Of a stretch of 64,000 bases of DNA, positions 1-64,000 are shown piece after piece; position 1 is the stretch's first letter; each line of letters starts with the position of its first letter. Position numbers and translations under genes: made by a program. The stretch is from Cyanophora paradoxa CCMP329 (Eukaryota; Plantae; Glaucophyta): NCBI GenBank assembly GCA_004431415.1, contig QPMI01000577.1, positions 44,985 through 108,984 on the forward strand, given 5' to 3'. Below the pieces are notes generated by a model. The model saw only the letters and a list, made by a program, of their open reading frames with translations, was not told the origin of the DNA and did no database searches.

Positions 1-1118
1 CCTGCGGGGCCGCGGCTCGAACGGGGGGCGGGATGGGCGGGGGGTACGGCGTCTCACCGCTCGGCCAGCATGGCGGCGATGGAGGGGGGTAGGATGAAGC
101 GGTTGCTGAGGTAGGAGGAGACGGCGCTGTACTGGGGATCCTCTGCAGGGGTACGCAGTCAGCAGGTGCCTGCAGGCGGGACGAGGGCAAGGGGCATGCA
201 CCGGAGGGGACCGGGGCGGGGGATACGGGGAGGCCGAGCGGGGGTACGCGTTCGATGTAGCGGTGCCGGACCTGACGTACGCCGTCGGAAAAGGGGGGGA
301 GAGAAAGGGGCGGAGGGGTACCAGCTCGACGAAGCAGTCACGCAGCGCCTCGCGCTCGTCTCCGGGCTCTGCGGCGGCGCGCGTGGGCGGCGGCCGCCGG
401 CGCGGCGCGCGGCGCGTGCAGAGGGGCACCGAGCGGCTCGTCGAGAGTGAGGAGGCTCTGCGTCAGGGCGCGCTCCGCCTGTTGGCGCGGGCGGGCGGGC
501 GGTCAGCTGGCGGGCGGGCGGACGAAGCGGAGCGCAGGCGGCCGAGGCGACGCGGGGCGGGGCGGGGCGGGACGGAGGCGCCTGTTGGGTGAGCTGGTCG
601 ACTCCGAGCCTTCCGTGCTGCACGAGCTCGTCTATGATCGCCTCGGACTGCGCGGCGCGTCGGCGGGCGCGGCCGGCGATCGCGGCGCGCGGGGCGGCGC
701 ACCCGCTGCCCGAAGCGCAGCTTCACGTGGGCCGCGAAGCGCGGGAAGCGGAGCCTGTGCAGAATGTTGTCCGCCGCGATATGGTACTGGTAGACCGGCG
801 CTGGCGCGGGCGCGCCGGGCTTCACGGCGGCGGCGGCATCGCCGTCGATCACCGCGGAGGCGATGCTGTGTTGGAGCAGGATGAGCAGGCTGTTTCGCGT
901 CTGCGTGTACTGGAGACCGCTGTAGCGCATCACGTCCTGCAGGCTGAGCTTGCCCCGGTGCAGCAGGACCGCCGCGACCTTCTGCTCGACCGCGGAGCGC
1001 GGGCGGGCATCAGGCGGCCCCCGGGTCGGTTCCGCGCGAGGCGGCGCACCTCCACGATGTCCCCGAAGAAGTCTTTGACGATGTCCTGCGCGAGCTTCGC
1101 CTCGTACAGAGAGCCCAT
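1..1118 (-). CDS. POLR3C: RNA polymerase III subunit RPC3 (multi-exon, continues beyond window start)
   Basis: Spliced translation MGSLYEAKLAQDIVKDFFGDIVE/KVAAVLLHRGKLSLQDVMRYSGLQYTQTRNSLLILLQHSI...NILHRLRFPRFAAHVKLRFG/SEAIIDELVQHGRL matches the RPC3/RPC62 N-terminal pattern; short introns. Confidence 0.8.
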
Positions 1119-1296
1119 CGCGTCGATGCTTGGGAGGCCCGAAAGTGCACTACGACCAGCCCGGGGGCCTCACGGGGCTGCGCCCAAGCGCATTCTCTCG
1201 CGCGGTTCGGCGGACTCGGTTGCACCTCTAGACTCGGCGGTTCGGCTCCCGGCGGTACAGTTTCTGTCGAGTGGATCAGAGGCGCCCGGGCGACCC

Positions 1297-3813
1297 ATGG
1301 CGTTCCTCTCGGCGCCGCCTTGGATTCGGAGCGATGGCGTCGATCTGAAGAACCGCCTCGATCCATCCGGACATCAATCCGCGGTTGCGAGGTCGGCACG
1401 GCAGACGCCGCGGCCGCGGCCGGCTTTCAGATCGCGTAGAGACGCCAACGCTCGACTCGGCAGCGCACGATCATTTGCCGTTCAGGCCGTCGTCGCCAAT
1501 TGCAACAGCCGCTCGAAAAATTCGGAGCCGCCCGCCGGCGCCGGCGCGGCGCAGCGCAATTCGCCTGTGTACATTGGCGTCACATCAGAGCTCAGAAAAG
1601 GCGGCGATCGGCCCAGCAAGACGCCGCCGCGCGACGCGGGAAATCAAGATGATCATGACGTCGACGCCGACTTCGACGCGTACGGGGAAATTGCATCGCG
1701 CACGGCGACCCTGGGAATCGTGGCCGCAGTCATTGCGGCCGGGTTTGTGATATCCTACGCTATCGTCCTGGCTATCAGTTTCATCCCGATCGCGACGAGC
1801 ACGAGCGCGCGATCGGCGCAAGCGGGCTTCGACTTTTCGGCCTCCTCGCGATCGCTGGCGCCAGCGCCGGAGGCTCCTTTCGCGATCGCGGATTCGGGGC
1901 AGAAGCTGGATCCGGAGGCCCTGCAGCAGCCTTTTCGCCTGGGTGCCGGCGAGACGCCGAGCCCGGCCGAGCACTGACGCGTGTGCAACCGCCCGAGCAG
2001 GTGACCCCGGCCCGGCGCCGGCTGTCCCGCCAGATCTCAGCGCTACCGCCGCGGCGCCCAGGTCGCACGTGTGCAACGCCGACTCGCTCCTCTCCTCCGC
2101 CGCGGCGGACCGGCTCGACGAGATCGCCGGCGCGCTCGAGCGGGACCGCGGCTTCCAGGTGCGAGTTAAAATTACAAATACGATTTTCCCTCCCGGCCCG
2201 GCGGCCCGGACCCTCTGGAGCTGTACATGTACCCCGCGCCGCGCCTCAGATCGGGTACGCCGTCGCGGAGTCCATCAACCCCCCGGGGGGGGAGAAGGCG
2301 ACGGCGGAGGAGGCCAAGCGGGCCGCGAAGCGCCTCCACGACCGGTGCTTGCAATTCCTTTAATGTGGATTGAAGGCTTAAGCTTGAAAGCTTAATTAAG
2401 CCGCTGTCACGTATTGATTTTGGACGTCCTGGCGGGGCGGGGCGCGGCCAGGTGGGGCGTGGGGCACAGAGGCCAGGGCGATGGCGTGGTGGTGTTGCTG
2501 AGCGCACAGGACCGGCGCGCCTACATCTCCACCGGTGTGGCCCCCCTACCCCTCCCCCTCTAGATCTCCCCCCGGCCGGCCGGCCACCCCACTCGTTCTC
2601 GCTCTCCTGCCCCTTGTCCCCCTCCTCTTCCTCCCATTTCCTCCTCAAGCCCCTGATATCGATGGCCCCTCCCAAGGCCTAGGCCTCCCTTCCATTGAGA
2701 TCGGAATCGGATCCCGCCATAGAGATTTCACCCGTCGCCCCCTTTTCAATTGCTTTACTCCCTGCCTGACCGGACCTATCCGAGCAAATTTTGTTCTTTT
2801 CAATGGCTCTCGCCCCAAGATAATATAAGATCCCGCCCCGAAATCTCGCCCGATCACTAATATTCGATCCCACGCCGCTCTGTTCCAATCGCGATTGCGC
2901 GCGCTCTAAATTTGCGCAGGCGCGAGGGCGCGTCGGCTGCTGCGGGACGGCGACTGCCGCGCGATTGCCTCGGCTGCGCTGCCCCTCGTCCGCTCCGGTG
3001 ACTACGACGCCGCCGCCGTCGAGATGGGTGCGACCCTGCAGCTGCGCCGTCTGCTTAAGTTTCATTCGTCTTCAGATTTTCCAACTATAGCTCCGGAGTC
3101 CTGTCGTACAATGCGACTTGTTAAACTTTATGCATATGAGCCGGCGCCAGCTTTTAATTCGAATTCAAAGATGAGATCTAGACCTCGTTCAGCGGTTCTA
3201 GATACGCGCCCGTGCAGGAGGCGCCGGTGGCGGCTCGAGCTTCACCGGGCCCGGGCCGCCTCGGGCCTAGGCCTGACCAACATTTGATTTCGCCCGGCGT
3301 CGGCGTCGCAGCCGAGGGCGTCGCGGAGAGGCTCTCCGCCGGCGCCGGCTCCCGACCATCCCCGAAGGTGTTAGCGCCCGCTTTCGTCGTCATGGGCGCT
3401 GGATACGCCCTGGTGGTCCCCTGGCAGCGGTTCCTCGCGCTGCGCGAGACGCGCGCGAGGCGGCGCCAGCGCAGGCGGGCCGCGCGGGCCCTGCTCGGGC
3501 TCCACGCGCTGAGGCGCCACCCGGGCTACGGGGGCGGCTTCTGCGCCCTCTGCTTCGAATTCGATTCCGACCGGTCCGCTGCGGCTGCGGGCGCCGAGGG
3601 CCCAGGTCTCTCGACCCTTCCGTGCGGGCACCAGTTTCATCCGCGCTGCCTCGCGGAGGGCGGCGCCGGCTACAGATGCCCCGTCTGCGGCGCCTGGAAC
3701 TTAGAACAAGGCCGCCCGCTTGAGGAGCGCAATCTGAGGCGCAAGTACAAAGCCAGGGCAAGACGGGCCGACGACGAGTACGTCGCGGCGTCCCTTGCTC
3801 GAATCCAGGTCCG

Positions 3814-3846
<33 letters not shown>

Positions 3847-4236
3847 CTTCCTAGAACCCCACGCGCCTCGTCGTCGTCGATATACATCGACCGCGAATGT
3901 CGATTCGAGGGCGGCAGAAGCGGAACAGGCTCGCGGTGGGGCCCCGCACGGTGGACTCGTTCTGGAGTGCGAACAAGGGGGGCTACTACGTATACGACCC
4001 GTGGGACACCTTCCTCCTCGACGGCGAGCGCCCCGCCCCCGCGGCCATGGCCAGTGATTCATACGACGCCTCCGGTACCGGTGATCGATGCCGCGCGCGG
4101 CGCTTGCATTGCCGACTCCGACGCAGATTGGAACGGATACGAAGGCTCCAGCTCGAGCTCGTACGGGGCCTACGAATGGGGCGGCTTCGACGGCGGGAGC
4201 AGCGACGGCGGGGGCGGCGGGGGGGACGGCGATTAG
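1297..4236 (+). CDS. TPM (DUF477-like) domain membrane protein with RING-H2-like finger and Gly-rich tail, multi-exon
   Basis: N-terminal hydrophobic helix (LGIVAAVIAAGFVISYAIVLAI); TPM-like exons (VCNADSLLS..DRLDE; LHDR/WGVG...GVVVLLSAQDRRAYISTG); second TM; CALC...LPCGHQFHPRC...CPVC; C-terminal GGFDGGSSDGGGGGGDGD*. Exon boundaries approximate. Confidence 0.65.
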
Positions 4237-4646
4237 CCATGGACGGCGACGCTTCCCTTGTCGCAGTGCTAGTCTTCGAAATTCGATACTAGCTTTTCGC
4301 GAGGCTTCGGCTTAGTATATGTGCACGAGCTTGAACCGTGAAGTCGGACAGCCTCTAGTCGCATGTGCGTACCCCTCGCAAGCAAGCGGTACCCCTCGCG
4401 AGCTCGCAGCAGCACTCGAGATTTACGACTCTCTACTCTCCCGCGAGCGATCCGTTGAAGCGCTCGCCCCGCCGCACGCAGCGGGCGGCCGCGGGCACCG
4501 CCGCTCAGCCGAACTCGTCGTCGTCGCCGCCGTGCGAGGGCGCGCGGCCCCGCGGCGAGGTCGACCGCTGCCCGCCCGCCGGCACCGCCAGCCTGCGCCC
4601 GGCCCCGGCCTCAGAACAGAATCGAACTTCAAAATATGTTAAGATG

Positions 4647-4682
<36 letters not shown>

Positions 4683-4862
4683 TTAGAAGCGATGCGGCGC
4701 ACTGCTTCTGGAAGGAACGGCGGGAGGAGGTGGAGGCGGCGGCGGCGAGCTCGCCCTCCAGCTCGTCGTCGTCCTCCAACTCCACCAGCGACTTGCCCCG
4801 CAGGATCTAAGGCAGAGGAGAATAAGAACAAGGAAAAGAATAAGATCCAAGGATCTAAGTAT

Positions 4863-5000
4863 CTAGCAGAGGCAGCTCAGCTGAGGCACGCCTAGGGGGA
4901 GGGGGGGGGGGTACCTGGGCGGCGACGGAGGACATGCCGCCACTGGAGCGCATGGAGGCCGAGGCGAGGGGCCCGGCCGCGGCGGAGGCCGGGCGGCCTC

Positions 5001-5031
<31 letters not shown>

Positions 5032-8000
5032 GGGGGCCGGGCCCGTCTGAGAGGACCAGGAGGCGCCCCCGATGGAGTAGCGGTGGCCCCGAGGCCGGGC
5101 CGGCCGGCCCCCGGCCCGTCCTCGTCCGACTCCCCGCTCGACTCGTCCGCGAAGGCCGGCGCCGAGGCCCGCCGCGGCCCGCTCGCCCCCCCGAACGACG
5201 AGGCGGCCAGGCGGGCGGGGCCCGGGGCCGGGGCCGGGGACGCCGCTTGGGCGCGCGCGGCCGGCTGGGACGCCGCCGCCGATGCGTGAGACTGCGGCTG
5301 CGACTGCGGCTGCGGCTGCGGCTGCGGCGCCTGCGCGCGCTCCAGGGCGCAGTCCTCCAGGTACGCCGCGATCTGGGGTTCGGTTTCAGACCGGGACACT
5401 TTACATCTAGAAGGGGGTACGCGCCTTGGAGAGGGCGGCGCGCTTGTCGGCGATGCGGTCTGGCACGACGGCTGCGGCGAGGCGGGGGAGGGAGGCCTGG
5501 CGGGGCGGGGAGGCGGCGGCTCAGGTGAGCCGCTCCACGGAGGGAGCGGGGCGGCTCACCTGAGGGGCGAGGGCGCCGCGGGCCGCGAGGGCGTTGCAGA
5601 GGTCGATCGCCCGCAGGAGGAGCGCTGCGGGGGCCGTTCGCGGGCGACCGGGCGGGGCGGGGCGGGAGGGGTACGCCGATCGCGAACCGGCGGCGGTGGG
5701 GTTCGCGGAGCGCGTGAAGTCGGCGAGCGTCGCGGTCCCGGGCGGCTGCGGCGGCGAAGTAAGCCCAGGGCGGGCCGGGCTCCACGGGGCCCCGAGGGGC
5801 GGACCTGCGCCAGGAGCCGCCGCTGCACGAACTCGGGAGAGAGTACCCCTGCGGGTTGCCTGGTCAGCGAGGGGGTGGGGGTGGGGGAGCGGGGAGGGGT
5901 ACGGCGGCACCGTCGGGGAAGGAGCGGAGGCAGTCGAGGAAGGCGTCGGCGCAGGCTTCGATCGCGAAGCCGTCGGCCCGGCCCTCCGCCGCCGCCCGCC
6001 TGCGGCCGCTTAGAGGGGGTACGGCGAGGGGGGCAGGGAGCGGCCCGGGTACCGGATCATCTCGTCGCGCATGCGGGCGTTGGCGTGGCCGGAGAGGAGC
6101 CGCCCCTCGCCGCCCCGGGCCGCCCGCTCGACGTGGGCGGCCAGCGCCTGCGCCGCCCGCACGAGCTCCGCCGGGGCCAGCCCCTGCGCCGTCGCGCTGA
6201 CCAGCGGGCCCCCGGGCGCCGCCGCCTGCCCCTGCTGCTGCCCCTGCCCCTGCTGCTGCTGGTGCTGATGGTGGTGGTGCGCGGGGGGCCGGGCCGCGGC
6301 GGGCCCCATCGGAAGGCCCGAGGGCGAGAGCATGCCCGTGCTCGATGCCATCGACCTGCCCAGCCCAACGTCGGCCCCCGGGGTACCGTCAAGGTAGGGG
6401 GGGTACGCGCACCGCTCGGAGGTCGGGTCCTCGTCGGGGCTGGGCGCGAGGAGGGGGCTCAGGGGGCGGCCGGCGCGGGCGGCGGGCGGATCCGCACCTG
6501 TCGCTGGCGTGCCCGCCCGCGCCGCCGCCGCCCGTCTCTGCCGCCGGCGGGCTCCCCCCGAGGGGGCTGCCCCCCTGCGGGCTTGAGCCCATGCCCCCCT
6601 CCCCGACGCCGGCGTCGGACCCGCGGGGGGTACCGGGGTCCGTCGGACCCTTCTTCTTCCCCTTCTGCGGGGCGCGTCGCCCGTCAGCGGGCGCCCCCCC
6701 AGCGCGAAGGCCCTGTACCCCCCGCACCTTCCAGAACTTCCAGGAGACTTTCTTGGTACCCTTCCGGTCCTCGCTCGAGTCGTGCGTCGCGTGCAGCGTC
6801 GACGTCGACGCCTGCGGGGCGGGTCGGGAGGGGCGGGGGAGAAAGGCTGGGGGTACGCGTTTTCGGACCTGGTGGGAGCCCGGACCGGTGGACATGCGCC
6901 GGGCCTGCTCCGCGGCGGCCGCGGCGGCCGCCTCCGCCGCGCGGCGGCGCTGCTCCTGCTCGGCGGCCCGCCGGCGCTCCTCCTGCGGGATCGTGAGGAC
7001 CCGGCGCCCGGCCCGGCCCCCGAGCGGGCCGGGACGCGGACCTCGACGCGCTGGGCGGCGAGCTGCCGCTCGTGCTCGACCTGCCGCGCCGCCGCCCGCT
7101 GCGCCTCCCGCTCCGCCTCCAGCTGCCGCCCCCGTCAGCCGGGCCGCGCGGGCCGGCCGGGCGGGCGGGCGGGGCGGGCGGGCCTGGGCCTGGAGCTTCC
7201 GCTGGCGCTCCTGGAGGAGCGCGAGCTGCTGCGCCTGCGCCTGCCGCAGCCGCTCCGCCTCCGCCTCCACCTTCTCCCGCCGCCGCCGCTCCCCCTCCGC
7301 CTCCGCCGCCGCCGCTGCCGCCGCCGCCTCCGCCTCCCGCCGCCTGCGCTCCGCCTCGTCCGCCTCCTGCCGCGCCCGCCGGTCCCGCTCTGCCCCCCGC
7401 CGCCCCCGTCAGACAGGCCGGGCCGCCCGCGGCGGCGCCGGGCGCGCACCCTCGGCGCGCTCGGCGTGGCCCTCTGCGACGAACTCCTCCACGCGGAGCT
7501 CCGGCGGGGGCCGCCGCCGCGCGTCCGGCGACGGCACCGACCCCGCGCGCTGCCGCCCCGTCGGGCCGCGCGGGGGGGCAGGAAGGGAGGGAGCTGCCGG
7601 GTACGGCACCTGCTCGCCCCGGGGCTCCCCGGCGCACCCCGCCGCGCCTCCATCTGCTGCGCGCTCAGAGGCGGCGGGCGCGGCGAAAGGGCGCGCGGCG
7701 CGCCTCCTGCCGGATCCGCGCCTCGCGCTCCGCCCGCTCCTTCAGTTCCCGCCGCACTTTCGCCTCCCGCTCCTCGCTCTCCCGCAGCTGCCGGCCCCGG
7801 CGCGGGCCCCCGCTCAGGCACCGGCCCGTCGGGGGCGCGGAAGCCGGGCGCCGGCACCCGCTTCAACAGCGCCTGGTGCTCCCGTTCCTTCTGCAGCAGC
7901 TCCGCCCGCTTCGCCGCGATCGCGCCCTCCACCTGCCCCCCGTCCCGTCGGCGGCGCGCCCGCCCGCCCGCGCGCCCGAATCGCGCACCCGGTCGCGCTC

Positions 8001-9805
8001 GGCGTCGACGAGGTCGCCGGCCCTGCGCCGCTCCTCCGCCGCCCGCGCCGTCTGCAGGCTGGGGCCCGGCACGCCCGGCGAGCCCACGCCGCCACGCCCG
8101 CCCGCCCCCGCCGCGCTCTCGTCGGGGTCCGTCTGCGGGGCCGTGGGCACGCGGGAGGGCCCATCCGAGGGGCGCCGGCGCGCACGACGGACGGCTCGTC
8201 GGCCCTGTACGAGTCGCCGAGCTCGGCGCGGGCGGCGGCGAGGTCCCGCGCCAGCGAGTCCCGCGCCGACGGCGACGCCGCCTGCCGCGCCACCGCCGCG
8301 TCCGCCTCCTGCCGCCCGCCCGCCCCCGTCGACCCCGGCGGAAGCGGCCCCGCGGGGCTTCGAACCCGGAGGACGGCCTCCGCGGTCTGCAGGAGCTCCG
8401 CCTGCCGGCGCCGCGCGGCCGCGTCCGCCTCGCCCCGCCGCTCGTGCTCCTCGCGCGTCCGCCCCATCAGCGCCTTCAGGTCCTCCTGTATCCGGCCTGC
8501 CGCGCCCCGGGGCGGGGCGCGCGTCAGGCCTCGCGGGAGGGGCCCGCGGGGATTCGAACCCATGCGCTCGCGGTGGTGCTCATGGGCCTCCTTGAGCGCC
8601 TTCTCCGCCGCGGCGCGCATCTCTTCCCGCGCCGCGTCCCCCAGCGCCCGCTCCATCTCCTTCGCTGCGCCACCGTCGGCGGGGCGGGCGGGGCGAGGGG
8701 AAAGGATCCGCTGACGAACCATCCTCGTCGAGCCGCCTGCGCTCGACCTCGCGCGCGATGGCTTCTCGCCGCTCCGCCTCCTGCACCGCCTGTAGCTGCT
8801 GCTTCTGCGGCGGGCATTGGCGGCTGCCAGAAGATACGCTGGGGCCGGGCCGGGCACCCGCTTTGCGATGGTCTCGGCCAGGACGCGTTCCTTCTCGAAA
8901 GTAACGCTCGCTAGTCGCCTCCGCGCTTCTGCCCGCGCCGCCTCCGTCTCGTACTCGTGCACCTGTCGGATCTGCGCCGCCTTCTCTCTTAGCTACGATA
9001 GCACGGAGGCCGCGGCGGGCGCAGGCCTTGTGCCGCTCGACCTCCTCGCGCCACTGCGGCCACCAGCTCTTCATCCGCGCGAAGTAGTCCGCCTGCGTGG
9101 TCCGCTTGTCAGCAGCGATCGAGCGATTGGCAGCTTTGCTGGCGGGTGCAAGCCTTGAAGTGCTCGACGGAGGATCTTTGAAGCTTCAGCTGCGTATCCT
9201 TCGACATCTGCGCGCAACAGGCGTGATGCGGTGCAGGGCGCGGCCTGCAGTGGTGCTCGAAGCGTGGCGCACCGCCTGCAGCGAGTTTGTGATGTCGTCC
9301 AGCTTGCCGCGCATGCTCTCGTTGCGAGCCTTGGCGATTCCAGACATCTCCTCCAGCGAGCGCATCAGCTGCTGCACGCTCAGCTGTGTGCGGCTTGAGC
9401 GGCTGTGCGGCAAGAACCTGGCCGAGCGTGTCAACGCGGGCAACGCTTATGCGGCCCTCCAGCTCCAGCTTCCTGCGTATCTCGAACTCCAGCTGCTCTC
9501 TGCGCTGCCGCCTGCGCAGAGGCGTGGGTGTGGGTCCGTTCAAGTGCGCATCGGGCGCACAGCTCAAGCCGGCGCCGCTCCAGCGGGTCTGTCTGGTCCA
9601 GAAAGGTCTCCAGCGAAGCCATCCCGGCCCGCACGCTCCTCCGCTGAGGGTCGTTCGAATTTCCAGGCCGGCCAGTTGCAACGGAGGGAGGGTACCGCGA
9701 CGGCAACCCGCTGTGAGCGATGCATCTGGCGCGGGGGCACACAGCGAAGCGCTTGAAGACATTTGCGCTGTCTTCAAGTGCTTTTGCGCTGCCAGCGTAC
9801 TCCAA
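4863..9805 (-). CDS. Large multi-exon coiled-coil/low-complexity hypothetical protein (may be more than one gene)
   Basis: Series of E/R/A/Q-rich helical exon fragments (AKEMERALGDAAREEMRAAAEKALKE; IQEDLKALMGRTREEHERR; EAEAERLRQAQAQQLALLQERQRKLQ) separated by short GC-rich introns. Confidence 0.45.
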
Positions 9806-11661
9806 TGACTACACCGACGCGAGCGCTTCGGAAGTTTACCTATCCGACCTGCCCGACGCCGTCCTCGGCCACATTTTTCAGAAAGCGTCTCTGCCATACG
9901 CCTGGCCGCTTCGCGGAGTGTGCAGGTCCGTCGCCGGGCCTCTCGCCGATGCGCGCGTTGATCATGGCCCGCGCCGACTCACGCGCGCGCCGCCGCGCAG
10001 GCGTTGGAGGAGCCTGATTGAGAGCACAGCCTGGGAGGAAGTGGAGCTTCGGTCCAACTGCCCTCCTCCCGGCCATTTCGATCAGCTGGCGTCGCTCGTT
10101 CGGGCCGGGCAGATCAAGCTCGCCAGCCGCGCGTGTGCACGACTGCGCGTTGGAATGTGCCACGTGAACTACTTGAACTACATCGTCGTCGCTTCAGCGT
10201 GCGGCGTGCTGGCGGCCTGCAGCAAGGACGGCCGCCTGGCGGAGGCGGACGTGAGCTTTGGTATCCCCGAGATGTACGAGGGATTAGCTTATGAGAACGG
10301 CGGCATCCTTCATGCCTTCATGATCGGCACGCTCTCAGCACTTCGGCCGCAGCACCCAACGCGCAGCTCGCTCGAGAAGCTCTCCATCAGCGTCGCTCCT
10401 GACGACAAAGATTTCGTCGACGTCGACCTGGGCACGAGCACGCCGCCGTCAGCCGAGAATCTGCAAGCGGCTCTGGAGCCGTTGGGCAGCATTCGCTCCC
10501 TGAAGATCATGCCGAACGCGTTTCGCGTAGACAGCGCAGCGGCGGCGGCCATCGCCAGCAGCCTCCCGAAGCTCCAGTCCATCTACTTCCAGCCAGCAGA
10601 CTGCGGGGCGATGGCCGCTCTCGCGCGCCTGTCGTCTCTGAGCGACGTGCTCATCCGGTGGTCTGATTTCGGAGATGAAGTGGCGCCTTGGGAGATCAGC
10701 GACGCCCTGTCTGCCCTGGCCGAGGGTCCCGCCGGCAAGTCGCTTCAGTCGCTTGTCCTGGACGACTCGTCTTTCTGGTGCGCAGTCGCATTCTCGGTCC
10801 TCGTTCATTTTTCTTTCAATTGATCCCCCCCCCCCCCCCCCCCCCAGGAACCAATTCCCCATCAACAGCGCGGCGTTGCGCAGCATCGCGCGTTTCCCGC
10901 TCCTAAAAAAGATGGCTCTACCGGTTTGCCAGCTTTCTTTCGTTTCCGCTGCGGCCTTAAGCTTTCGCCCACTGAAACCGGATCGCGAACCGCAGCTGAG
11001 CCACCCCGACCTGCTCCCCGCCGACCTGGCTGCCTTCCGCTCGCCGAGCCTGCGGGCGGTGGTGGCGCGGATCGAGAGGCCGGGGTTCACTTCTGAGCGG
11101 CTCCGGGCGCTCGAGGCGGCCCTCGCCGGCTGCCCGGATCTGGAGTGGCTGGATCTGGATCTCTGCATTCCAGGTACCGTCCACTCATTTGTTGATCGCT
11201 TGTTCGACTTTGAGCGTCTCCCAGATGCCGGCGCCGCCGACGCGAGGGAGGCTCTTGCAAGCCTCTTCCGTGCATGCGCGCCGTCGCTCTGCGAGCTGTC
11301 GCTCGAGCTCGGCCGCTTCCTGCAAGCGGGGGAGATCCAAGCGCTCGCGGAGTGCACCAGGCTCGAGCTTCTGCTCATGCGCTGCTCCGTGCGCTCGATC
11401 GCGGAGATCGGACCCCTTCAGGTGCGCCGCGCGCGCCTGCAGCTGCAGCCCCATCCGTATGGCCCTGACCCCCCCGGAAGCGCCTGGGATCGTACCCCGG
11501 CATGCTCGCGATCCGGTCCACGGCGATCGACATCCAGGTCGAGGGCCAGGAGGCAGGGTACGAGGCGATCGTCGGGCGGCTGGTGCAGGACGCGTGGCCG
11601 GCCGCCGAGGTCAACGCCTGGTTCGCGGCGGCGCCGGCGTGAGCGCCAGCGCTGGCCGTAG
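9720..11661 (+). CDS. F-box protein with LRR-like C-terminal region, multi-exon; start uncertain
   Basis: LSDLPDAVLGHIF...LRGVCR/RWRSL F-box signature followed by LxxLxL repeats (LEKLSIS, IRSLKI, LQSLVL, LEWLDLDL). Confidence 0.7.
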
Positions 11662-12479
11662 CCTGGAGCCGTATGCCATGATTTATCATAGTATTACGAC
11701 TATGAAGAGATGTATGAGGCCTCAAGGTTTAGGCTCCGGGTATTATGCATGTGCCATGGTCATGATTCATGTTGGTCATTTAATTGTAATTTCCGCCTCT
11801 TCGTCTTGTTGTTCCTCTTACCTGTCCGCTTCCTGTGATCTATCTCTCTTACTGCTGTCGTCCTTCGTCAGTTTCGTCTCCGCAAACTAGTGATGTGGTC
11901 GTCAGTTTCGTCTCTGCAAACTAGTGATATCATAGTATGGTCGCTCTGCAAACTAGTGACGTTGGTGTTAGCCCTAGCTCTTTTTTGTGTCTGTCATCCT
12001 CTAGATCTGCTCGGTTTCAATCTTTCTCGCGATCCGATGATCGCCTGACCGTCGGACTCTGTGTCTTTTGTTGTCGGTTTTGGCTCTTCGTCTTGCTTCT
12101 GTTGTCCCTGCGCCCCCTGGGCAGTTGTCCCAGTGCTGGTGTATATGGCTATATATGGCCTGGAGAAATCATTGAATCGAACATTTGCAAATGGAATTCG
12201 AAGCTTCGTGTTTACATGTACAGGAAGCTTAAGCTCAAGCTTTCATTTGGATCCGGAATCGAAGCGCGCGACATAATGTCATCAATTAGAATTTACAGGT
12301 CCTGTCGACTGTACATGTCGTGAGCCGCGAGCAGTTGGAACCGAACGCGTCCGACCGTCGGACGGTCCGCACTGCAGCTTCGTCCGCATATGTGCACGGT
12401 TATCGAAGCGTCTAACTCACGGAGCGCACCTGCAGCCCAGGGTTCCCGCGGGCCGTTAAGAATAGGTGGCAAAAATAAT

Positions 12480-15400
12480 TCAACGAATCAGAGGGACGCG
12501 CGCACGAGGTGGAGGTGCCCGAGCAGGCGCACTTCTCCGCGGGGCAGGCGCTGGCGTCCGGGCAGCGGAGGCACCGGCCCCCGCAGCACCTCCCGTTCTG
12601 GAAGTGGCCCAGGTAGTCCCACGCGGCTGCCCGCCCAAATCGAGAGAGAGACGGTTTGAATATTCGAATTCGAAGTTAAGAGGTGCGTGATTTGGAGCGG
12701 ACCGCAGCCGGAGCCGTCGGGGCAGGCGGTCGGGCACGCTTCGCAGCCGGAGGGGCAGTTCAGGCAGGTGAACGGCGACGAGGCGAACCTGCGGGCCACA
12801 AATTGAATTTAAAGGCCAGGTCTAGGCGAGCTCAAGGGGAAATTTTAACAGAGGGCGCGCGGGGGCAGCCCACACATTAAATTAACGCGGGGGCAGTACG
12901 GGCGAGAACCAGATCTAGAGCCGGGCTCGAGAGGAAATCAAACAGAAGGCGCGCCCCGGCGCCGGCGCCGGCGCGGATCGAAAGCGGACGCGGACCTGCA
13001 GGTGCCCGGGTTGCACTCGCAGGCCGCCCCCAGCGAGGGGCACGTCCCGCCAGCTGCGCCGTCATTTTTATAATTACACGACTCGGTGATCATGAGTCTG
13101 AGAGCCGACAGATCTAGAGAATATATATATTAAAGAACCGTACCGCATTCGGAGTCCTGGCAGCAGCCTTCCTCGCCGATGCACCCGCCGGCCCCGCCGT
13201 TCGCGCGCTGGCAGAACCGCAGCGGGGAGGTGCACGTCGGCGGTGGCGGCGGCGACGGAGTACTGGAGGGCGTCGGGGTGGCCGTAGGCGTCGTGGAGCA
13301 CTTGTTGTCGACGCACTCCTGATCATGAGACTCCGCTGCGCGCGCGTGCATGTAATTTAATTTCGAATTTCCGACTGAATTCGAATTCCCCGATCTCGTC
13401 GAGTCGATCGCGTGCGAACGAAATGTGGAAGAAACTCACAGCAATCCGCCTTGGTGCAACCTGTGAGTTCAATAAAGTAATCAACGATTGATCATGACGT
13501 CGACTGTACTTTGTTAAACTGCGAGCTCCAGCTGCAGCTTACACTGCACGCAGGGCCCGGTGAGGAAGCAGCGCCTCAGTCCGTCCGAGCACGGCGGGGG
13601 AGTGGGCGCCTCGCCTGCGCGCCTGCACTTCCCGTCCACGCACACATCGGTTCCGACTGCGAGTTCGAAACCGAAGTAAATAAAATTTTGAAGTGACATC
13701 GAAGTCGACATGTACATGCTCGGGTCCTGGATTAATATTGCTGCGCATGCACGTGAACATGCGCGCGCACCGCAATGCAAATCGTAACAGCCTGCCCGCG
13801 CATAATTATAAGACCGAAGAGCTAAAATGTCGACCGCTCGACGAAGACAACTACTTACACTCTGCACACTTGCCGTTGGGACAGAGGCGCTGGTTGCCGG
13901 GACACGTATCAACAGGAATGGCTGGTCTGCATTCTCCGTTCACACAACTCTCATTTTCAGCTGCACGCGGTTTCAATTATCCATTTCGAAGAAGTCTGAT
14001 TCGTGCGCGCTTTATATTTTAATTAGCGCCCAGCCCATCATGGACGCACAGCAATCTGTCCTCTCGCAGCCTGCAATATTATAATTAGTTGAGATCAAAG
14101 TTCATTCATAATCAGGAATTCAAAAGCTTGCGATCGGGCTGGAGCTCGAGAAATCGATCAAGCTACTCACATTGCTGACAGCGGCCGTTGGCCCCAGACC
14201 CAGGGCAGCGACGAGTGTTGTCGGGGCACGGTTGGCATACGAGTTTCGAGCAATCGCCGCCCGGGCCGTTGCATACACATTGCTGATTTTGTGCTGCTCG
14301 AGAAATTGATATTACTACAGATATCGATGCAAATTTGCATGCGAAGCTTAAGCCCCGATGATGCACGTACAGCAGTCAGTCTGCACGCAGCCTGCACTCG
14401 CAATTCGTGATCAGCCGCAGGTGCCGTCGCCGGAGTTTAATTTGGCAGGGTCGCGCGCACATTGCTGGCAGGTTTCGTCGCTGCAGAGCTTCTCGTCCGG
14501 GGGGCACTCGGGAGGAGGCTCGGGCCTCCCGCCGCCACCGCCGGGGGGGGAGTACCCGCGGGGCGGCCAAAAGAACCCGGGGGGCCACGGCCAGCCGTAG
14601 GGGGGCCACCAGCCCGGCGGCCAGTCTCCCAAGCGCGGCCGCGGGGGCCAAACGTAGCCGGGAGGCCAGTTGGAGGGGCGAGGCCAGCCGGCGGGCACCG
14701 CTGGGTACGCCGTGTCGCTGCGCATTCTCGTTGTCTCAACGGCCGATCGCAAGGCCCGCGGCGGCCCCGCGCATTTGGTGCTCGTCGCGCCCGATGTCGA
14801 CGCCACGCACGTTCCGCCCGCTGTCCATGGGCGAAATTGTGATCAGCCACGAGCCGGTTCACGCGGGAATCGATGCAAATGACCATATGGCCATGGGCCC
14901 GGGCGAAATTGTGATCAGCCAAGAGCCGGCGCCGGCCACGAGCCATGTATAGGCGCCGATTTCGAAATCCATGCCCGGCGGCCGCGCGATTATAAAACCG
15001 ATTATATAAGTTCGAAATTTATTTGAAGCTAGCGCTTGAGGGACTCACGGCAATCAGCATCCGAACAACCTGCATGCGTGGCAGCGCTCTCAATATTAAT
15101 CGCAGAACAACGCACGCGAAAATTCCACGAGACGCACAGACTTTGCATATGCCGTCGGGACAGCGGCGCTCGGTCGGAGGGCACACCGGCTTGCAAGAGT
15201 CGTCCACGCATTCATCCGATCCAGCTGCGCATGCGTATATATACGTACACGTATATATCCGCGCACGCGCAATCAAATTGAAATATCAATGAATTTCCAG
15301 GCCTAGGAGCACGGCGGAATTGAGGGGAACGTGATGCAATTAAATGCATGTGCGCATGCACATCGCGAAAACCAATCGGCAGGCGGCGCGCGCACCGCAT

Positions 15401-15550
15401 GTGGAGGTGGAGTTGCAGGATTCGCCGGAGCTCGAGGCGCCCGCGCAGGTGGAAATCAGCTGGAGGAATCCGAGGGCCAGGAGGAGCAGCTGCCATGTTC
15501 GTTTCGAGTCGCGTCCCATCGCGGACGGCTGCGATATCGACGCACTGCAA
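12480..15550 (-). CDS. Cys-rich repeat, Pro-rich extracellular-type protein, many small exons; boundaries approximate
   Basis: Repeated ECVDxxC...CPPxxRRCPDGxCxxC exons (15029-15211, 14163-14280, 13514-13660, 13130-13320) and a WPP-rich segment (14520-14700). Confidence 0.5.
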
Positions 15551-16434
15551 TTGTTTATGAATTCGACTCGGCGAATTCGCGCGCTATCGATATCGCAATT
15601 TTTTCGGGCTCTCTAGATCTAACTAGGCGAGCCCGGACGCATGCGCAGTGGAACACGTACGTGCACGGACGCAATCGAAGCCGCTGATCGAGCGCACCGT
15701 CGAAGCGCAAAACTGGGGGAGATCTAGATGCCAGAGCTCGAGAAGAATCTCCTCATCGGTGTAACTCCTCGCGAGGAGCTCGAGCCTCATGATCAGGAGG
15801 GGAAAATTAGGTTGCAATTCGAATTCAATGATTGGAGATAACGGCGCCTTCTTCATTTTCGCGCCAAGGTTCCTTCTGAATTTTTCGCGCGGAGGATGGA
15901 GGGGCCGCCGGGCGCCGCGGAGGCAGCCTGACACGGGGGCCCGGGGCCAAAATCGAATCACACTGTTGGAATTACGATGAAACGCACAGGAATGGAACGC
16001 GAGTCTACACACGGCCTGCAGATCTAGAGGTCCTGGCGCGCCGCGGAGGACAAGGGCGGGGCACGCGCGTCGCGAGCTGTGGCCGGTCGCGCGAGCGCCG
16101 GCGGCCCCCCTCGCGCCGCGCCGCGCTGAGCCTTGGAGCGAGCGGGGCGGGGCCGCGGCTTTGCGCTGCGCTGCGCTGCGCTGCGCTGCGCGCCGAGCCG
16201 GCTAGATCGTCGTGGGGGCGCGCTAGGAGGGAGGGCGGGGTCCCGCGGATGCGCCGCGGGGTGGAGGCGGGGTGAGGGGAGGTCCTGTCTAGAGCTCGCG
16301 GCCGCGGGCGGGCGAGGCAGGGGGGCGGCGGGGCGAGCGGCTGGGGCGGGCGGGGCGGGGCGGGGCGGGCGGGGCGGGCGGGGCGGGGCGGGGCGGGGCG
16401 GCGGGGGGCCGCGCGCGACGGGCGCGCCGAGCGG

Positions 16435-19400
16435 TCAGAGGATCCTGCGCGGGGGTAAGCGGGTTCGAATCCGCACGGAATCAAGCAGTTCAATATCTGC
16501 GCTCGCCTGGGGTCGACGTGGTAGACCGCCCGCAGGATGAAACGGTGCTTGCCGCCGGGGGGTACGCCCCCCGCGTCCTCCGGGCCCGCCAGGCCGCGAA
16601 CGTAGTCGCCCTCCTTGAGCTTGTACGACTGACGAAGGGGGGTTATGTTTGCTCGGGCAACTGCGCAGTGTGGAGGGGGTGCGCTCACGTTGATGTTGTT
16701 GGGCATGATGATGATGGGGCCGGCGGGCGGGCCGTGCATGTACCCGTACGCCTGCGGCGGTACAAGAATCAAAAGGAGTACCAAGGCACGATAGGGAGGG
16801 GTATGGCGTCGGACCTGCAGGACAACGCGGCCAGCGCCGGAGGGCTCGTTCGGCGGCAGGTGCACCAGCCCGTGCACGAGCTGCCCGGGGAGGGGGGTAC
16901 ATGTAAGAACGGGGGTACGCATCGAGCTTGGGTGAGGGTACAGGGGCACCTTGGCCTCGACCTCGCCGCCTGCATCCCCAAGGCCCGCGAATGGGTCCGT
17001 CGCCTCGTGCGCGGGTACGCGTTTCACCGCCTTCTCCCGCGCCGTCTGAGGCTCAGGTAAGCTCTGAGGCGCTCGGGCGAGGGGCGGAGAGGGGCGGGGG
17101 CGCGCCTGCAAGTCGACGAGGTAGGGACCAGGCTCGGCGGAGGGCCCGCCCTCGCCGTCGCCCTCGTCGCCCGGGGCCGGGGCCGGCACGTCGGCCTCGC
17201 CCCCGGCCGCCTCGTCGCCGGCCTGGAGGCGGTAGCGCGCGGCGAGGGCGGGCGCGATGCGCGGGCCGCGGCCGTCGGCCCCCTCGAGGCGCAGCGTCGC
17301 GCCGGCCGCGCGGGCGGTGCCCGCGACGGGGCGCCCGGACACAGCGGGCGCCTCGGACGCCGCGGCGGCCCAGGGGAACGCGGGCGCCGCGGGCGGCACG
17401 GGGGCGTACGGCGCCGGCGCGAAGCCCGAGGCCGGGGCGGGCGCGGCGGGGGCGGCCGCGGTCGCGGGCGGGAGCACGAGAGGCACGGGGCGGGGACGGG
17501 CGCGGCGGCGGGGGCGGCGGCGGCGGCGGCGGCGGGCTGCTGCTGGGCAGCCATCGCGGCGGCTGCGGCGGTGTACGCGGCGAAGAGGTCAGCCTGCGTG
17601 GAGCCGCCTGCGGTCGGCGACTGAACGGCAGCGGCCGGTGCGGCTGCGGCGGGCGCGGCGGCCGGAGCGGGCGGCGGAGCGTAGGCCGGAGCGTGCGCGG
17701 CGGGAGGGGCGTAAGCGCTCGCGGCGTTCGCGCCCGACCCGAAGCCGCCGGCCGAAGCGTGGCCGTAGCCGTGCCCCGCGTGGCCGGCGTAGCTCTCGTA
17801 GCCCGAGCTCGGCGGCGCGTGCCCGGAGGCCGCGGCCGCCGCTGCCGCCGCGGCCGCCGCGACGGCCGCCGGGCCCCCGTGCATCCCGTTCACGTCGAGC
17901 ACCTGCGAACGAAGGCGCGACTCAGGACCGCAAATCAGATCACCTGAGCTTCGTTCGCACGCACCTCGACGAGGCGGGCCTTCTTGGCGCCGAGGTCCTG
18001 GAGGGAGACGCGCCCCGTGACGCGGTCGCCCTGCTGCAGGTTGTTCTTGCGGATCGTGTCGGGGTCCACGAAGATGTGCAGGCCCGCCGCGTTCTCCCGC
18101 AGGAACCCGAAGCGCTGCGGCGAGAAAGAAGGAAGGCGGGTGAGCACACACACGAACGCGACACGAACGCAACAAAGATATCAGAGAACACTTGAAGCTT
18201 TGAATCTAAAGCGCTCTGAAGCGATCTAAGCACTGATTCGGACTCTCGATACTCGGCAGAAGGCGAGGACAAGGGGGCGGGGCCGACCGAGGTAAAGATA
18301 TCAGAGAACACTTGAAGCTTTGTTGAGTCTAAAGCGGCCCGAAGCGATCTAAACTCGGCACGAGGGAACGGGGCGGACCTTCGCGTTGATGTCCATGACG
18401 CCGGAGTCGATGAACTGCGTCGGCTGGTCCGTCCCGCCCACAGCCGCCAGCGTCGCCGCCGCCGCCGCCGGCACGCGCTGCGCCGGCTGCCCGTTGATGC
18501 TGATCACCTCCACCAGGTCTAGAGAGGGGAGGCCAGGTCAGCGGCCGCCCCGCGAGCGAGCGAGCGAGGCGCAGAGGCGCGAGAGACTCACGGGGCCGCT
18601 GCTTGCTGGGGTCTCCGCTCCCCGAGGAGACCTCCTGCACCATTCCGAAGACGTAGTCCTGGTCCTGTACCCCCCTGGCGTCAGGGGGAGGGGAATGGCG
18701 AGGGGGTACGCGGTTTTTCACCTTCATCGCGTAGTCGCGGATCACGTTCGGGGCGACGAAGATGTCCTGGCCCTGTCCGTGTCGCAGAAGGAAGCCTGGG
18801 GCGCGGAGTCGATTCCGTGCGGGGCCCGTTCCGGCGGGGGCCGGGGCGGGGCGGACCGTATCCCTTGACGGGGAAGATCTGCAGGGGGCCGCCGCCGGGG
18901 TTCTTGGCGCCGGAGGGGGTACCGAAGTCGTGGAGGCTCGAGCTGGTGTCCTGGCGCTTGGTGTCCGCCGCGTACGCGGGGGGGCTCAGCGGCCGCTTGC
19001 CGAGCGAGCTCGTGTGGCTCGGGGCCGGCTGCGAGGAGTACGCCGCGTGCTGGTTCGCCGGGTTGGGGCTCAGGACGGCCAGGTTCCCCACGTGCAGCTG
19101 GGTCAGGTCCTTGTTGGGGACGAGCTCGGGGCGCAGGCTGATGCCGTTGATGCGGTACACGTCTTCCAGCTCCGGCTTGGGCCGCTGGCCCGGTCGCGAC
19201 ATGCGGTAGTGGTCCGAAGGCTCCCGCGCGACGCTGCGATCGCTCGCGTGAGCGGGCGGCACCGGCGCGGGCGGCGGGCGAGGCGCGGCGGACCCCTCGA
19301 CAAAGTCCCTGCGGCGCGCGCGAGTCAGATGGCCCCCGAAAGACCGCCAATGGCCCCGCGCACCCCGAGTTGAGGTTGAAGTGCCGGATGAGCCTGGGCG

Positions 19401-19613
19401 GGACGAAGACGTCGTTCTCCTTGTTCCGCGCATCGCGACGGAGGAAAGCCGCCTTCGTCACATCCACAACCTCGAGAACCTGCGATGACGGGGGCCAGGC
19501 CAGCCGGTCAGGTCGACGCAGCGCGGTCCGGAGACCTCGCGCACCCCTCCGACCATGCGTTCTTCGATCGACTGTCCATGGCCTCCGTGACCACCGCCGC
19601 CTCCGCCGAGCAT
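16435..19613 (-). CDS. Protein with four tandem Rho-factor-type RNA-binding (OB/cold-shock) repeats, multi-exon
   Basis: Repeats G/VLEVVDVTKAAFLRRD..NDVFVPPRLIRHFNLNSGDFVEG..LEDVYRING; GFLLRH..QDIFVAPNVIRDYAMKDQDYVFG..LVEVISING; FGFLRE..HIFVDPDTIRKNNLQQGDRVTG..LVEVLDVNG; YGYMH..IIIMPNNINSYKLKEGDYVRG..LRAVYHVD. Confidence 0.7.
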
Positions 19614-19778
19614 CGAATGCTGCATGAGGCGCGATGAGCGGACCCGGGCGCAGCAAGGTGGCAAGAAGGCCTCATACTCTAGCACGGGCAGGGCCAACTC
19701 ACCAGGAAGGCATCCGCGTGGCTCATTTTCGGGAGCAAGCGGACAGCCGGGTACACGTTACAATCGCGGGTACGAAAA

Positions 19779-22700
19779 ATGGACGAAGGCAGCGACCGCG
19801 CGCTGCCGGCGCCGAGCCCGACGGGCGAGGCGACTGCGGCATCGCAGCCGGAGCTCGAGGAGGTGCGACGCGCCGCCTCCGCCGCGCCGTCCGCTTCAGA
19901 CCGCTCCTCGCGCAGACCGAGGTGTTTGAGATCATCGACTACACGCTGGCGTCCCCGTGGGAGAAGCAAGCATCCATCGGACCCCGCCGCGGCGCCGCGC
20001 TCACGCGCAGCGCAGGTGCATCGCACAGATCGAGGAGCACCTCGCCAAGTGGGGCATCGGCAGCGACCCCGACAAGCAGGTCGACGTGCGTCGCCAGAGG
20101 CGGTCCGCGCGCTCGCCTCGCCGGCTGAGCGGCGGCGTGCAGGTCGCGCCCGCCAGGCCGGCCGGCACAGGCACTGCGGTCGAGGAGCTGACCTACGGGG
20201 ACAATCAGTTCTTCATAAAGTACTTCTACCACACGCCGGAAGAGGGCGAGGGTGCGCCGCTGCCCGCCCGCCCGGCCCGCCCGGCCTGCGGATGGACCGC
20301 CCGGCCCGCGAGCCGGTCGACCGACCGCCCGGCGGCCGCTCCGCTCCGCGCCGCGCACAGGCGAGGTCGGAGTCCTGCGGGAGATGGGATGCCGCGAGAT
20401 CGATTTCCAGGACATGCGGCACGAGCTCCAGCGGTGGCGCGCGGCAGCCCGCCCGCCCGCCTCCGCCGCCGCCGGGCTGCTTCCCGCCCCGATGACCGGC
20501 ACCTCAGGTTCGGGGTGCGCAACTTCCTCTTTGTCGTGCCCGCGGCGGCCGCGACTCTGGACGCGGGAGAGGCGGCCGGCATCCTCAGCGCCCTCTCAAT
20601 CGCCCTGCGGCACATGGGCTGGCGCGCGCGACCCGTATCCCTCCCTCCCGCGGCCCCCTTCGCTCGTCCGCTCGTTCGCCTGACCTTTGTTCGCTCGCTC
20701 GCAGCGCGCTGCCCGCGTTCGTGCCGCACGGGGAGGCCTGGCGCAAGCTCTACAGGGGGGTAGCGCACGTTTCGGGCGCGTCCTCTACCCTCCACATGGA
20801 CGTTGCGCTCACGGACCCCCCCTCCGGGGGGTACCGCATCCCCGACCTGGTCGCCGCGTTCCGTTCCAAGCTGGTGCGACGTACCCCCGGCTCTCCCCGC
20901 CCCTTCCTCTTACCTGACTCGTGTACCTCCACAGGAGAGCTGCTCGGGGCGGGCCTGGGCGCCGGCCGCCGGCGATTCGATCTCGGTTTCCGCCCTCTAC
21001 ACGTACGCCAAGGAGGGGGCCGACCGCAACGCCTGGCGCGCCCCGGACCTGAAGGTCCCCGCGTACCCCCGCGCGGCGTGCGTGTACCCCCTAAGACGGC
21101 CGCAGGCGGTGATCATGCGGCGAATGGAGGCGGCGCCGGTCGAGTGGGGTCCCGAGGACGATCCCGTCGCGGGTGCTGCGTACCCCCCCAGGGCTTCCCG
21201 CACCCCTCCCTTATCGCGTACCCCCGCCAGGGCTGGAGCTGGGCGCGTACTGGCCCCAGGTGGACGCCGACGTCCTGGCCGCCCTGGGGGATGGTTCCGG
21301 GGAGGGGTACGCCGCCCTCGTTCGCATCCCGCACGCGTACCCCCCGACGGATCGTTCCCCCCCCCAGGGAGACCGAGGCTTTTAACCCTGAGAACGCCCC
21401 CACCTGGCGCCTCCGCTGCTTCCCCGCCTCCTCGTGCGCCGTAGCCCCGCCGTGCCGTCGCGCGATTTGACGTACCCCGCCCGCAGCGTCTGGTGCCGCC
21501 TCGCGGACTCCCTCCGCGCCCTCTGCGCCGTCATGCTCGACTCCGGTACCCCCCGTCGCCTCCCGACCCCCGCCCCCCCCGTTCTTTGACCCTGTACCCC
21601 CAGCCAAGGTGGACGACCTGACGGATCTGCTTACCCCCGGGGCCGCCCCCTCCGAGTCCGTCTTCGCGTCTCTGGCCTCCTCCCTGTACCCCTCCGGCTC
21701 CGGTACCCCCGAGGACATCGTGCGGGGTCTCCTCTCGACCCTCGGGCACGACCGGCATGGCCACGGGCCCGTCACCTCCCCCGGGGCCGTCCGCGTACCC
21801 CAGCTCAAGGCGGCGGAACCCTCCTCGCTCCTCGTCCAGCTCGCCCTCCGCATGGCCGCACAGGGCTCCGCCCGGGGTACGCGCGCCTGCGGATCGCCTG
21901 CTCGAACCGTTTCGACCGGTATCCCCCCCCCCCCCAGGCGCCGTGTCCCTCTGGCTCGCCTTCGTTCGCGAAGTCCGGTCCCGGTGGCTCGCCCTCGAAG
22001 CCGCGGTAACCCCCCCCCACCCCCCCCCCTCCCACGTCTACCCCGCGGTCTTCCTCACGTTTGCCGCTCCTCTCAGCTGGCGGACGAGGAAGGGGCGGGC
22101 GTGCCGCCGGACGCGCTGCAGCGGGCGCGGGTGGGCGGGGTGGGCGAGGGCGCGCCCGACTTCAGGCACTGCCTCCTCCACCAGAAGCTCATGATGGTGC
22201 CCGCTCCCGCGCGCCCCTGCCCCGCCCCGCCCCGCCCCCCCTTGCCCGCCTCGGCATCGGCCTCGCGCGCCTCCTTGGACCGATCTATAACTCCCGATGG
22301 CTTCTGCTCCCCCTACCACCAGTCTCCGAGTCTGACTAGCGCCCCCTCTCCATTCACACTAGGCGGTTTGGTAGCGGGCCGCACGGCTCTCCTCTGCCGT
22401 TCTCACTCCCCGCTTGGCTGCTTGACGGCCATACTTAGCTGCACAAATCCGCTACTCTCGCTGCTTCCCACTTAGCTCCACTTTGCTCCTTCCTACTGCT
22501 CTGCTGCCGGCTGCTGCGGGGCCTGACCGGCGCCGCCCGCGCGCGCAGCTGAACTGCTGCATGGAGGCGCGCTGGGCGCACCACGCCCGCGACCACCCGG
22601 AGGAGGTGCCCACGCCCCCCACGCCCCCAGAGGCCGAGGCCGAGGCCGGACGAAGCTGACGTTTGCCTGGTCCTCGCAGGCGGGGAGCGAGGGGTGGGGC

Positions 22701-25433
22701 GGCGGCTCCGGGGACGGCTGGGACGTGGGGGAGTGGGAGGACGTCGACGGGCGGGGCGAGGAGGAGGAGGCGGAGGAAGGGAAGGAGGAGAAGGGGGCGG
22801 AGGAGAAGAAGGAGGAGGAGGAGGAGAAGGAGCAGGCCGAGAAGGCTGGGGGCGAGGGCGAGGGCGAGGGCGAGGGCGAGGGGGCCGAGGAGAAGGAGGG
22901 GGACGGCGGCGAGGGCAGCGAGGTGCGCTCTCCGGCTCGGGCCTCCGTCCCCAGAGGCCCCCCGCCCTCCTAACCTGAGCCGCAGGACGAGTTCTACGAC
23001 GCGGAGGCGGAGGAGGGCGGGGAGGAGGGCGAGGAGGCGGAGGCGGAGGCGGGGCCGTCGGGCGAAGCGAAAGAGGAGCCGGCCGCGGGCGCGGGCGAGG
23101 GGGCGGGAGGGGAGCCCCGCGGGCGCCTCCGGCCGATGGAGGGCGTGAAGCTCCTGGCCACCGGCGAGCAGGCGCACGTGCCCATCACTCAGGCGAGCCG
23201 TACCCCGTCCCGTCCCCTCAATTCTCTTCTTCTTTCGAGCCGGCGGGGTACAGGACGCGCCATTCTTGACGGAGGACATGGTGAAGGAGCAGGAGGAGGT
23301 GCGGGGGTACCGCTCTGGAGACCCATCGACCCTCCGTGTGACGCTTCTACCCCCGCAGGTCTTCACGAAGCTGGGGGATACCCCCCTCGCCTCGCAGATC
23401 CGGGCCCAGGTAAGAAGGGGCGTGGGGGGGGGGGGGGGGAAAGAAGCGGGGGTTGAGCCGGCCCGGGGTACGCAGATGCAGAAGGCGCACCTGCTGTCGG
23501 ACATGCGGGCGTTCAAGGCCGCCAACCCCGGCTGCGTTCTCGAGGGCGCGCGCGCCGTACCCCCCGCGGCTCTGGCAGACTGTACCCCCCGACTTGGCTG
23601 AGACATGGCACCAGATTTCGTGCGGTGGCACTCCCCTCGGGACTGGTCCCCCCCCGCCGACCCGCCCGTGCGCCCGTACCCCTGCCCCGTTTTAGTCCCG
23701 TACCCGCCCGACCAACGCTGCGCAGGAGGGGTCGGGCCGCGAGGCGAAGTTCGGCCGCCTGAGCGCCCGCATGCACCGCCCCGGGAACCTCTGGCGTACC
23801 TCCTGGGAGGTTGGGAGCCCGGGCTCCTGTACCCCCGCGCTCTCTATTCTTTTCATTTTTCGGCGCAGGAGGCCACCCCCGCGGCGGTCGCCGAGCAGGG
23901 CGCCCTCTTTGCCGCCGAGAAGGTACCCCTCCGCGGCCGCTCGCCGCGTTTTCCGTACCCCTCTCAGCCGGCTCCCAGGAGGCGGAGAAGGTCCTGCAGT
24001 ACCTCGAGGCGCCCCAGCGGCCCGCCGAGCTGCTTTTCCAGTACGCCCCACGCCCTTTCGCATCAGTCGTCCTTCTCAACCGCGTACCCCTACCCAGGCT
24101 GGTTCGCTGTGCGTTCGTGGGGGCGTACGACGCGCTGGGGCGGCGGCCCGGACCGGCCCTCCCCTCCCACGAGTGAGCGGCGCCGCGCCCGCCGCGCCCG
24201 CCCGCCGCCCGCCGCCCGCCCCGCCCGCCCCGCCCGCCCCGCCCGGCCCGCCCCGCCCGCCCCGCCCGGCCCGCTCCGGCCACCGCGCGCCGCCCGACGC
24301 CCGCCCGCTCGCCCCGCAGGGCGATGATGGCCGCCCTGTCCTCGCTCCTGGAGGAGGTGTGCTGTACCCCGCCCGTCCCCGTATCCCGCCCCTGCTCGCC
24401 CCGCTAACAGGCGCGCAGGTGTGCGGGCCGGCGGTGGCGGGGGGCGCGCCCCTCCCGCAGGAGGCCTGCGAGCGCGTCTGCGCTGCCTTCGAGGAGGTCG
24501 AGGCGCACGCCTCGCTCGCCCTCTCCCTCTCCAACAAGGCGCGCCCGAGCCCCCCCCCCCCCCCCCCCCCCCCCCAACAGGGCCCTGACCGACCGACCCT
24601 GCCCCCCCTCCCCCCCCCCCCTTCCTCCCCTTCCTCCCCTCAGCTGCCCGAGGACCCGGACATCGTGGACCGGCTGCTCGCCGAGCAGCAGGTGCGGCGA
24701 TCCTCTAAGACTTGGAGAACCTTAAGAGGGAAGCTCGACAGAGCTTCCCTCTAAGTCTCCTGACGCTGGCTTCTGAGCTTCCCCTGAGCTTCTTAGCCTT
24801 GGCTGCGGCCGGGCCTCCTGAGCTTCCTGAGCTTCCTGAGCTTCCCCCTAAGCTTCTACGACGGCGCAGGTGCAGCTGACGACGGCGAAGCAGCGGACGG
24901 CGGCGCGGGGCCTCTTCCAGTCCGGCGGCTTCGCCTCCGTCCTCACAGGTGCGACGCCGTGGCGGGGCGGGGGCGGGGGCGGTGGCGGGGCCCGGGCCGG
25001 GGCTCCGACGTCCCGGTCCTCGTCGCTAGGGACGAGCAGCGCTAGTCCGCAAAGCCCTTGGGATAGTCGCCCCCACGCGCCCCGACTCGCCCCACGCGCC
25101 CCCCACGGGCGCCATCCTTGTTCTATTCTGCAAAGCTGTTGGGATAGTTGCTCCGACGCGCCCCGGTTCGCCCTGGCCGGGCCATGGGGCTCGTCAGTGA
25201 TGATGATATCGATGGCGACCCCGCCCGCCTGACCGCCCGCCTGACCGCCCGCCCCGGTGCCCGCAGACACGTTCGGGATGCTTGCGGCGTGGAAGGCGCC
25301 GGACGCGCGGGAGTTCGTGCTGCGGCACGAGCCGGCGTCGGACCCCGAGGGCACGGCGGGGGGCGCCCGCCTCTACGCCCGCCTCGCCCCCGACGACGTC
25401 CGTTCCGCCTCGGTCCTCCCCTCCTCCTACTAA
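19779..25433 (+). CDS. RAB3GAP1: Rab3 GTPase-activating protein catalytic subunit, multi-exon
   Basis: FEIIDYTLASPWEKCIAQIE; PDFRHCLLHQKLMMLNCCM; VPITQDAPFLTEDM; LLSDMRAFKAANPGCVLEDFVRWHSPRDW; LSARM..PGNLW; EAEKVLQYLE are all RAB3GAP1 hallmarks. Confidence 0.93.
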
Positions 25434-25455
25434 GCTTCCGCGGCGCTGTGCATGT

Positions 25456-25685
25456 CCTTCCTGATTCCAGATCTCTCTTGAAAGAATCCGACGATCACTG
25501 AGTCAGCGGCCATACTATGATATTCAATGATTGGGGCTGTCATAAAGCAGGAACCCTAAGGCAACACTAGCTAGCGCGGCGCCGTCCTTCCTGATTTAAT
25601 TCCAGATCTCTCTTAGGAGAATCCGACGATCACTGAGTCATGATCAGCGGCCATATTCAATGATTGGGGCTGCCACAAAGCAGGG
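25456..25685. repeat. Local imperfect direct duplication (~90 bp) downstream of RAB3GAP1
   Basis: ccttcctgatt..ccagatctctctt..gaatccgacgatcactgagtca..cagcggccata..ttcaatgattggggctg occurs twice. Confidence 0.75.
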
Positions 25686-26622
25686 AACAAGGACAAAGCT
25701 CAAGCTTAAGGTAGAATTCGAATCGAATTTACTGTACTGGGTCGGATTTGGAGGCCCAGTGGCCCACGCGAAGGCCGAGGCCCACCTCCCCGGCCCCGAG
25801 CCTCGGAGCCGAGTCGGAGGAGGCCGGCGACGTCGACGCGGGCGCCCGGCCGCGGCGCGCCGATCTTGCAATTGCAATCGACTCTCGGATTGCAATTTGC
25901 AAGGATCAGCTAGCTATAGCGTACGTTTGTGAGAAATTCGAATTCGGTGCTAAAAAATCCGAATTTACGAATTGCGGCAACCCTAGCTATATGTATATGA
26001 GGTCCGAGGGCCTACCCAGTAACTTCCGAAGTTCCTAGGTTTTCGGCTACGGCCCCACGTGCACGGGACCCCGTAATACCTGGTAGCCCGGGCGCCCGCC
26101 CGGCCCGGGCCCCGGCCCGGTACGGCGGTACTGTAAATAATAAAGTCTGTAATCTCTCAAAAAAATTGAGCTTGCGAAAACGGAAAAATAAGCTTGCGAC
26201 GACGAACCGTCAACTGTACATGTGCGTGTGCACATGCAACTTAACGAACTTTCAAAGTTTCGGACGTTTCACCGTTGAACGGCGATGAACGCTCCGAGCC
26301 TAGGCGTCCGACTCGCTAGCTTCGAATTCGCGATCGTCGGCGATTCGTCGCTCGCGCGCTCAGCGGCTACTAGCCGCCGGCGCCGGCGGCCCGCCGCGGC
26401 CGGCTACTAGTAGCCTACTACTAACCTATTAGTACCGTACTAGTACTACAAAGTACGTACCATTCTATGATACCAGCATGCATCATCATGGCATCATGAA
26501 TGGCAATGATGGCATCCGCATGCCCAGTGCCCACATTGCCCAGCTAGCGCTGCAGGGCCCAGTGCAGGCTGCAGGCTGCAGCTAGAGATCTATACTACTA
26601 GTCTACTACTAGTATTATACTA

Positions 26623-27225
26623 CTGTAGAACTATAGTTAATTTAGTACAGGAAAATAATTAGTACTTTGCCAAAACTGCCACTTTAGCAGGTGGTAAAAG
26701 ATTAGTAGGTCAGTCTTCGCGGGGCTTTTGTATGGCGGAGACGGAGCTACCCCTACAAATTCTCGGCTTTAGCAGGCGGGAAATATGCTGATTATATGCA
26801 GCTAGGGTTGCCGAATTTCGGAAATTCGGATTTTGGAGCGCCGAAATTCGGAATCGGCCCGCCGAAATTTCCGAAATTTCGGCCGAAATTTCGGCGAGCC
26901 CCCGCCCTCCGGAAATCGTAAACAACAGGTTGAGTCCCCTTTAACCTAAAACAGACTGCCTAGCAATGCCTACTCGTGTGTTTAGCAGTGCCTACGGGCG
27001 CAGTTAGCGAGTCCCCGCCCCCCGGGCACCCCAACCCCCCACTTCCACGGCCGAAATATGGATATTCCGAATATTTTATTGATTATTCTATTCTCTATCG
27101 GCGAAATTCGGATCGGAGGGTGCCGAAATTTCGCCGAAATTTCGAATCTTTCGGAAATTTCGGCCGGCCGAAATTTCGGCCCGGTAACCCTATATGCAGC
27201 CCACTAAATATTTCCAGTTCTACAG
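26623..27225. mobile_element. TA-flanked MITE (Tc1/mariner-like), copy 1, interrupted by a nested hAT-like MITE
   Basis: TA|CTGTAGAACT...AGTTCTACAG|TA; body nearly identical to 29898-30127. Confidence 0.7.
26803..27192. mobile_element. hAT-like MITE (390 bp)
   Basis: TIR TAGGGTTGCCG / CGGTAACCCTA; perfect 8-bp TSD TATGCAGC (26795-26802, 27193-27200); many subterminal CCGAAATTTCGG-type motifs. Confidence 0.85.
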
Positions 27226-27367
27226 TAGTATCCAGCCTGGCAGACTCCAGCCTGGCAGACTCCAGAGACCCCAGACTAGTACTAGGTAGTAGGCACTAGC
27301 CTAGTAGTATGCGTGGGCTAGTAGTAGGCTACTAGTAGCCTAGTACTGGGCAGTGGGCAGTAGGCAC

Positions 27368-27881
27368 TAGTGCTGTCGTCACTGACTCGTCAGTCAGGCG
27401 GACTCAGGCCCCTGGCTGACCCAGTCGGTCAGCCCCCCTGACTGTGACTGACTCAGTCAACCCAACGCTCAGTCAGGCTACCGTGAAAAAGCTGTGAAAA
27501 ATGACCCGGAAATGACCTAAGTGCGATCTACCTACTTCATTTAAATTGCCAAGCATCAGCTGCAGGCACGGGCAGTAAGGGGTGAATATATCTGCGAAAA
27601 AGAGATTCGGCCCCCGCCGGCGCCATGGGCCATGGCCACTGCGGCCAGGTGTCAGACCGTGGGCGATTTCTTGAAGATTTCGACGACAGAAGATCATTTT
27701 TCGGTCGACCCACGTCAAGCTTTAGATGGGTAAAGCCCACAGTGAGGCACGCTCCCAGCAGGGTGTTGAATGGGAGTATTTGGGACTGAGAAAACGTCAT
27801 TCAGCCAAAATCTGACCCAGTGACTCAGTGAGGTCAGTCAGACCCTCTGACTGTGACTGTCAGTGACTGACGACAGCCCTA
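27368..27881. mobile_element. hAT-like MITE (514 bp)
   Basis: TIR TAGTGCTGTCGTCA / TGACGACAGCCCTA; 8-bp TSD GTAGGCAC/GTGGGCAC (7/8); subterminal TCAGTCA/TGACTGA motifs. Confidence 0.7.
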
Positions 27882-27907
27882 GTGGGCACTGGGCAGTGGG
27901 CACTGGG

Positions 27908-29460
27908 TAGGCCTGATGCTTGACCCCCCCCGGCTTCAAGCCAACTGCCGGCCGTGCTTCTCCTTGTACATGTTGAGCAGGCGCCGGCACATCGCTGCTC
28001 GAAGTCGTCCGCGTCCGTGCGCGGCCTTTGCGCTGCTGCATGCGCAGGCGCCCCTGCATGCAGCTGCAGCTGGCGCAGCTGCAGCTGCAGCTGCAGGCGC
28101 ATCGCTGGAGCCGGCGAACGCGGAGACACGGAGACTCCATCGCTACGCCCACTGACGACCTCACTCTCAACCTATCACCTACGGCCGCTTGCCGGGCCCT
28201 CGCGCCCGCCGCCGACCCGCCGTCGCCTGCGCGACCTGCGCCTCCACACCCCTCTCACTACCGCCGACACGCTCGCCTCCCGCCGCCACCACTGCTCTCT
28301 CCCCCCTGCCTTCTCTCGCCCGTTGCCCCAGTCGCCCTCCCCCACGGCCCCATCCCCCACCCCCTCCGCCCCTTCTGCTCTGCTGATCTCCCGCTACACC
28401 AGGGAGGGGACGGTGGTGCGGGCTGCCAGGTGGAAGGTCGTCGGTCGGCCGCTGAACCCACCGGCGCCTGCCCCGGCCACGCGCCAGGCCGGGGCGGCCG
28501 GACCGCCGTGGAGGGGGCTCGTCATTGCCCGCGGCGGGGGGAGGCGGTCGGCGGGCGGCTGGAAGCCCGGCGGAACGCGCCACTGGAGCCTCCCTCCTCC
28601 CGACCGCGGCTGCCCGACCCGGTCCTCCCCCGTCCTTTCCCACCGCCCAATGTCGCTCCGTGCCGTGCCCACCTCCCTACCCCCGTCCCCCCTCCCCCCG
28701 ACCAATCTTCCCCGAATGCTCTGAGCCCGGCGGCTCCACCAGGCTTGCTCTCGGACGAGCGAGCCCCCGACCCGACCCGCCGTGCCGACGACACGGCGGG
28801 CCGTACTCTAGCGTGTACAGAGTGGTTCAGATTATAGTGCGCCTTCTCGGAGGCCCTAGCTTGCTAGGCATAGCGCTAGCTACAGCTGCAGCCCACTTTG
28901 CTGCCCACCTCTGATTTCTATTCTCGTCCCTGGGTAGTCACTTCCCTTCCCGCGTAGGATCTTTCCTGTGCTGCAGCTCTAGATCTAGACTTAGTCCCCG
29001 GGGTAGCGTTTCCAGTTATTTCCATATCCGAGCTCCACCCGGTCCGATGTCCGAAAGGCTTAGTCCCGTAGGCTCATCTCTCGACTTGACACAGATGGAC
29101 ACCTCAGCTATATCTCTAGCCATTTGTCTCGGTGTGTGCGAATTCATTTACCTCACGCTGGAGCCGGCGATGGGCTGCGCGGGGGCACGGAATGAGATGT
29201 TGCCAGACGCGTCCTTGCCGATGACTGATCATGACTGCGTGGATTTGCCCTTCTCCTTCGGCGGCATTGCTGCTGGCTGGCAGTGGCTGCCTGGCTGAGC
29301 CTACTTCGCTGTGCCTAAGTATGGCCCTTCCCCCCCCTGCTCCCCCCCCCCCCATAATATTTGCAAGTATCTTCAAGCACGGCTTTCTGGCTCAAATGCT
29401 TGGGGCTAGAGGTCAAGCCAAGTGCTTGAGGCAAATGCTTGACCCCAAGCAGCAGGCCTA
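27908..29460. mobile_element. Non-autonomous hAT-like element (1553 bp)
   Basis: TIR TAGGCCTGATGCTTG / CAAGCAGCAGGCCTA; perfect 8-bp TSD GCACTGGG (27900-27907, 29461-29468); subterminal GCTTGA/TCAAGC motifs; no recognisable transposase. Confidence 0.8.
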
Positions 29461-29897
29461 GCACTGGGCCAGTCGACGTCGCCGCCGACTCGCCGGCGGG
29501 CCGGCGCCGGCGCGGGCCGGCGGGGCCTTGCAGCCTACTAGGGCCTAACTAGGCTACTAGGCTAGTTGCAGGCTTGCAGCCTTGCAGGGAACTTGAGGGA
29601 AGTTGCAGCTTGAATCCGAGTCATGCCATGCCACTGGGCCATGCGCTGCGATGATGCGCATGCATATGACTCTCAGTGAAGGGCACTGATCATGTGACTG
29701 ATGGCCCGAGGTCGACGGGCCCTTGATCATGGCTTGAATCCGCTTGATGCCAAGTTGATGGCGCAATATTTTAATTGCAATTGCAAGCCTGCGGCTGCAC
29801 CTGCAGGCTGCAGGGCCGTGTTCAGGCTTCCGAAGTTCCCCGGATCCGGGGGCGCACGTGCCACGCGGTGCGCAGCTGCAGCCAGCGCTATAGCCTA

Positions 29898-30127
29898 CTG
29901 GAGAACTGGTTAATTTAGTACAGGAAAATAATTAGTACTTCGCCAAAACTGCCACTTTAGCAGCTGGTAAATTTTTAGTAGGTCCGCCTTCGCAGGGCTT
30001 TTGTATGGCGGAGAGGGGCCTACCCCTACAAATTCTCGGCTTTAGCAGGCGGGAAATATTTAGTAGATCACTCAAAAAAGTTTAGTACTATAAATATGCA
30101 GCCCACTAAATATTTCTAGCTCTCCAG
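29898..30127. mobile_element. TA-flanked MITE, copy 2 (230 bp, uninterrupted)
   Basis: TA|CTGGAGAACT...AGCTCTCCAG|TA; single TATGCAGC at the position where copy 1 carries the nested insertion. Confidence 0.7.
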
Positions 30128-30424
30128 TATAGCTAGCTACTAGGCTATCCGAAAACGCTAGCTTTCGCTATAGCTATAGCCGCTGACATTTCGGCCGCGC
30201 GCGGGAGTCGGGACTCGGGAGAGAGGGCGCGCGCAAGCATCTCGTCGACTTCTCAAGTTCGCCGGCCGGCGCCGACGCCGCCGAGTTGTTCGAAGGTTCG
30301 CCAGCGCGCGCGCGGCCCGCGGCCGGCGGCAGCGGCAGAGCGGGCGACGTCCCAGCCACCACGCGCGCCGCGGCTGCGCGCGCGGGGCTGACCGTCGCGC
30401 GGCGCAGGAACCAAACCTCGCGCA

Positions 30425-33400
30425 ATGAAGGGCGCGCAAGCGGTTCTGCTCGTCGCCCTCGGCCTCCTGGCCTTCTCGGCTGTTGCCTCGGCCGCCGATC
30501 AATACGCGGTTCCTGCAAACTGCATTCCCTCCTCTTACACGCCTCCCACTTTCGAGAACACTGGCGTGAGCAACGTAGAAAAGTGCTACAGGTGCATACA
30601 TATGCATATGCATATGGTCGACCTTGTGAACCCAGACTTCGGGATCTTGCGCATGCTGATGTCGACCTTGCGCGGTCGTTTGCGTTCAGGTCCACTTGCT
30701 CTCCCGACCACTGCTCCATTGTTTGCGAAGGGGCCCTGTTTACGGGAACGCCAGCAAACCCGAAAGCCTTGTGCGTGTCGACGCTTTGACACATATACGT
30801 GAATTTCGACGACGACTGACGCGTGCACGTGCACGCGGCGCGCATGCACAGGAAGCCAGATGCCCTGAAGGTGTGGGTCACTGATACAGGGATTGGAAAC
30901 ACTCCCATCGACGAGGACAAGCCCGAGCGCATCTACTTTTACGCAAGCCAAGTTTTCACCGACACCGACAAGCTCAACATCGAGCAAGCTGTGTCCGGTA
31001 CCGGCACCGAGCGGCGAGCTGTGACCATCACTCAATTCCAGCTTGAGAATAGGCTGGACAAGAAGAACGAGACTGATGGCACCTACTACAAATTGACCTA
31101 CGTCGTTCGCTTCCCGAGAACCGACCCTCTGGCCAACTGCAGCCGCGGGCTCAAGAACTGGATCTCCGTGCGTTGGATTAATATTCGAAGTCCCCCTTGA
31201 GCTTGATTTTGACTGATCATGACGCGCGCAATATTCGTATGCAACAGGGCGGTTTCAAGTGCGGGGCAACCGAAATCGTGTGGCAAACGGGGCAGGGCGC
31301 GGCGGAGTTCCTCAATCCAGTTCTGAACAGTGGAAACAGCGATGCGGGCGTTAACTGCGTAGCTGATACAGGCTCGACCAACGTTGACACGCCGACGCCG
31401 GCGCCGACCAAGAAGCTGTACGCGCCTCAGAACGTGGAGATCAACCTCGGGGCGTTCAGCTACGCCGTCGGCTACCCCGCGACTGTCTCGTGGACGAACT
31501 CCGACGCTACGTACGCCAAGGCCGTGGATTACGTGCGTCCGCGTTTAGAGAACGACGCGATCGCAAGGACTGATCGCTGACATTTCGACTGATCGCACAG
31601 TTTACGATTGATATTCTGCCTCGTGCGTTCGCCTGATAATTTAAACACGCGTACGCGTGTTCCGGATCCTCCGTGTGCTGACCTTGGAGCGCGCGCACAG
31701 CCTCGAGCCCAGATCACGGGCCGGAGGGTGTCCAGAGCTGCCCCTTCAAAGAGCCCCCTTACAGCAAGAACTTCACGGGCACCACGGACCGCGACTACGC
31801 TGACATCGACAACGCGGTCAGCCCGCAGAGCATCAACTACCTCTGCCCTGGTTCGTGGATCTTTATATATTTATATATGTACCGATTCTATGGATCACGG
31901 CATTTATGCACACACAGGCTCCACCTACACTGTCATCGTCTCGGCCTGCACGAGCGCTCCTCTCGAGTGCGTGTCGTCCACGACCATCAAGGCCGTTCCG
32001 GGTTCGCCGCGCTTCGCTCGTCCTTCCATTATAATTAGTACTCCGGGGCGCCGCTGGGCCGGCTCTGAACGACGTTTTCCGCGCAGCTGTCGCGCCGACG
32101 AAGCCGCTCTGGCAGTCTGCCGCTGCAGGGGCCTTCTCGTTCCCGCTCGGCACGTGGACCGACGCCAAGTACAACGCCAGCGCTTATGACGGCGGCGCAC
32201 GCGTCAACAAGTACATCGTGACCGTCACCCCGGTGGGCACAGAAGTGGACTGCCCGAATCCTCCGCACAGCAAGGCTACCACCGTGACCACCTTCAAGCA
32301 CGTGAATGAGACCTCGACGTGGACTTACGAATCCCTCCGACTCGACGTCGCGGCCTATCTCTGCCCCGGTATGCCATGATATTGCTGGATTCAAGTTCTA
32401 GATCTGATCATGAGCTCGAGTTCTACATCTGACGTTCGACCCGGGCTGCCGCAGGCAACCAGTACACGCTGACCGTGGAGGCGTGCAACGCTGTTGGCTG
32501 CAGCGGCCAAGATGTGTTCCTCAATGCTGGGGGCGTCGGCATCGACGCGGCCTCCGGCCCCGGTGTTGACACGACTACCGTCGCCGTTTCTGGTGCGAGA
32601 TCTAGATCTCGAGCTCGAGCTCGATGCTTCACATCATGAAGCGCCGGCGCATATGCATCATGAACGAATTGCATCGCGCAGCGGTCCCCCCGGTGTGCGG
32701 GAAGCCCCTGCCGCACACTGAGCCCGGCCATCAGTCCGGGCCGTACGGTACACATAGTAAAATGCGGAGTTTTAACCCTCGGCTTATCTTAATTGATTTT
32801 GTTGATATATCTCGTATATTCTATTTCAATCAATCGATAATCTGTGTATATCTTATCGAATATTCAATTATTTCGATTATTTTGTATTCTTTTCGATATT
32901 TTATCGTAAATTTCTCTTATTTTCCGATTAGTCTTACTGAGTCTATCGATAATCTCTATATATTTCCGAATAATATAACTGAATCTCAATTAGATCTTGC
33001 CTCTGGTTAAAACTCCGCATTTTACTATGTGTGATTGGTCTAAAAGTTAATTGATTTAATCGATATTATATTCATGTACTTTCTCGATTAAATTTAATTA
33101 AATTTAATTCATTTAATCGGAAACATATCGCTTAACTCGATTAATATCTATATGAGATTCATTTGTTTAATTAAACAAATAGATCTCTTATTGAATCCAA
33201 TCGTAATTATACATGAAATTGATATGTTTTTATCATGTTTTATTGAGTCTAAGGGGGGTCCCTTAAGAATTTAATGAATAATTGGGTGTCACAGGTGTCA
33301 CAGGTCCATCCCAAACTTTTGGAAATTCACTCTTTATAGGAGAAACTTTGGGATAGACCTGTGACACCTGTGACACATACCATATTCAGTAAGGATCTCT

Positions 33401-36400
33401 TTTATAATGAAAAACTCAGTAATAATCTTATCTATGTATTTCTAATTGAATAAACAAATTAAATAATCGAGTGTCACAGGTGTCACAGGTCCATCCCAAA
33501 CTTTTGAAAATTTACTCTTTATAGGAGAAACTTTGGGATAGACCTGTGACACCTGTGACACTTACCATATTCAGTAAGGATCTCATATATTGTTAAAATC
33601 TCAGTGTTAGTTGGTGTAGTTGATTCAAAAAATGCATTTATACTCTGATTCATTGTTATTTCCTGTGAAATTTGAGTCAACTCAACCCACTTAGTCAACC
33701 CTTGCATTGAATTCGTAACAAAATCCATCACACTGTGATTAAAACCATTCTCCCCCCTGTGATTTATATCACACTGTGATTAAAACCATTCTCCCCCCTG
33801 TGATTTATATCACACTGTGATAAAATCACTCGAGGTATTTATCACACGTCGAAGTTTCGCCGAAGTTTCACACTTTTACGATTAATATGAGTCAACCTTG
33901 AGTCCACTTAAATAATAGGGTAATAGGGGGAATCTAGGGCAGATGCTTAGAAATGAAAGAATTATTGAGCCTATGATACTTTCATAGTCACGCTAGCCTC
34001 GTTAAGAGGATTCCGAATCTGTTTTTATCTTTGTTAGTTGATGAGTTGGTGAAGAGATACATGCATTTTAGTGTTTTGTATGGGATTTCATGCTATGACG
34101 TCATAATGACGATGCATATGTATATGATATATATGACATACCACGTGACTCGGGAGATCATGACGATCACGGCGATGTATTCATTGTCGTGATTTATACC
34201 ACACTGTGATTTTTATCACACTGTGATTAAAACCATTCTCCCCCCCTGTGATTTATATCACACTGTGATTAAAACCATTCTCCCCCCTGTGATTTTTATC
34301 ACACTGTGATTAAAACCATTCTCCCCCCTGTGATTTTTATCACACTGTGATTAAAACCATTCTCCCCCCTGTGATTTTTATCACACTGTGATTAAAACCA
34401 TTCTCCCCCCTGTGATTTTTATCACACTGTGATTAAAACCATTCTCCCCCCTGTGATTTATATCACACTGTGATTAAAACCATTCTCCCCCCTGTGATTT
34501 ATATCACACTGTGATAAAATCACTCGAGGTATTTATCACACGTCGAAGTTTCGCCGAAGTTTCAGTGTTTCGCTTGTCGGCATCTTCAAACGCTTGTATC
34601 TCATCACCAGATCATTAAAACGCAACGTTCTGCATAGCGTTGTGAAGCGCTTGATAAGATCTACAAGATTATGTGTATATCATATGCATATATGTATATC
34701 AGTCATACATATATTTGGAAAAAACGAGTTTTTGCCTAGTAAACTAGCTAGTTTTGGTCCTCTCTCTTAGTGTTCTTTGAGGTTTAGGGGCTGTGTATGA
34801 CTCCTTAGTAGTCTGAAAGTCATTATACCATCTCTGGCTATTCACTTCTGAAAGTTTCTGTGTCCCTGCTATGGTGAGCTTTTTGAGTTCCCTGTTAACT
34901 TTGCCAGTCTTCTCCTTTCTAGCCTCTATCAAAGGCTTATCTGGGACTTCATTAGCAGCTTCTATGCCTTCTCTCCTTATAGCAGCATCAACCCTGGCTT
35001 CCTCTTTGGCTTGCTCTAAGGCATCCACTGTAGGGGTTTCCAGATACTCAACTGCATTCACAGGTAACAGCTCATGGAATGCAAACCTGTTATCTATGAT
35101 CTCACCATTGGGACTCCTTAGCTTAAACTTAAAGCCTTCCCTACTATCAACAGTGTAAACCATCCTAGACCAATTGTTACCCTGTTTAGCAAAGGGGTTC
35201 TTCTCAACTTTCACTCTAACAAACATGCCAGGCTGCATGGTATCAAGATAAGCTATTGATTTCTTGAATCTTTCATCTTCTAATCCCACTATATACCTGT
35301 AATGCTCCTCTGTAGTTTCACCTGGCTTCAGCTTAGTAGCTGAGTGAACTGTATTATTGTAATTAAACTCAATATCACCCAACACATCAAAGAATCTAGC
35401 TGTGTTATTGGCTATGCAGTAGTTTGTGATCAATCTCTTAATCTGCTTGTTAAAGGCTTCAATTCGACCTTGGCTCCTATGGTCAGCAGTTCCACTCACT
35501 TGGTGTTCTATGTATTTACTAGATAGATACTCCTGGAATATTCGATTTTGGAATTCACTCCCAGCATCTGATTGAACCTTTACTATGGGTCTTGCCACTC
35601 TCATTTCAAGCTGTTTAAATGCAGCCAATGTAGTGAGAGCTGATTTATCCCTTATAGGTATAATATACCCAGTTCTCAGTGTGGATTCCATAGCAGTCAT
35701 AAAAGTATCATAGCCATTGTTTTGTTTCTTATAAGCTGGGAAAAAGAGCAAATCAATCACATAGGTATCAAGGGGTTGCCTAATTGGGACCATGGGATCT
35801 CTCTTTCTAGATATAGCAGGTGCATTGATCTGAACTACTTCCTGTTTTTTATAGAACTCTTGCAACTGCTTATAGGATTCATCAGGTAACTCAGCTCTCA
35901 TAGCTTGAAGCCCTTTGTAACCTGTTCTGACATCATAGAATCTCTTTGCAATCTTGCTGGTTTCTTTCACTGCAATTGCAACTGGAATCTCTACTGGGAC
36001 AAGTTCTTTCATCTCTGATTTTTTAACAATTCGAGATTCTCCCTTTTCCTCCTTTGGAATTGTGATGGGCAACAGGTTACCTTGCAGTTGTTCAGTGGTT
36101 CTTCTAACTATTCTTCCAGTTGCTGGCATCTCTTAATTAAAAGGAACAGAATTAATACCATCTGGTAAGATGTATCTCTTTGCATCAAAGCATTTTAGGG
36201 CAACCCTTCTACTCACAGTATCTATTATTGTGTGATCTGCCCTTCTTTTCTGCTTTGCAGTCACAGTCTTGCTGATACCTGCAAATAAACACGGCTTAAA
36301 ATCATTAAATTGGAGTTCCTCAGTGGAAGTCCCAGAGAGCTTACTTCTCTCAATCTCAGCAGTTCTAAAACTGTAAACCTTGGCTCTCAGACCCACATAC

Positions 36401-39400
36401 TCCAATATAGCAGAACCTGGCATCTCATTTTTGTATTTACCTGGGGTCATTCTGTTAGATCCCCCTAGGTCCAAGGCATAAGATATATTCTCTATATCTT
36501 TTTGTAAGGTCTTAGATTCGATATATAGACAAAAGGAATCAGTATCATGGAATAGTAACTTTGCTTTTGACCATTGGGACCTTATAGTATCATAGAAGAA
36601 CTGGTAATTATGCAGTTTGGCAGCATCCAAAACATAGGCTCCAATGGCAACTGGCTTATCTAGCTTCACATGTTTTGTGTAAAACTCAAAGGCAACTGCT
36701 TTTTCGTTTATGGGGCTTGTTGATTTCACCAATGGAGAGGCTGCATATTTCATAAACAGTTTCTCACTGTTTGCAATCTTAACCACAGATCTACCTCTAC
36801 ATGATTCAATGCATTTCCCATAGATTGAATTATTCATCAGTTTATAGAAATCAGCCTCGAATTTATTCACTGCTCTCCTTCTCATCTCAGTGTTCAGCTC
36901 AATATATGGTTTCATTACAGGAGCCACAGTAAATGATAGGACCCTGTGAACCTTCTTTAATTTCACCCCTTTGTCCAACAGATACTGTAGGAGAGGCTCA
37001 GAAATCACATAGTTGGTCACAGAACCAAAGGTTGCAGTTAGCTTAGGGGTTTTATCAAGCTCTTCTCCTGAGAGATCCAATAGGCTCTTTTGATATTGTG
37101 ATAATTCGGCATATTCTACTATTTTCTTGTTAATAATTAGAGGGAAATCACTGTGATCTAGAAATAGCCTAATTGGGTAATCCAGATCAACTTCCAGGAA
37201 ACTGGATCTGTTATCTTGTGGGTTGAATTCGGTCTCCCATCTAAAATCACCAACTGGAATTGGCTGACTCAAGCAGTAGCCATACAAGTTGTTAGCATCA
37301 AACAGCATAATATGGGAGTTCTCACCATCAGCCTCAGCATACCTACAAGGCATTGTTGCAAAGCCACCCCTGATTCCCCTCTCAACAAATTCATATTGCT
37401 CTACATCACTTATAAGCTCTATTTTTGCCTTGGTGGTCCTAAGCATAGCATCCCAAGATAACCCAGGTGCAGATACATAATGAACTGGGTCAAGTCCATA
37501 TACTGAGTGTGAAAGCCTTCTAAAAGCCTGGAATTTGCTCATTAACTCATCTACATCAGCAGCCCCAAAGTCCATAAAATTACTTGCATCAATGAACTTG
37601 TAAAGACCCCATTGCAAGGAAAGGTATTGATCAAAGTTTTTCGAAAGGATTTCGATTCGCTTTTTATCACCCATGCCTGCTATTTTTCTGAAAATGAATG
37701 TCCCACAGTCATCCATTTGGTCAACAACCACTGCTACTTTGGTTTGCTTTGAGATTCTCCTATGGAGATTGCAGTTTCTGCATGCAGGTGCAATGTAATT
37801 ACCTGTGTGGTGATCATGATCCCTGCATTTGAAGTTTTCCTTGGTGAACCTCTCACTGCAAAGGTAACAGTGTTTAGTAGCCCTGTAAACAGCCTTTTGC
37901 TCATCTGTGAGTTCATTCATGGGAATATTGGTAAACAGGAAGTCAATTAGCTCTCTTGCTTTGGACTCCAAGCATTCAAACAGACCTCCCATTGGATCCA
38001 GCCCCTCAAATCGAAACTCCTGAACATCTGCCCCAGTGACTATTCTAATGTTGACTGCTGAGACTTCCCTCTTGGATTTCGATGCATCAATGGGGATGCT
38101 TCTATGTTCAATCTTGCAGTAAACCACAACAGGAAGCCAGACAGTTTTCCTGAGGTTTTTCAGTCCAAACTCTATTGTGGTGTCAGGCTTAGGGGTGATT
38201 CCCTTTGAGAGTCTCCAATCAATGCATCTGTTTGAGTCCACATGAGCAGTCAGTTTAGCCTCAGACCTGAATCGAGATAAGCATGTATCACAGTAGTGTA
38301 ACTTTTGATCCTTGGTTTTATCAAGGGCAACTCTGAGAAGTCTTGAAAGGGACATGATTGTAATATAGTGACCATTCCCTTCATCATCATGAATGAGCAT
38401 TAGATTAATCTTTTGCTTTCTGCCTGGGTTGCTGGATTGATGTAGGGGATATATAACATCTCGATCCATTCCAAATATGTTTATGCTGATGCCTGCATTT
38501 TGAGATTCGAATTTATCAATGATTTCAGCATCACAGGCAACAGGGAATGAGATGTTATCGAAATTGAGAGCCAGAGGATTGTATATGGTCGGTGAGTATT
38601 TCCATTTGCGATATTGTGTAAGCTCACTTCTCTTGTGGGAATTTACATCTTTCCTATGGATCCATGCCAAAATGGCATTTTCAAAGCAAGAATCATCAAT
38701 ATTTCGAATATTCACTGTGGCTCTCTTGGCTGCAATTGATTCTGGTGTTTTAACATAGCAGCCACCAGTTGGGGCATAACTCATAATAGCAACTCTTAGC
38801 ATTTCGATTCTCTCCAATCGATAGCTATCAACAACATTCATCTGTTCCTGACACATTTGGGCTGCTTTATTCAGCTCAGTTCGAATATTTCTCGATTTGG
38901 TTAATACAAAATAATCGCTGTAAATGTATTTCGATATCCAAACCTGTGGATTGCTGACTTTTACGAACTTGCAGATAAACGATAAGCGAACCTTGATTGC
39001 CCTGAATTGATCTAGACTATCCCTTAAACGTTTTGGTAGAGAGGTTGCAATTCTATCTAAATATTCAATCACATCAACAACAACTTCCCTTCTGGCTCTG
39101 TATGTGAGCCAGCGATATAATTCATTCATGGCTGTGCCATCTTCTGCCTCTGGTTCTATTTGCCTCAGGCGATCGAGTTCATCAAGAGTCTCAACTTTGT
39201 CATAGAGGTTATTGGCTTTTCTGGTTAATTTTGCTAAAGTGGGTCTGCCCCTTGAAATAAATCCGATTTCCCGGTCATATTCAGCCTCTGTGATTTCATG
39301 GGCTGCATACAGTGTTCCCAGTAATCCCATGAGTTCCCATTTCTTCTCTCTAATGAGTCTGTTGCTAATTCGGGGCATTGTTCCTAACTTGTTCCTAATA

Positions 39401-42400
39401 AAAGGAGAGGTTTTAAATGGGGAATTCTGAACACAAAATTTGATGAAAACTACTTAAAGAAATATCTTCTATATATATAAAAGGACAATGGCAGAGAAGA
39501 AATCGTATTGCCTGGAAAAGCTCAAAGCGGCTTTAATGTTGCTTTGTGGATCTGATAACTTCAATGATTATGTTGCTCTTGGAAGTAACAGGAAACCGCT
39601 CCCTCTTTGGGCAAAGCTTGCAAAATATGGATTAAGTGACTATGACCTGCCTCCAGAGTCTGAGCATTGCGCCTGTGATCATCCAATTAAAGAGCAATGC
39701 TATATTCTGCATGTTAATAAAAAGATTGTGGTCATTGTTGGGAATTGCTGCATTTTACGATTTATTCCGAAGGGTGCCAGAGGTCAAGATATATGTGAAA
39801 GATGTGGAGATCGGCATAAAAACCGAAAGGATAATTTCTGTAATAAGTGCAGAATCGCTTTAAAGCAAGAAGAACTGGAAAGAAAAAGAGAACTTGAAAA
39901 ACAAGAGGAAGCTCGAAAGAGGCAGCTTGAATTAGAAGAAAGAGAGCGAAAACAGAGAGAATTAGAACAAGAAAGAGCAAGGAATAAACATGCAGTTAAC
40001 CTTTTCCTGATTTGGAGCAACCAGTTTATTCCGAAAATGGATAATCTTCGCAGAGATGATATAGAGAGGTTCAGAGAGGGCAGATCTGCATTGATTGAAA
40101 TGTATGCAGAACTCAGTACAACAAATACATTGGTTGCTGGGTTTCAGGTGCCTTATCTTAAAAAAGATATCGCAAAAGGATTAGATTGCAGATGGAATAA
40201 GGACAAGAAAACATGGGAGACCTTGGAAATCGAACCATTTGTAGCATTGCTAGGTAAGCATTTCAAACTTATGTATATTGAGCGATTTGGACAAAGAGGT
40301 TAGAGAACAAAAAATGATTTAAAGAATTCTCTATATATATTAAGAGAGACAGAGGAAAAATGCCACTCAGTGAAGCCCAGAAGAGAGCTATGAAGAGATA
40401 TCAGCAAACTGAAAAAGGTAAGGCTCAAATCAAAAAGTTTAACGAAAAAATAGCCACACAGCTTAGAGATCTATATAACACTGATGATACTTATAGAGCC
40501 ATGAAAATAGCAAGTTCATGTCAGCGAAAGTATGCAGCCAATGCAGTCTGCTTTGTCAAGTATTTGTATGATGTCCCTTACTCAAATCGAGGGAGAAAAT
40601 TGAAACATGTCTAAATTATTTTTCCCAGCATATTACTAGGCTGGGATATGCTGTTTATTCGCTGAAATACTACTTTATCGTTTTTGTATCTGAACCACTC
40701 GATATATCATGTGGATAAATTTCGTAGGGATACTTTCTCGATTTCCAACAAAAAATGATTGGGGACCCAAAACTACTTAAAGAAAAATCTTCTATATATA
40801 TAAAAGGGACCCCGATCGCTGAAAATGAACGCCAAACAGACTAAATCGCTCAAATCGCTCGCTAACTGGCTCAGATCTGATGAGGATCTAGCCAAAAACA
40901 TGATTATCCCAGTGAAACCTGACAGCAAAGACCCTGTTTTCAAGCATAAGGGAGGTGCTTGGTCCTGGGAAAAGTATGAGGAAGCGCTGGCAACTAATCA
41001 GTATGTATCTTGGGGCATTCTGCTCTCAGACAACATGATGGTTATTGACTTTGATGATGAGGAGGACTTTGAGAAATTCCGAGATATGTTTCCTGATGAC
41101 TTTGATGCCAATCAGCCCATGGCAAAAACTAAAAAAGGCTATCATGTCTACTTCAAACGACCTGAGGAGTTCACTAAACTCAAAATTACCGATAAGGCTC
41201 CAGGCTTTAAAGGCTTTGAAAAGGTTGACCTGAAAACAATCACTGGAACTGGAACTTCTGGATTAATTAATGTTTGTCCCAGTGTCAACAAGACCTGGGT
41301 AATTGCTCCATGGGATGATACCTGTGATTTCAATGAGCCTACTGATGAGTTTAAAAAGTGGATTGCAGAGAACTATATCTATAAGAGTGAGTATACTGCT
41401 AGTGCTAGCTCAAATGATGAACTGGAAAAGAGTATTCTTAAAGAGCTGGTGGATATGGGCTTTATGCATCCCAATATAATCTCTAAAACTGAACTTGGCT
41501 TTAGCTTTGATGCTGCTAATAAGGGACTCAATTGCCCATGCTGCAATGGTTCCCATGAATCGAATAACTGGTATGTTATGAAAGCCAAAGGAGAAGATAA
41601 AAAGTATATTGTGTCCAGCTACAGTGGCAATTGCAAAAAACGATTTATCTTCATTGGAATGCAATCTGATATCTTCAATCTCATTGATAAATCCGCTGGC
41701 TCTGGAGGCGCTCATTATGATGTCAGTCTTGTGTGCAAAGAGGTCCTACAACACACTTGGAGATACTCCAAAAAGTCATGGTTCAAACTCAATACTGATA
41801 CTGGGATTTGGGAGCATGATGACACAAACCAAAAGATTTACCTAGACATTAGTTGCCTTGTTGTCCCTCAATACCTTGGCAGGGCTGTGCATTATAGTCA
41901 AAGAGCTTTGAAGGATGAAGAGAATAGAACAGCTTTCGAAGAGAAATCGAAAACATTAATTTCTATTGCCAAAAATCTTAAACAATCAGGATATCGCAAA
42001 TCCCTTCTGACTGATCTGCTCCCTCTGCTAAATGATGATGAGTTTTACGAGAAGATTGATACAGTTCCATATGTAATTGGATTCGATAATGGTGTATTTG
42101 ATCTGACAACTATGACTTTCAGAAAGGGTAAACTGGAAGACATGGTGAGCAAGAGTGTGGGTTATGATTATACTGAGAATGTAGACCCCAAGAAAGTGGA
42201 GCATCTCAATCAGATTTATAGAGAGATTGTAGATGATCCAGCAGAGCGAAAGTATCTTCTGGCATCCATTGCAATTGCCCTTAGTGGATCAACTAAATCC
42301 CAGAAGTTCTACATGTGGACTGGTGCTGGTGCTAATGGTAAATCACTTGTTCAGGAATACTGCAAACAGATATCTGGGGCTTATTACAGCCCTCTCGAAA

Positions 42401-45400
42401 TATCCTATTGGACCAAACCTAAGAAGAACTCATCAGATGCTACCCCTGAACTTGCCAAACTCCTGGGAAAGCGACTTGTATTCAGTAATGAGGCTGAAGA
42501 TGGTGATAAACTGCAAATCTCCAAAATTAAGGAGGTCACAGGTGGAAATGAAATGACTGTGAGAGCCTTGTTCAAAGATCCAGTTATCCTTACTCCAATG
42601 TTTCAAGTCTACATTACAACCAATGACAATTTGACTATAAACAAACCAGACTTTGCAATTCAAAGAAGGCTTTCATACCAGAGATTTAACAATATTTTCA
42701 GAGAGAAGCCAGAAGCTGGTCAAAAGAAAGCTGACCCAACTCTGTTCACACTTCTACACAATGATGATGAGTATAAGATGGCTCACATGAAGATATTACT
42801 GGATATGTGGAAGAACAAAGAGGTTGAAGAGATCTTAAGAAATCCCCCTCAATCGATTATTGAACAAGGGATAAACTTTATAGCTGAAAATGATAAGATT
42901 GGTGAATGGCTTAGGGATAATTTCGAAGTAACCCACAATGCAAACGACTTTGTTTCGAGTGATACCATTTACAAATCATACAGAAGTGTCGATGATAAAG
43001 TTGAATGTGTTTCTGTGATGAAGAGAGTAAGGGAAATCTTCAATGTGAAATCAGAGGTTAAAAGAATTCAGGGAACCAGAGCAAGGGGCTACATTGGACT
43101 TCGAAAGATAACAAGGGTTCAAGAAGACAATGGAGAGGATGTCGAATATTAAACAAAACGATTTATGATTGAAATGTATATGTAATTTTATAGCCTTACT
43201 GGAAATGGTGTTGTTCACAGGTGTCACAGGTCCATCCCATCTAGGGGGCTATAAAACGAAAAATGACCAGGGGACGATAAAAACCTGTGAACACCTGTGA
43301 CACCTATCGAAAAAGACCAAAATTTGACAAGAATACTTAAAGCTTACTTGATTGTGTATAGTGAAGACAAAATGGCAAAAACTCTTGATGAGATGACCAT
43401 GAATGAGTTAGATAAATGCATAAAGCATGGAGATATAGGGGCATATATCGAAATGTCACAGAGATTGATAGGTTACAATATGTATGCAGCAAAACCAAAG
43501 AGAAATAGATCAGTAAACATTCACATAACTGTTTCAGTGTCTGAGAATGCAAACAAAAAACAACAAAAGCATATTTACAAAAGTTATCTGTGACTTGATT
43601 GCAAGTATAAAGCCAATTCCTTTGTATATATTTTTATAGCTGCCTCAGTGGCATACTGAGACCGCTTTTGCTCAATTATTTTATAGACCTGGGGGTCCAT
43701 TGCTACTATCAGTTGGCAAATAATATTTAATCGGTCTCCCTCTGGGTCTCTGCTCCTCTTTTTGGGCTTTTCTGCGATAATAGGATGCCAGGGCTTGCTG
43801 CTTTTTATACTCTCTATATTCTGGGTCCTCTCTATATCGTTTCTGCATTGCCAGAATGTGTCTTATAGACCCCTCAGTAACAGGTTCATCACTGGTAAAC
43901 TCGATTAAACTAATAGTGTCCTCCATTTATATTCCCAGAGAAAACGTTTTCTGCTGGCAGAGAACTTCTCCTTGGATACTCCTGTTGCTCATATGTATAC
44001 TCTGTGGGGTCTGCTGGCATTGACTCCACAGAAACTGTTGATCTCCTTCTCTCTCTTGCCTCAGATACATTATCCTCAGTATCTGACATCTCAAACTCTA
44101 TTGTTGTGTCACAGCATCCACTGTGGCAATTGCTTACCACATGCAGACTGAGCATCTCAATAAACTTTCGTATTATATCCATGTCTCTAATAAAACAGAG
44201 AAAATTAAAGCCAAACTCGTCTTTTATATACTGTGGGAGCTACTCCCTTTTCTACTTCAGCTTTAGTGGCACCAGGTTCAATGGTTCCCTTTTGGGTCTT
44301 TGTTTTCATTTCATCTACTGCTTGCTCATCGATTTGGTTCTCTTTCTTAGCAATAAACTGTTTATCTGGGACACCAGTAATGCCCATTTTATAAACTTCC
44401 TTTCGAAGCATCTCCTTTAGCTTGGCTCTCTCTTTCTTCTCAGTAACATACTGCTCCAAAGCACTGGATTTGGCTTCCAGATCTTTGAGTTTAGCAGTCA
44501 TCTCATCCCATTGAGCCTTGGGAATTCGATGAATATTTTGAGTGGGAGCAGTCTTATATGTGACTTCACCAGCCATGGACTGGATTACCTTGTCTGATTC
44601 CTTACTAAGACCTTCACCTTTGCGAGCCAGTGATAGATCTTGCAAGCCTAAACCTTTATCATCAGCAGCACCAATAATTCGCCTGGCACCCTCAGCAACA
44701 GCCCTCATTTTCGAAGCTTCTGGTGAGATGTTGAGTTGATCACTGGTTGAAGCCTGTGGGGCTTTATCATCGACTGATTCCTCATAGGCAGCATTAAGAG
44801 GGTCCTCTTCTTGCTGTGAGGGCTTCACCTCATTCATACCATTGAATTTCATTGGTTCAGTATTAATGGATCCATTGTTTCCACCACCTGAATAGCCAAC
44901 AGCCCCAGCTGGGATCCCTATCTTTCGTTTGGGAGGCATTGTATCTTTATTAGAATGAGAGATAATTTTATAAACCGCGTTTATATCGCATCAATTTATT
45001 GCTATGGACTTGGCTTTTCACTTCTTTAGGGGCTTCCTCTTTCTCTGGAGGTTTCAGTTCATCTTCTTTCTTTTTTGGCTTTCTGTGGAAGCGAGGAAAT
45101 GGGAAATCTTTCACAAGCTCAGCTTTATCTACATAGTATTTAACTGAGTAGTTTGCAGAGGACCAAATAATATACTGATAGGAGTGAACATACTCTTCAA
45201 ACATCTTGTAAAAATCCTCTTTATTTCGCATTATATTGTATTCTTCCTCTATGGCTTCAAGTTCTTTGCGATTTGCAGCACTTAGAAACATTGCATAATC
45301 AGAATTTACTCGAATTGTTGAAGAAACTTTCCTTAGCTTTTGTGTGATGCAGATAATGGATATTTTCGAATGGCGACCTCTGGAATACAGAGATCCAATT

Positions 45401-48400
45401 ATTTTATCCCTGGTCAAATCGACTATCTCATTATCAATTAAATCGTCTAAAACCACACACAATTGGTTAACAGGTTCGCCCTTTTCTATTTTCTCTTGCC
45501 TCTCATCTAGCAATTTAGCAATATAAGGGGCATCCCACTTTCCCAGTTGCAGTGTTGCTACTTTATCCCAGAAATGATTGAAGCTGGTTCCACTCACAAC
45601 TAATACAACATCAATCTTTTTGGCATCATGCAGTTGCTTCAACCAATACTTTACAGCTTCTGATTTACCAGTGGCAGACTTGCCAAGTGCTAATACACGA
45701 AATGGTGGTTCTATCATTTCACCAGCCACAAATTCATCCAAATCAGTCATTGTTGTAGATCTTCCTAAATAAAGACAGATAAAAATAATGCAGGAAGACT
45801 GAATATCGTAACAATCTATAAATTAATTCTTCGGAGACCATCTTTGTCCAAAATTATGAAACTATGCATGAGAGCGCGAACATTAACATCGATCACCTTA
45901 TCTGAAGGCATGTAGAGGGTGAGGAATGAAGATGAGGAATTTGTCAGGTCAACAAATCCACTTTGAGCAATATTTCGAATTGCCTTTTCTCCATCAAGGC
46001 AGAATGGGAGTCCTGAGAGGACATAGCGATCAGCAACCTTATCCATGTTAGAGCATTTGAAGGCATCAGCAATTAGCTCAGCACCTTTGAGTAGGGAAAT
46101 TGGCTCAGTGGCAAAAAGTCGCTGACCATTTATTTCAGTTGTAAATGTTATGTCTTTGGAGTTGGCATAGGTCTTAAGAACACTGTGGGAGCCATTGGAT
46201 TTGTCAACAGTTTCATGATCACGAACTGAAACAAGCAGAGCATATACAAGACCTGAGATTTGAGAGAGGTTAATTCGATTGGGTTGGGCATTGCCCTTGG
46301 CAGGGAAAGCACTAGCATCTACAAATCCAATATCAAGGGAGGGAATAGCCATGCCAGTTGTCTTAACCTTTTCAATGACAGTAGCGAAAAGCTCATCAGA
46401 AACATTAATAGCATGCATGTAAAGGCGAGGAGAAGTAATAGAAATAACAGGAGTTGTTGCACCAAGACTGAAAGTTGTGATATTTTGACCAACATGGGCA
46501 AGTGTGGCATTAGCAGTATCACCAAGACCATCATCTTCTGTCTTATCAGCAACTGTCCCACCAACAACAGGGAGAGAGCGACCACCATAGGAAGTTTCAA
46601 CATAACCCTTTCCAGCATCCTTAAACCAAACAGTAACAACCATTTCACCAGATAAAGCACCAAGGGAAGGTAGTGATTTAGCCAAGGCACAGGGATTTCA
46701 ACAAAGAATGAGCCACCAAGGCGGTTGGTTCCATGAGCAGGGATGCCATGAACCATGCCCATTGATCGCTTCTTTTTAGCTAGTTGATCCTCCGAATAAT
46801 AGACCAGGGGAAATGAGCAAGGAAATCAGATGGAATATGGTAGGTGTAAGATCCATAGGTAATTTCAAGTCGCTGAACTAAAGCACCAACTGGGCGAGTG
46901 TATCCATTGCGAACTAGGTCAGTATCACCAGCAAAAGTGATGGCTGGAAGGTCGAAAGCAAGTTCGAGTTTTCCACAGAAATTGTAGCGAGGTAGCTTGA
47001 AGGAAATGCGATTTCCAACATTATTCTCAAAAGTATTGCTGGGATTCACAACAACTAGAACTGGCTTAGATTTGGATTCGAGACCAAGCATAAGGGAGTT
47101 ATCCAGGAAAAAGGCTTTCGCCTCTTCTGGGTTGTTAGGGCTTCTTTCAGCGAAAGTCTTTGAAGAGTGGAAGTGATATCCATTATATTCTCTTTTATTA
47201 TACTGCAACATAAAAAATCTACCAATGATCCTTAATTTATGCGAAGTTTGTAATAACTGGATAGGAAGGGTGAAGCTGTGACATTCGCATCTTGAAGTAT
47301 TCATAAACTGGGTCCCCAGCTGGCTCATCACCATAGCGAATTTCAAAGGTAAGATGAACAGGTTGACCCTCAAAATCAATTGGTTCATTAATAGCATTTA
47401 CAATATCAACCGAGAAAGTGGATAATCCAACCTTTTTATTATAGTATTTGTAAAGTGGGTGAGCTTCTGTTGAATTGTAAACAACATGCTCACCATAGTC
47501 TTTATCAGGGACCACTATTTTGTGAAAGTAACCAGTCAGAAGACCATCCCCACATTGCACCAGATCACCCAGCTCCTTTACTCTCACAAACAAAACACTG
47601 TCCCTGGTCTTCTCAGGCTCAAAAGAAGATATAATGCCATTCACGCGACCACCAGTAAAGATTCCATCAGTGAGAGCATCATAGACCTGTGATTGGATTG
47701 GGGAGTTACCATATCTTCCAGGATCAAGACCCAGCAGTCTAGCTGAACTCAACAGCTTTTGGATTGTTTGTTGGCTTGGGTTCACAGCTACTGAGAAAGC
47801 CAAGTAAAATGGTACTGCTGAGTGGAATATAATTCGTTTCAGTGATTCATCCCATTTGCAGCGAATGGATGGTTGGGGATTTCTGCCTTCGAATTTAGAG
47901 TTAATTACATTCACCAGTTGCTGGTGGCTTTGGATGGGGGTGTTTCGACTTATAATGAATTGTTTCCATTGTTCATAGTCAGCAGCTGGGCGAACTGTTG
48001 GAATTCCTGAGCTTCCAGCTCCAGGAGTTTGTTCAGAATAATAAATGCTAAATGCATTGTCAACTGTCACATCTCCTGCTTTGGTTTCACCACTCACCAT
48101 AGGGATACTGTTATAAAATTCGGCTGAGACCAGTCTCACAGCCCTCACATTCTCATAACTACTGGGGAGTCTAGCCACAAAGCTTGATGTGGGACCATCA
48201 CCAGAGATTGTATTAAATGAGCTAACCTCGATGTAATCCACAGGCATTCTTCTTTTATCTATATTTATATATTAAAATGAACCGGCTCGTTAATATTGAT
48301 AGCAGGGATAGAAGCCAAGGACAAAATGAAAACTCTTACAGGGTCACCCTCACAACTCCAGTAGAGAGACCAAGGGAATGCAGGGTTCTATATGCAGAGA

Positions 48401-51400
48401 TTCCAAACAGCATCTATAACAGTGTGGGAACTGATCATCTAACAGTTCAGTTTAATTACCAAGATGGTTCATATAACCAAGTGATCACACAACAAGTGTA
48501 TCCCCTTCCCAGTGGCTACATCAATCAGGGTCATTTTGGGGTAACACACCCTTATAATTATGGGCTGAACTATTCAAGCTTCCAAACCATTGCAGGCAAA
48601 ACAGTAGCTTTTGAGTTCAAGATATTCTATAACCCAACTACCTATAAAGTGGAGTTTTACAGTAACCATGAGTTTCGTTTTATTGCAAGCAACCAGAGAA
48701 TAGGGAAGCTTTTGGTGTGAGTTCTACTGAATACACCAATGGGTATTATAGCACTCCTCCTGTTGGTGGATCACCCTATCGACCTGAGAACCTGTTAAAG
48801 TATGATGGCAAACCTATTACACCTGATCACCCAGCATGGGGAACCACCTTTTCAGGACCCAGACTCTCATCTAAGCCCTTGCAATATTATTTTGACAGCA
48901 GAAAGATGTCTGATATGAATGCTGAGCAGTATCTATACATGCACATTAAAGAGCTTGCCCCTTTTGCCAGCAGACACAATATAATTCCGAAATCGCAACC
49001 ACATAACCAGGGGCAATCCTTAGATTGCAATTGAGTAAGGATATAGGTGGCTATGTTTACCATAGTGGTGAACATGCAGAATTCATTCAGATAAATGACA
49101 GAAACCTGGTGATAAGGGAACTCACAGTTGAGTTTAAAGATTACTTTGGTGAACTGATTGATATGAATGGAATCGATAATTCTTTTCAGTTGGAGTTTAT
49201 CGAATAAAGGCACCTGTAAAGTCAACTCTCATTGTGGGAGCATTCACATACACAAGGGGATAAATGCGAATATATTTAATTCTGAGAGAAAAACCTATGT
49301 AAAAAGCATCCTTGATGCTGAGAGGAAATCCACTCAATAGAGCCACATCACCTGAGTTGTGAGCATTGTTAATGTTCTCACAGACATATATTTTGTTTTG
49401 CCCATCTGATCGAATAAAAGACCAGTTGATCCCATCAGTGGATGTTGCCACATTGAAAGTCTTAATAAAAGCATTGGTGTCCCCTGAACCATAGGCAATA
49501 ACAGAGGAGAGTTCGAAAGTATATGGGAAAGCAACTTGAAGGTATTCAGTGGGGGTTTCCCATATCTGCTCAGGAGCATAGGCTCCAGCTTCCCAGCCAA
49601 ATGCTGAAGGTCTAGCCATGAAAGGCTCTTTACCAGTCACAGAGGATGAGGCAGTGAAGGCATCATCTGCAAGCTGATACCAATTAGCATCCAAAGGTGG
49701 TGATGTAGTGAGAGTGGATGAAATGTAAGCCTTTGAAGGGTTCTTTAGTTCATAGTTTGCTACTAGTAGGCTGCAAAGCTTATTGATCATATCATTGTTT
49801 GCTGCAATGTAGGTTTCTGTGAAAGAAAGCATATCTGGGATTTTAGAAGTGTCATCAAGGAGCTAACTATATGGTTTGGAAGAGGGACCGATAGCCTATA
49901 GTATCTACCATAATCTTGATCATAGTTGTAGGGTAACAACTCCTCCATCTTATCAAGGGCAGAAAGCTCACTTGCAGCCATGAGCATGTTAATCAATGGG
50001 CTTCCATCTGTTGAGGCAATCCATGAGAGAATTCCCCAGCTGTTCACAGTCTCATAAGCATAACCCACATAATCAGACTCTAAATGTGGGTCCACCTCAC
50101 CACAAGAGATACTTATTACTATTATATCATCATCATCACTGTAAATCTTCTTTGCATGGCTGTAACCACACACACTGGGATTATTGTTTCCCGAAATGGC
50201 ACCATCAATGAGACAGACAAATACTCCCCGATTGAAATCAACAATGCTTACAGGAGAGAAATATGTAGGAGCAGCAGAAGTAGCCCTAGCAGCAATCTTA
50301 CAAGGCATAAAGTTGTAGTTGTTGTCATTTGTGATAAATATTGGTTTCATATTCTGAGTATCAAAGGATGTAATCACAATGTCCTTTAGGGAATCCTGTA
50401 TTAGTGATTCACCAGTAACTGAATTAATTGCAGTCTCCAAGGGTCCCACATCATATTTTGTATTAAAAAGGGCATTTTCGATGATATTTCGAGGATTTGC
50501 GAAAATCAAGGGCAGTTGAGTTAGGTAAATATTGTGTAAATCGTTTGCTGTCAGTTTAGGTTCACCTGGTTTATCAGGATGCCTGATATTCAAACCTATT
50601 GCAATGATCCCACCAGTGGAAGTTCCACTTACAAGATCCACAAGATCGATTACTCTTCTGCCAGTTCGATTTTCGATTTCTTTTAGCAGCCTGGTTATGA
50701 TAATGCCCCTTGCACCCCCGCCAGAAAGACTTAAAACGACCTTGAGAGGCATCTTTTACTTATCAAGAATTTTATAAATCCATATAGTAAAAGCCATGAG
50801 CTTCAATTACCCACCCAATCTAGAAACCATTCAAGATGATAATGCAAGCAGCACCAAGCATGTGAACTTTGATAATATTAAAGTAAAGGGTTCAGTTTCG
50901 ATTGACCACAGCTCTGATAATTCATCAAAGACTCAATCAAGGGAGCATGCTTTATCTGTGAATCAAACCGATCCAGATAAAGAGGAGGTCAGTGTTGCTT
51001 TTAGTTTGGGTAATGTGAAAGCAAACCAAGTGGCAGAGATCAAAGCAACAAGAAGGAGACCTAGGAAACTAAAAACCAGTGGCACTCACCCAGATATACC
51101 TTCCAGGTTCGATAGTGGTCGATTGATTTTCAATGTTCAAGATGAGCAGGGCAAACAGAACACAGCTTTGCGAATTTACAATGAGGGCAGCACTGCAAAA
51201 GCTGAGGTCCCCCAAGTATTGCAAGTGGGTCCCATTGCCAACACAAATCAGGTCTCCTACACAAATGATGTCTACCCAAAGGATATTACATATGACTTTG
51301 CAAGGAATGAGCCTTTTGGGTTCTTTACTCCAAAAGATGTCCATCAAAAAAAGCCATCAATTACAATCAACAGTAGCCCCAGTCAACCAGTAGCAATCCA

Positions 51401-54400
51401 TTTACATCCTGATTTAGTCGAAATGGATAGGCACCTTTTGCCTTTGTATAGCAATGTGAAAGACCTTGGAATTCGAACCAGGCAATGGCGAAATATCCAT
51501 GGCAGTAATGTGTATGCAAATGGTGAGAAGCTTGTAAGTGAGAAGACCATAAGAGAGATCTTTGAGTATTATGGACCTGTCCCAGTTCCCTTCCCTCTTC
51601 CATGGGATCCACCGGATTTAACACCAAAGAAGCAGCCTGGAAGAGAATACACAGCAACTGAAGATGTAGCCTTTGGGCAGCATATTGTTAGTTGGGAGCA
51701 AGTTCGCAATAAACCGATAATTGAACCCAGAAAGCAAATAGATGAGCAGTATTTACCTCCTGAAGTCGATATTTTAGAGCTTGATGAATATCAATTCGTT
51801 CCAGATGAGGAGGAGTATTTACCAGATGGTTTTGACCCACAAGAATATGAATATGATCAGTATGACCCCAATGAGGAGGAGATACTACCAGATGGCTTAG
51901 ATCCTCAAGAGTATGAGTATGAGCAGAACTATGAACCTGATGAGGAGTATTTACCAGATGGTCATGATCCACCAGTTGTTGACTATGAGCAACCTTATGA
52001 ACCCCATGAGGAATTATTACCAGATGGATTTCGACCTGAGATCTGGGAGTTCTTTCCTGATTATGAACAAATTAATAATAAACCTGCAAAGTATCCCCCA
52101 GAGGATCACAATCATGATTGGGATGAGATCTTAGGCAAACCTCAAAAGTATCCACCAGAGGATCACAGGCATGATTGGGGTGAAATTGATGGATACCTAC
52201 TGAGTTCCCACCAAGCAAACATGAACATATTTGGGATGAGATCAATGACCAACCAGAATTTGCAAAGGTAGAGCCTCTTGATAACTTGGGGTTTCTCTTT
52301 ACCAGACTTGCAATGTCCCTGAAAGAATCTTTTTGAATGAACACTATGTACATGTGAATGGGACACTTGCGAATTCAGCTATGAGAGGACCACTTCATAT
52401 TAGGACATTACCAGGCTCTTTTGAAACCCCACCACCACCAGGAGCAACCATACCAAATATCTTTGTGTCAAGCTACATGGAGGCTGACATTCCCACAGAT
52501 ACATTCAGAGTCCCAACAGACCCAGCAACCTACCAAAATTACAACTCTGCTATACAGGTTCATGTAGCAGATGTAAGCAGCTTAGATGGCTCAAGACCAA
52601 TGATAGTATTCAGTCGAGATAAATATTCCTACATTCCCATAGTGGGAACTGCAAATGATAACTATGGGAGGGCAGAGCTTGCATGGATTAAAACAGATTA
52701 TGGTGGGGTTCTGGAAGCTAATCAGAGGATGGCTGCAAAAAACATACACAATGAGAACATTTCGAGAGTGGTCACAGAGGATTACCTTACTGCAGTAATC
52801 CTTGTTAATTTGTAACCCTTGCTATGCTTGATCAATTTATTACAGAAGCTGAACTTGCAGCAGAACTATCCAAATATCTCCCTCTTGTGGGTGGGACAAT
52901 CACAGGAAACCTCACAGTTAATAGTAATATTTACAGCAGCAATATAGTGACCAGCAACCTAAAAGTAAATGGAATCCTCACAATTGGCTCTTGCAATTTC
53001 AATACCATGAATCAGGTTTACGAAGAATGGTATGATGTCCCGCCAAGCTTTGATCCAGCATCAAATATCTCGAACTGCATTTTTGCTTGGAAGGCATCAG
53101 GAGTACCAGGTCAATCAGCAATGTATACAACTATAGTAAGCAGAGTCCCGAATTCAGTTGTTCCAGACTTGTTTATCTACGGAGCCAGTTCCTATTACAC
53201 CAATCCCGAAATCAACAACCAAGTTAGTGTTTCAAGCCCAACAGGCACTTTTTATGCATATACCTCTGCTACAAGAACTATTGATTTCTCAAATGGGCTT
53301 ACATTTTTCTTTGTGGGAAAATATCATCCAACTGCCTCTTCTATGCAAGTTCATTTGAGACTTTACAGAAGCACCTTTCCATCACGATATTGTTATTATG
53401 GGGCAACATCTTCTACTGCTATTGGAATGAACCAGTTTACTATTAATGGAGTATCCCAAAACCGCCCAGTTATTACGGTTCCTTCTTTAATAAATACATG
53501 GTATTACACTGACCAAACAATTACTTCCAGCAGCTACACAGTCGGGTTAAATGGAGTAGATATTCAAACACTTGTAGGAACAAATTATCTACCAGATAAT
53601 ACTGTCAATCATTTCGGATTTGGTAATATTGTGAATGGTGGTATTTCCGAGTTGATTGTTTTCAATAGGGCTTTGACAACTTCTGAAAAGAATGCTGTGA
53701 GGTATTACATTCAACAAAAATATGGATTCACTCATACCCAGACTCTGAATATTTACAGAGGATTAAAAATAACCTCACCTGATACTGTAATAGATTACCT
53801 TACAGTTACAAGCAATGCAAATTTACCACATCATCCAACCTCTAATGTGGTTCAAGGTTGGATTCAAAATCACACTCACACAAAAGCCCAGATTACAGAT
53901 TTTGCCCATACTCACACAAAAGATCAGATCACAGATTTCGCCCACACTCATTTATGGGCAGACCTCACAGACAAACCGCTGACTTTTGCTCCTTCTGCGC
54001 ATACTCACACAAAGTCAGAGATAACAGACTTTGCACACACTCATTTATGGGCAGACCTCACCGATAAACCATTAACGTTTGCTCCTTCTGCGCACACTCA
54101 CACAAAGTCTCAAATTACAGATTTCGCCCATTCTCATACGAAGTCAGAGATAACAGATTTCGCCCATACTCATTTATGGGCAGACCTCACTGATAAACCG
54201 CTCACGTTTACTCCTTCTGCGCACACTCACACAAAGTCTCAAATAACAGATTTCGCCCATACTCATTTATGGGCAGACCTCACTGATAAACCGCTCACGT
54301 TTACTCCTTCTGCGCACACTCACACGAAGTCTCAAATTACAGATTTCGCCCATTCTCACACAAAGTCAGAGATTACAGATTTTGCACACACCCATTTATG

Positions 54401-57400
54401 GGCAGATCTCACAGACAAACCGCTCACGTTTACTCCTTCTGCGCACACTCACACAAAGTCTCAAATTACAGATTTCGCCATTCTCACACAAAGTCAGAGA
54501 TTACAGATTTTGCACACACCCATTTATGGGCAGATCTCACAGACAAACCGCTCACGTTTACTCCTTCTGCGCACACTCACACAAAGTCTCAAATTACAGA
54601 TTTCGCCCATTCTCATACAAAGTCAGAGATAACAGACTTTGCCCACACTCATTTATGGAATGACATCACAGACAAACCATCAACGTTTGCCCCTTCTGCG
54701 CACACTCATGATTACTTGCCTCTCACAGGAGGAACAATTTCCTCAAATCTTACGATTTCATCCAACTTGAATGTTATAGGAAAAATTCAAATTGGAGACA
54801 AAAATACAAACATTGATGTATACTATGACGCACCCTATTATCCTGTTACTTCTAATACAGACCCCGCTTTTGCCATACCAGATTGCCTCTTAACAATAAG
54901 ATTAGATGTTGTCCCTGTCGGCATAAACATCAGTCACGCCTTTATTGCAAATAGAGCAACTACGGCAATTCCCTTTATTTCCGGGTAACCTTCCATGGTC
55001 AGGATACAACACAATAACTCAATTGAGATCTGATTACAATAACCGAAACATTGCCCAACAACCTACTTATTCATATACAAGCCGGGAATTTGGAATGCCG
55101 TATCCCGTAACTGTGGATTGGTCAAAAGGTATCACCATCTTCTTTGCAGGTTCTTATAGATTTTGGGGACCGTGGGTAGATCTCTTAAATTTTAGTTCAC
55201 CAGATGGAACTAATAAAGTATCCTTTGGGACAACAGGTAGCAGTATGGGTATACATTCTTATACAAGCAATGGTGTGACTTACCCAGCAGCACACTTAAA
55301 TTATCCCACATCGTATTCTGAGTTGTCGCCGAATCATTGGGACTTTACAGTTTCTTCAAATGTCTGCACTTTCGGATTTAACGGACAAGATTTAGGCACA
55401 GTCATTACAGAAGTGGATTATCTTCCACCTTCCACTTTTAGTAGGATGGGTGTTGCCTATTTCATTACGGCAGTAGGGAATATATTATATTCAACAGAGC
55501 ATTGACATTTGATGAAAGGCAAAAAGTGAGATATTATATGCAAGATTATTTTGGCTTTCCAAAAAAGCAAACAATCGTTATTCCTGATAATCTACGCATT
55601 TCTGCTGAAAATGTTCATATTAGAAATTTAATCGTTTCTTCAAATGCAAGCATTCCAAACTATACCACATCAAATGTGGTTCAAGGTTGGATACAGAACC
55701 ACACACCTGCGTGGTCAAATATCACAGACAAACCGTTAACGTTTGCTCCTGATGTTCATACTCACACAAAAGACCAAATATCAGACTTTTCCCATTCTCA
55801 TTTATGGAATGACATCACAGACAAACCGTTAACCTTTGCTCCTGCTGCTCACTCTCATTTATGGGCGGACATCACAGACAAACCATTAACATTTGCACCT
55901 GCTGCTCACTCTCATTTATGGGCGGACATCACAGACAAACCATTAACATTTGCACCTGCTGCTCATACTCATGATTGGATAGGTATTACAAATAAACCTT
56001 TGCTGTTTCCGCCCGATGCTCATACACACCCTTGGAGTAGTATAACAGAAAAACCATTAACATTTCCGGCAACAGCTCACACTCATTTATGGAATGATAT
56101 TACAGACAAACCAACATTTGCAACTGTTGCGACAACCGGAAATTATGATGATTTAATTAACAAGCCAACATACACAGCGCCCACAAATTTTGACGCTACA
56201 AGTATTATTCCACAGATCGCACAGGTGATTGGAGAAATTACAACGGAGGAATATTGACAGGGGACACAAATACTTGGGCGAACACATGGGCTGCTTCTGA
56301 TGAAGATTGTAGTAGCTGTAAAATGTATTGGAATGTCCCAACAGGAATGAAATCTTGTTATATCTATTATGCTTGTCATTACAATTGTAGATACTTTGAT
56401 GTGGTGGGAATTTATCCTCCAACAACTGTGTATACATATTTACGAGTAAATGCCTATTCTACTGCAATCGACCCATCAAAGGAATTCAAACAGTATGTTG
56501 GAATAAATTGTGAAGGACTAACCAAAGTTGGTGTTCATGGACAGAAAGGAAGAATTTATTTACCCGGTCCAATTGCTGTTGGATGGAGCAAAAACCCTGC
56601 TGTAACTTCACACAGTGGTTACTGTCATTGGGATAATATCTTCGGAAAACCAACAGCTTCAACATCTGTCGGTCCTCACTCACACAGCAAAGCAGATATC
56701 ACAGATTTTGCACATACTCACACAAAGGCAAATATTACAGATTTTGCCCATACTCACACTAAATCAGAAATCTCAGATTTGCCTTCTTTTGATCCATTCA
56801 CAGCCAATACGATCACAGCAAATAATACTATGTATGTAGGATCGGGTTCAATAGTAACTCCTGCATCACCCACAAACCAAGAAACATGGTTCTTCCACAA
56901 TTCCGCAAACTTTTATGATAAAACACTGCTCTGTCGTGGAAATGCTTATGCAAGAGCATTTTATGCGATGAATGCAGGAACCACAAACACAATCAGCCAA
57001 GTTCCATCTTGGTATGATATAGAAAGACGTTTCAAATCAGGAAAATATCAAGCCACAAGTGGTGTTATAAGCGCGGGTCAAACAACACAGCATGCATATG
57101 TTTTATATTGGACCCACCTTTTTACACTCAGACACCTGTTGTAAATGCCACACTTCAAGGAACTCCTGCAACAAACCCAGGGATGTAGATTTTAGAATTG
57201 GAATCTCAAACTCCACAGCTAACTACACAACAATCTATGTGACATTCATAGCATCCCCTACTCTATCTGAAAGTCGAAGTATTACTTGCACAATCCATTG
57301 GACAGCATATGGAATCCCATAATAAATGCATATTTCGCATTATTTTTCTTTCCTTCTTAGTAAAAGAAGCAATGGTGAATATAATCGAGTTCAACTGCCT

Positions 57401-60400
57401 ATATATTCCCTTGGATCCCCTGCAATGCATTTTCGCCAGCATGAAGTAAATGATGAGGTTCGTGGTTTAGAATCCACAGAGAGACCCAATTCCAATGGTA
57501 ACTCCTTTGATAAAATTCGATTATTCGAGTAAAAGAGCTGAGAGCTGATAAGAATTCTGGTGTGGTTAAAACAACTCGACTTCTTGTCACCAATGCTAAC
57601 TTCTTCCAGCCTACAAATGGAGGTCCTGATGCTTACAGTGTTGCCCTGAAAGCCCTAGATTTCGACAAGAATACTGCTGCTGTTACTGTGAGATCAGGAG
57701 GAGCATTTATTGGGGGTGGCTGTCGAATTTCAGGTCAGCTTTCATCCTCAATTTCGTATAATGATGTCCCAGATACTCTAGAGCAAAATGTAGAAGACCC
57801 CCAACGAATTCGATTATATACTCCTGTTGCACAGCAGCCATTAATTCAATTTTACATTGGATATACTGTTACTCTTGAAAACTCGGAATTAATTGAAGGA
57901 ACCAAAAGAGTACTGAGAGGTCTTGCGATTCCATCTGCAATGCTTTCCTTTGTAGAGCCAACAACAATCAAGTAGGTCATAAATACTATTTCAATGTTCA
58001 GGGATATAATCATTTCGGTTATGGCTACTGTGTTTATAATAATAATTTCACCTTTGACTTGTTTGTTACAGATATTGGGTTATATACTATAACTCTTATC
58101 GGTTTGAGAACAGATATAGCCGCTGTATCAGCTCTTAGAGGTGTAACTCCTGATACTCTTTCAGTTACAGGGTTTTACATGGAGCCAGATGTAATTGATG
58201 ACCCAACCCCATAAAAGATATATCCCTTTAATGTAAAATGGCTGAGCAACCCCACTTGAACGAATTATTACACCTCAACTATCATTAGCTGCCCCAGCAA
58301 ACCATGTTTTACAGCATGCTACCTTTGATGATGTAGAGGGTCTCCAATCCACAGAGGTCCAACCTACAATGAACACCTTTGGTTCCACCCACAAACTGAG
58401 ATTACAGGAACTCAGATGTGATAAAAATAATGGAATAGTTAAGACAACTAAGCTACTTGTCACAAATGCAAACTTTTCTGCTCATTATGGAGACCCAGAT
58501 AGCTATGGAGATCCTCTGTCTACTTATTCTTTTGAATCTAGGTCGGGAGCTATTAACTGCAAATCGGGGGGAGCATATATTGGGGATGGTCTTAGGGTTG
58601 GTGGGGCTGTTGGAGCGCCTTTATTTGTGAATGATCAACCCAATCCTATTGATCCCAATACAAGAATTCGAACCTATGTCCCCAGCATGAATGCCCCATA
58701 CATTATAAAGATATTCCCCATTGTTGTAAATGAACAAACAGCAGTAGTAGACTCTCTTGTTGAAATTGGTGACCACTACAAGGTAGTTGTGGATATCCCA
58801 CCAGATGTATATGCTGTATGTCAAGTAGAGGGTGGAACTCCTAATTTTGCAGTTGTGATCACCCCATATGATAATTTGGTATTGCTTATCATGGAGTCAA
58901 TTTCGGTTTGGAAGACTATCAGTTTCTGGTGAGAGCCACCAAGTTTGGTATCTACAAGTGTGTATTATATGCTGAGAGAACCGATTTTATTGCAAGGCAG
59001 AATACCTATGCTGAGTATTATGGCACAAATCGATATTTCCCCATTTTTGGACAGGATACTGCTCCATAAGAATATTGGTTATATATAGAGTATGGATAGT
59101 AAAACAAAAAAGTTTATTGATGCTGCTATGACAGTTCATGGTAAAGATAAATTCGATTACAGTGAGACACATTACATCAAAGCTCAAGAGAAAGTATCTG
59201 TGAGATGTTTGCAGTGTAATAAGGTGATCCTTACCTATCCCTTTAATCATGTGAAGGGATCAGGTTGCAGGACTGTAACAAAAGAAAGAGTCAAGCACAC
59301 AGGAAAAGAGCTACTTCATCAATCAGAGTAGAGTATAGGGATATTTGCATTAGGTTTGACTAGTTAATTTTTCTAAGGTATTCTTAATGGAGACTAAATA
59401 CAGAGGCTTTCATGTTATGCTTGATTACAAGGCTAAATCAGCTATAGCAACAGGTTATGAGCATGTTAGCTTCCTAGGTAATTGGATTATGGGAACCCTT
59501 GAACAAGCTATACTGAGACAAGGTATTAGGATTGTTCATAAACACTGTGAGATATTTGATGGCAAAGTATCACCTCCTGGGTTTGCATTAGTTCTGCTCT
59601 TAGATGAAAGCCATTGCACAGCTCATTGTTATTCCAATGAAGGCATGTTAGCAATTGATATATTCAGTTGTGGTAAAGAAGCTCAGCATAAAACACAATC
59701 TGTTGCAGATGAGATCGATAAAACAATGAATTTCCTCACATTTGAGAAGACTGAGAGACATAAACATGATAGATTCCCGTTTTGATGGGTTTCTATAATG
59801 AATTTTAAAGGATTCCTTTGTTTTCTAACAATAACATTGATAAGCTACTGTAACAAAAAGATATAATATATCCTTTCACTACAGTAGCTTTATACAATGA
59901 TTATTTTCCGGATTCCGGACATTTTTACGATAGAATTCTATTTTAAGTAATTGGAATAATGTTCGATTTCATTACAGTAAAATTCAACATTCCCCTAGAT
60001 TCCCCCTATTACCCTATTATTTAAGTGGACTCAAGGTTGACTCATATTAATCGTAAAAGTAGTAAAAGTATATGGATTTTGTTACGAATTCAATGCAAGG
60101 GTTGACTAAGTGGGTTGAGTTGACTCAAATTCACAGGAAATAACAATGAATCAGAGTATAAATGCATTTTTGAATCAACTACACCAACTAACACTGAGAT
60201 TTTAACAATATATGAGATCCTTACTGAATATGGTAAGTGTCACAGGTGTCACAGGTCTATCCAAAGTTTCTCCTATAAAGAGTAAATTTTCAAAAGTTTG
60301 GGATGGACCTGTGACACCTGTGACACTCGATTATTTAATTTGTTTATTCAATTAGAAATACATAGATAAGATTATTACTGAGTTTTTCATTATAAAAGAG

Positions 60401-62566
60401 ATCCTTACTGAATATGGTATGTGTCACAGGTGTCACAGGTCTATCCCAAAGTTTCTCCTATAAAGAGTGAATTTCCAAAAGTTTGGGATGGACCTGTGAC
60501 ACCTGTGACACCCAATTATTCATTAAATTCTTAAGGGACCCCCCTTAGACTCAATAAAACATGATAAAACATATCAATTTCATGTATAATTACGATTGGA
60601 TTCAATAAGAGATCTATTTGTTTAATTAAACAAATGAATCTCATATAGATATTAATCGAGTTAAGCGATATGTTTCGATTAAATGAATTAAATTTAATTA
60701 AATTTAATCGAGAAAGTACATGAATATAATATCGATTAAATCAATTAACTTTTAGACCAATCACACATAGTAAAATGCGGAGTTTAACCAGAGGCAAGAT
60801 CTAATTGAGATTCAGTTATATTATTCGGAAATATATAGAGATTATCGATAGACTCAGTAAGACTAATCGGAAATAAGAGAAATTTACGATAAAATATCGA
60901 AAAGAATACAAATAATCGAAATAATTGAATATTCGATAAGATATACACAGATTATCGATTGATTGAAATAGAATATACGAGATATATCAACAAAATCAAT
61001 TAAGATAAGCCGAGGGTTAAAACTCCGCATTTTACTATGTGTTACGGTGTGGCCCTACACCTTCATCTAACCCTGCGAGATTTAACAGGCCGTCCAGGCG
61101 GCCAGTCGGTCAAGAACGTGGATCAGCTCAAGTACCTGTTCCCCGACCAGGACAACGACCTGAACGGCGCCGAGAGCCCGATGCTCGAGTGGACTGACAT
61201 GGATCTGAGCCTCTACGGCTTCAAGGACGCGATCATCTACTGGCCCAAGGTGTCCTACCACGGCGGGGCAGGCCAGAAAGCTGACAGTAAGCTTGAGGCC
61301 ATCTCTTGATCGTGATTCTTTTCGGAAAAGGTCTAATGCGGCCCGCGCGCGCCTTGCAGAGTACAACATCACCCTCTTCCGTTACATTCGCGGCGCGAAC
61401 GGCTACGCCCCCGACAAGTACCAGAACTCTACGTACGTTCTGATTCGGTGTAGCTCCGTCGCTGCCTGCGATCAAGTTCTCACAAGTTCCGTTAGGTGGC
61501 CGCACCGTCGACGGCGACGTGAACTTTGCGTACGCGACCAACATCCAGCCCTCGCACTGCGTACGTATACGCCCCATGCCTAGGCCTTTCCATACTATAG
61601 GCTATAGATATATATTGCTAGTGGCGCCCGAACCCTCGGCGATAAACTTATATGAGTCGTATTAGTACTAGTGATGCCCTATCCCTCCCTGACTTTCCTT
61701 GCCAGTACGGGATGGGGCTCAAGCTCTGCAACTCGGTCGGCTGCTGCTCCCCCAGCAGCAATCCGCTCGAGAGCAGCGTCCCTTCACCACGGAAGACGGC
61801 AAAGTCCTGGCCCCCATCGGTGACTCCACCTGGTTCCAGCCGTGTACGCCCGCCCATCCTCCCGCGCTCCTTGCTCTCCCGCTTAAGCTTGGCACTGACG
61901 CCTCCACGTCGACCGCAGCCCAGAACTACGCGAACAAGAACTCGCGGGAGCCGACCGACCGCGGGTACTGCGTGGCCATCAGCCATCGGCGTCGTCACCA
62001 AGTCGCTCGTCGGCGCCGTCGACTTCAGCGGTGTCCCGGCCGAGGCCGCCACCACTACCGGTACCGCCGGCTCGGCCGCCCGCTCCGCCTCGACCGCCTC
62101 GTCCTCGGGCACCTCCAACACACTCCTCGCCGTCGCCATCGTTCGCGCCGGCCTCTCAGATATCGTTTAACACTGCATTAGTAATCCGTGCCGTTTCTTA
62201 CCGCCCCGTCTCCTCGCAGCCGTCCCCGTCGGCATTGCGGGCCTCGCCATCGGCGCCGTGCTCGCCGCGATGGTCATCACCCGCAACCAGGTCCGCGCCG
62301 CGACCATGGCCGCCGTTAGCGCCGGCAGCCGCGGCCAGACCCTGGTGCGCGATTTCGATCCGTGCACGTGTTAACGTTTCTCCTCGTTCTTTTCTGAACG
62401 CCCCCCGCAGAACATCCAACCGGCCTCGAACGCCTCGTTCGACCCGCACCCGCGCCCGGCCTCAAATGTCATGCTCATGGGCTCCGAGGAGTCGGCCCAC
62501 ACGCATGGGCACGAGTCCGCCAACATGCGGCACCGCGAGGCGGCCGCCCCCGAGTTCGACGTGTAA
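30425..62566 (+). CDS. Host type I membrane protein with fibronectin type III-like domains, split by the PLV insertion (exons 30425-32747 and 61089-62566)
   Basis: Signal peptide MKGAQAVLLVALGLLAFSAVASA; FN3-like motifs (APQNV..VSW, GSTYTVIVSAC, GNQYTLTVEACNAVGCS); reading frame continues across the element (..HQSGPYG|RPGGQSVKNVDQLKY..); TM VPVGIAGLAIGAVLAAMVI; stop at 62564-62566. Confidence 0.75.
32750..33728 (+). repeat. Left terminal inverted repeat (~980 bp; further 70-bp match at 33872-33939)
   Basis: Reverse complement of 60072-61042; 33872-33939 matches 59993-60060. Confidence 0.95.
33728..33870. repeat. Two 41-bp units plus tail, duplicating the end of the 34216-34563 array
   Basis: tcacactgtgattaaaaccattctcccccctgtgatttata x2 followed by ...tcactcgaggtatttatcacacgtcgaagtttcgccgaagtttca, as at 34504-34563. 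Confidence 0.9.
34216..34503. repeat. Tandem array, 7 x 41 bp
   Basis: Unit TCACACTGTGATTAAAACCATTCTCCCCCCTGTGATTT(A/T)TA starting at 34216, 34258, 34299, 34340, 34381, 34422 and 34463. Confidence 0.95.
34744..36129 (-). CDS. Retroviral-like (rve, DDE) integrase, Polinton type
   Basis: YVIDLLFF / VQSDAGSEF / SQGRIEAFNKQIK / YNNTVHSATKLKP; C-terminal PGMFVRV..NWSRMVYTV; consistent with the 6-bp TSD. Confidence 0.93.
   Translation of the reverse strand: MPATGRIVRRTTEQLQGNLLPITIPKEEKGESRIVKKSEMKELVPVEIPVAIAVKETSKIAKRFYDVRTGYKGLQAMRAELPDESYKQLQEFYKKQEVVQINAPAISRKRDPMVPIRQPLDTYVIDLLFFPAYKKQNNGYDTFMTAMESTLRTGYIIPIRDKSALTTLAAFKQLEMRVARPIVKVQSDAGSEFQNRIFQEYLSSKYIEHQVSGTADHRSQGRIEAFNKQIKRLITNYCIANNTARFFDVLGDIEFNYNNTVHSATKLKPGETTEEHYRYIVGLEDERFKKSIAYLDTMQPGMFVRVKVEKNPFAKQGNNWSRMVYTVDSREGFKFKLRSPNGEIIDNRFAFHELLPVNAVEYLETPTVDALEQAKEEARVDAAIRREGIEAANEVPDKPLIEARKEKTGKVNRELKKLTIAGTQKLSEVNSQRWYNDFQTTKESYTAPKPQRTLRERTKTS
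36133..39378 (-). CDS. Family B DNA polymerase (protein-primed Polinton type) with N-terminal vOTU-like and endonuclease-VII-like domains
   Basis: Motifs FDANNLYG, KLMNNSIYGK, FHDTDS, GLRAKVY; YGLDPVHYVSAPGLSWDAML; CYLC..DHDHHTG..ACRNCNL; NIRNIDDSCF...GHY. Confidence 0.93.
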   Translation of the reverse strand: MPRISNRLIREKKWELMGLLGTLYAAHEITEAEYDREIGFISRGRPTLAKLTRKANNLYDKVETLDELDRLRQIEPEAEDGTAMNELYRWLTYRARREVVVDVIEYLDRIATSLPKRLRDSLDQFRAIKVRLSFICKFVKVSNPQVWISKYIYSDYFVLTKSRNIRTELNKAAQMCQEQMNVVDSYRLERIEMLRVAIMSYAPTGGCYVKTPESIAAKRATVNIRNIDDSCFENAILAWIHRKDVNSHKRSELTQYRKWKYSPTIYNPLALNFDNISFPVACDAEIIDKFESQNAGISINIFGMDRDVIYPLHQSSNPGRKQKINLMLIHDDEGNGHYITIMSLSRLLRVALDKTKDQKLHYCDTCLSRFRSEAKLTAHVDSNRCIDWRLSKGITPKPDTTIEFGLKNLRKTVWLPVVVYCKIEHRSIPIDASKSKREVSAVNIRIVTGADVQEFRFEGLDPMGGLFECLESKARELIDFLFTNIPMNELTDEQKAVYRATKHCYLCSERFTKENFKCRDHDHHTGNYIAPACRNCNLHRRISKQTKVAVVVDQMDDCGTFIFRKIAGMGDKKRIEILSKNFDQYLSLQWGLYKFIDASNFMDFGAADVDELMSKFQAFRRLSHSVYGLDPVHYVSAPGLSWDAMLRTTKAKIELISDVEQYEFVERGIRGGFATMPCRYAEADGENSHIMLFDANNLYGYCLSQPIPVGDFRWETEFNPQDNRSSFLEVDLDYPIRLFLDHSDFPLIINKKIVEYAELSQYQKSLLDLSGEELDKTPKLTATFGSVTNYVISEPLLQYLLDKGVKLKKVHRVLSFTVAPVMKPYIELNTEMRRRAVNKFEADFYKLMNNSIYGKCIESCRGRSVVKIANSEKLFMKYAASPLVKSTSPINEKAVAFEFYTKHVKLDKPVAIGAYVLDAAKLHNYQFFYDTIRSQWSKAKLLFHDTDSFCLYIESKTLQKDIENISYALDLGGSNRMTPGKYKNEMPGSAILEYVGLRAKVYSFRTAEIERSKLSGTSTEELQFNDFKPCLFAGISKTVTAKQKRRADHTIIDTVSRRVALKCFDAKRYILPDGINSVPFN
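39446..39486 (+). promoter_or_regulatory. Putative viral promoter motif (copy 1 of 3)
   Basis: AAAACTACTTAAAGAAATATCTTCTATATATATAAAAGGAC immediately before the ATG at 39488; near-identical at 40769-40810 and related at 40316-40346. Confidence 0.65.
39488..40303 (+). CDS. Hypothetical Zn-binding protein with coiled coil and C-terminal DUF5710-like motif
   Basis: CACDHPI...VGNCCILRF, CERC..CNKC; VPYLKKDIAKGLDCRWNKDKKTW. Confidence 0.7.
   Translation: MAEKKSYCLEKLKAALMLLCGSDNFNDYVALGSNRKPLPLWAKLAKYGLSDYDLPPESEHCACDHPIKEQCYILHVNKKIVVIVGNCCILRFIPKGARGQDICERCGDRHKNRKDNFCNKCRIALKQEELERKRELEKQEEARKRQLELEERERKQRELEQERARNKHAVNLFLIWSNQFIPKMDNLRRDDIERFREGRSALIEMYAELSTTNTLVAGFQVPYLKKDIAKGLDCRWNKDKKTWETLEIEPFVALLGKHFKLMYIERFGQRG
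40360..40614 (+). CDS. Small basic protein, possibly DNA-binding
   Basis: MPLSEAQKRAMKRYQQTEKGK; preceded by the shared promoter motif. Confidence 0.6.
   Translation: MPLSEAQKRAMKRYQQTEKGKAQIKKFNEKIATQLRDLYNTDDTYRAMKIASSCQRKYAANAVCFVKYLYDVPYSNRGRKLKHV
40769..40810 (+). promoter_or_regulatory. Putative viral promoter motif (copy 3)
   Basis: AAAACTACTTAAAGAAAAATCTTCTATATATATAAAAGGGAC upstream of the primase-helicase. Confidence 0.65.
40825..43152 (+). CDS. Primase-polymerase (AEP/PrimPol) fused to D5-like SF3 helicase
   Basis: VIDFDD and KTKKGYHVYF (AEP); CPCC..H..N Zn-like segment; IGFDNGVFDL (D5_N); Walker A GAGANGKS; KEVTGG; AIQRR. Confidence 0.92.
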   Translation: MNAKQTKSLKSLANWLRSDEDLAKNMIIPVKPDSKDPVFKHKGGAWSWEKYEEALATNQYVSWGILLSDNMMVIDFDDEEDFEKFRDMFPDDFDANQPMAKTKKGYHVYFKRPEEFTKLKITDKAPGFKGFEKVDLKTITGTGTSGLINVCPSVNKTWVIAPWDDTCDFNEPTDEFKKWIAENYIYKSEYTASASSNDELEKSILKELVDMGFMHPNIISKTELGFSFDAANKGLNCPCCNGSHESNNWYVMKAKGEDKKYIVSSYSGNCKKRFIFIGMQSDIFNLIDKSAGSGGAHYDVSLVCKEVLQHTWRYSKKSWFKLNTDTGIWEHDDTNQKIYLDISCLVVPQYLGRAVHYSQRALKDEENRTAFEEKSKTLISIAKNLKQSGYRKSLLTDLLPLLNDDEFYEKIDTVPYVIGFDNGVFDLTTMTFRKGKLEDMVSKSVGYDYTENVDPKKVEHLNQIYREIVDDPAERKYLLASIAIALSGSTKSQKFYMWTGAGANGKSLVQEYCKQISGAYYSPLEISYWTKPKKNSSDATPELAKLLGKRLVFSNEAEDGDKLQISKIKEVTGGNEMTVRALFKDPVILTPMFQVYITTNDNLTINKPDFAIQRRLSYQRFNNIFREKPEAGQKKADPTLFTLLHNDDEYKMAHMKILLDMWKNKEVEEILRNPPQSIIEQGINFIAENDKIGEWLRDNFEVTHNANDFVSSDTIYKSYRSVDDKVECVSVMKRVREIFNVKSEVKRIQGTRARGYIGLRKITRVQEDNGEDVEY
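43372..43593 (+). CDS. Small hypothetical protein
   Basis: Open frame MAKTLDEMTMNELDKCIKHGD...; no recognisable motif. Confidence 0.35.
   Translation: MAKTLDEMTMNELDKCIKHGDIGAYIEMSQRLIGYNMYAAKPKRNRSVNIHITVSVSENANKKQQKHIYKSYL
43681..43926 (-). CDS. Small basic protein with AT-hook-like motif
   Basis: QKRYREDPEYREYKKQQALASYYRRK...RPRGRP. Confidence 0.6.
   Translation of the reverse strand: MEDTISLIEFTSDEPVTEGSIRHILAMQKRYREDPEYREYKKQQALASYYRRKAQKEEQRPRGRPIKYYLPTDSSNGPPGL
43910..44182 (-). CDS. Small hypothetical protein
   Basis: 90-aa ORF tightly packed in the minus-strand gene block; CHSGCC motif. Confidence 0.5.
   Translation of the reverse strand: MDIIRKFIEMLSLHVVSNCHSGCCDTTIEFEMSDTEDNVSEARERRRSTVSVESMPADPTEYTYEQQEYPRRSSLPAENVFSGNINGGHY
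44205..44939 (-). CDS. Hypothetical charged protein (possible virion core protein)
   Basis: 244-aa ORF next to the ATPase, with N-terminal MPPKRK NLS-like motif. Confidence 0.6.
   Translation of the reverse strand: MPPKRKIGIPAGAVGYSGGGNNGSINTEPMKFNGMNEVKPSQQEEDPLNAAYEESVDDKAPQASTSDQLNISPEASKMRAVAEGARRIIGAADDKGLGLQDLSLARKGEGLSKESDKVIQSMAGEVTYKTAPTQNIHRIPKAQWDEMTAKLKDLEAKSSALEQYVTEKKERAKLKEMLRKEVYKMGITGVPDKQFIAKKENQIDEQAVDEMKTKTQKGTIEPGATKAEVEKGVAPTVYKRRVWL
44968..45750 (-). CDS. A32/FtsK-like genome packaging ATPase
   Basis: Walker A GKSATGKS, Walker B LCVVLDD, SRGRHSKISIICITQ, IRVNSDY. Confidence 0.93.
   Translation of the reverse strand: MTDLDEFVAGEMIEPPFRVLALGKSATGKSEAVKYWLKQLHDAKKIDVVLVVSGTSFNHFWDKVATLQLGKWDAPYIAKLLDERQEKIEKGEPVNQLCVVLDDLIDNEIVDLTRDKIIGSLYSRGRHSKISIICITQKLRKVSSTIRVNSDYAMFLSAANRKELEAIEEEYNIMRNKEDFYKMFEEYVHSYQYIIWSSANYSVKYYVDKAELVKDFPFPRFHRKPKKKEDELKPPEKEEAPKEVKSQVHSNKLMRYKRGL
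45816..47183 (-). CDS. Major capsid protein (double jelly-roll), ~455 aa, split by about 3 frameshifts in this assembly
   Basis: ATG at 47183; ISFKLPR..CGKLELAFDLP, VQRLEITYG, FFVEIPVPW/LAKSLPSLGALSGEMVVTVWF resemble DJR MCP strands; lies between ATPase and penton. Confidence 0.75.
47237..48247 (-). CDS. Minor capsid (penton) protein 1
   Basis: YIEVSS..SSFVARLP..YENVRAVRLVSAEFYNS; LFVRVKEL; LSTFSVDIVNAINEPIDFEGQPVHLTFEI, the PLV penton pattern. Confidence 0.82.
   Translation of the reverse strand: MPVDYIEVSSFNTISGDGPTSSFVARLPSSYENVRAVRLVSAEFYNSIPMVSGETKAGDVTVDNAFSIYYSEQTPGAGSSGIPTVRPAADYEQWKQFIISRNTPIQSHQQLVNVINSKFEGRNPQPSIRCKWDESLKRIIFHSAVPFYLAFSVAVNPSQQTIQKLLSSARLLGLDPGRYGNSPIQSQVYDALTDGIFTGGRVNGIISSFEPEKTRDSVLFVRVKELGDLVQCGDGLLTGYFHKIVVPDKDYGEHVVYNSTEAHPLYKYYNKKVGLSTFSVDIVNAINEPIDFEGQPVHLTFEIRYGDEPAGDPVYEYFKMRMSQLHPSYPVITNFA
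48277..49207 (+). CDS. Minor capsid (penton) protein 2, frameshifted in assembly
   Basis: LVNIDSRDR..SYRVTL..RVLYAEIPNSIY; YLYMHIKEL; IRELTVEFKDYFGELIDMNGIDNSFQLEF spread over three ORFs. Confidence 0.8.
49197..50752 (-). CDS. Patatin-like phospholipase with C-terminal F5/8 type C (discoidin) domain, one frameshift near 49850
   Basis: LSLSGGGARG, GTSTGG, ATSAAPTYF, IDG; then FTASS, EYLQVAF, STDGINW, KYIRIYP..PTMRVDFTG. Confidence 0.85.
50796..57322 (+). CDS. Giant modular phage-tail-fibre-like protein (~2,200 aa if frameshifts are corrected; could be more than one gene)
   Basis: LLP..KDLG..RQWRNI motif; acidic EEYLPDG repeats; HxHxWxDITDKP repeats; YLPLxGGTI motifs; two LamG-like blocks (ISELIVFNRALT..VRYYIQQKYG); C-terminal IHWTAYG. 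Consecutive ORFs abut with 1-nt frame changes. Confidence 0.75.
53870..54712 (+). repeat. Coding tandem repeats (HTHTKSQITDFA / HTHLWADLTDKPLTFxPSA)
   Basis: Alternating 12-aa and 19-aa units, near-identical at DNA level; related blocks at 55700-56170 and 56675-56790. Confidence 0.9.
57372..58214 (+). CDS. Spike/fibre-like protein, paralogue A (frameshifted)
   Basis: GLESTE..ELRADKNSGVVKTTRLLVTNANF..GGAFIGGGCRISG..GLYTITLIGLRTD. Confidence 0.6.
58238..59088 (+). CDS. Spike/fibre-like protein, paralogue B (frameshifted)
   Basis: GLQSTE..ELRCDKNNGIVKTTKLLVTNANF..GGAYIGDGLRVGG..VVITPYDN..GIYKCVLYAERTD; end approximate. Confidence 0.6.
59092..59331 (+). CDS. DUF723-like zinc-ribbon protein (single repeat)
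   Basis: FIDAAMTVHGKDKFDYSETHY..KVSVRC..C..PFNHVKGSGC. Confidence 0.65.
   Translation: MDSKTKKFIDAAMTVHGKDKFDYSETHYIKAQEKVSVRCLQCNKVILTYPFNHVKGSGCRTVTKERVKHTGKELLHQSE
59387..59785 (+). CDS. speD: S-adenosylmethionine decarboxylase proenzyme, short prokaryotic class (pyruvoyl-dependent)
   Basis: G.HVMLD; PPGFALVLLLDESHCTAHCY; AIDIFSCG: ESH self-cleavage motif and conserved (T/S)CG. Confidence 0.88.
   Translation: METKYRGFHVMLDYKAKSAIATGYEHVSFLGNWIMGTLEQAILRQGIRIVHKHCEIFDGKVSPPGFALVLLLDESHCTAHCYSNEGMLAIDIFSCGKEAQHKTQSVADEIDKTMNFLTFEKTERHKHDRFPF
60072..61042 (-). repeat. Right terminal inverted repeat
   Basis: Reverse complement of 32750-33728; the differences I checked are single-base homopolymer deletions. 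Confidence 0.95.
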
Positions 62567-63319
62567 ACCGCGCGCGCCCGCAATTCTTGAAGCAAGTAGC
62601 CTTTGACAGTTGACCTATAGCTATTAGAACGATCGCGTAGCGATCAAATTTTAGGCCGCGCGCGTAGTTCTGCGTTAGTTTTCTAGATCGCGATCGGCAC
62701 GCCCAGCTGCGCAGGCAGCTCACGTCCTGTCACGGTCCTGATCAGGCCGCTCATGCTCGATATCAGCACTGCACTCTCTGTCAACAATCGATCTAATCAT
62801 AACAATCATGTGTCTGCAGTTTATAATCAGAAGCTCTACATGTAGCAGAGTATAGTCCATTGCTCGCAGCCCTAGTTGCAATCTCTTAATTATAAAACGG
62901 GGCCCTACCCGCCTACGGTACCGGTACTAGTGCTCGGATTGAATACAACATGAACAGTGGGACGTCGACTTGCCTGGGCATCTCCCAGGCCTAGGTCTAT
63001 CATAGTATCGTTGCTGGCATGGTAGGGCCGGACCTACTCTAATAAATGCTTACTAACTATAGCGGCCGGGTCCGGGATTCCGTGGGGGGAGGGGGGTCGG
63101 GTGGGGGTGGATTATAATTAAAGGGCGGGGGGGGGTCCGGTGGGGGAGGGGGGGGGGGGGGGGGGGGGGGGCGGGGCGGGAGGGGGCGAGGGGGGCGGGG
63201 TTGGCTTAAGCTTGGACAGGTCCAGGCGCCGGCCTAGGGTGAGGGGGGTCATGGGCACGGCCTGGAGGGGGTCGTGTGGGGGCATGCGCATGCACGGACA
63301 GCGGGCGTGGAGGGGGGGG

Positions 63320-63352
<33 letters not shown>

Positions 63353-63835
63353 CATGGGGGTGGCATGGGGCCGGGGAGACTGGGGAGACTTAGGGGGGGG
63401 GGGGGGGGGGGGGGGGGCATCACGCAGGGTGGGGAGGGGTGGGAGGGAAAGAGAGGGAAGGTGCGCGGGCGGGCCAAGTCTTAGGGTCAAAGAAAAAAAA
63501 GGGGTGGGGCCCCAGGGACCCCGGCCCGCCGGGCCCGGGGTCCCTGGGGCCTCGTAGGCCTGGGCCGACCGGAGGGGGGAGTCGAGACGGGCTTTCAAGT
63601 TTGGGGCGGGTCATTGTACTGCAGAAATATATCGATATATATCAAGCATCTGGGGGGTTCGAATGACAAGAGCTCATGGAGAATGAACCCAGGCCAGGTG
63701 GACAATCTGGGGGTCCATGTGTAGCACAGCAGGGCCGGCCAGCGGCGCCGGCTCTCCGGGATCCAGAGCCTGAAATGACGTTCTCAACATCATCTGAAGG
63801 TTTTTATCTGAGTTACTAGGTCTTCGACTTGCGGA

Positions 63836-63990
63836 TAAATGAATTCGCACACACCGAGACAAGTGGCTAGAGATATAACTGAGGTGTCCATCTGTGTCAA
63901 GTCGAGAGATGAGCCTACGGGACTAAGCCTTTCGGACATCGGACCGGGTGGAGCTCGGATGTGGAAATAACTGGAGAAGCTACCCCGGGG
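63836..63990. repeat. Dispersed repeat, inverted copy of ~28995-29150
   Basis: taaatgaattcgcacacaccgagacaa..gagctcggat.tggaaataactgga is the reverse complement of sequence inside the 27908-29460 element. Confidence 0.85.
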
Positions 63991-64000
63991 ATTAATTCTA

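What the first reader, a model, noticed from the sequence alone, without database searches (positions are those of the whole stretch)
32750..61042. Complete endogenous Polinton-like virus with an unusual gene combination
Seen: TIRs, TSD, rve integrase, pPolB-type polymerase plus a separate PrimPol-SF3 helicase, ATPase, MCP, two pentons, patatin-discoidin, giant fibre, two spikes and AdoMetDC. I found no adenain-type maturation protease, which classical Polintons carry. Inference: a recently integrated, probably virion-forming virus of a possibly undescribed PLV lineage. It could be autonomous or parasitise a giant virus.
Basis: partly seen in the sequence, partly recalled or inferred. Interest (0 to 1): 0.85.

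Follow-up and report, generated by a model that had tools for sequence, protein, structure and literature searches.

The report
Algal provirus with proofreading-dead polymerase
A complete 28-kb Polinton-like virus is integrated, as one of many similar copies, in what is likely a glaucophyte alga; its family was already listed in published surveys, but its DNA polymerase has lost its proofreading residues and it likely copies itself with the help of a swappable helicase that would load on mirror-image repeat blocks in the virus ends.

Summary
Confirmed. 32750-61042 is a complete integrated virus: 979-bp terminal inverted repeats with no substitutions, a 6-bp target duplication, 39% GC in a 67% GC host, and the listed genes; frame breaks look like assembly errors. 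No capsid-maturation protease was found. It is less new than proposed: its closest capsid relatives are Cyanophora paradoxa elements that Bellas 2023 tabulated (366 MCP hits, two unnamed clusters), and Bulzu 2025 tabulated the same gene families, protease absent, across 156 glaucophyte elements. The capsid family is still isolated (6 hits in 1.84 billion proteins) and unnamed. Added here: (1) the pPolB keeps its polymerase motifs but has lost the three exonuclease motifs and about 90 residues, as has one relative, paralleling mavirus; (2) a GTGTCACAG palindrome follows the PrimPol-SF3 gene and recurs four times in the ends, and the same word lies just downstream of SF3 helicase genes in 15 of 35 viral contigs, a likely origin (this scan reported such origins earlier in sibling elements); (3) strong CpG depletion, fitting a methylating host. 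Particles and helper dependence are untested.

The parts
32744..32749 (+). left target-site duplication TACGGT (right copy 61043-61048); the site lies in what reads as one continuous host coding frame
32750..33728 (+). left terminal inverted repeat, 979 bp, starting 5'-ACACATAG
33005..33032 (-). inverted copy of the terminal 28 bp; the end can fold into a 28-bp stem around about 227 AT-rich bases
33286..33376 (.). iteron palindrome 1: two GTGTCACAG, AT-rich spacer, two inverted copies
   Evidence: (z -8.5)
33471..33561 (.). iteron palindrome 2
   Evidence: (z -10.3)
33727..34519 (.). left-only subterminal region with a 41-bp tandem array (2.4 + 7.7 copies), each unit holding CTGTGA twice
34744..36129 (-). 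rve (retroviral-type) integrase, 461 aa, D126-D188-E224
36133..39378 (-). polinton-type pPolB, 1081 aa: terminal-protein-like domain, vOTU with Cys and His, degenerate and shortened exonuclease with an EndoVII-like zinc insert, intact polymerase motifs A, B, C
39488..40303 (+). Cys/His-rich 271-aa ORF of the helicase cassette, weak DUF5710 hit; function not established
40360..40614 (+). small basic ORF, 84 aa, of the helicase cassette
40825..43152 (+). PrimPol (AEP) - D5-type SF3 helicase, 775 aa
43212..43303 (.). iteron palindrome directly 3' of the helicase gene; candidate cognate origin
   Evidence: (z -3.2)
43681..44182 (-). two small ORFs (81 and 90 aa), no family hit
44205..44939 (-). 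244-aa ORF beside the ATPase, no credible family hit
44968..45750 (-). A32-like packaging ATPase, 260 aa
45816..47183 (-). [quoted passage not shown]
47237..48247 (-). likely penton (minor capsid protein) 1, 336 aa
   Evidence: lead only
48277..49034 (+). likely penton 2, frame-broken in this assembly
   Evidence: motifs by eye
49197..50752 (-). patatin phospholipase followed by an F5/8 (discoidin) domain in an overlapping frame; likely one fused gene
50796..52815 (+). 491-aa acidic-repeat ORF with fibre-like repeats at its end plus a following piece; likely structural
52824..57322 (+). giant fibre with phage-tail (PTR) repeats, several frame breaks; the most variable region among copies
57326..58932 (+). 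two paralogous ORFs (57326-58214 frame-broken; 58246-58932), possible short spikes
59092..59331 (+). 79-aa ORF matching a domain of phage endonuclease families
59387..59785 (+). prokaryote-type S-adenosylmethionine decarboxylase homologue, 132 aa, ESH cleavage motif present
60072..61042 (-). right terminal inverted repeat with iteron palindromes at 60237-60326 and 60421-60511

Best explanation
This is an integrated Polinton-like virus with a full capsid module, an rve integrase, a polymerase that has lost its proofreading motifs and a separate primase-helicase; it likely rests as a silent provirus in a glaucophyte alga, and on waking would be copied by the polymerase working with the helicase loaded at the repeat palindromes, packaged into fibre-bearing particles and re-inserted by the integrase. 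Shown: anatomy, 6-bp duplication, loss of exonuclease motifs, position of the palindromes, many related copies, CpG depletion. Inferred: (a) the rve integrase made the insertion (6-bp duplications go with rve, Bulzu 2025); (b) host CpG methylation silences it; (c) the helicase's C-terminal region binds GTGTCACAG and melts the AT-rich spacer, as in PICI, P4 and pRN1 replicons, and PrimPol or the terminal-protein domain primes; (d) the helicase block is an exchangeable cassette carried by only some copies; (e) A32 fills a double-jelly-roll capsid that needs no maturation protease, and fibre, discoidin and patatin serve attachment and membrane entry; (f) the trigger is more likely a giant virus (about 55%) than autonomous induction (about 30%). 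Odds: endogenous PLV 0.95; exonuclease inactive 0.9; palindromes are origins 0.65.
For: Ends and genes. Capsid: P0001 model's top 13 matches among 48,161 chains are all double-jelly-roll proteins (best Z 13.1, rmsd 16.7, 303 aligned; low-confidence model, pLDDT 54), and BFVD agrees. Exonuclease: ExoI Asp is present in 70 of 70 aligned relatives but is Lys here and Gln in P0002; the ExoII Asn and Tyr are present in 70 of 70 and the Asp in 69 of 70, and here all three are gone (P0002 keeps only the Tyr); the stretch that holds ExoIII is 95-405 residues (median 97) in the 70 and 4 and 8 residues here and in P0002; motifs A, B, C and the vOTU Cys/His are kept; model pLDDT 86, best match phi29 polymerase. 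Krupovic 2024 links exonuclease loss to helicase gain. Origin: 19 exact GTGTCACAG, all inside the element, 18 in five palindromes; 13 pattern matches against 0 in 100 shuffles; 15 of 35 IMG/VR loci with the doubled word have an SF3 helicase gene ending 0-640 bp upstream; of 44 metagenome loci with the whole palindrome 18 have a helicase match and 14 of these place it 3'; PICI and pRN1 origins have this position. Cassette: summed contig depth 3,100-9,400 over the helicase block against 16,700-34,000 over integrase-polymerase in run X2, same pattern in X4; its three genes share one upstream motif found nowhere else in the window. CpG across codon boundaries 71 observed against 299 expected, GpC control 195 against 184; host flank o/e 1.1; C. 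paradoxa methylates 32% of CpG and its virus-derived genes are enriched among methylated genes (Sarre 2025).
Against: No particle, free linear DNA or biochemical data. The MCP and other late genes are broken in this assembly, and the contigs that show the extra bases are pooled from many copies, so this copy's integrity is inferred. The helicase-adjacent palindrome is weaker than those in the ends. 20 of 35 and 30 of 44 outside loci do not show the helicase-then-motif layout (8 of the 35 are collagen-coding coincidences, many of the 44 are short), the helicases there are mostly bacterial VapE types only 24-32% like this one, some loci are redundant, and I ran no random-position control. The terminal-protein fold and a Ser/Tyr in its linking loop are kept, so plain protein priming is not excluded. 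Only one relative (P0002) shares the exonuclease loss, and the tree placing the pair inside exonuclease-intact polintons has support 82, a long branch and no mavirus sequence. Depth is not a copy number by the tool's own warning.
Confidence: 0.62

Rival explanations
1. Ordinary protein-primed polinton-style replication from the ends; the PrimPol-SF3 block with its palindrome is a hitch-hiking mini-replicon that inserted next to the polymerase and is not needed by the virus.
For: Terminal-protein-like fold, Ser185/Tyr186 in the linking loop and active-looking vOTU are kept; the block is in fewer copies than the polymerase; Barth 2026 proposes that AEP genes move on their own.
Against: The block's repeat word is present 16 times in the virus's own ends, which a passenger does not explain; the exonuclease loss fits a partnership with a helicase; the conserved GSGW loop (64-67 of 70 at each position) is changed here and in P0002.
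Confidence: 0.2
2. An autonomous nuclear temperate virus that needs no giant-virus helper (same anatomy, different trigger).
For: Own polymerase, primase, helicase and entry proteins; TATA-like upstream motif; CpG depletion points to long nuclear residence; TsV-N1 is lytic on its own (Bellas 2026).
Against: Most tested PLVs, including reactivated endogenous ones in Tetraselmis, depend on a giant virus; the integrase + exonuclease-less pPolB + separate SF3 set mirrors mavirus; giant-virus insertions are reported in C. paradoxa.
Confidence: 0.3
3. A family that now spreads only inside the genome like a transposon, or is already dead, with capsid genes decaying.
For: Frame breaks in five structural genes in this assembly; no close capsid or ATPase relative in IMG/VR or the protein collections outside a handful of sequences.
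Against: The same kind of single-base gap affects the non-coding right TIR, and short-read contigs carry the extra base at the listed breaks; no in-frame stop interrupts integrase, polymerase, helicase or ATPase; fibre genes are the most diversified part, as expected of receptor-binding proteins.
Confidence: 0.12

Closest known systems
Cyanophora paradoxa endogenous viral elements (Bellas et al. 2023, PMC10120064, Tables S2 and S4; Bulzu et al. 2025, PMC12220804, Table S6)
   Same: MCP family: P0001 (54-63% identical to the window's pieces) is itself a row of Table S2, and another row there is about 80% identical to one window piece by eye. Gene families counted among 156 elements: ATPase 139, minor capsid 97, lipase 89, rve 85, AdoMet_dc 66, DNA_pol_B_2 49, D5_N 40, Prim-Pol 8, protease 0.
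   Different: Nothing fundamental; these are most likely the same family. The tables count families over elements and do not show co-occurrence in one element; the passages I saw give no name, phylogenetic place, exonuclease loss, origin or CpG analysis.
Mavirus (Lavidavirales virophage; Krupovic et al. 2024, PMC11161782)
   Same: rve integrase, pPolB without a working exonuclease, separate SF3 helicase, integration in a protist.
   Different: [quoted passage not shown]
Maverick-Polintons (class Polintoviricetes, group 1)
   Same: pPolB with TP-vOTU-Exo-palm layout and EndoVII-like insert, rve, long TIRs, 6-bp duplication, ATPase, MCP, penton.
   Different: No cysteine maturation protease, exonuclease dead, MCP without detectable similarity to polinton MCPs in the HMM search, ends begin AC rather than AG (AG recalled), 28 kb, extra primase-helicase.
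Nucleocytoviricota-like small viruses of Bellas and Sommaruga 2026 (Zoravirus VC102, VC218, Zephyrvirus) and Mriyaviricetes (PMC11253617)
   Same: 20-30 kb, capsid proteins whose nearest look-alikes are giant-virus-type, rve common in VC102/VC218, lipase and AEP-SF3 or pPolB in Zephyrvirus.
   Different: No HUH endonuclease or VLTF hit in Pfam; Mriya48 not testable; their profiles were not available. Giant-virus-like structural hits are generic for PLV capsids (Bellas 2023).
PICI/SaPI pri-rep-ori and pRN1 replicons (PMC6092414, PMC4234260)
   Same: Primase-SF3 helicase gene followed directly by two opposed iteron sets around an AT-rich spacer, or a long stem-loop.
   Different: Prokaryotic, circular, one origin; here a eukaryotic linear provirus with four further copies in its ends and its own B-family polymerase.

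Membership tests
Polinton-like viruses (broad sense) | double-jelly-roll MCP | tested here: met
   54% to P0001; model of P0001 matches only DJR proteins in its top 13 rows; HHpred row in Bellas 2023
Polinton-like viruses (broad sense) | A32-like packaging ATPase | tested here: met
   Pox_A32 E 1e-10
Polinton-like viruses (broad sense) | [quoted passage not shown] | tested here: inconclusive
   Atlas lead DUF5901, recognition just under the threshold; no fold run; no PDB sequence hit
Polinton-like viruses (broad sense) | 14-40 kb with terminal inverted repeats | tested here: met
   28,293 bp, 979-bp TIRs
Cyanophora paradoxa EVE MCP clusters (Bellas 2023) | MCP at least 25% identical over 30% of length to a cluster member | tested here: met
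   57% and 63% to P0001 for the two pieces aligned; P0001 is listed in Table S2; which of the two clusters was not determined
Polintoviricetes group 1 (Maverick-Polintons) | pPolB and rve integrase | tested here: met
Polintoviricetes group 1 (Maverick-Polintons) | adenain/Ulp1 maturation protease | tested here: not met
   no Pfam hit in 32 ORFs or pieces, no motif match in six frames, no room left
Polintoviricetes group 1 (Maverick-Polintons) | Mavpol-type MCP | tested here: inconclusive
   profile search of 1.84 billion representatives gave 6 hits, none named as polinton; Mavpol profiles not available
Virophaviricetes (mavirus-like) | virophage-type MCP and cysteine protease | tested here: not met
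   no protease; mavirus and Sputnik MCPs rank 11 and 13 (Z 8.0, 7.4) below giant-virus MCPs (Z 13.1-11.0) for a low-confidence model
Mriyaviricetes / Zoravirus-VC218 | HUH endonuclease, VLTF2/3, no DNA polymerase (mriyaviruses) | tested here: not met
   pPolB present; no HUH or VLTF family hit in Pfam; definitions
Mriyaviricetes / Zoravirus-VC218 | Mriya48 gene; ATPase and MCP profile placement | not testable with these tools
   the 2026 HMM set and Mriya48 profile are not held; ATPase search returned 1 relative, too few for a tree
Iteron origin of the PICI/P4/pRN1 type | opposed repeat sets around an AT-rich spacer directly 3' of the primase-helicase gene | tested here: met
   comparative support
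Iteron origin of the PICI/P4/pRN1 type | bound by the helicase and required for replication | not testable with these tools
   needs binding and replication assays

The most novel reading that the evidence does not exclude
A deep, glaucophyte-confined capsid lineage outside all named groups, whose polinton polymerase is caught half-way through losing its proofreading domain, independently of mavirus and of the pPolB-S1H fusions, and which has moved from pure protein priming to PICI-like helicase-loaded origins written into its own ends; its SAM decarboxylase and CpG avoidance would counter host methylation. It would be a living test of the proposed exonuclease-for-helicase trade in a culturable alga with over a hundred copies.
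Probability: 0.3. Interest if true: 0.72.

Novelty: new variant of a known kind. Interest (0 to 1): 0.48.

Why it matters
Glaucophytes have no described small DNA virus in the papers I could search, and this family is abundant in a cultured model alga, so induction and particle tests are within reach. The polymerase offers an intermediate state for the proposal that these viruses trade proofreading for a helicase, and the palindromes offer a concrete candidate for the unmapped replication origins of PLVs. As a plain report of an integrated PLV with this gene set it is largely known from survey tables.

Tried and rejected
No own genome was held, so copies could not be counted or compared directly. 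IMG/VR scans with ATPase and AdoMetDC found no relative; the helicase found one at 23%; the MCP alignment had no usable pattern. PDB sequence searches with two MCP pieces and penton 1 were blank. P0124, one of the 6 MCP profile hits, is a low-complexity repeat protein and was left out of alignment A3. No RNA holder was listed; two runs guessed as RNA gave scattered low-depth contigs, some with TIR and flank sequence, which could be DNA: not used for or against expression. Window structural and replication proteins other than the helicase had no tblastn match in loci L001-L079, so none of those loci is a close viral relative. The giant-virus-like fold hits were not taken as evidence of Nucleocytoviricota membership. 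The change in the GSGW loop was not taken as loss of protein priming. The careful tree did not finish; the quick one is quoted (32 of 35 chosen relatives passed my trimming pattern; P0003 is a long, probably misannotated row). Mimivirus early promoter word: 1 copy per strand, no signal (word recalled). The idea that AdoMetDC lowers host methylation is untested; viral homologues can be true AdoMetDC, arginine or ornithine decarboxylases (PMC9992855).
Full report
1. The observation. The element spans 32750-61042 (28,293 bp). GC falls from 53-83% per kb in the flanks to 30-44% inside. The terminal inverted repeats are 979 and 971 bp, with no substitution and eight single-base gaps, all in the right arm. 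TACGGT flanks both ends. The two flanks read as one host coding frame through the duplicated hexamer, so the insertion probably interrupts a host gene. Contigs from DNA runs X2 and X4 match the left junction and X1, X2 and X4 the right one with no differences; they reach only 26-27 bases into the repeat, under the tool's 31-base rule for bridging, so this is consistent with, not proof of, the junctions. X1 dates from 2012, so 'recent' means young in evolutionary terms.

2. Genes. Pfam on 32 ORFs or pieces and PHROGs on 21 proteins support rve, pPolB, PrimPol-D5, A32 ATPase, patatin, F5/8, phage-tail repeats and AdoMetDC. The integrase has the exact D-D35-E spacing. The C-terminal MCP piece has one relative among 4,706 candidates scored, P0001 at 54%; a profile search of 1.84 billion representatives gave 6 hits, of which P0122 (39% to P0001), P0123, P0125 and P0126 (26-30%) are credible. 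A low-confidence model of P0001 (pLDDT 54) matches double-jelly-roll capsids in PDB (top 13 rows) and BFVD. The ATPase has one relative among 541 candidates, at 85%. No maturation protease was found. MCP, penton 2, patatin-discoidin, fibre and spike 1 are frame-broken; short-read contigs show one extra base at the three MCP breaks, in penton 2, in spike 1 and at four of the TIR gaps among the rows shown (59 and 14 rows were not shown), so these are likely long-read errors, a problem Bellas 2023 describes.

3. Host and family. P0001 is the same sequence as a Cyanophora paradoxa MCP in Bellas 2023 Table S2, and a second row there is about 80% identical to one window piece by eye. The host is therefore likely C. 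paradoxa (inference). Table S4 gives 366 MCP hits in two clusters (272 and 94) under 'Iterative HMM searches', not under a named group. Bulzu 2025 Table S6 counts, among 156 glaucophyte elements, ATPase 139, minor capsid 97, lipase 89, rve 85, AdoMet_dc 66, DNA_pol_B_2 49, D5_N 40, PIF1 34, Prim-Pol 8, polinton-type MCP 2 and no protease. Barth 2026 describes genomes with two replicases and names one contig with the same accession prefix as these tables, and plots pPolBs with stand-alone SF3 helicases. The reads show a large family: single contigs over the helicase block have 15-45 times the depth of the junction contigs, and a TIR-inner joint over 110 times; the tool warns that depth is not a copy number.

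4. Polymerase. Its best matches are polinton-type pPolBs at 33-41%, except P0002 at 48% over the region searched (best 120 of 3,496 listed). In an alignment with P0002 and 70 of the others, the exonuclease acids and the ExoII motif are nearly invariant in the 70 and degenerate in the window and P0002, and about 90 residues including ExoIII are missing; polymerase motifs A, B and C and the vOTU Cys and His are kept. The model is confident (pLDDT 86, pTM 0.82) and closest to phi29 polymerase. The terminal-protein fold is kept; the GSGW loop is altered but holds a Ser and a Tyr. A quick tree joins the window with P0002 (support 100) on a long branch among exonuclease-intact enzymes (support 82; no mavirus row). 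Krupovic 2024 reports exonuclease loss in mavirus and in pPolB-S1H fusions, each with a helicase gain, and argues these were independent. This looks like a further, less complete case. A search for polinton + pPolB + exonuclease + proofreading + inactive returned one unrelated paper, and passages of PMC13215967 mention only the mavirus loss.

5. Candidate origin. GTGTCACAG occurs 19 times, all inside the element; 16 form four palindromes in the TIRs and two, with near-copies, form a fifth 60 bp after the helicase stop. They fold with z of -8.5, -10.3 and -3.2. In IMG/VR the doubled word matched 35 loci; I scanned the nearest one or two ORFs of each (41 ORFs): 15 loci have a VapE-like, DUF5906 or D5 helicase gene ending 0-640 bp upstream, 8 lie in collagen-like ORFs, 12 are unexplained. 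The whole palindrome matched 44 metagenome loci; 18 have a helicase match, 14 with the motif 3' (13-1,973 bp from the matched segment) and 4 with it 5'; 26 have none. PICI origins are two iteron sets around an AT-rich region directly 3' of the rep gene, and pRN1 needs a stem-loop 3' of its primpol-SF3 gene. I found this before consulting the scan's notes; they report the same arrangement in sibling elements of this genome. The three genes of the block share an upstream motif and the block has a third to a fifth of the summed depth of its neighbours, so it is likely an exchangeable cassette.

6. Silencing. CpG o/e is 0.32 inside and 1.11 in the left flank; across codon boundaries in 13 ORFs CpG is 71 against 299 expected while GpC is 195 against 184. 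With identical TIRs and open replication genes, this cannot be decay of this copy; it points to long exposure to, or avoidance of, CpG methylation, which C. paradoxa has (32% of CpG). The lone AdoMetDC may feed polyamine synthesis or drain SAM; its substrate is untested.

7. Mechanism and verdict. Integrase-made provirus, methylation-silenced, likely woken by a giant virus or by stress, copied by an error-prone pPolB with a helicase loaded at the palindromes, packaged by A32 into a protease-free capsid with variable fibres. It is a PLV in the broad sense and a member of the catalogued Cyanophora family; it fails the protease test for group 1 polintons and virophages and the HUH/no-polymerase test for mriyaviruses. 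New variant of a known kind; interest 0.48.

8. What I saw of each paper. Bellas and Sommaruga 2026 (10.64898/2026.06.19.733378): parts 1-4 of 5, no figures or supplements. Barth 2026 (10.64898/2026.10.13.758929): parts 1-4 of 5, no figures or supplements; these closed figures and supplements may place this family or show this element. Bellas 2023 (PMC10120064): passages and supplement rows (file cut when stored). Bulzu 2025 (PMC12220804): passages and part of Table S6. Krupovic 2024 (PMC11161782): passages and section 10. Starrett 2021 (PMC8502044), PMC6092414, 10.64898/2026.07.28.741278, PMC11253617, PMC13215967, PMC12344493, PMC9992855: passages. PMC4234260: abstract and the first part of section 18. 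'Not described' rests on searches of an open-access library only. Recalled, from no call: AG termini of polintons, the mavirus protease, DUF5901 as a giant-virus penton, penton and spike motifs.

Noticed in passing
window 31500-32749 and 61043-62300: The interrupted host gene looks like a multi-exon membrane protein with fibronectin-type repeats and a C-terminal hydrophobic stretch (by eye); the virus sits in its reading frame.
   Followed up: partly
window 32750-33032: The terminal 28 bp are repeated in inverted form 227 bases inward, so each end can fold back; longer and looser than the 52-95-base terminal palindromes reported for Halocafeteria elements and sibling elements.
   Followed up: partly
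window 39454, 40319, 40777: Motif TTAAAGAA-N-TCTATATATAT precedes exactly the three helicase-cassette genes; a TCTATATATA copy also lies on the minus strand near 59089. Palindromic TTTATAAA lies before the 244-aa ORF and between the divergent patatin and 491-aa genes.
   Followed up: partly
window 33727-34519: A 41-bp tandem array holding the CTGTGA core twice per unit lies inside the left end only; short-read contigs show that most copies lack or shorten it.
   Followed up: partly
window 52900-57250: The fibre region has about a tenth of the depth of the capsid core and many joints, i.e. several fibre types among copies.
   Followed up: partly
window 28986-29150 and 63836-64000: A separate 165-bp inverted pair (96%) in host DNA brackets the virus; possibly a host repeat or an older element.
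   Followed up: no
window 16900-19500, minus strand: Host exons with repeated segments resembling the RNA-binding domain of bacterial Rho (recalled resemblance).
   Followed up: no
run X19 (organism B): A run labelled as another organism holds scattered low-depth contigs about 95% like the element, including a TIR end; contamination or a related host.
   Followed up: no
L001, L039, L071 (one 80,684-bp contig): A GC-rich metagenomic contig carries the same palindrome at two places about 36 kb apart, one near a D5-like helicase.
   Followed up: no
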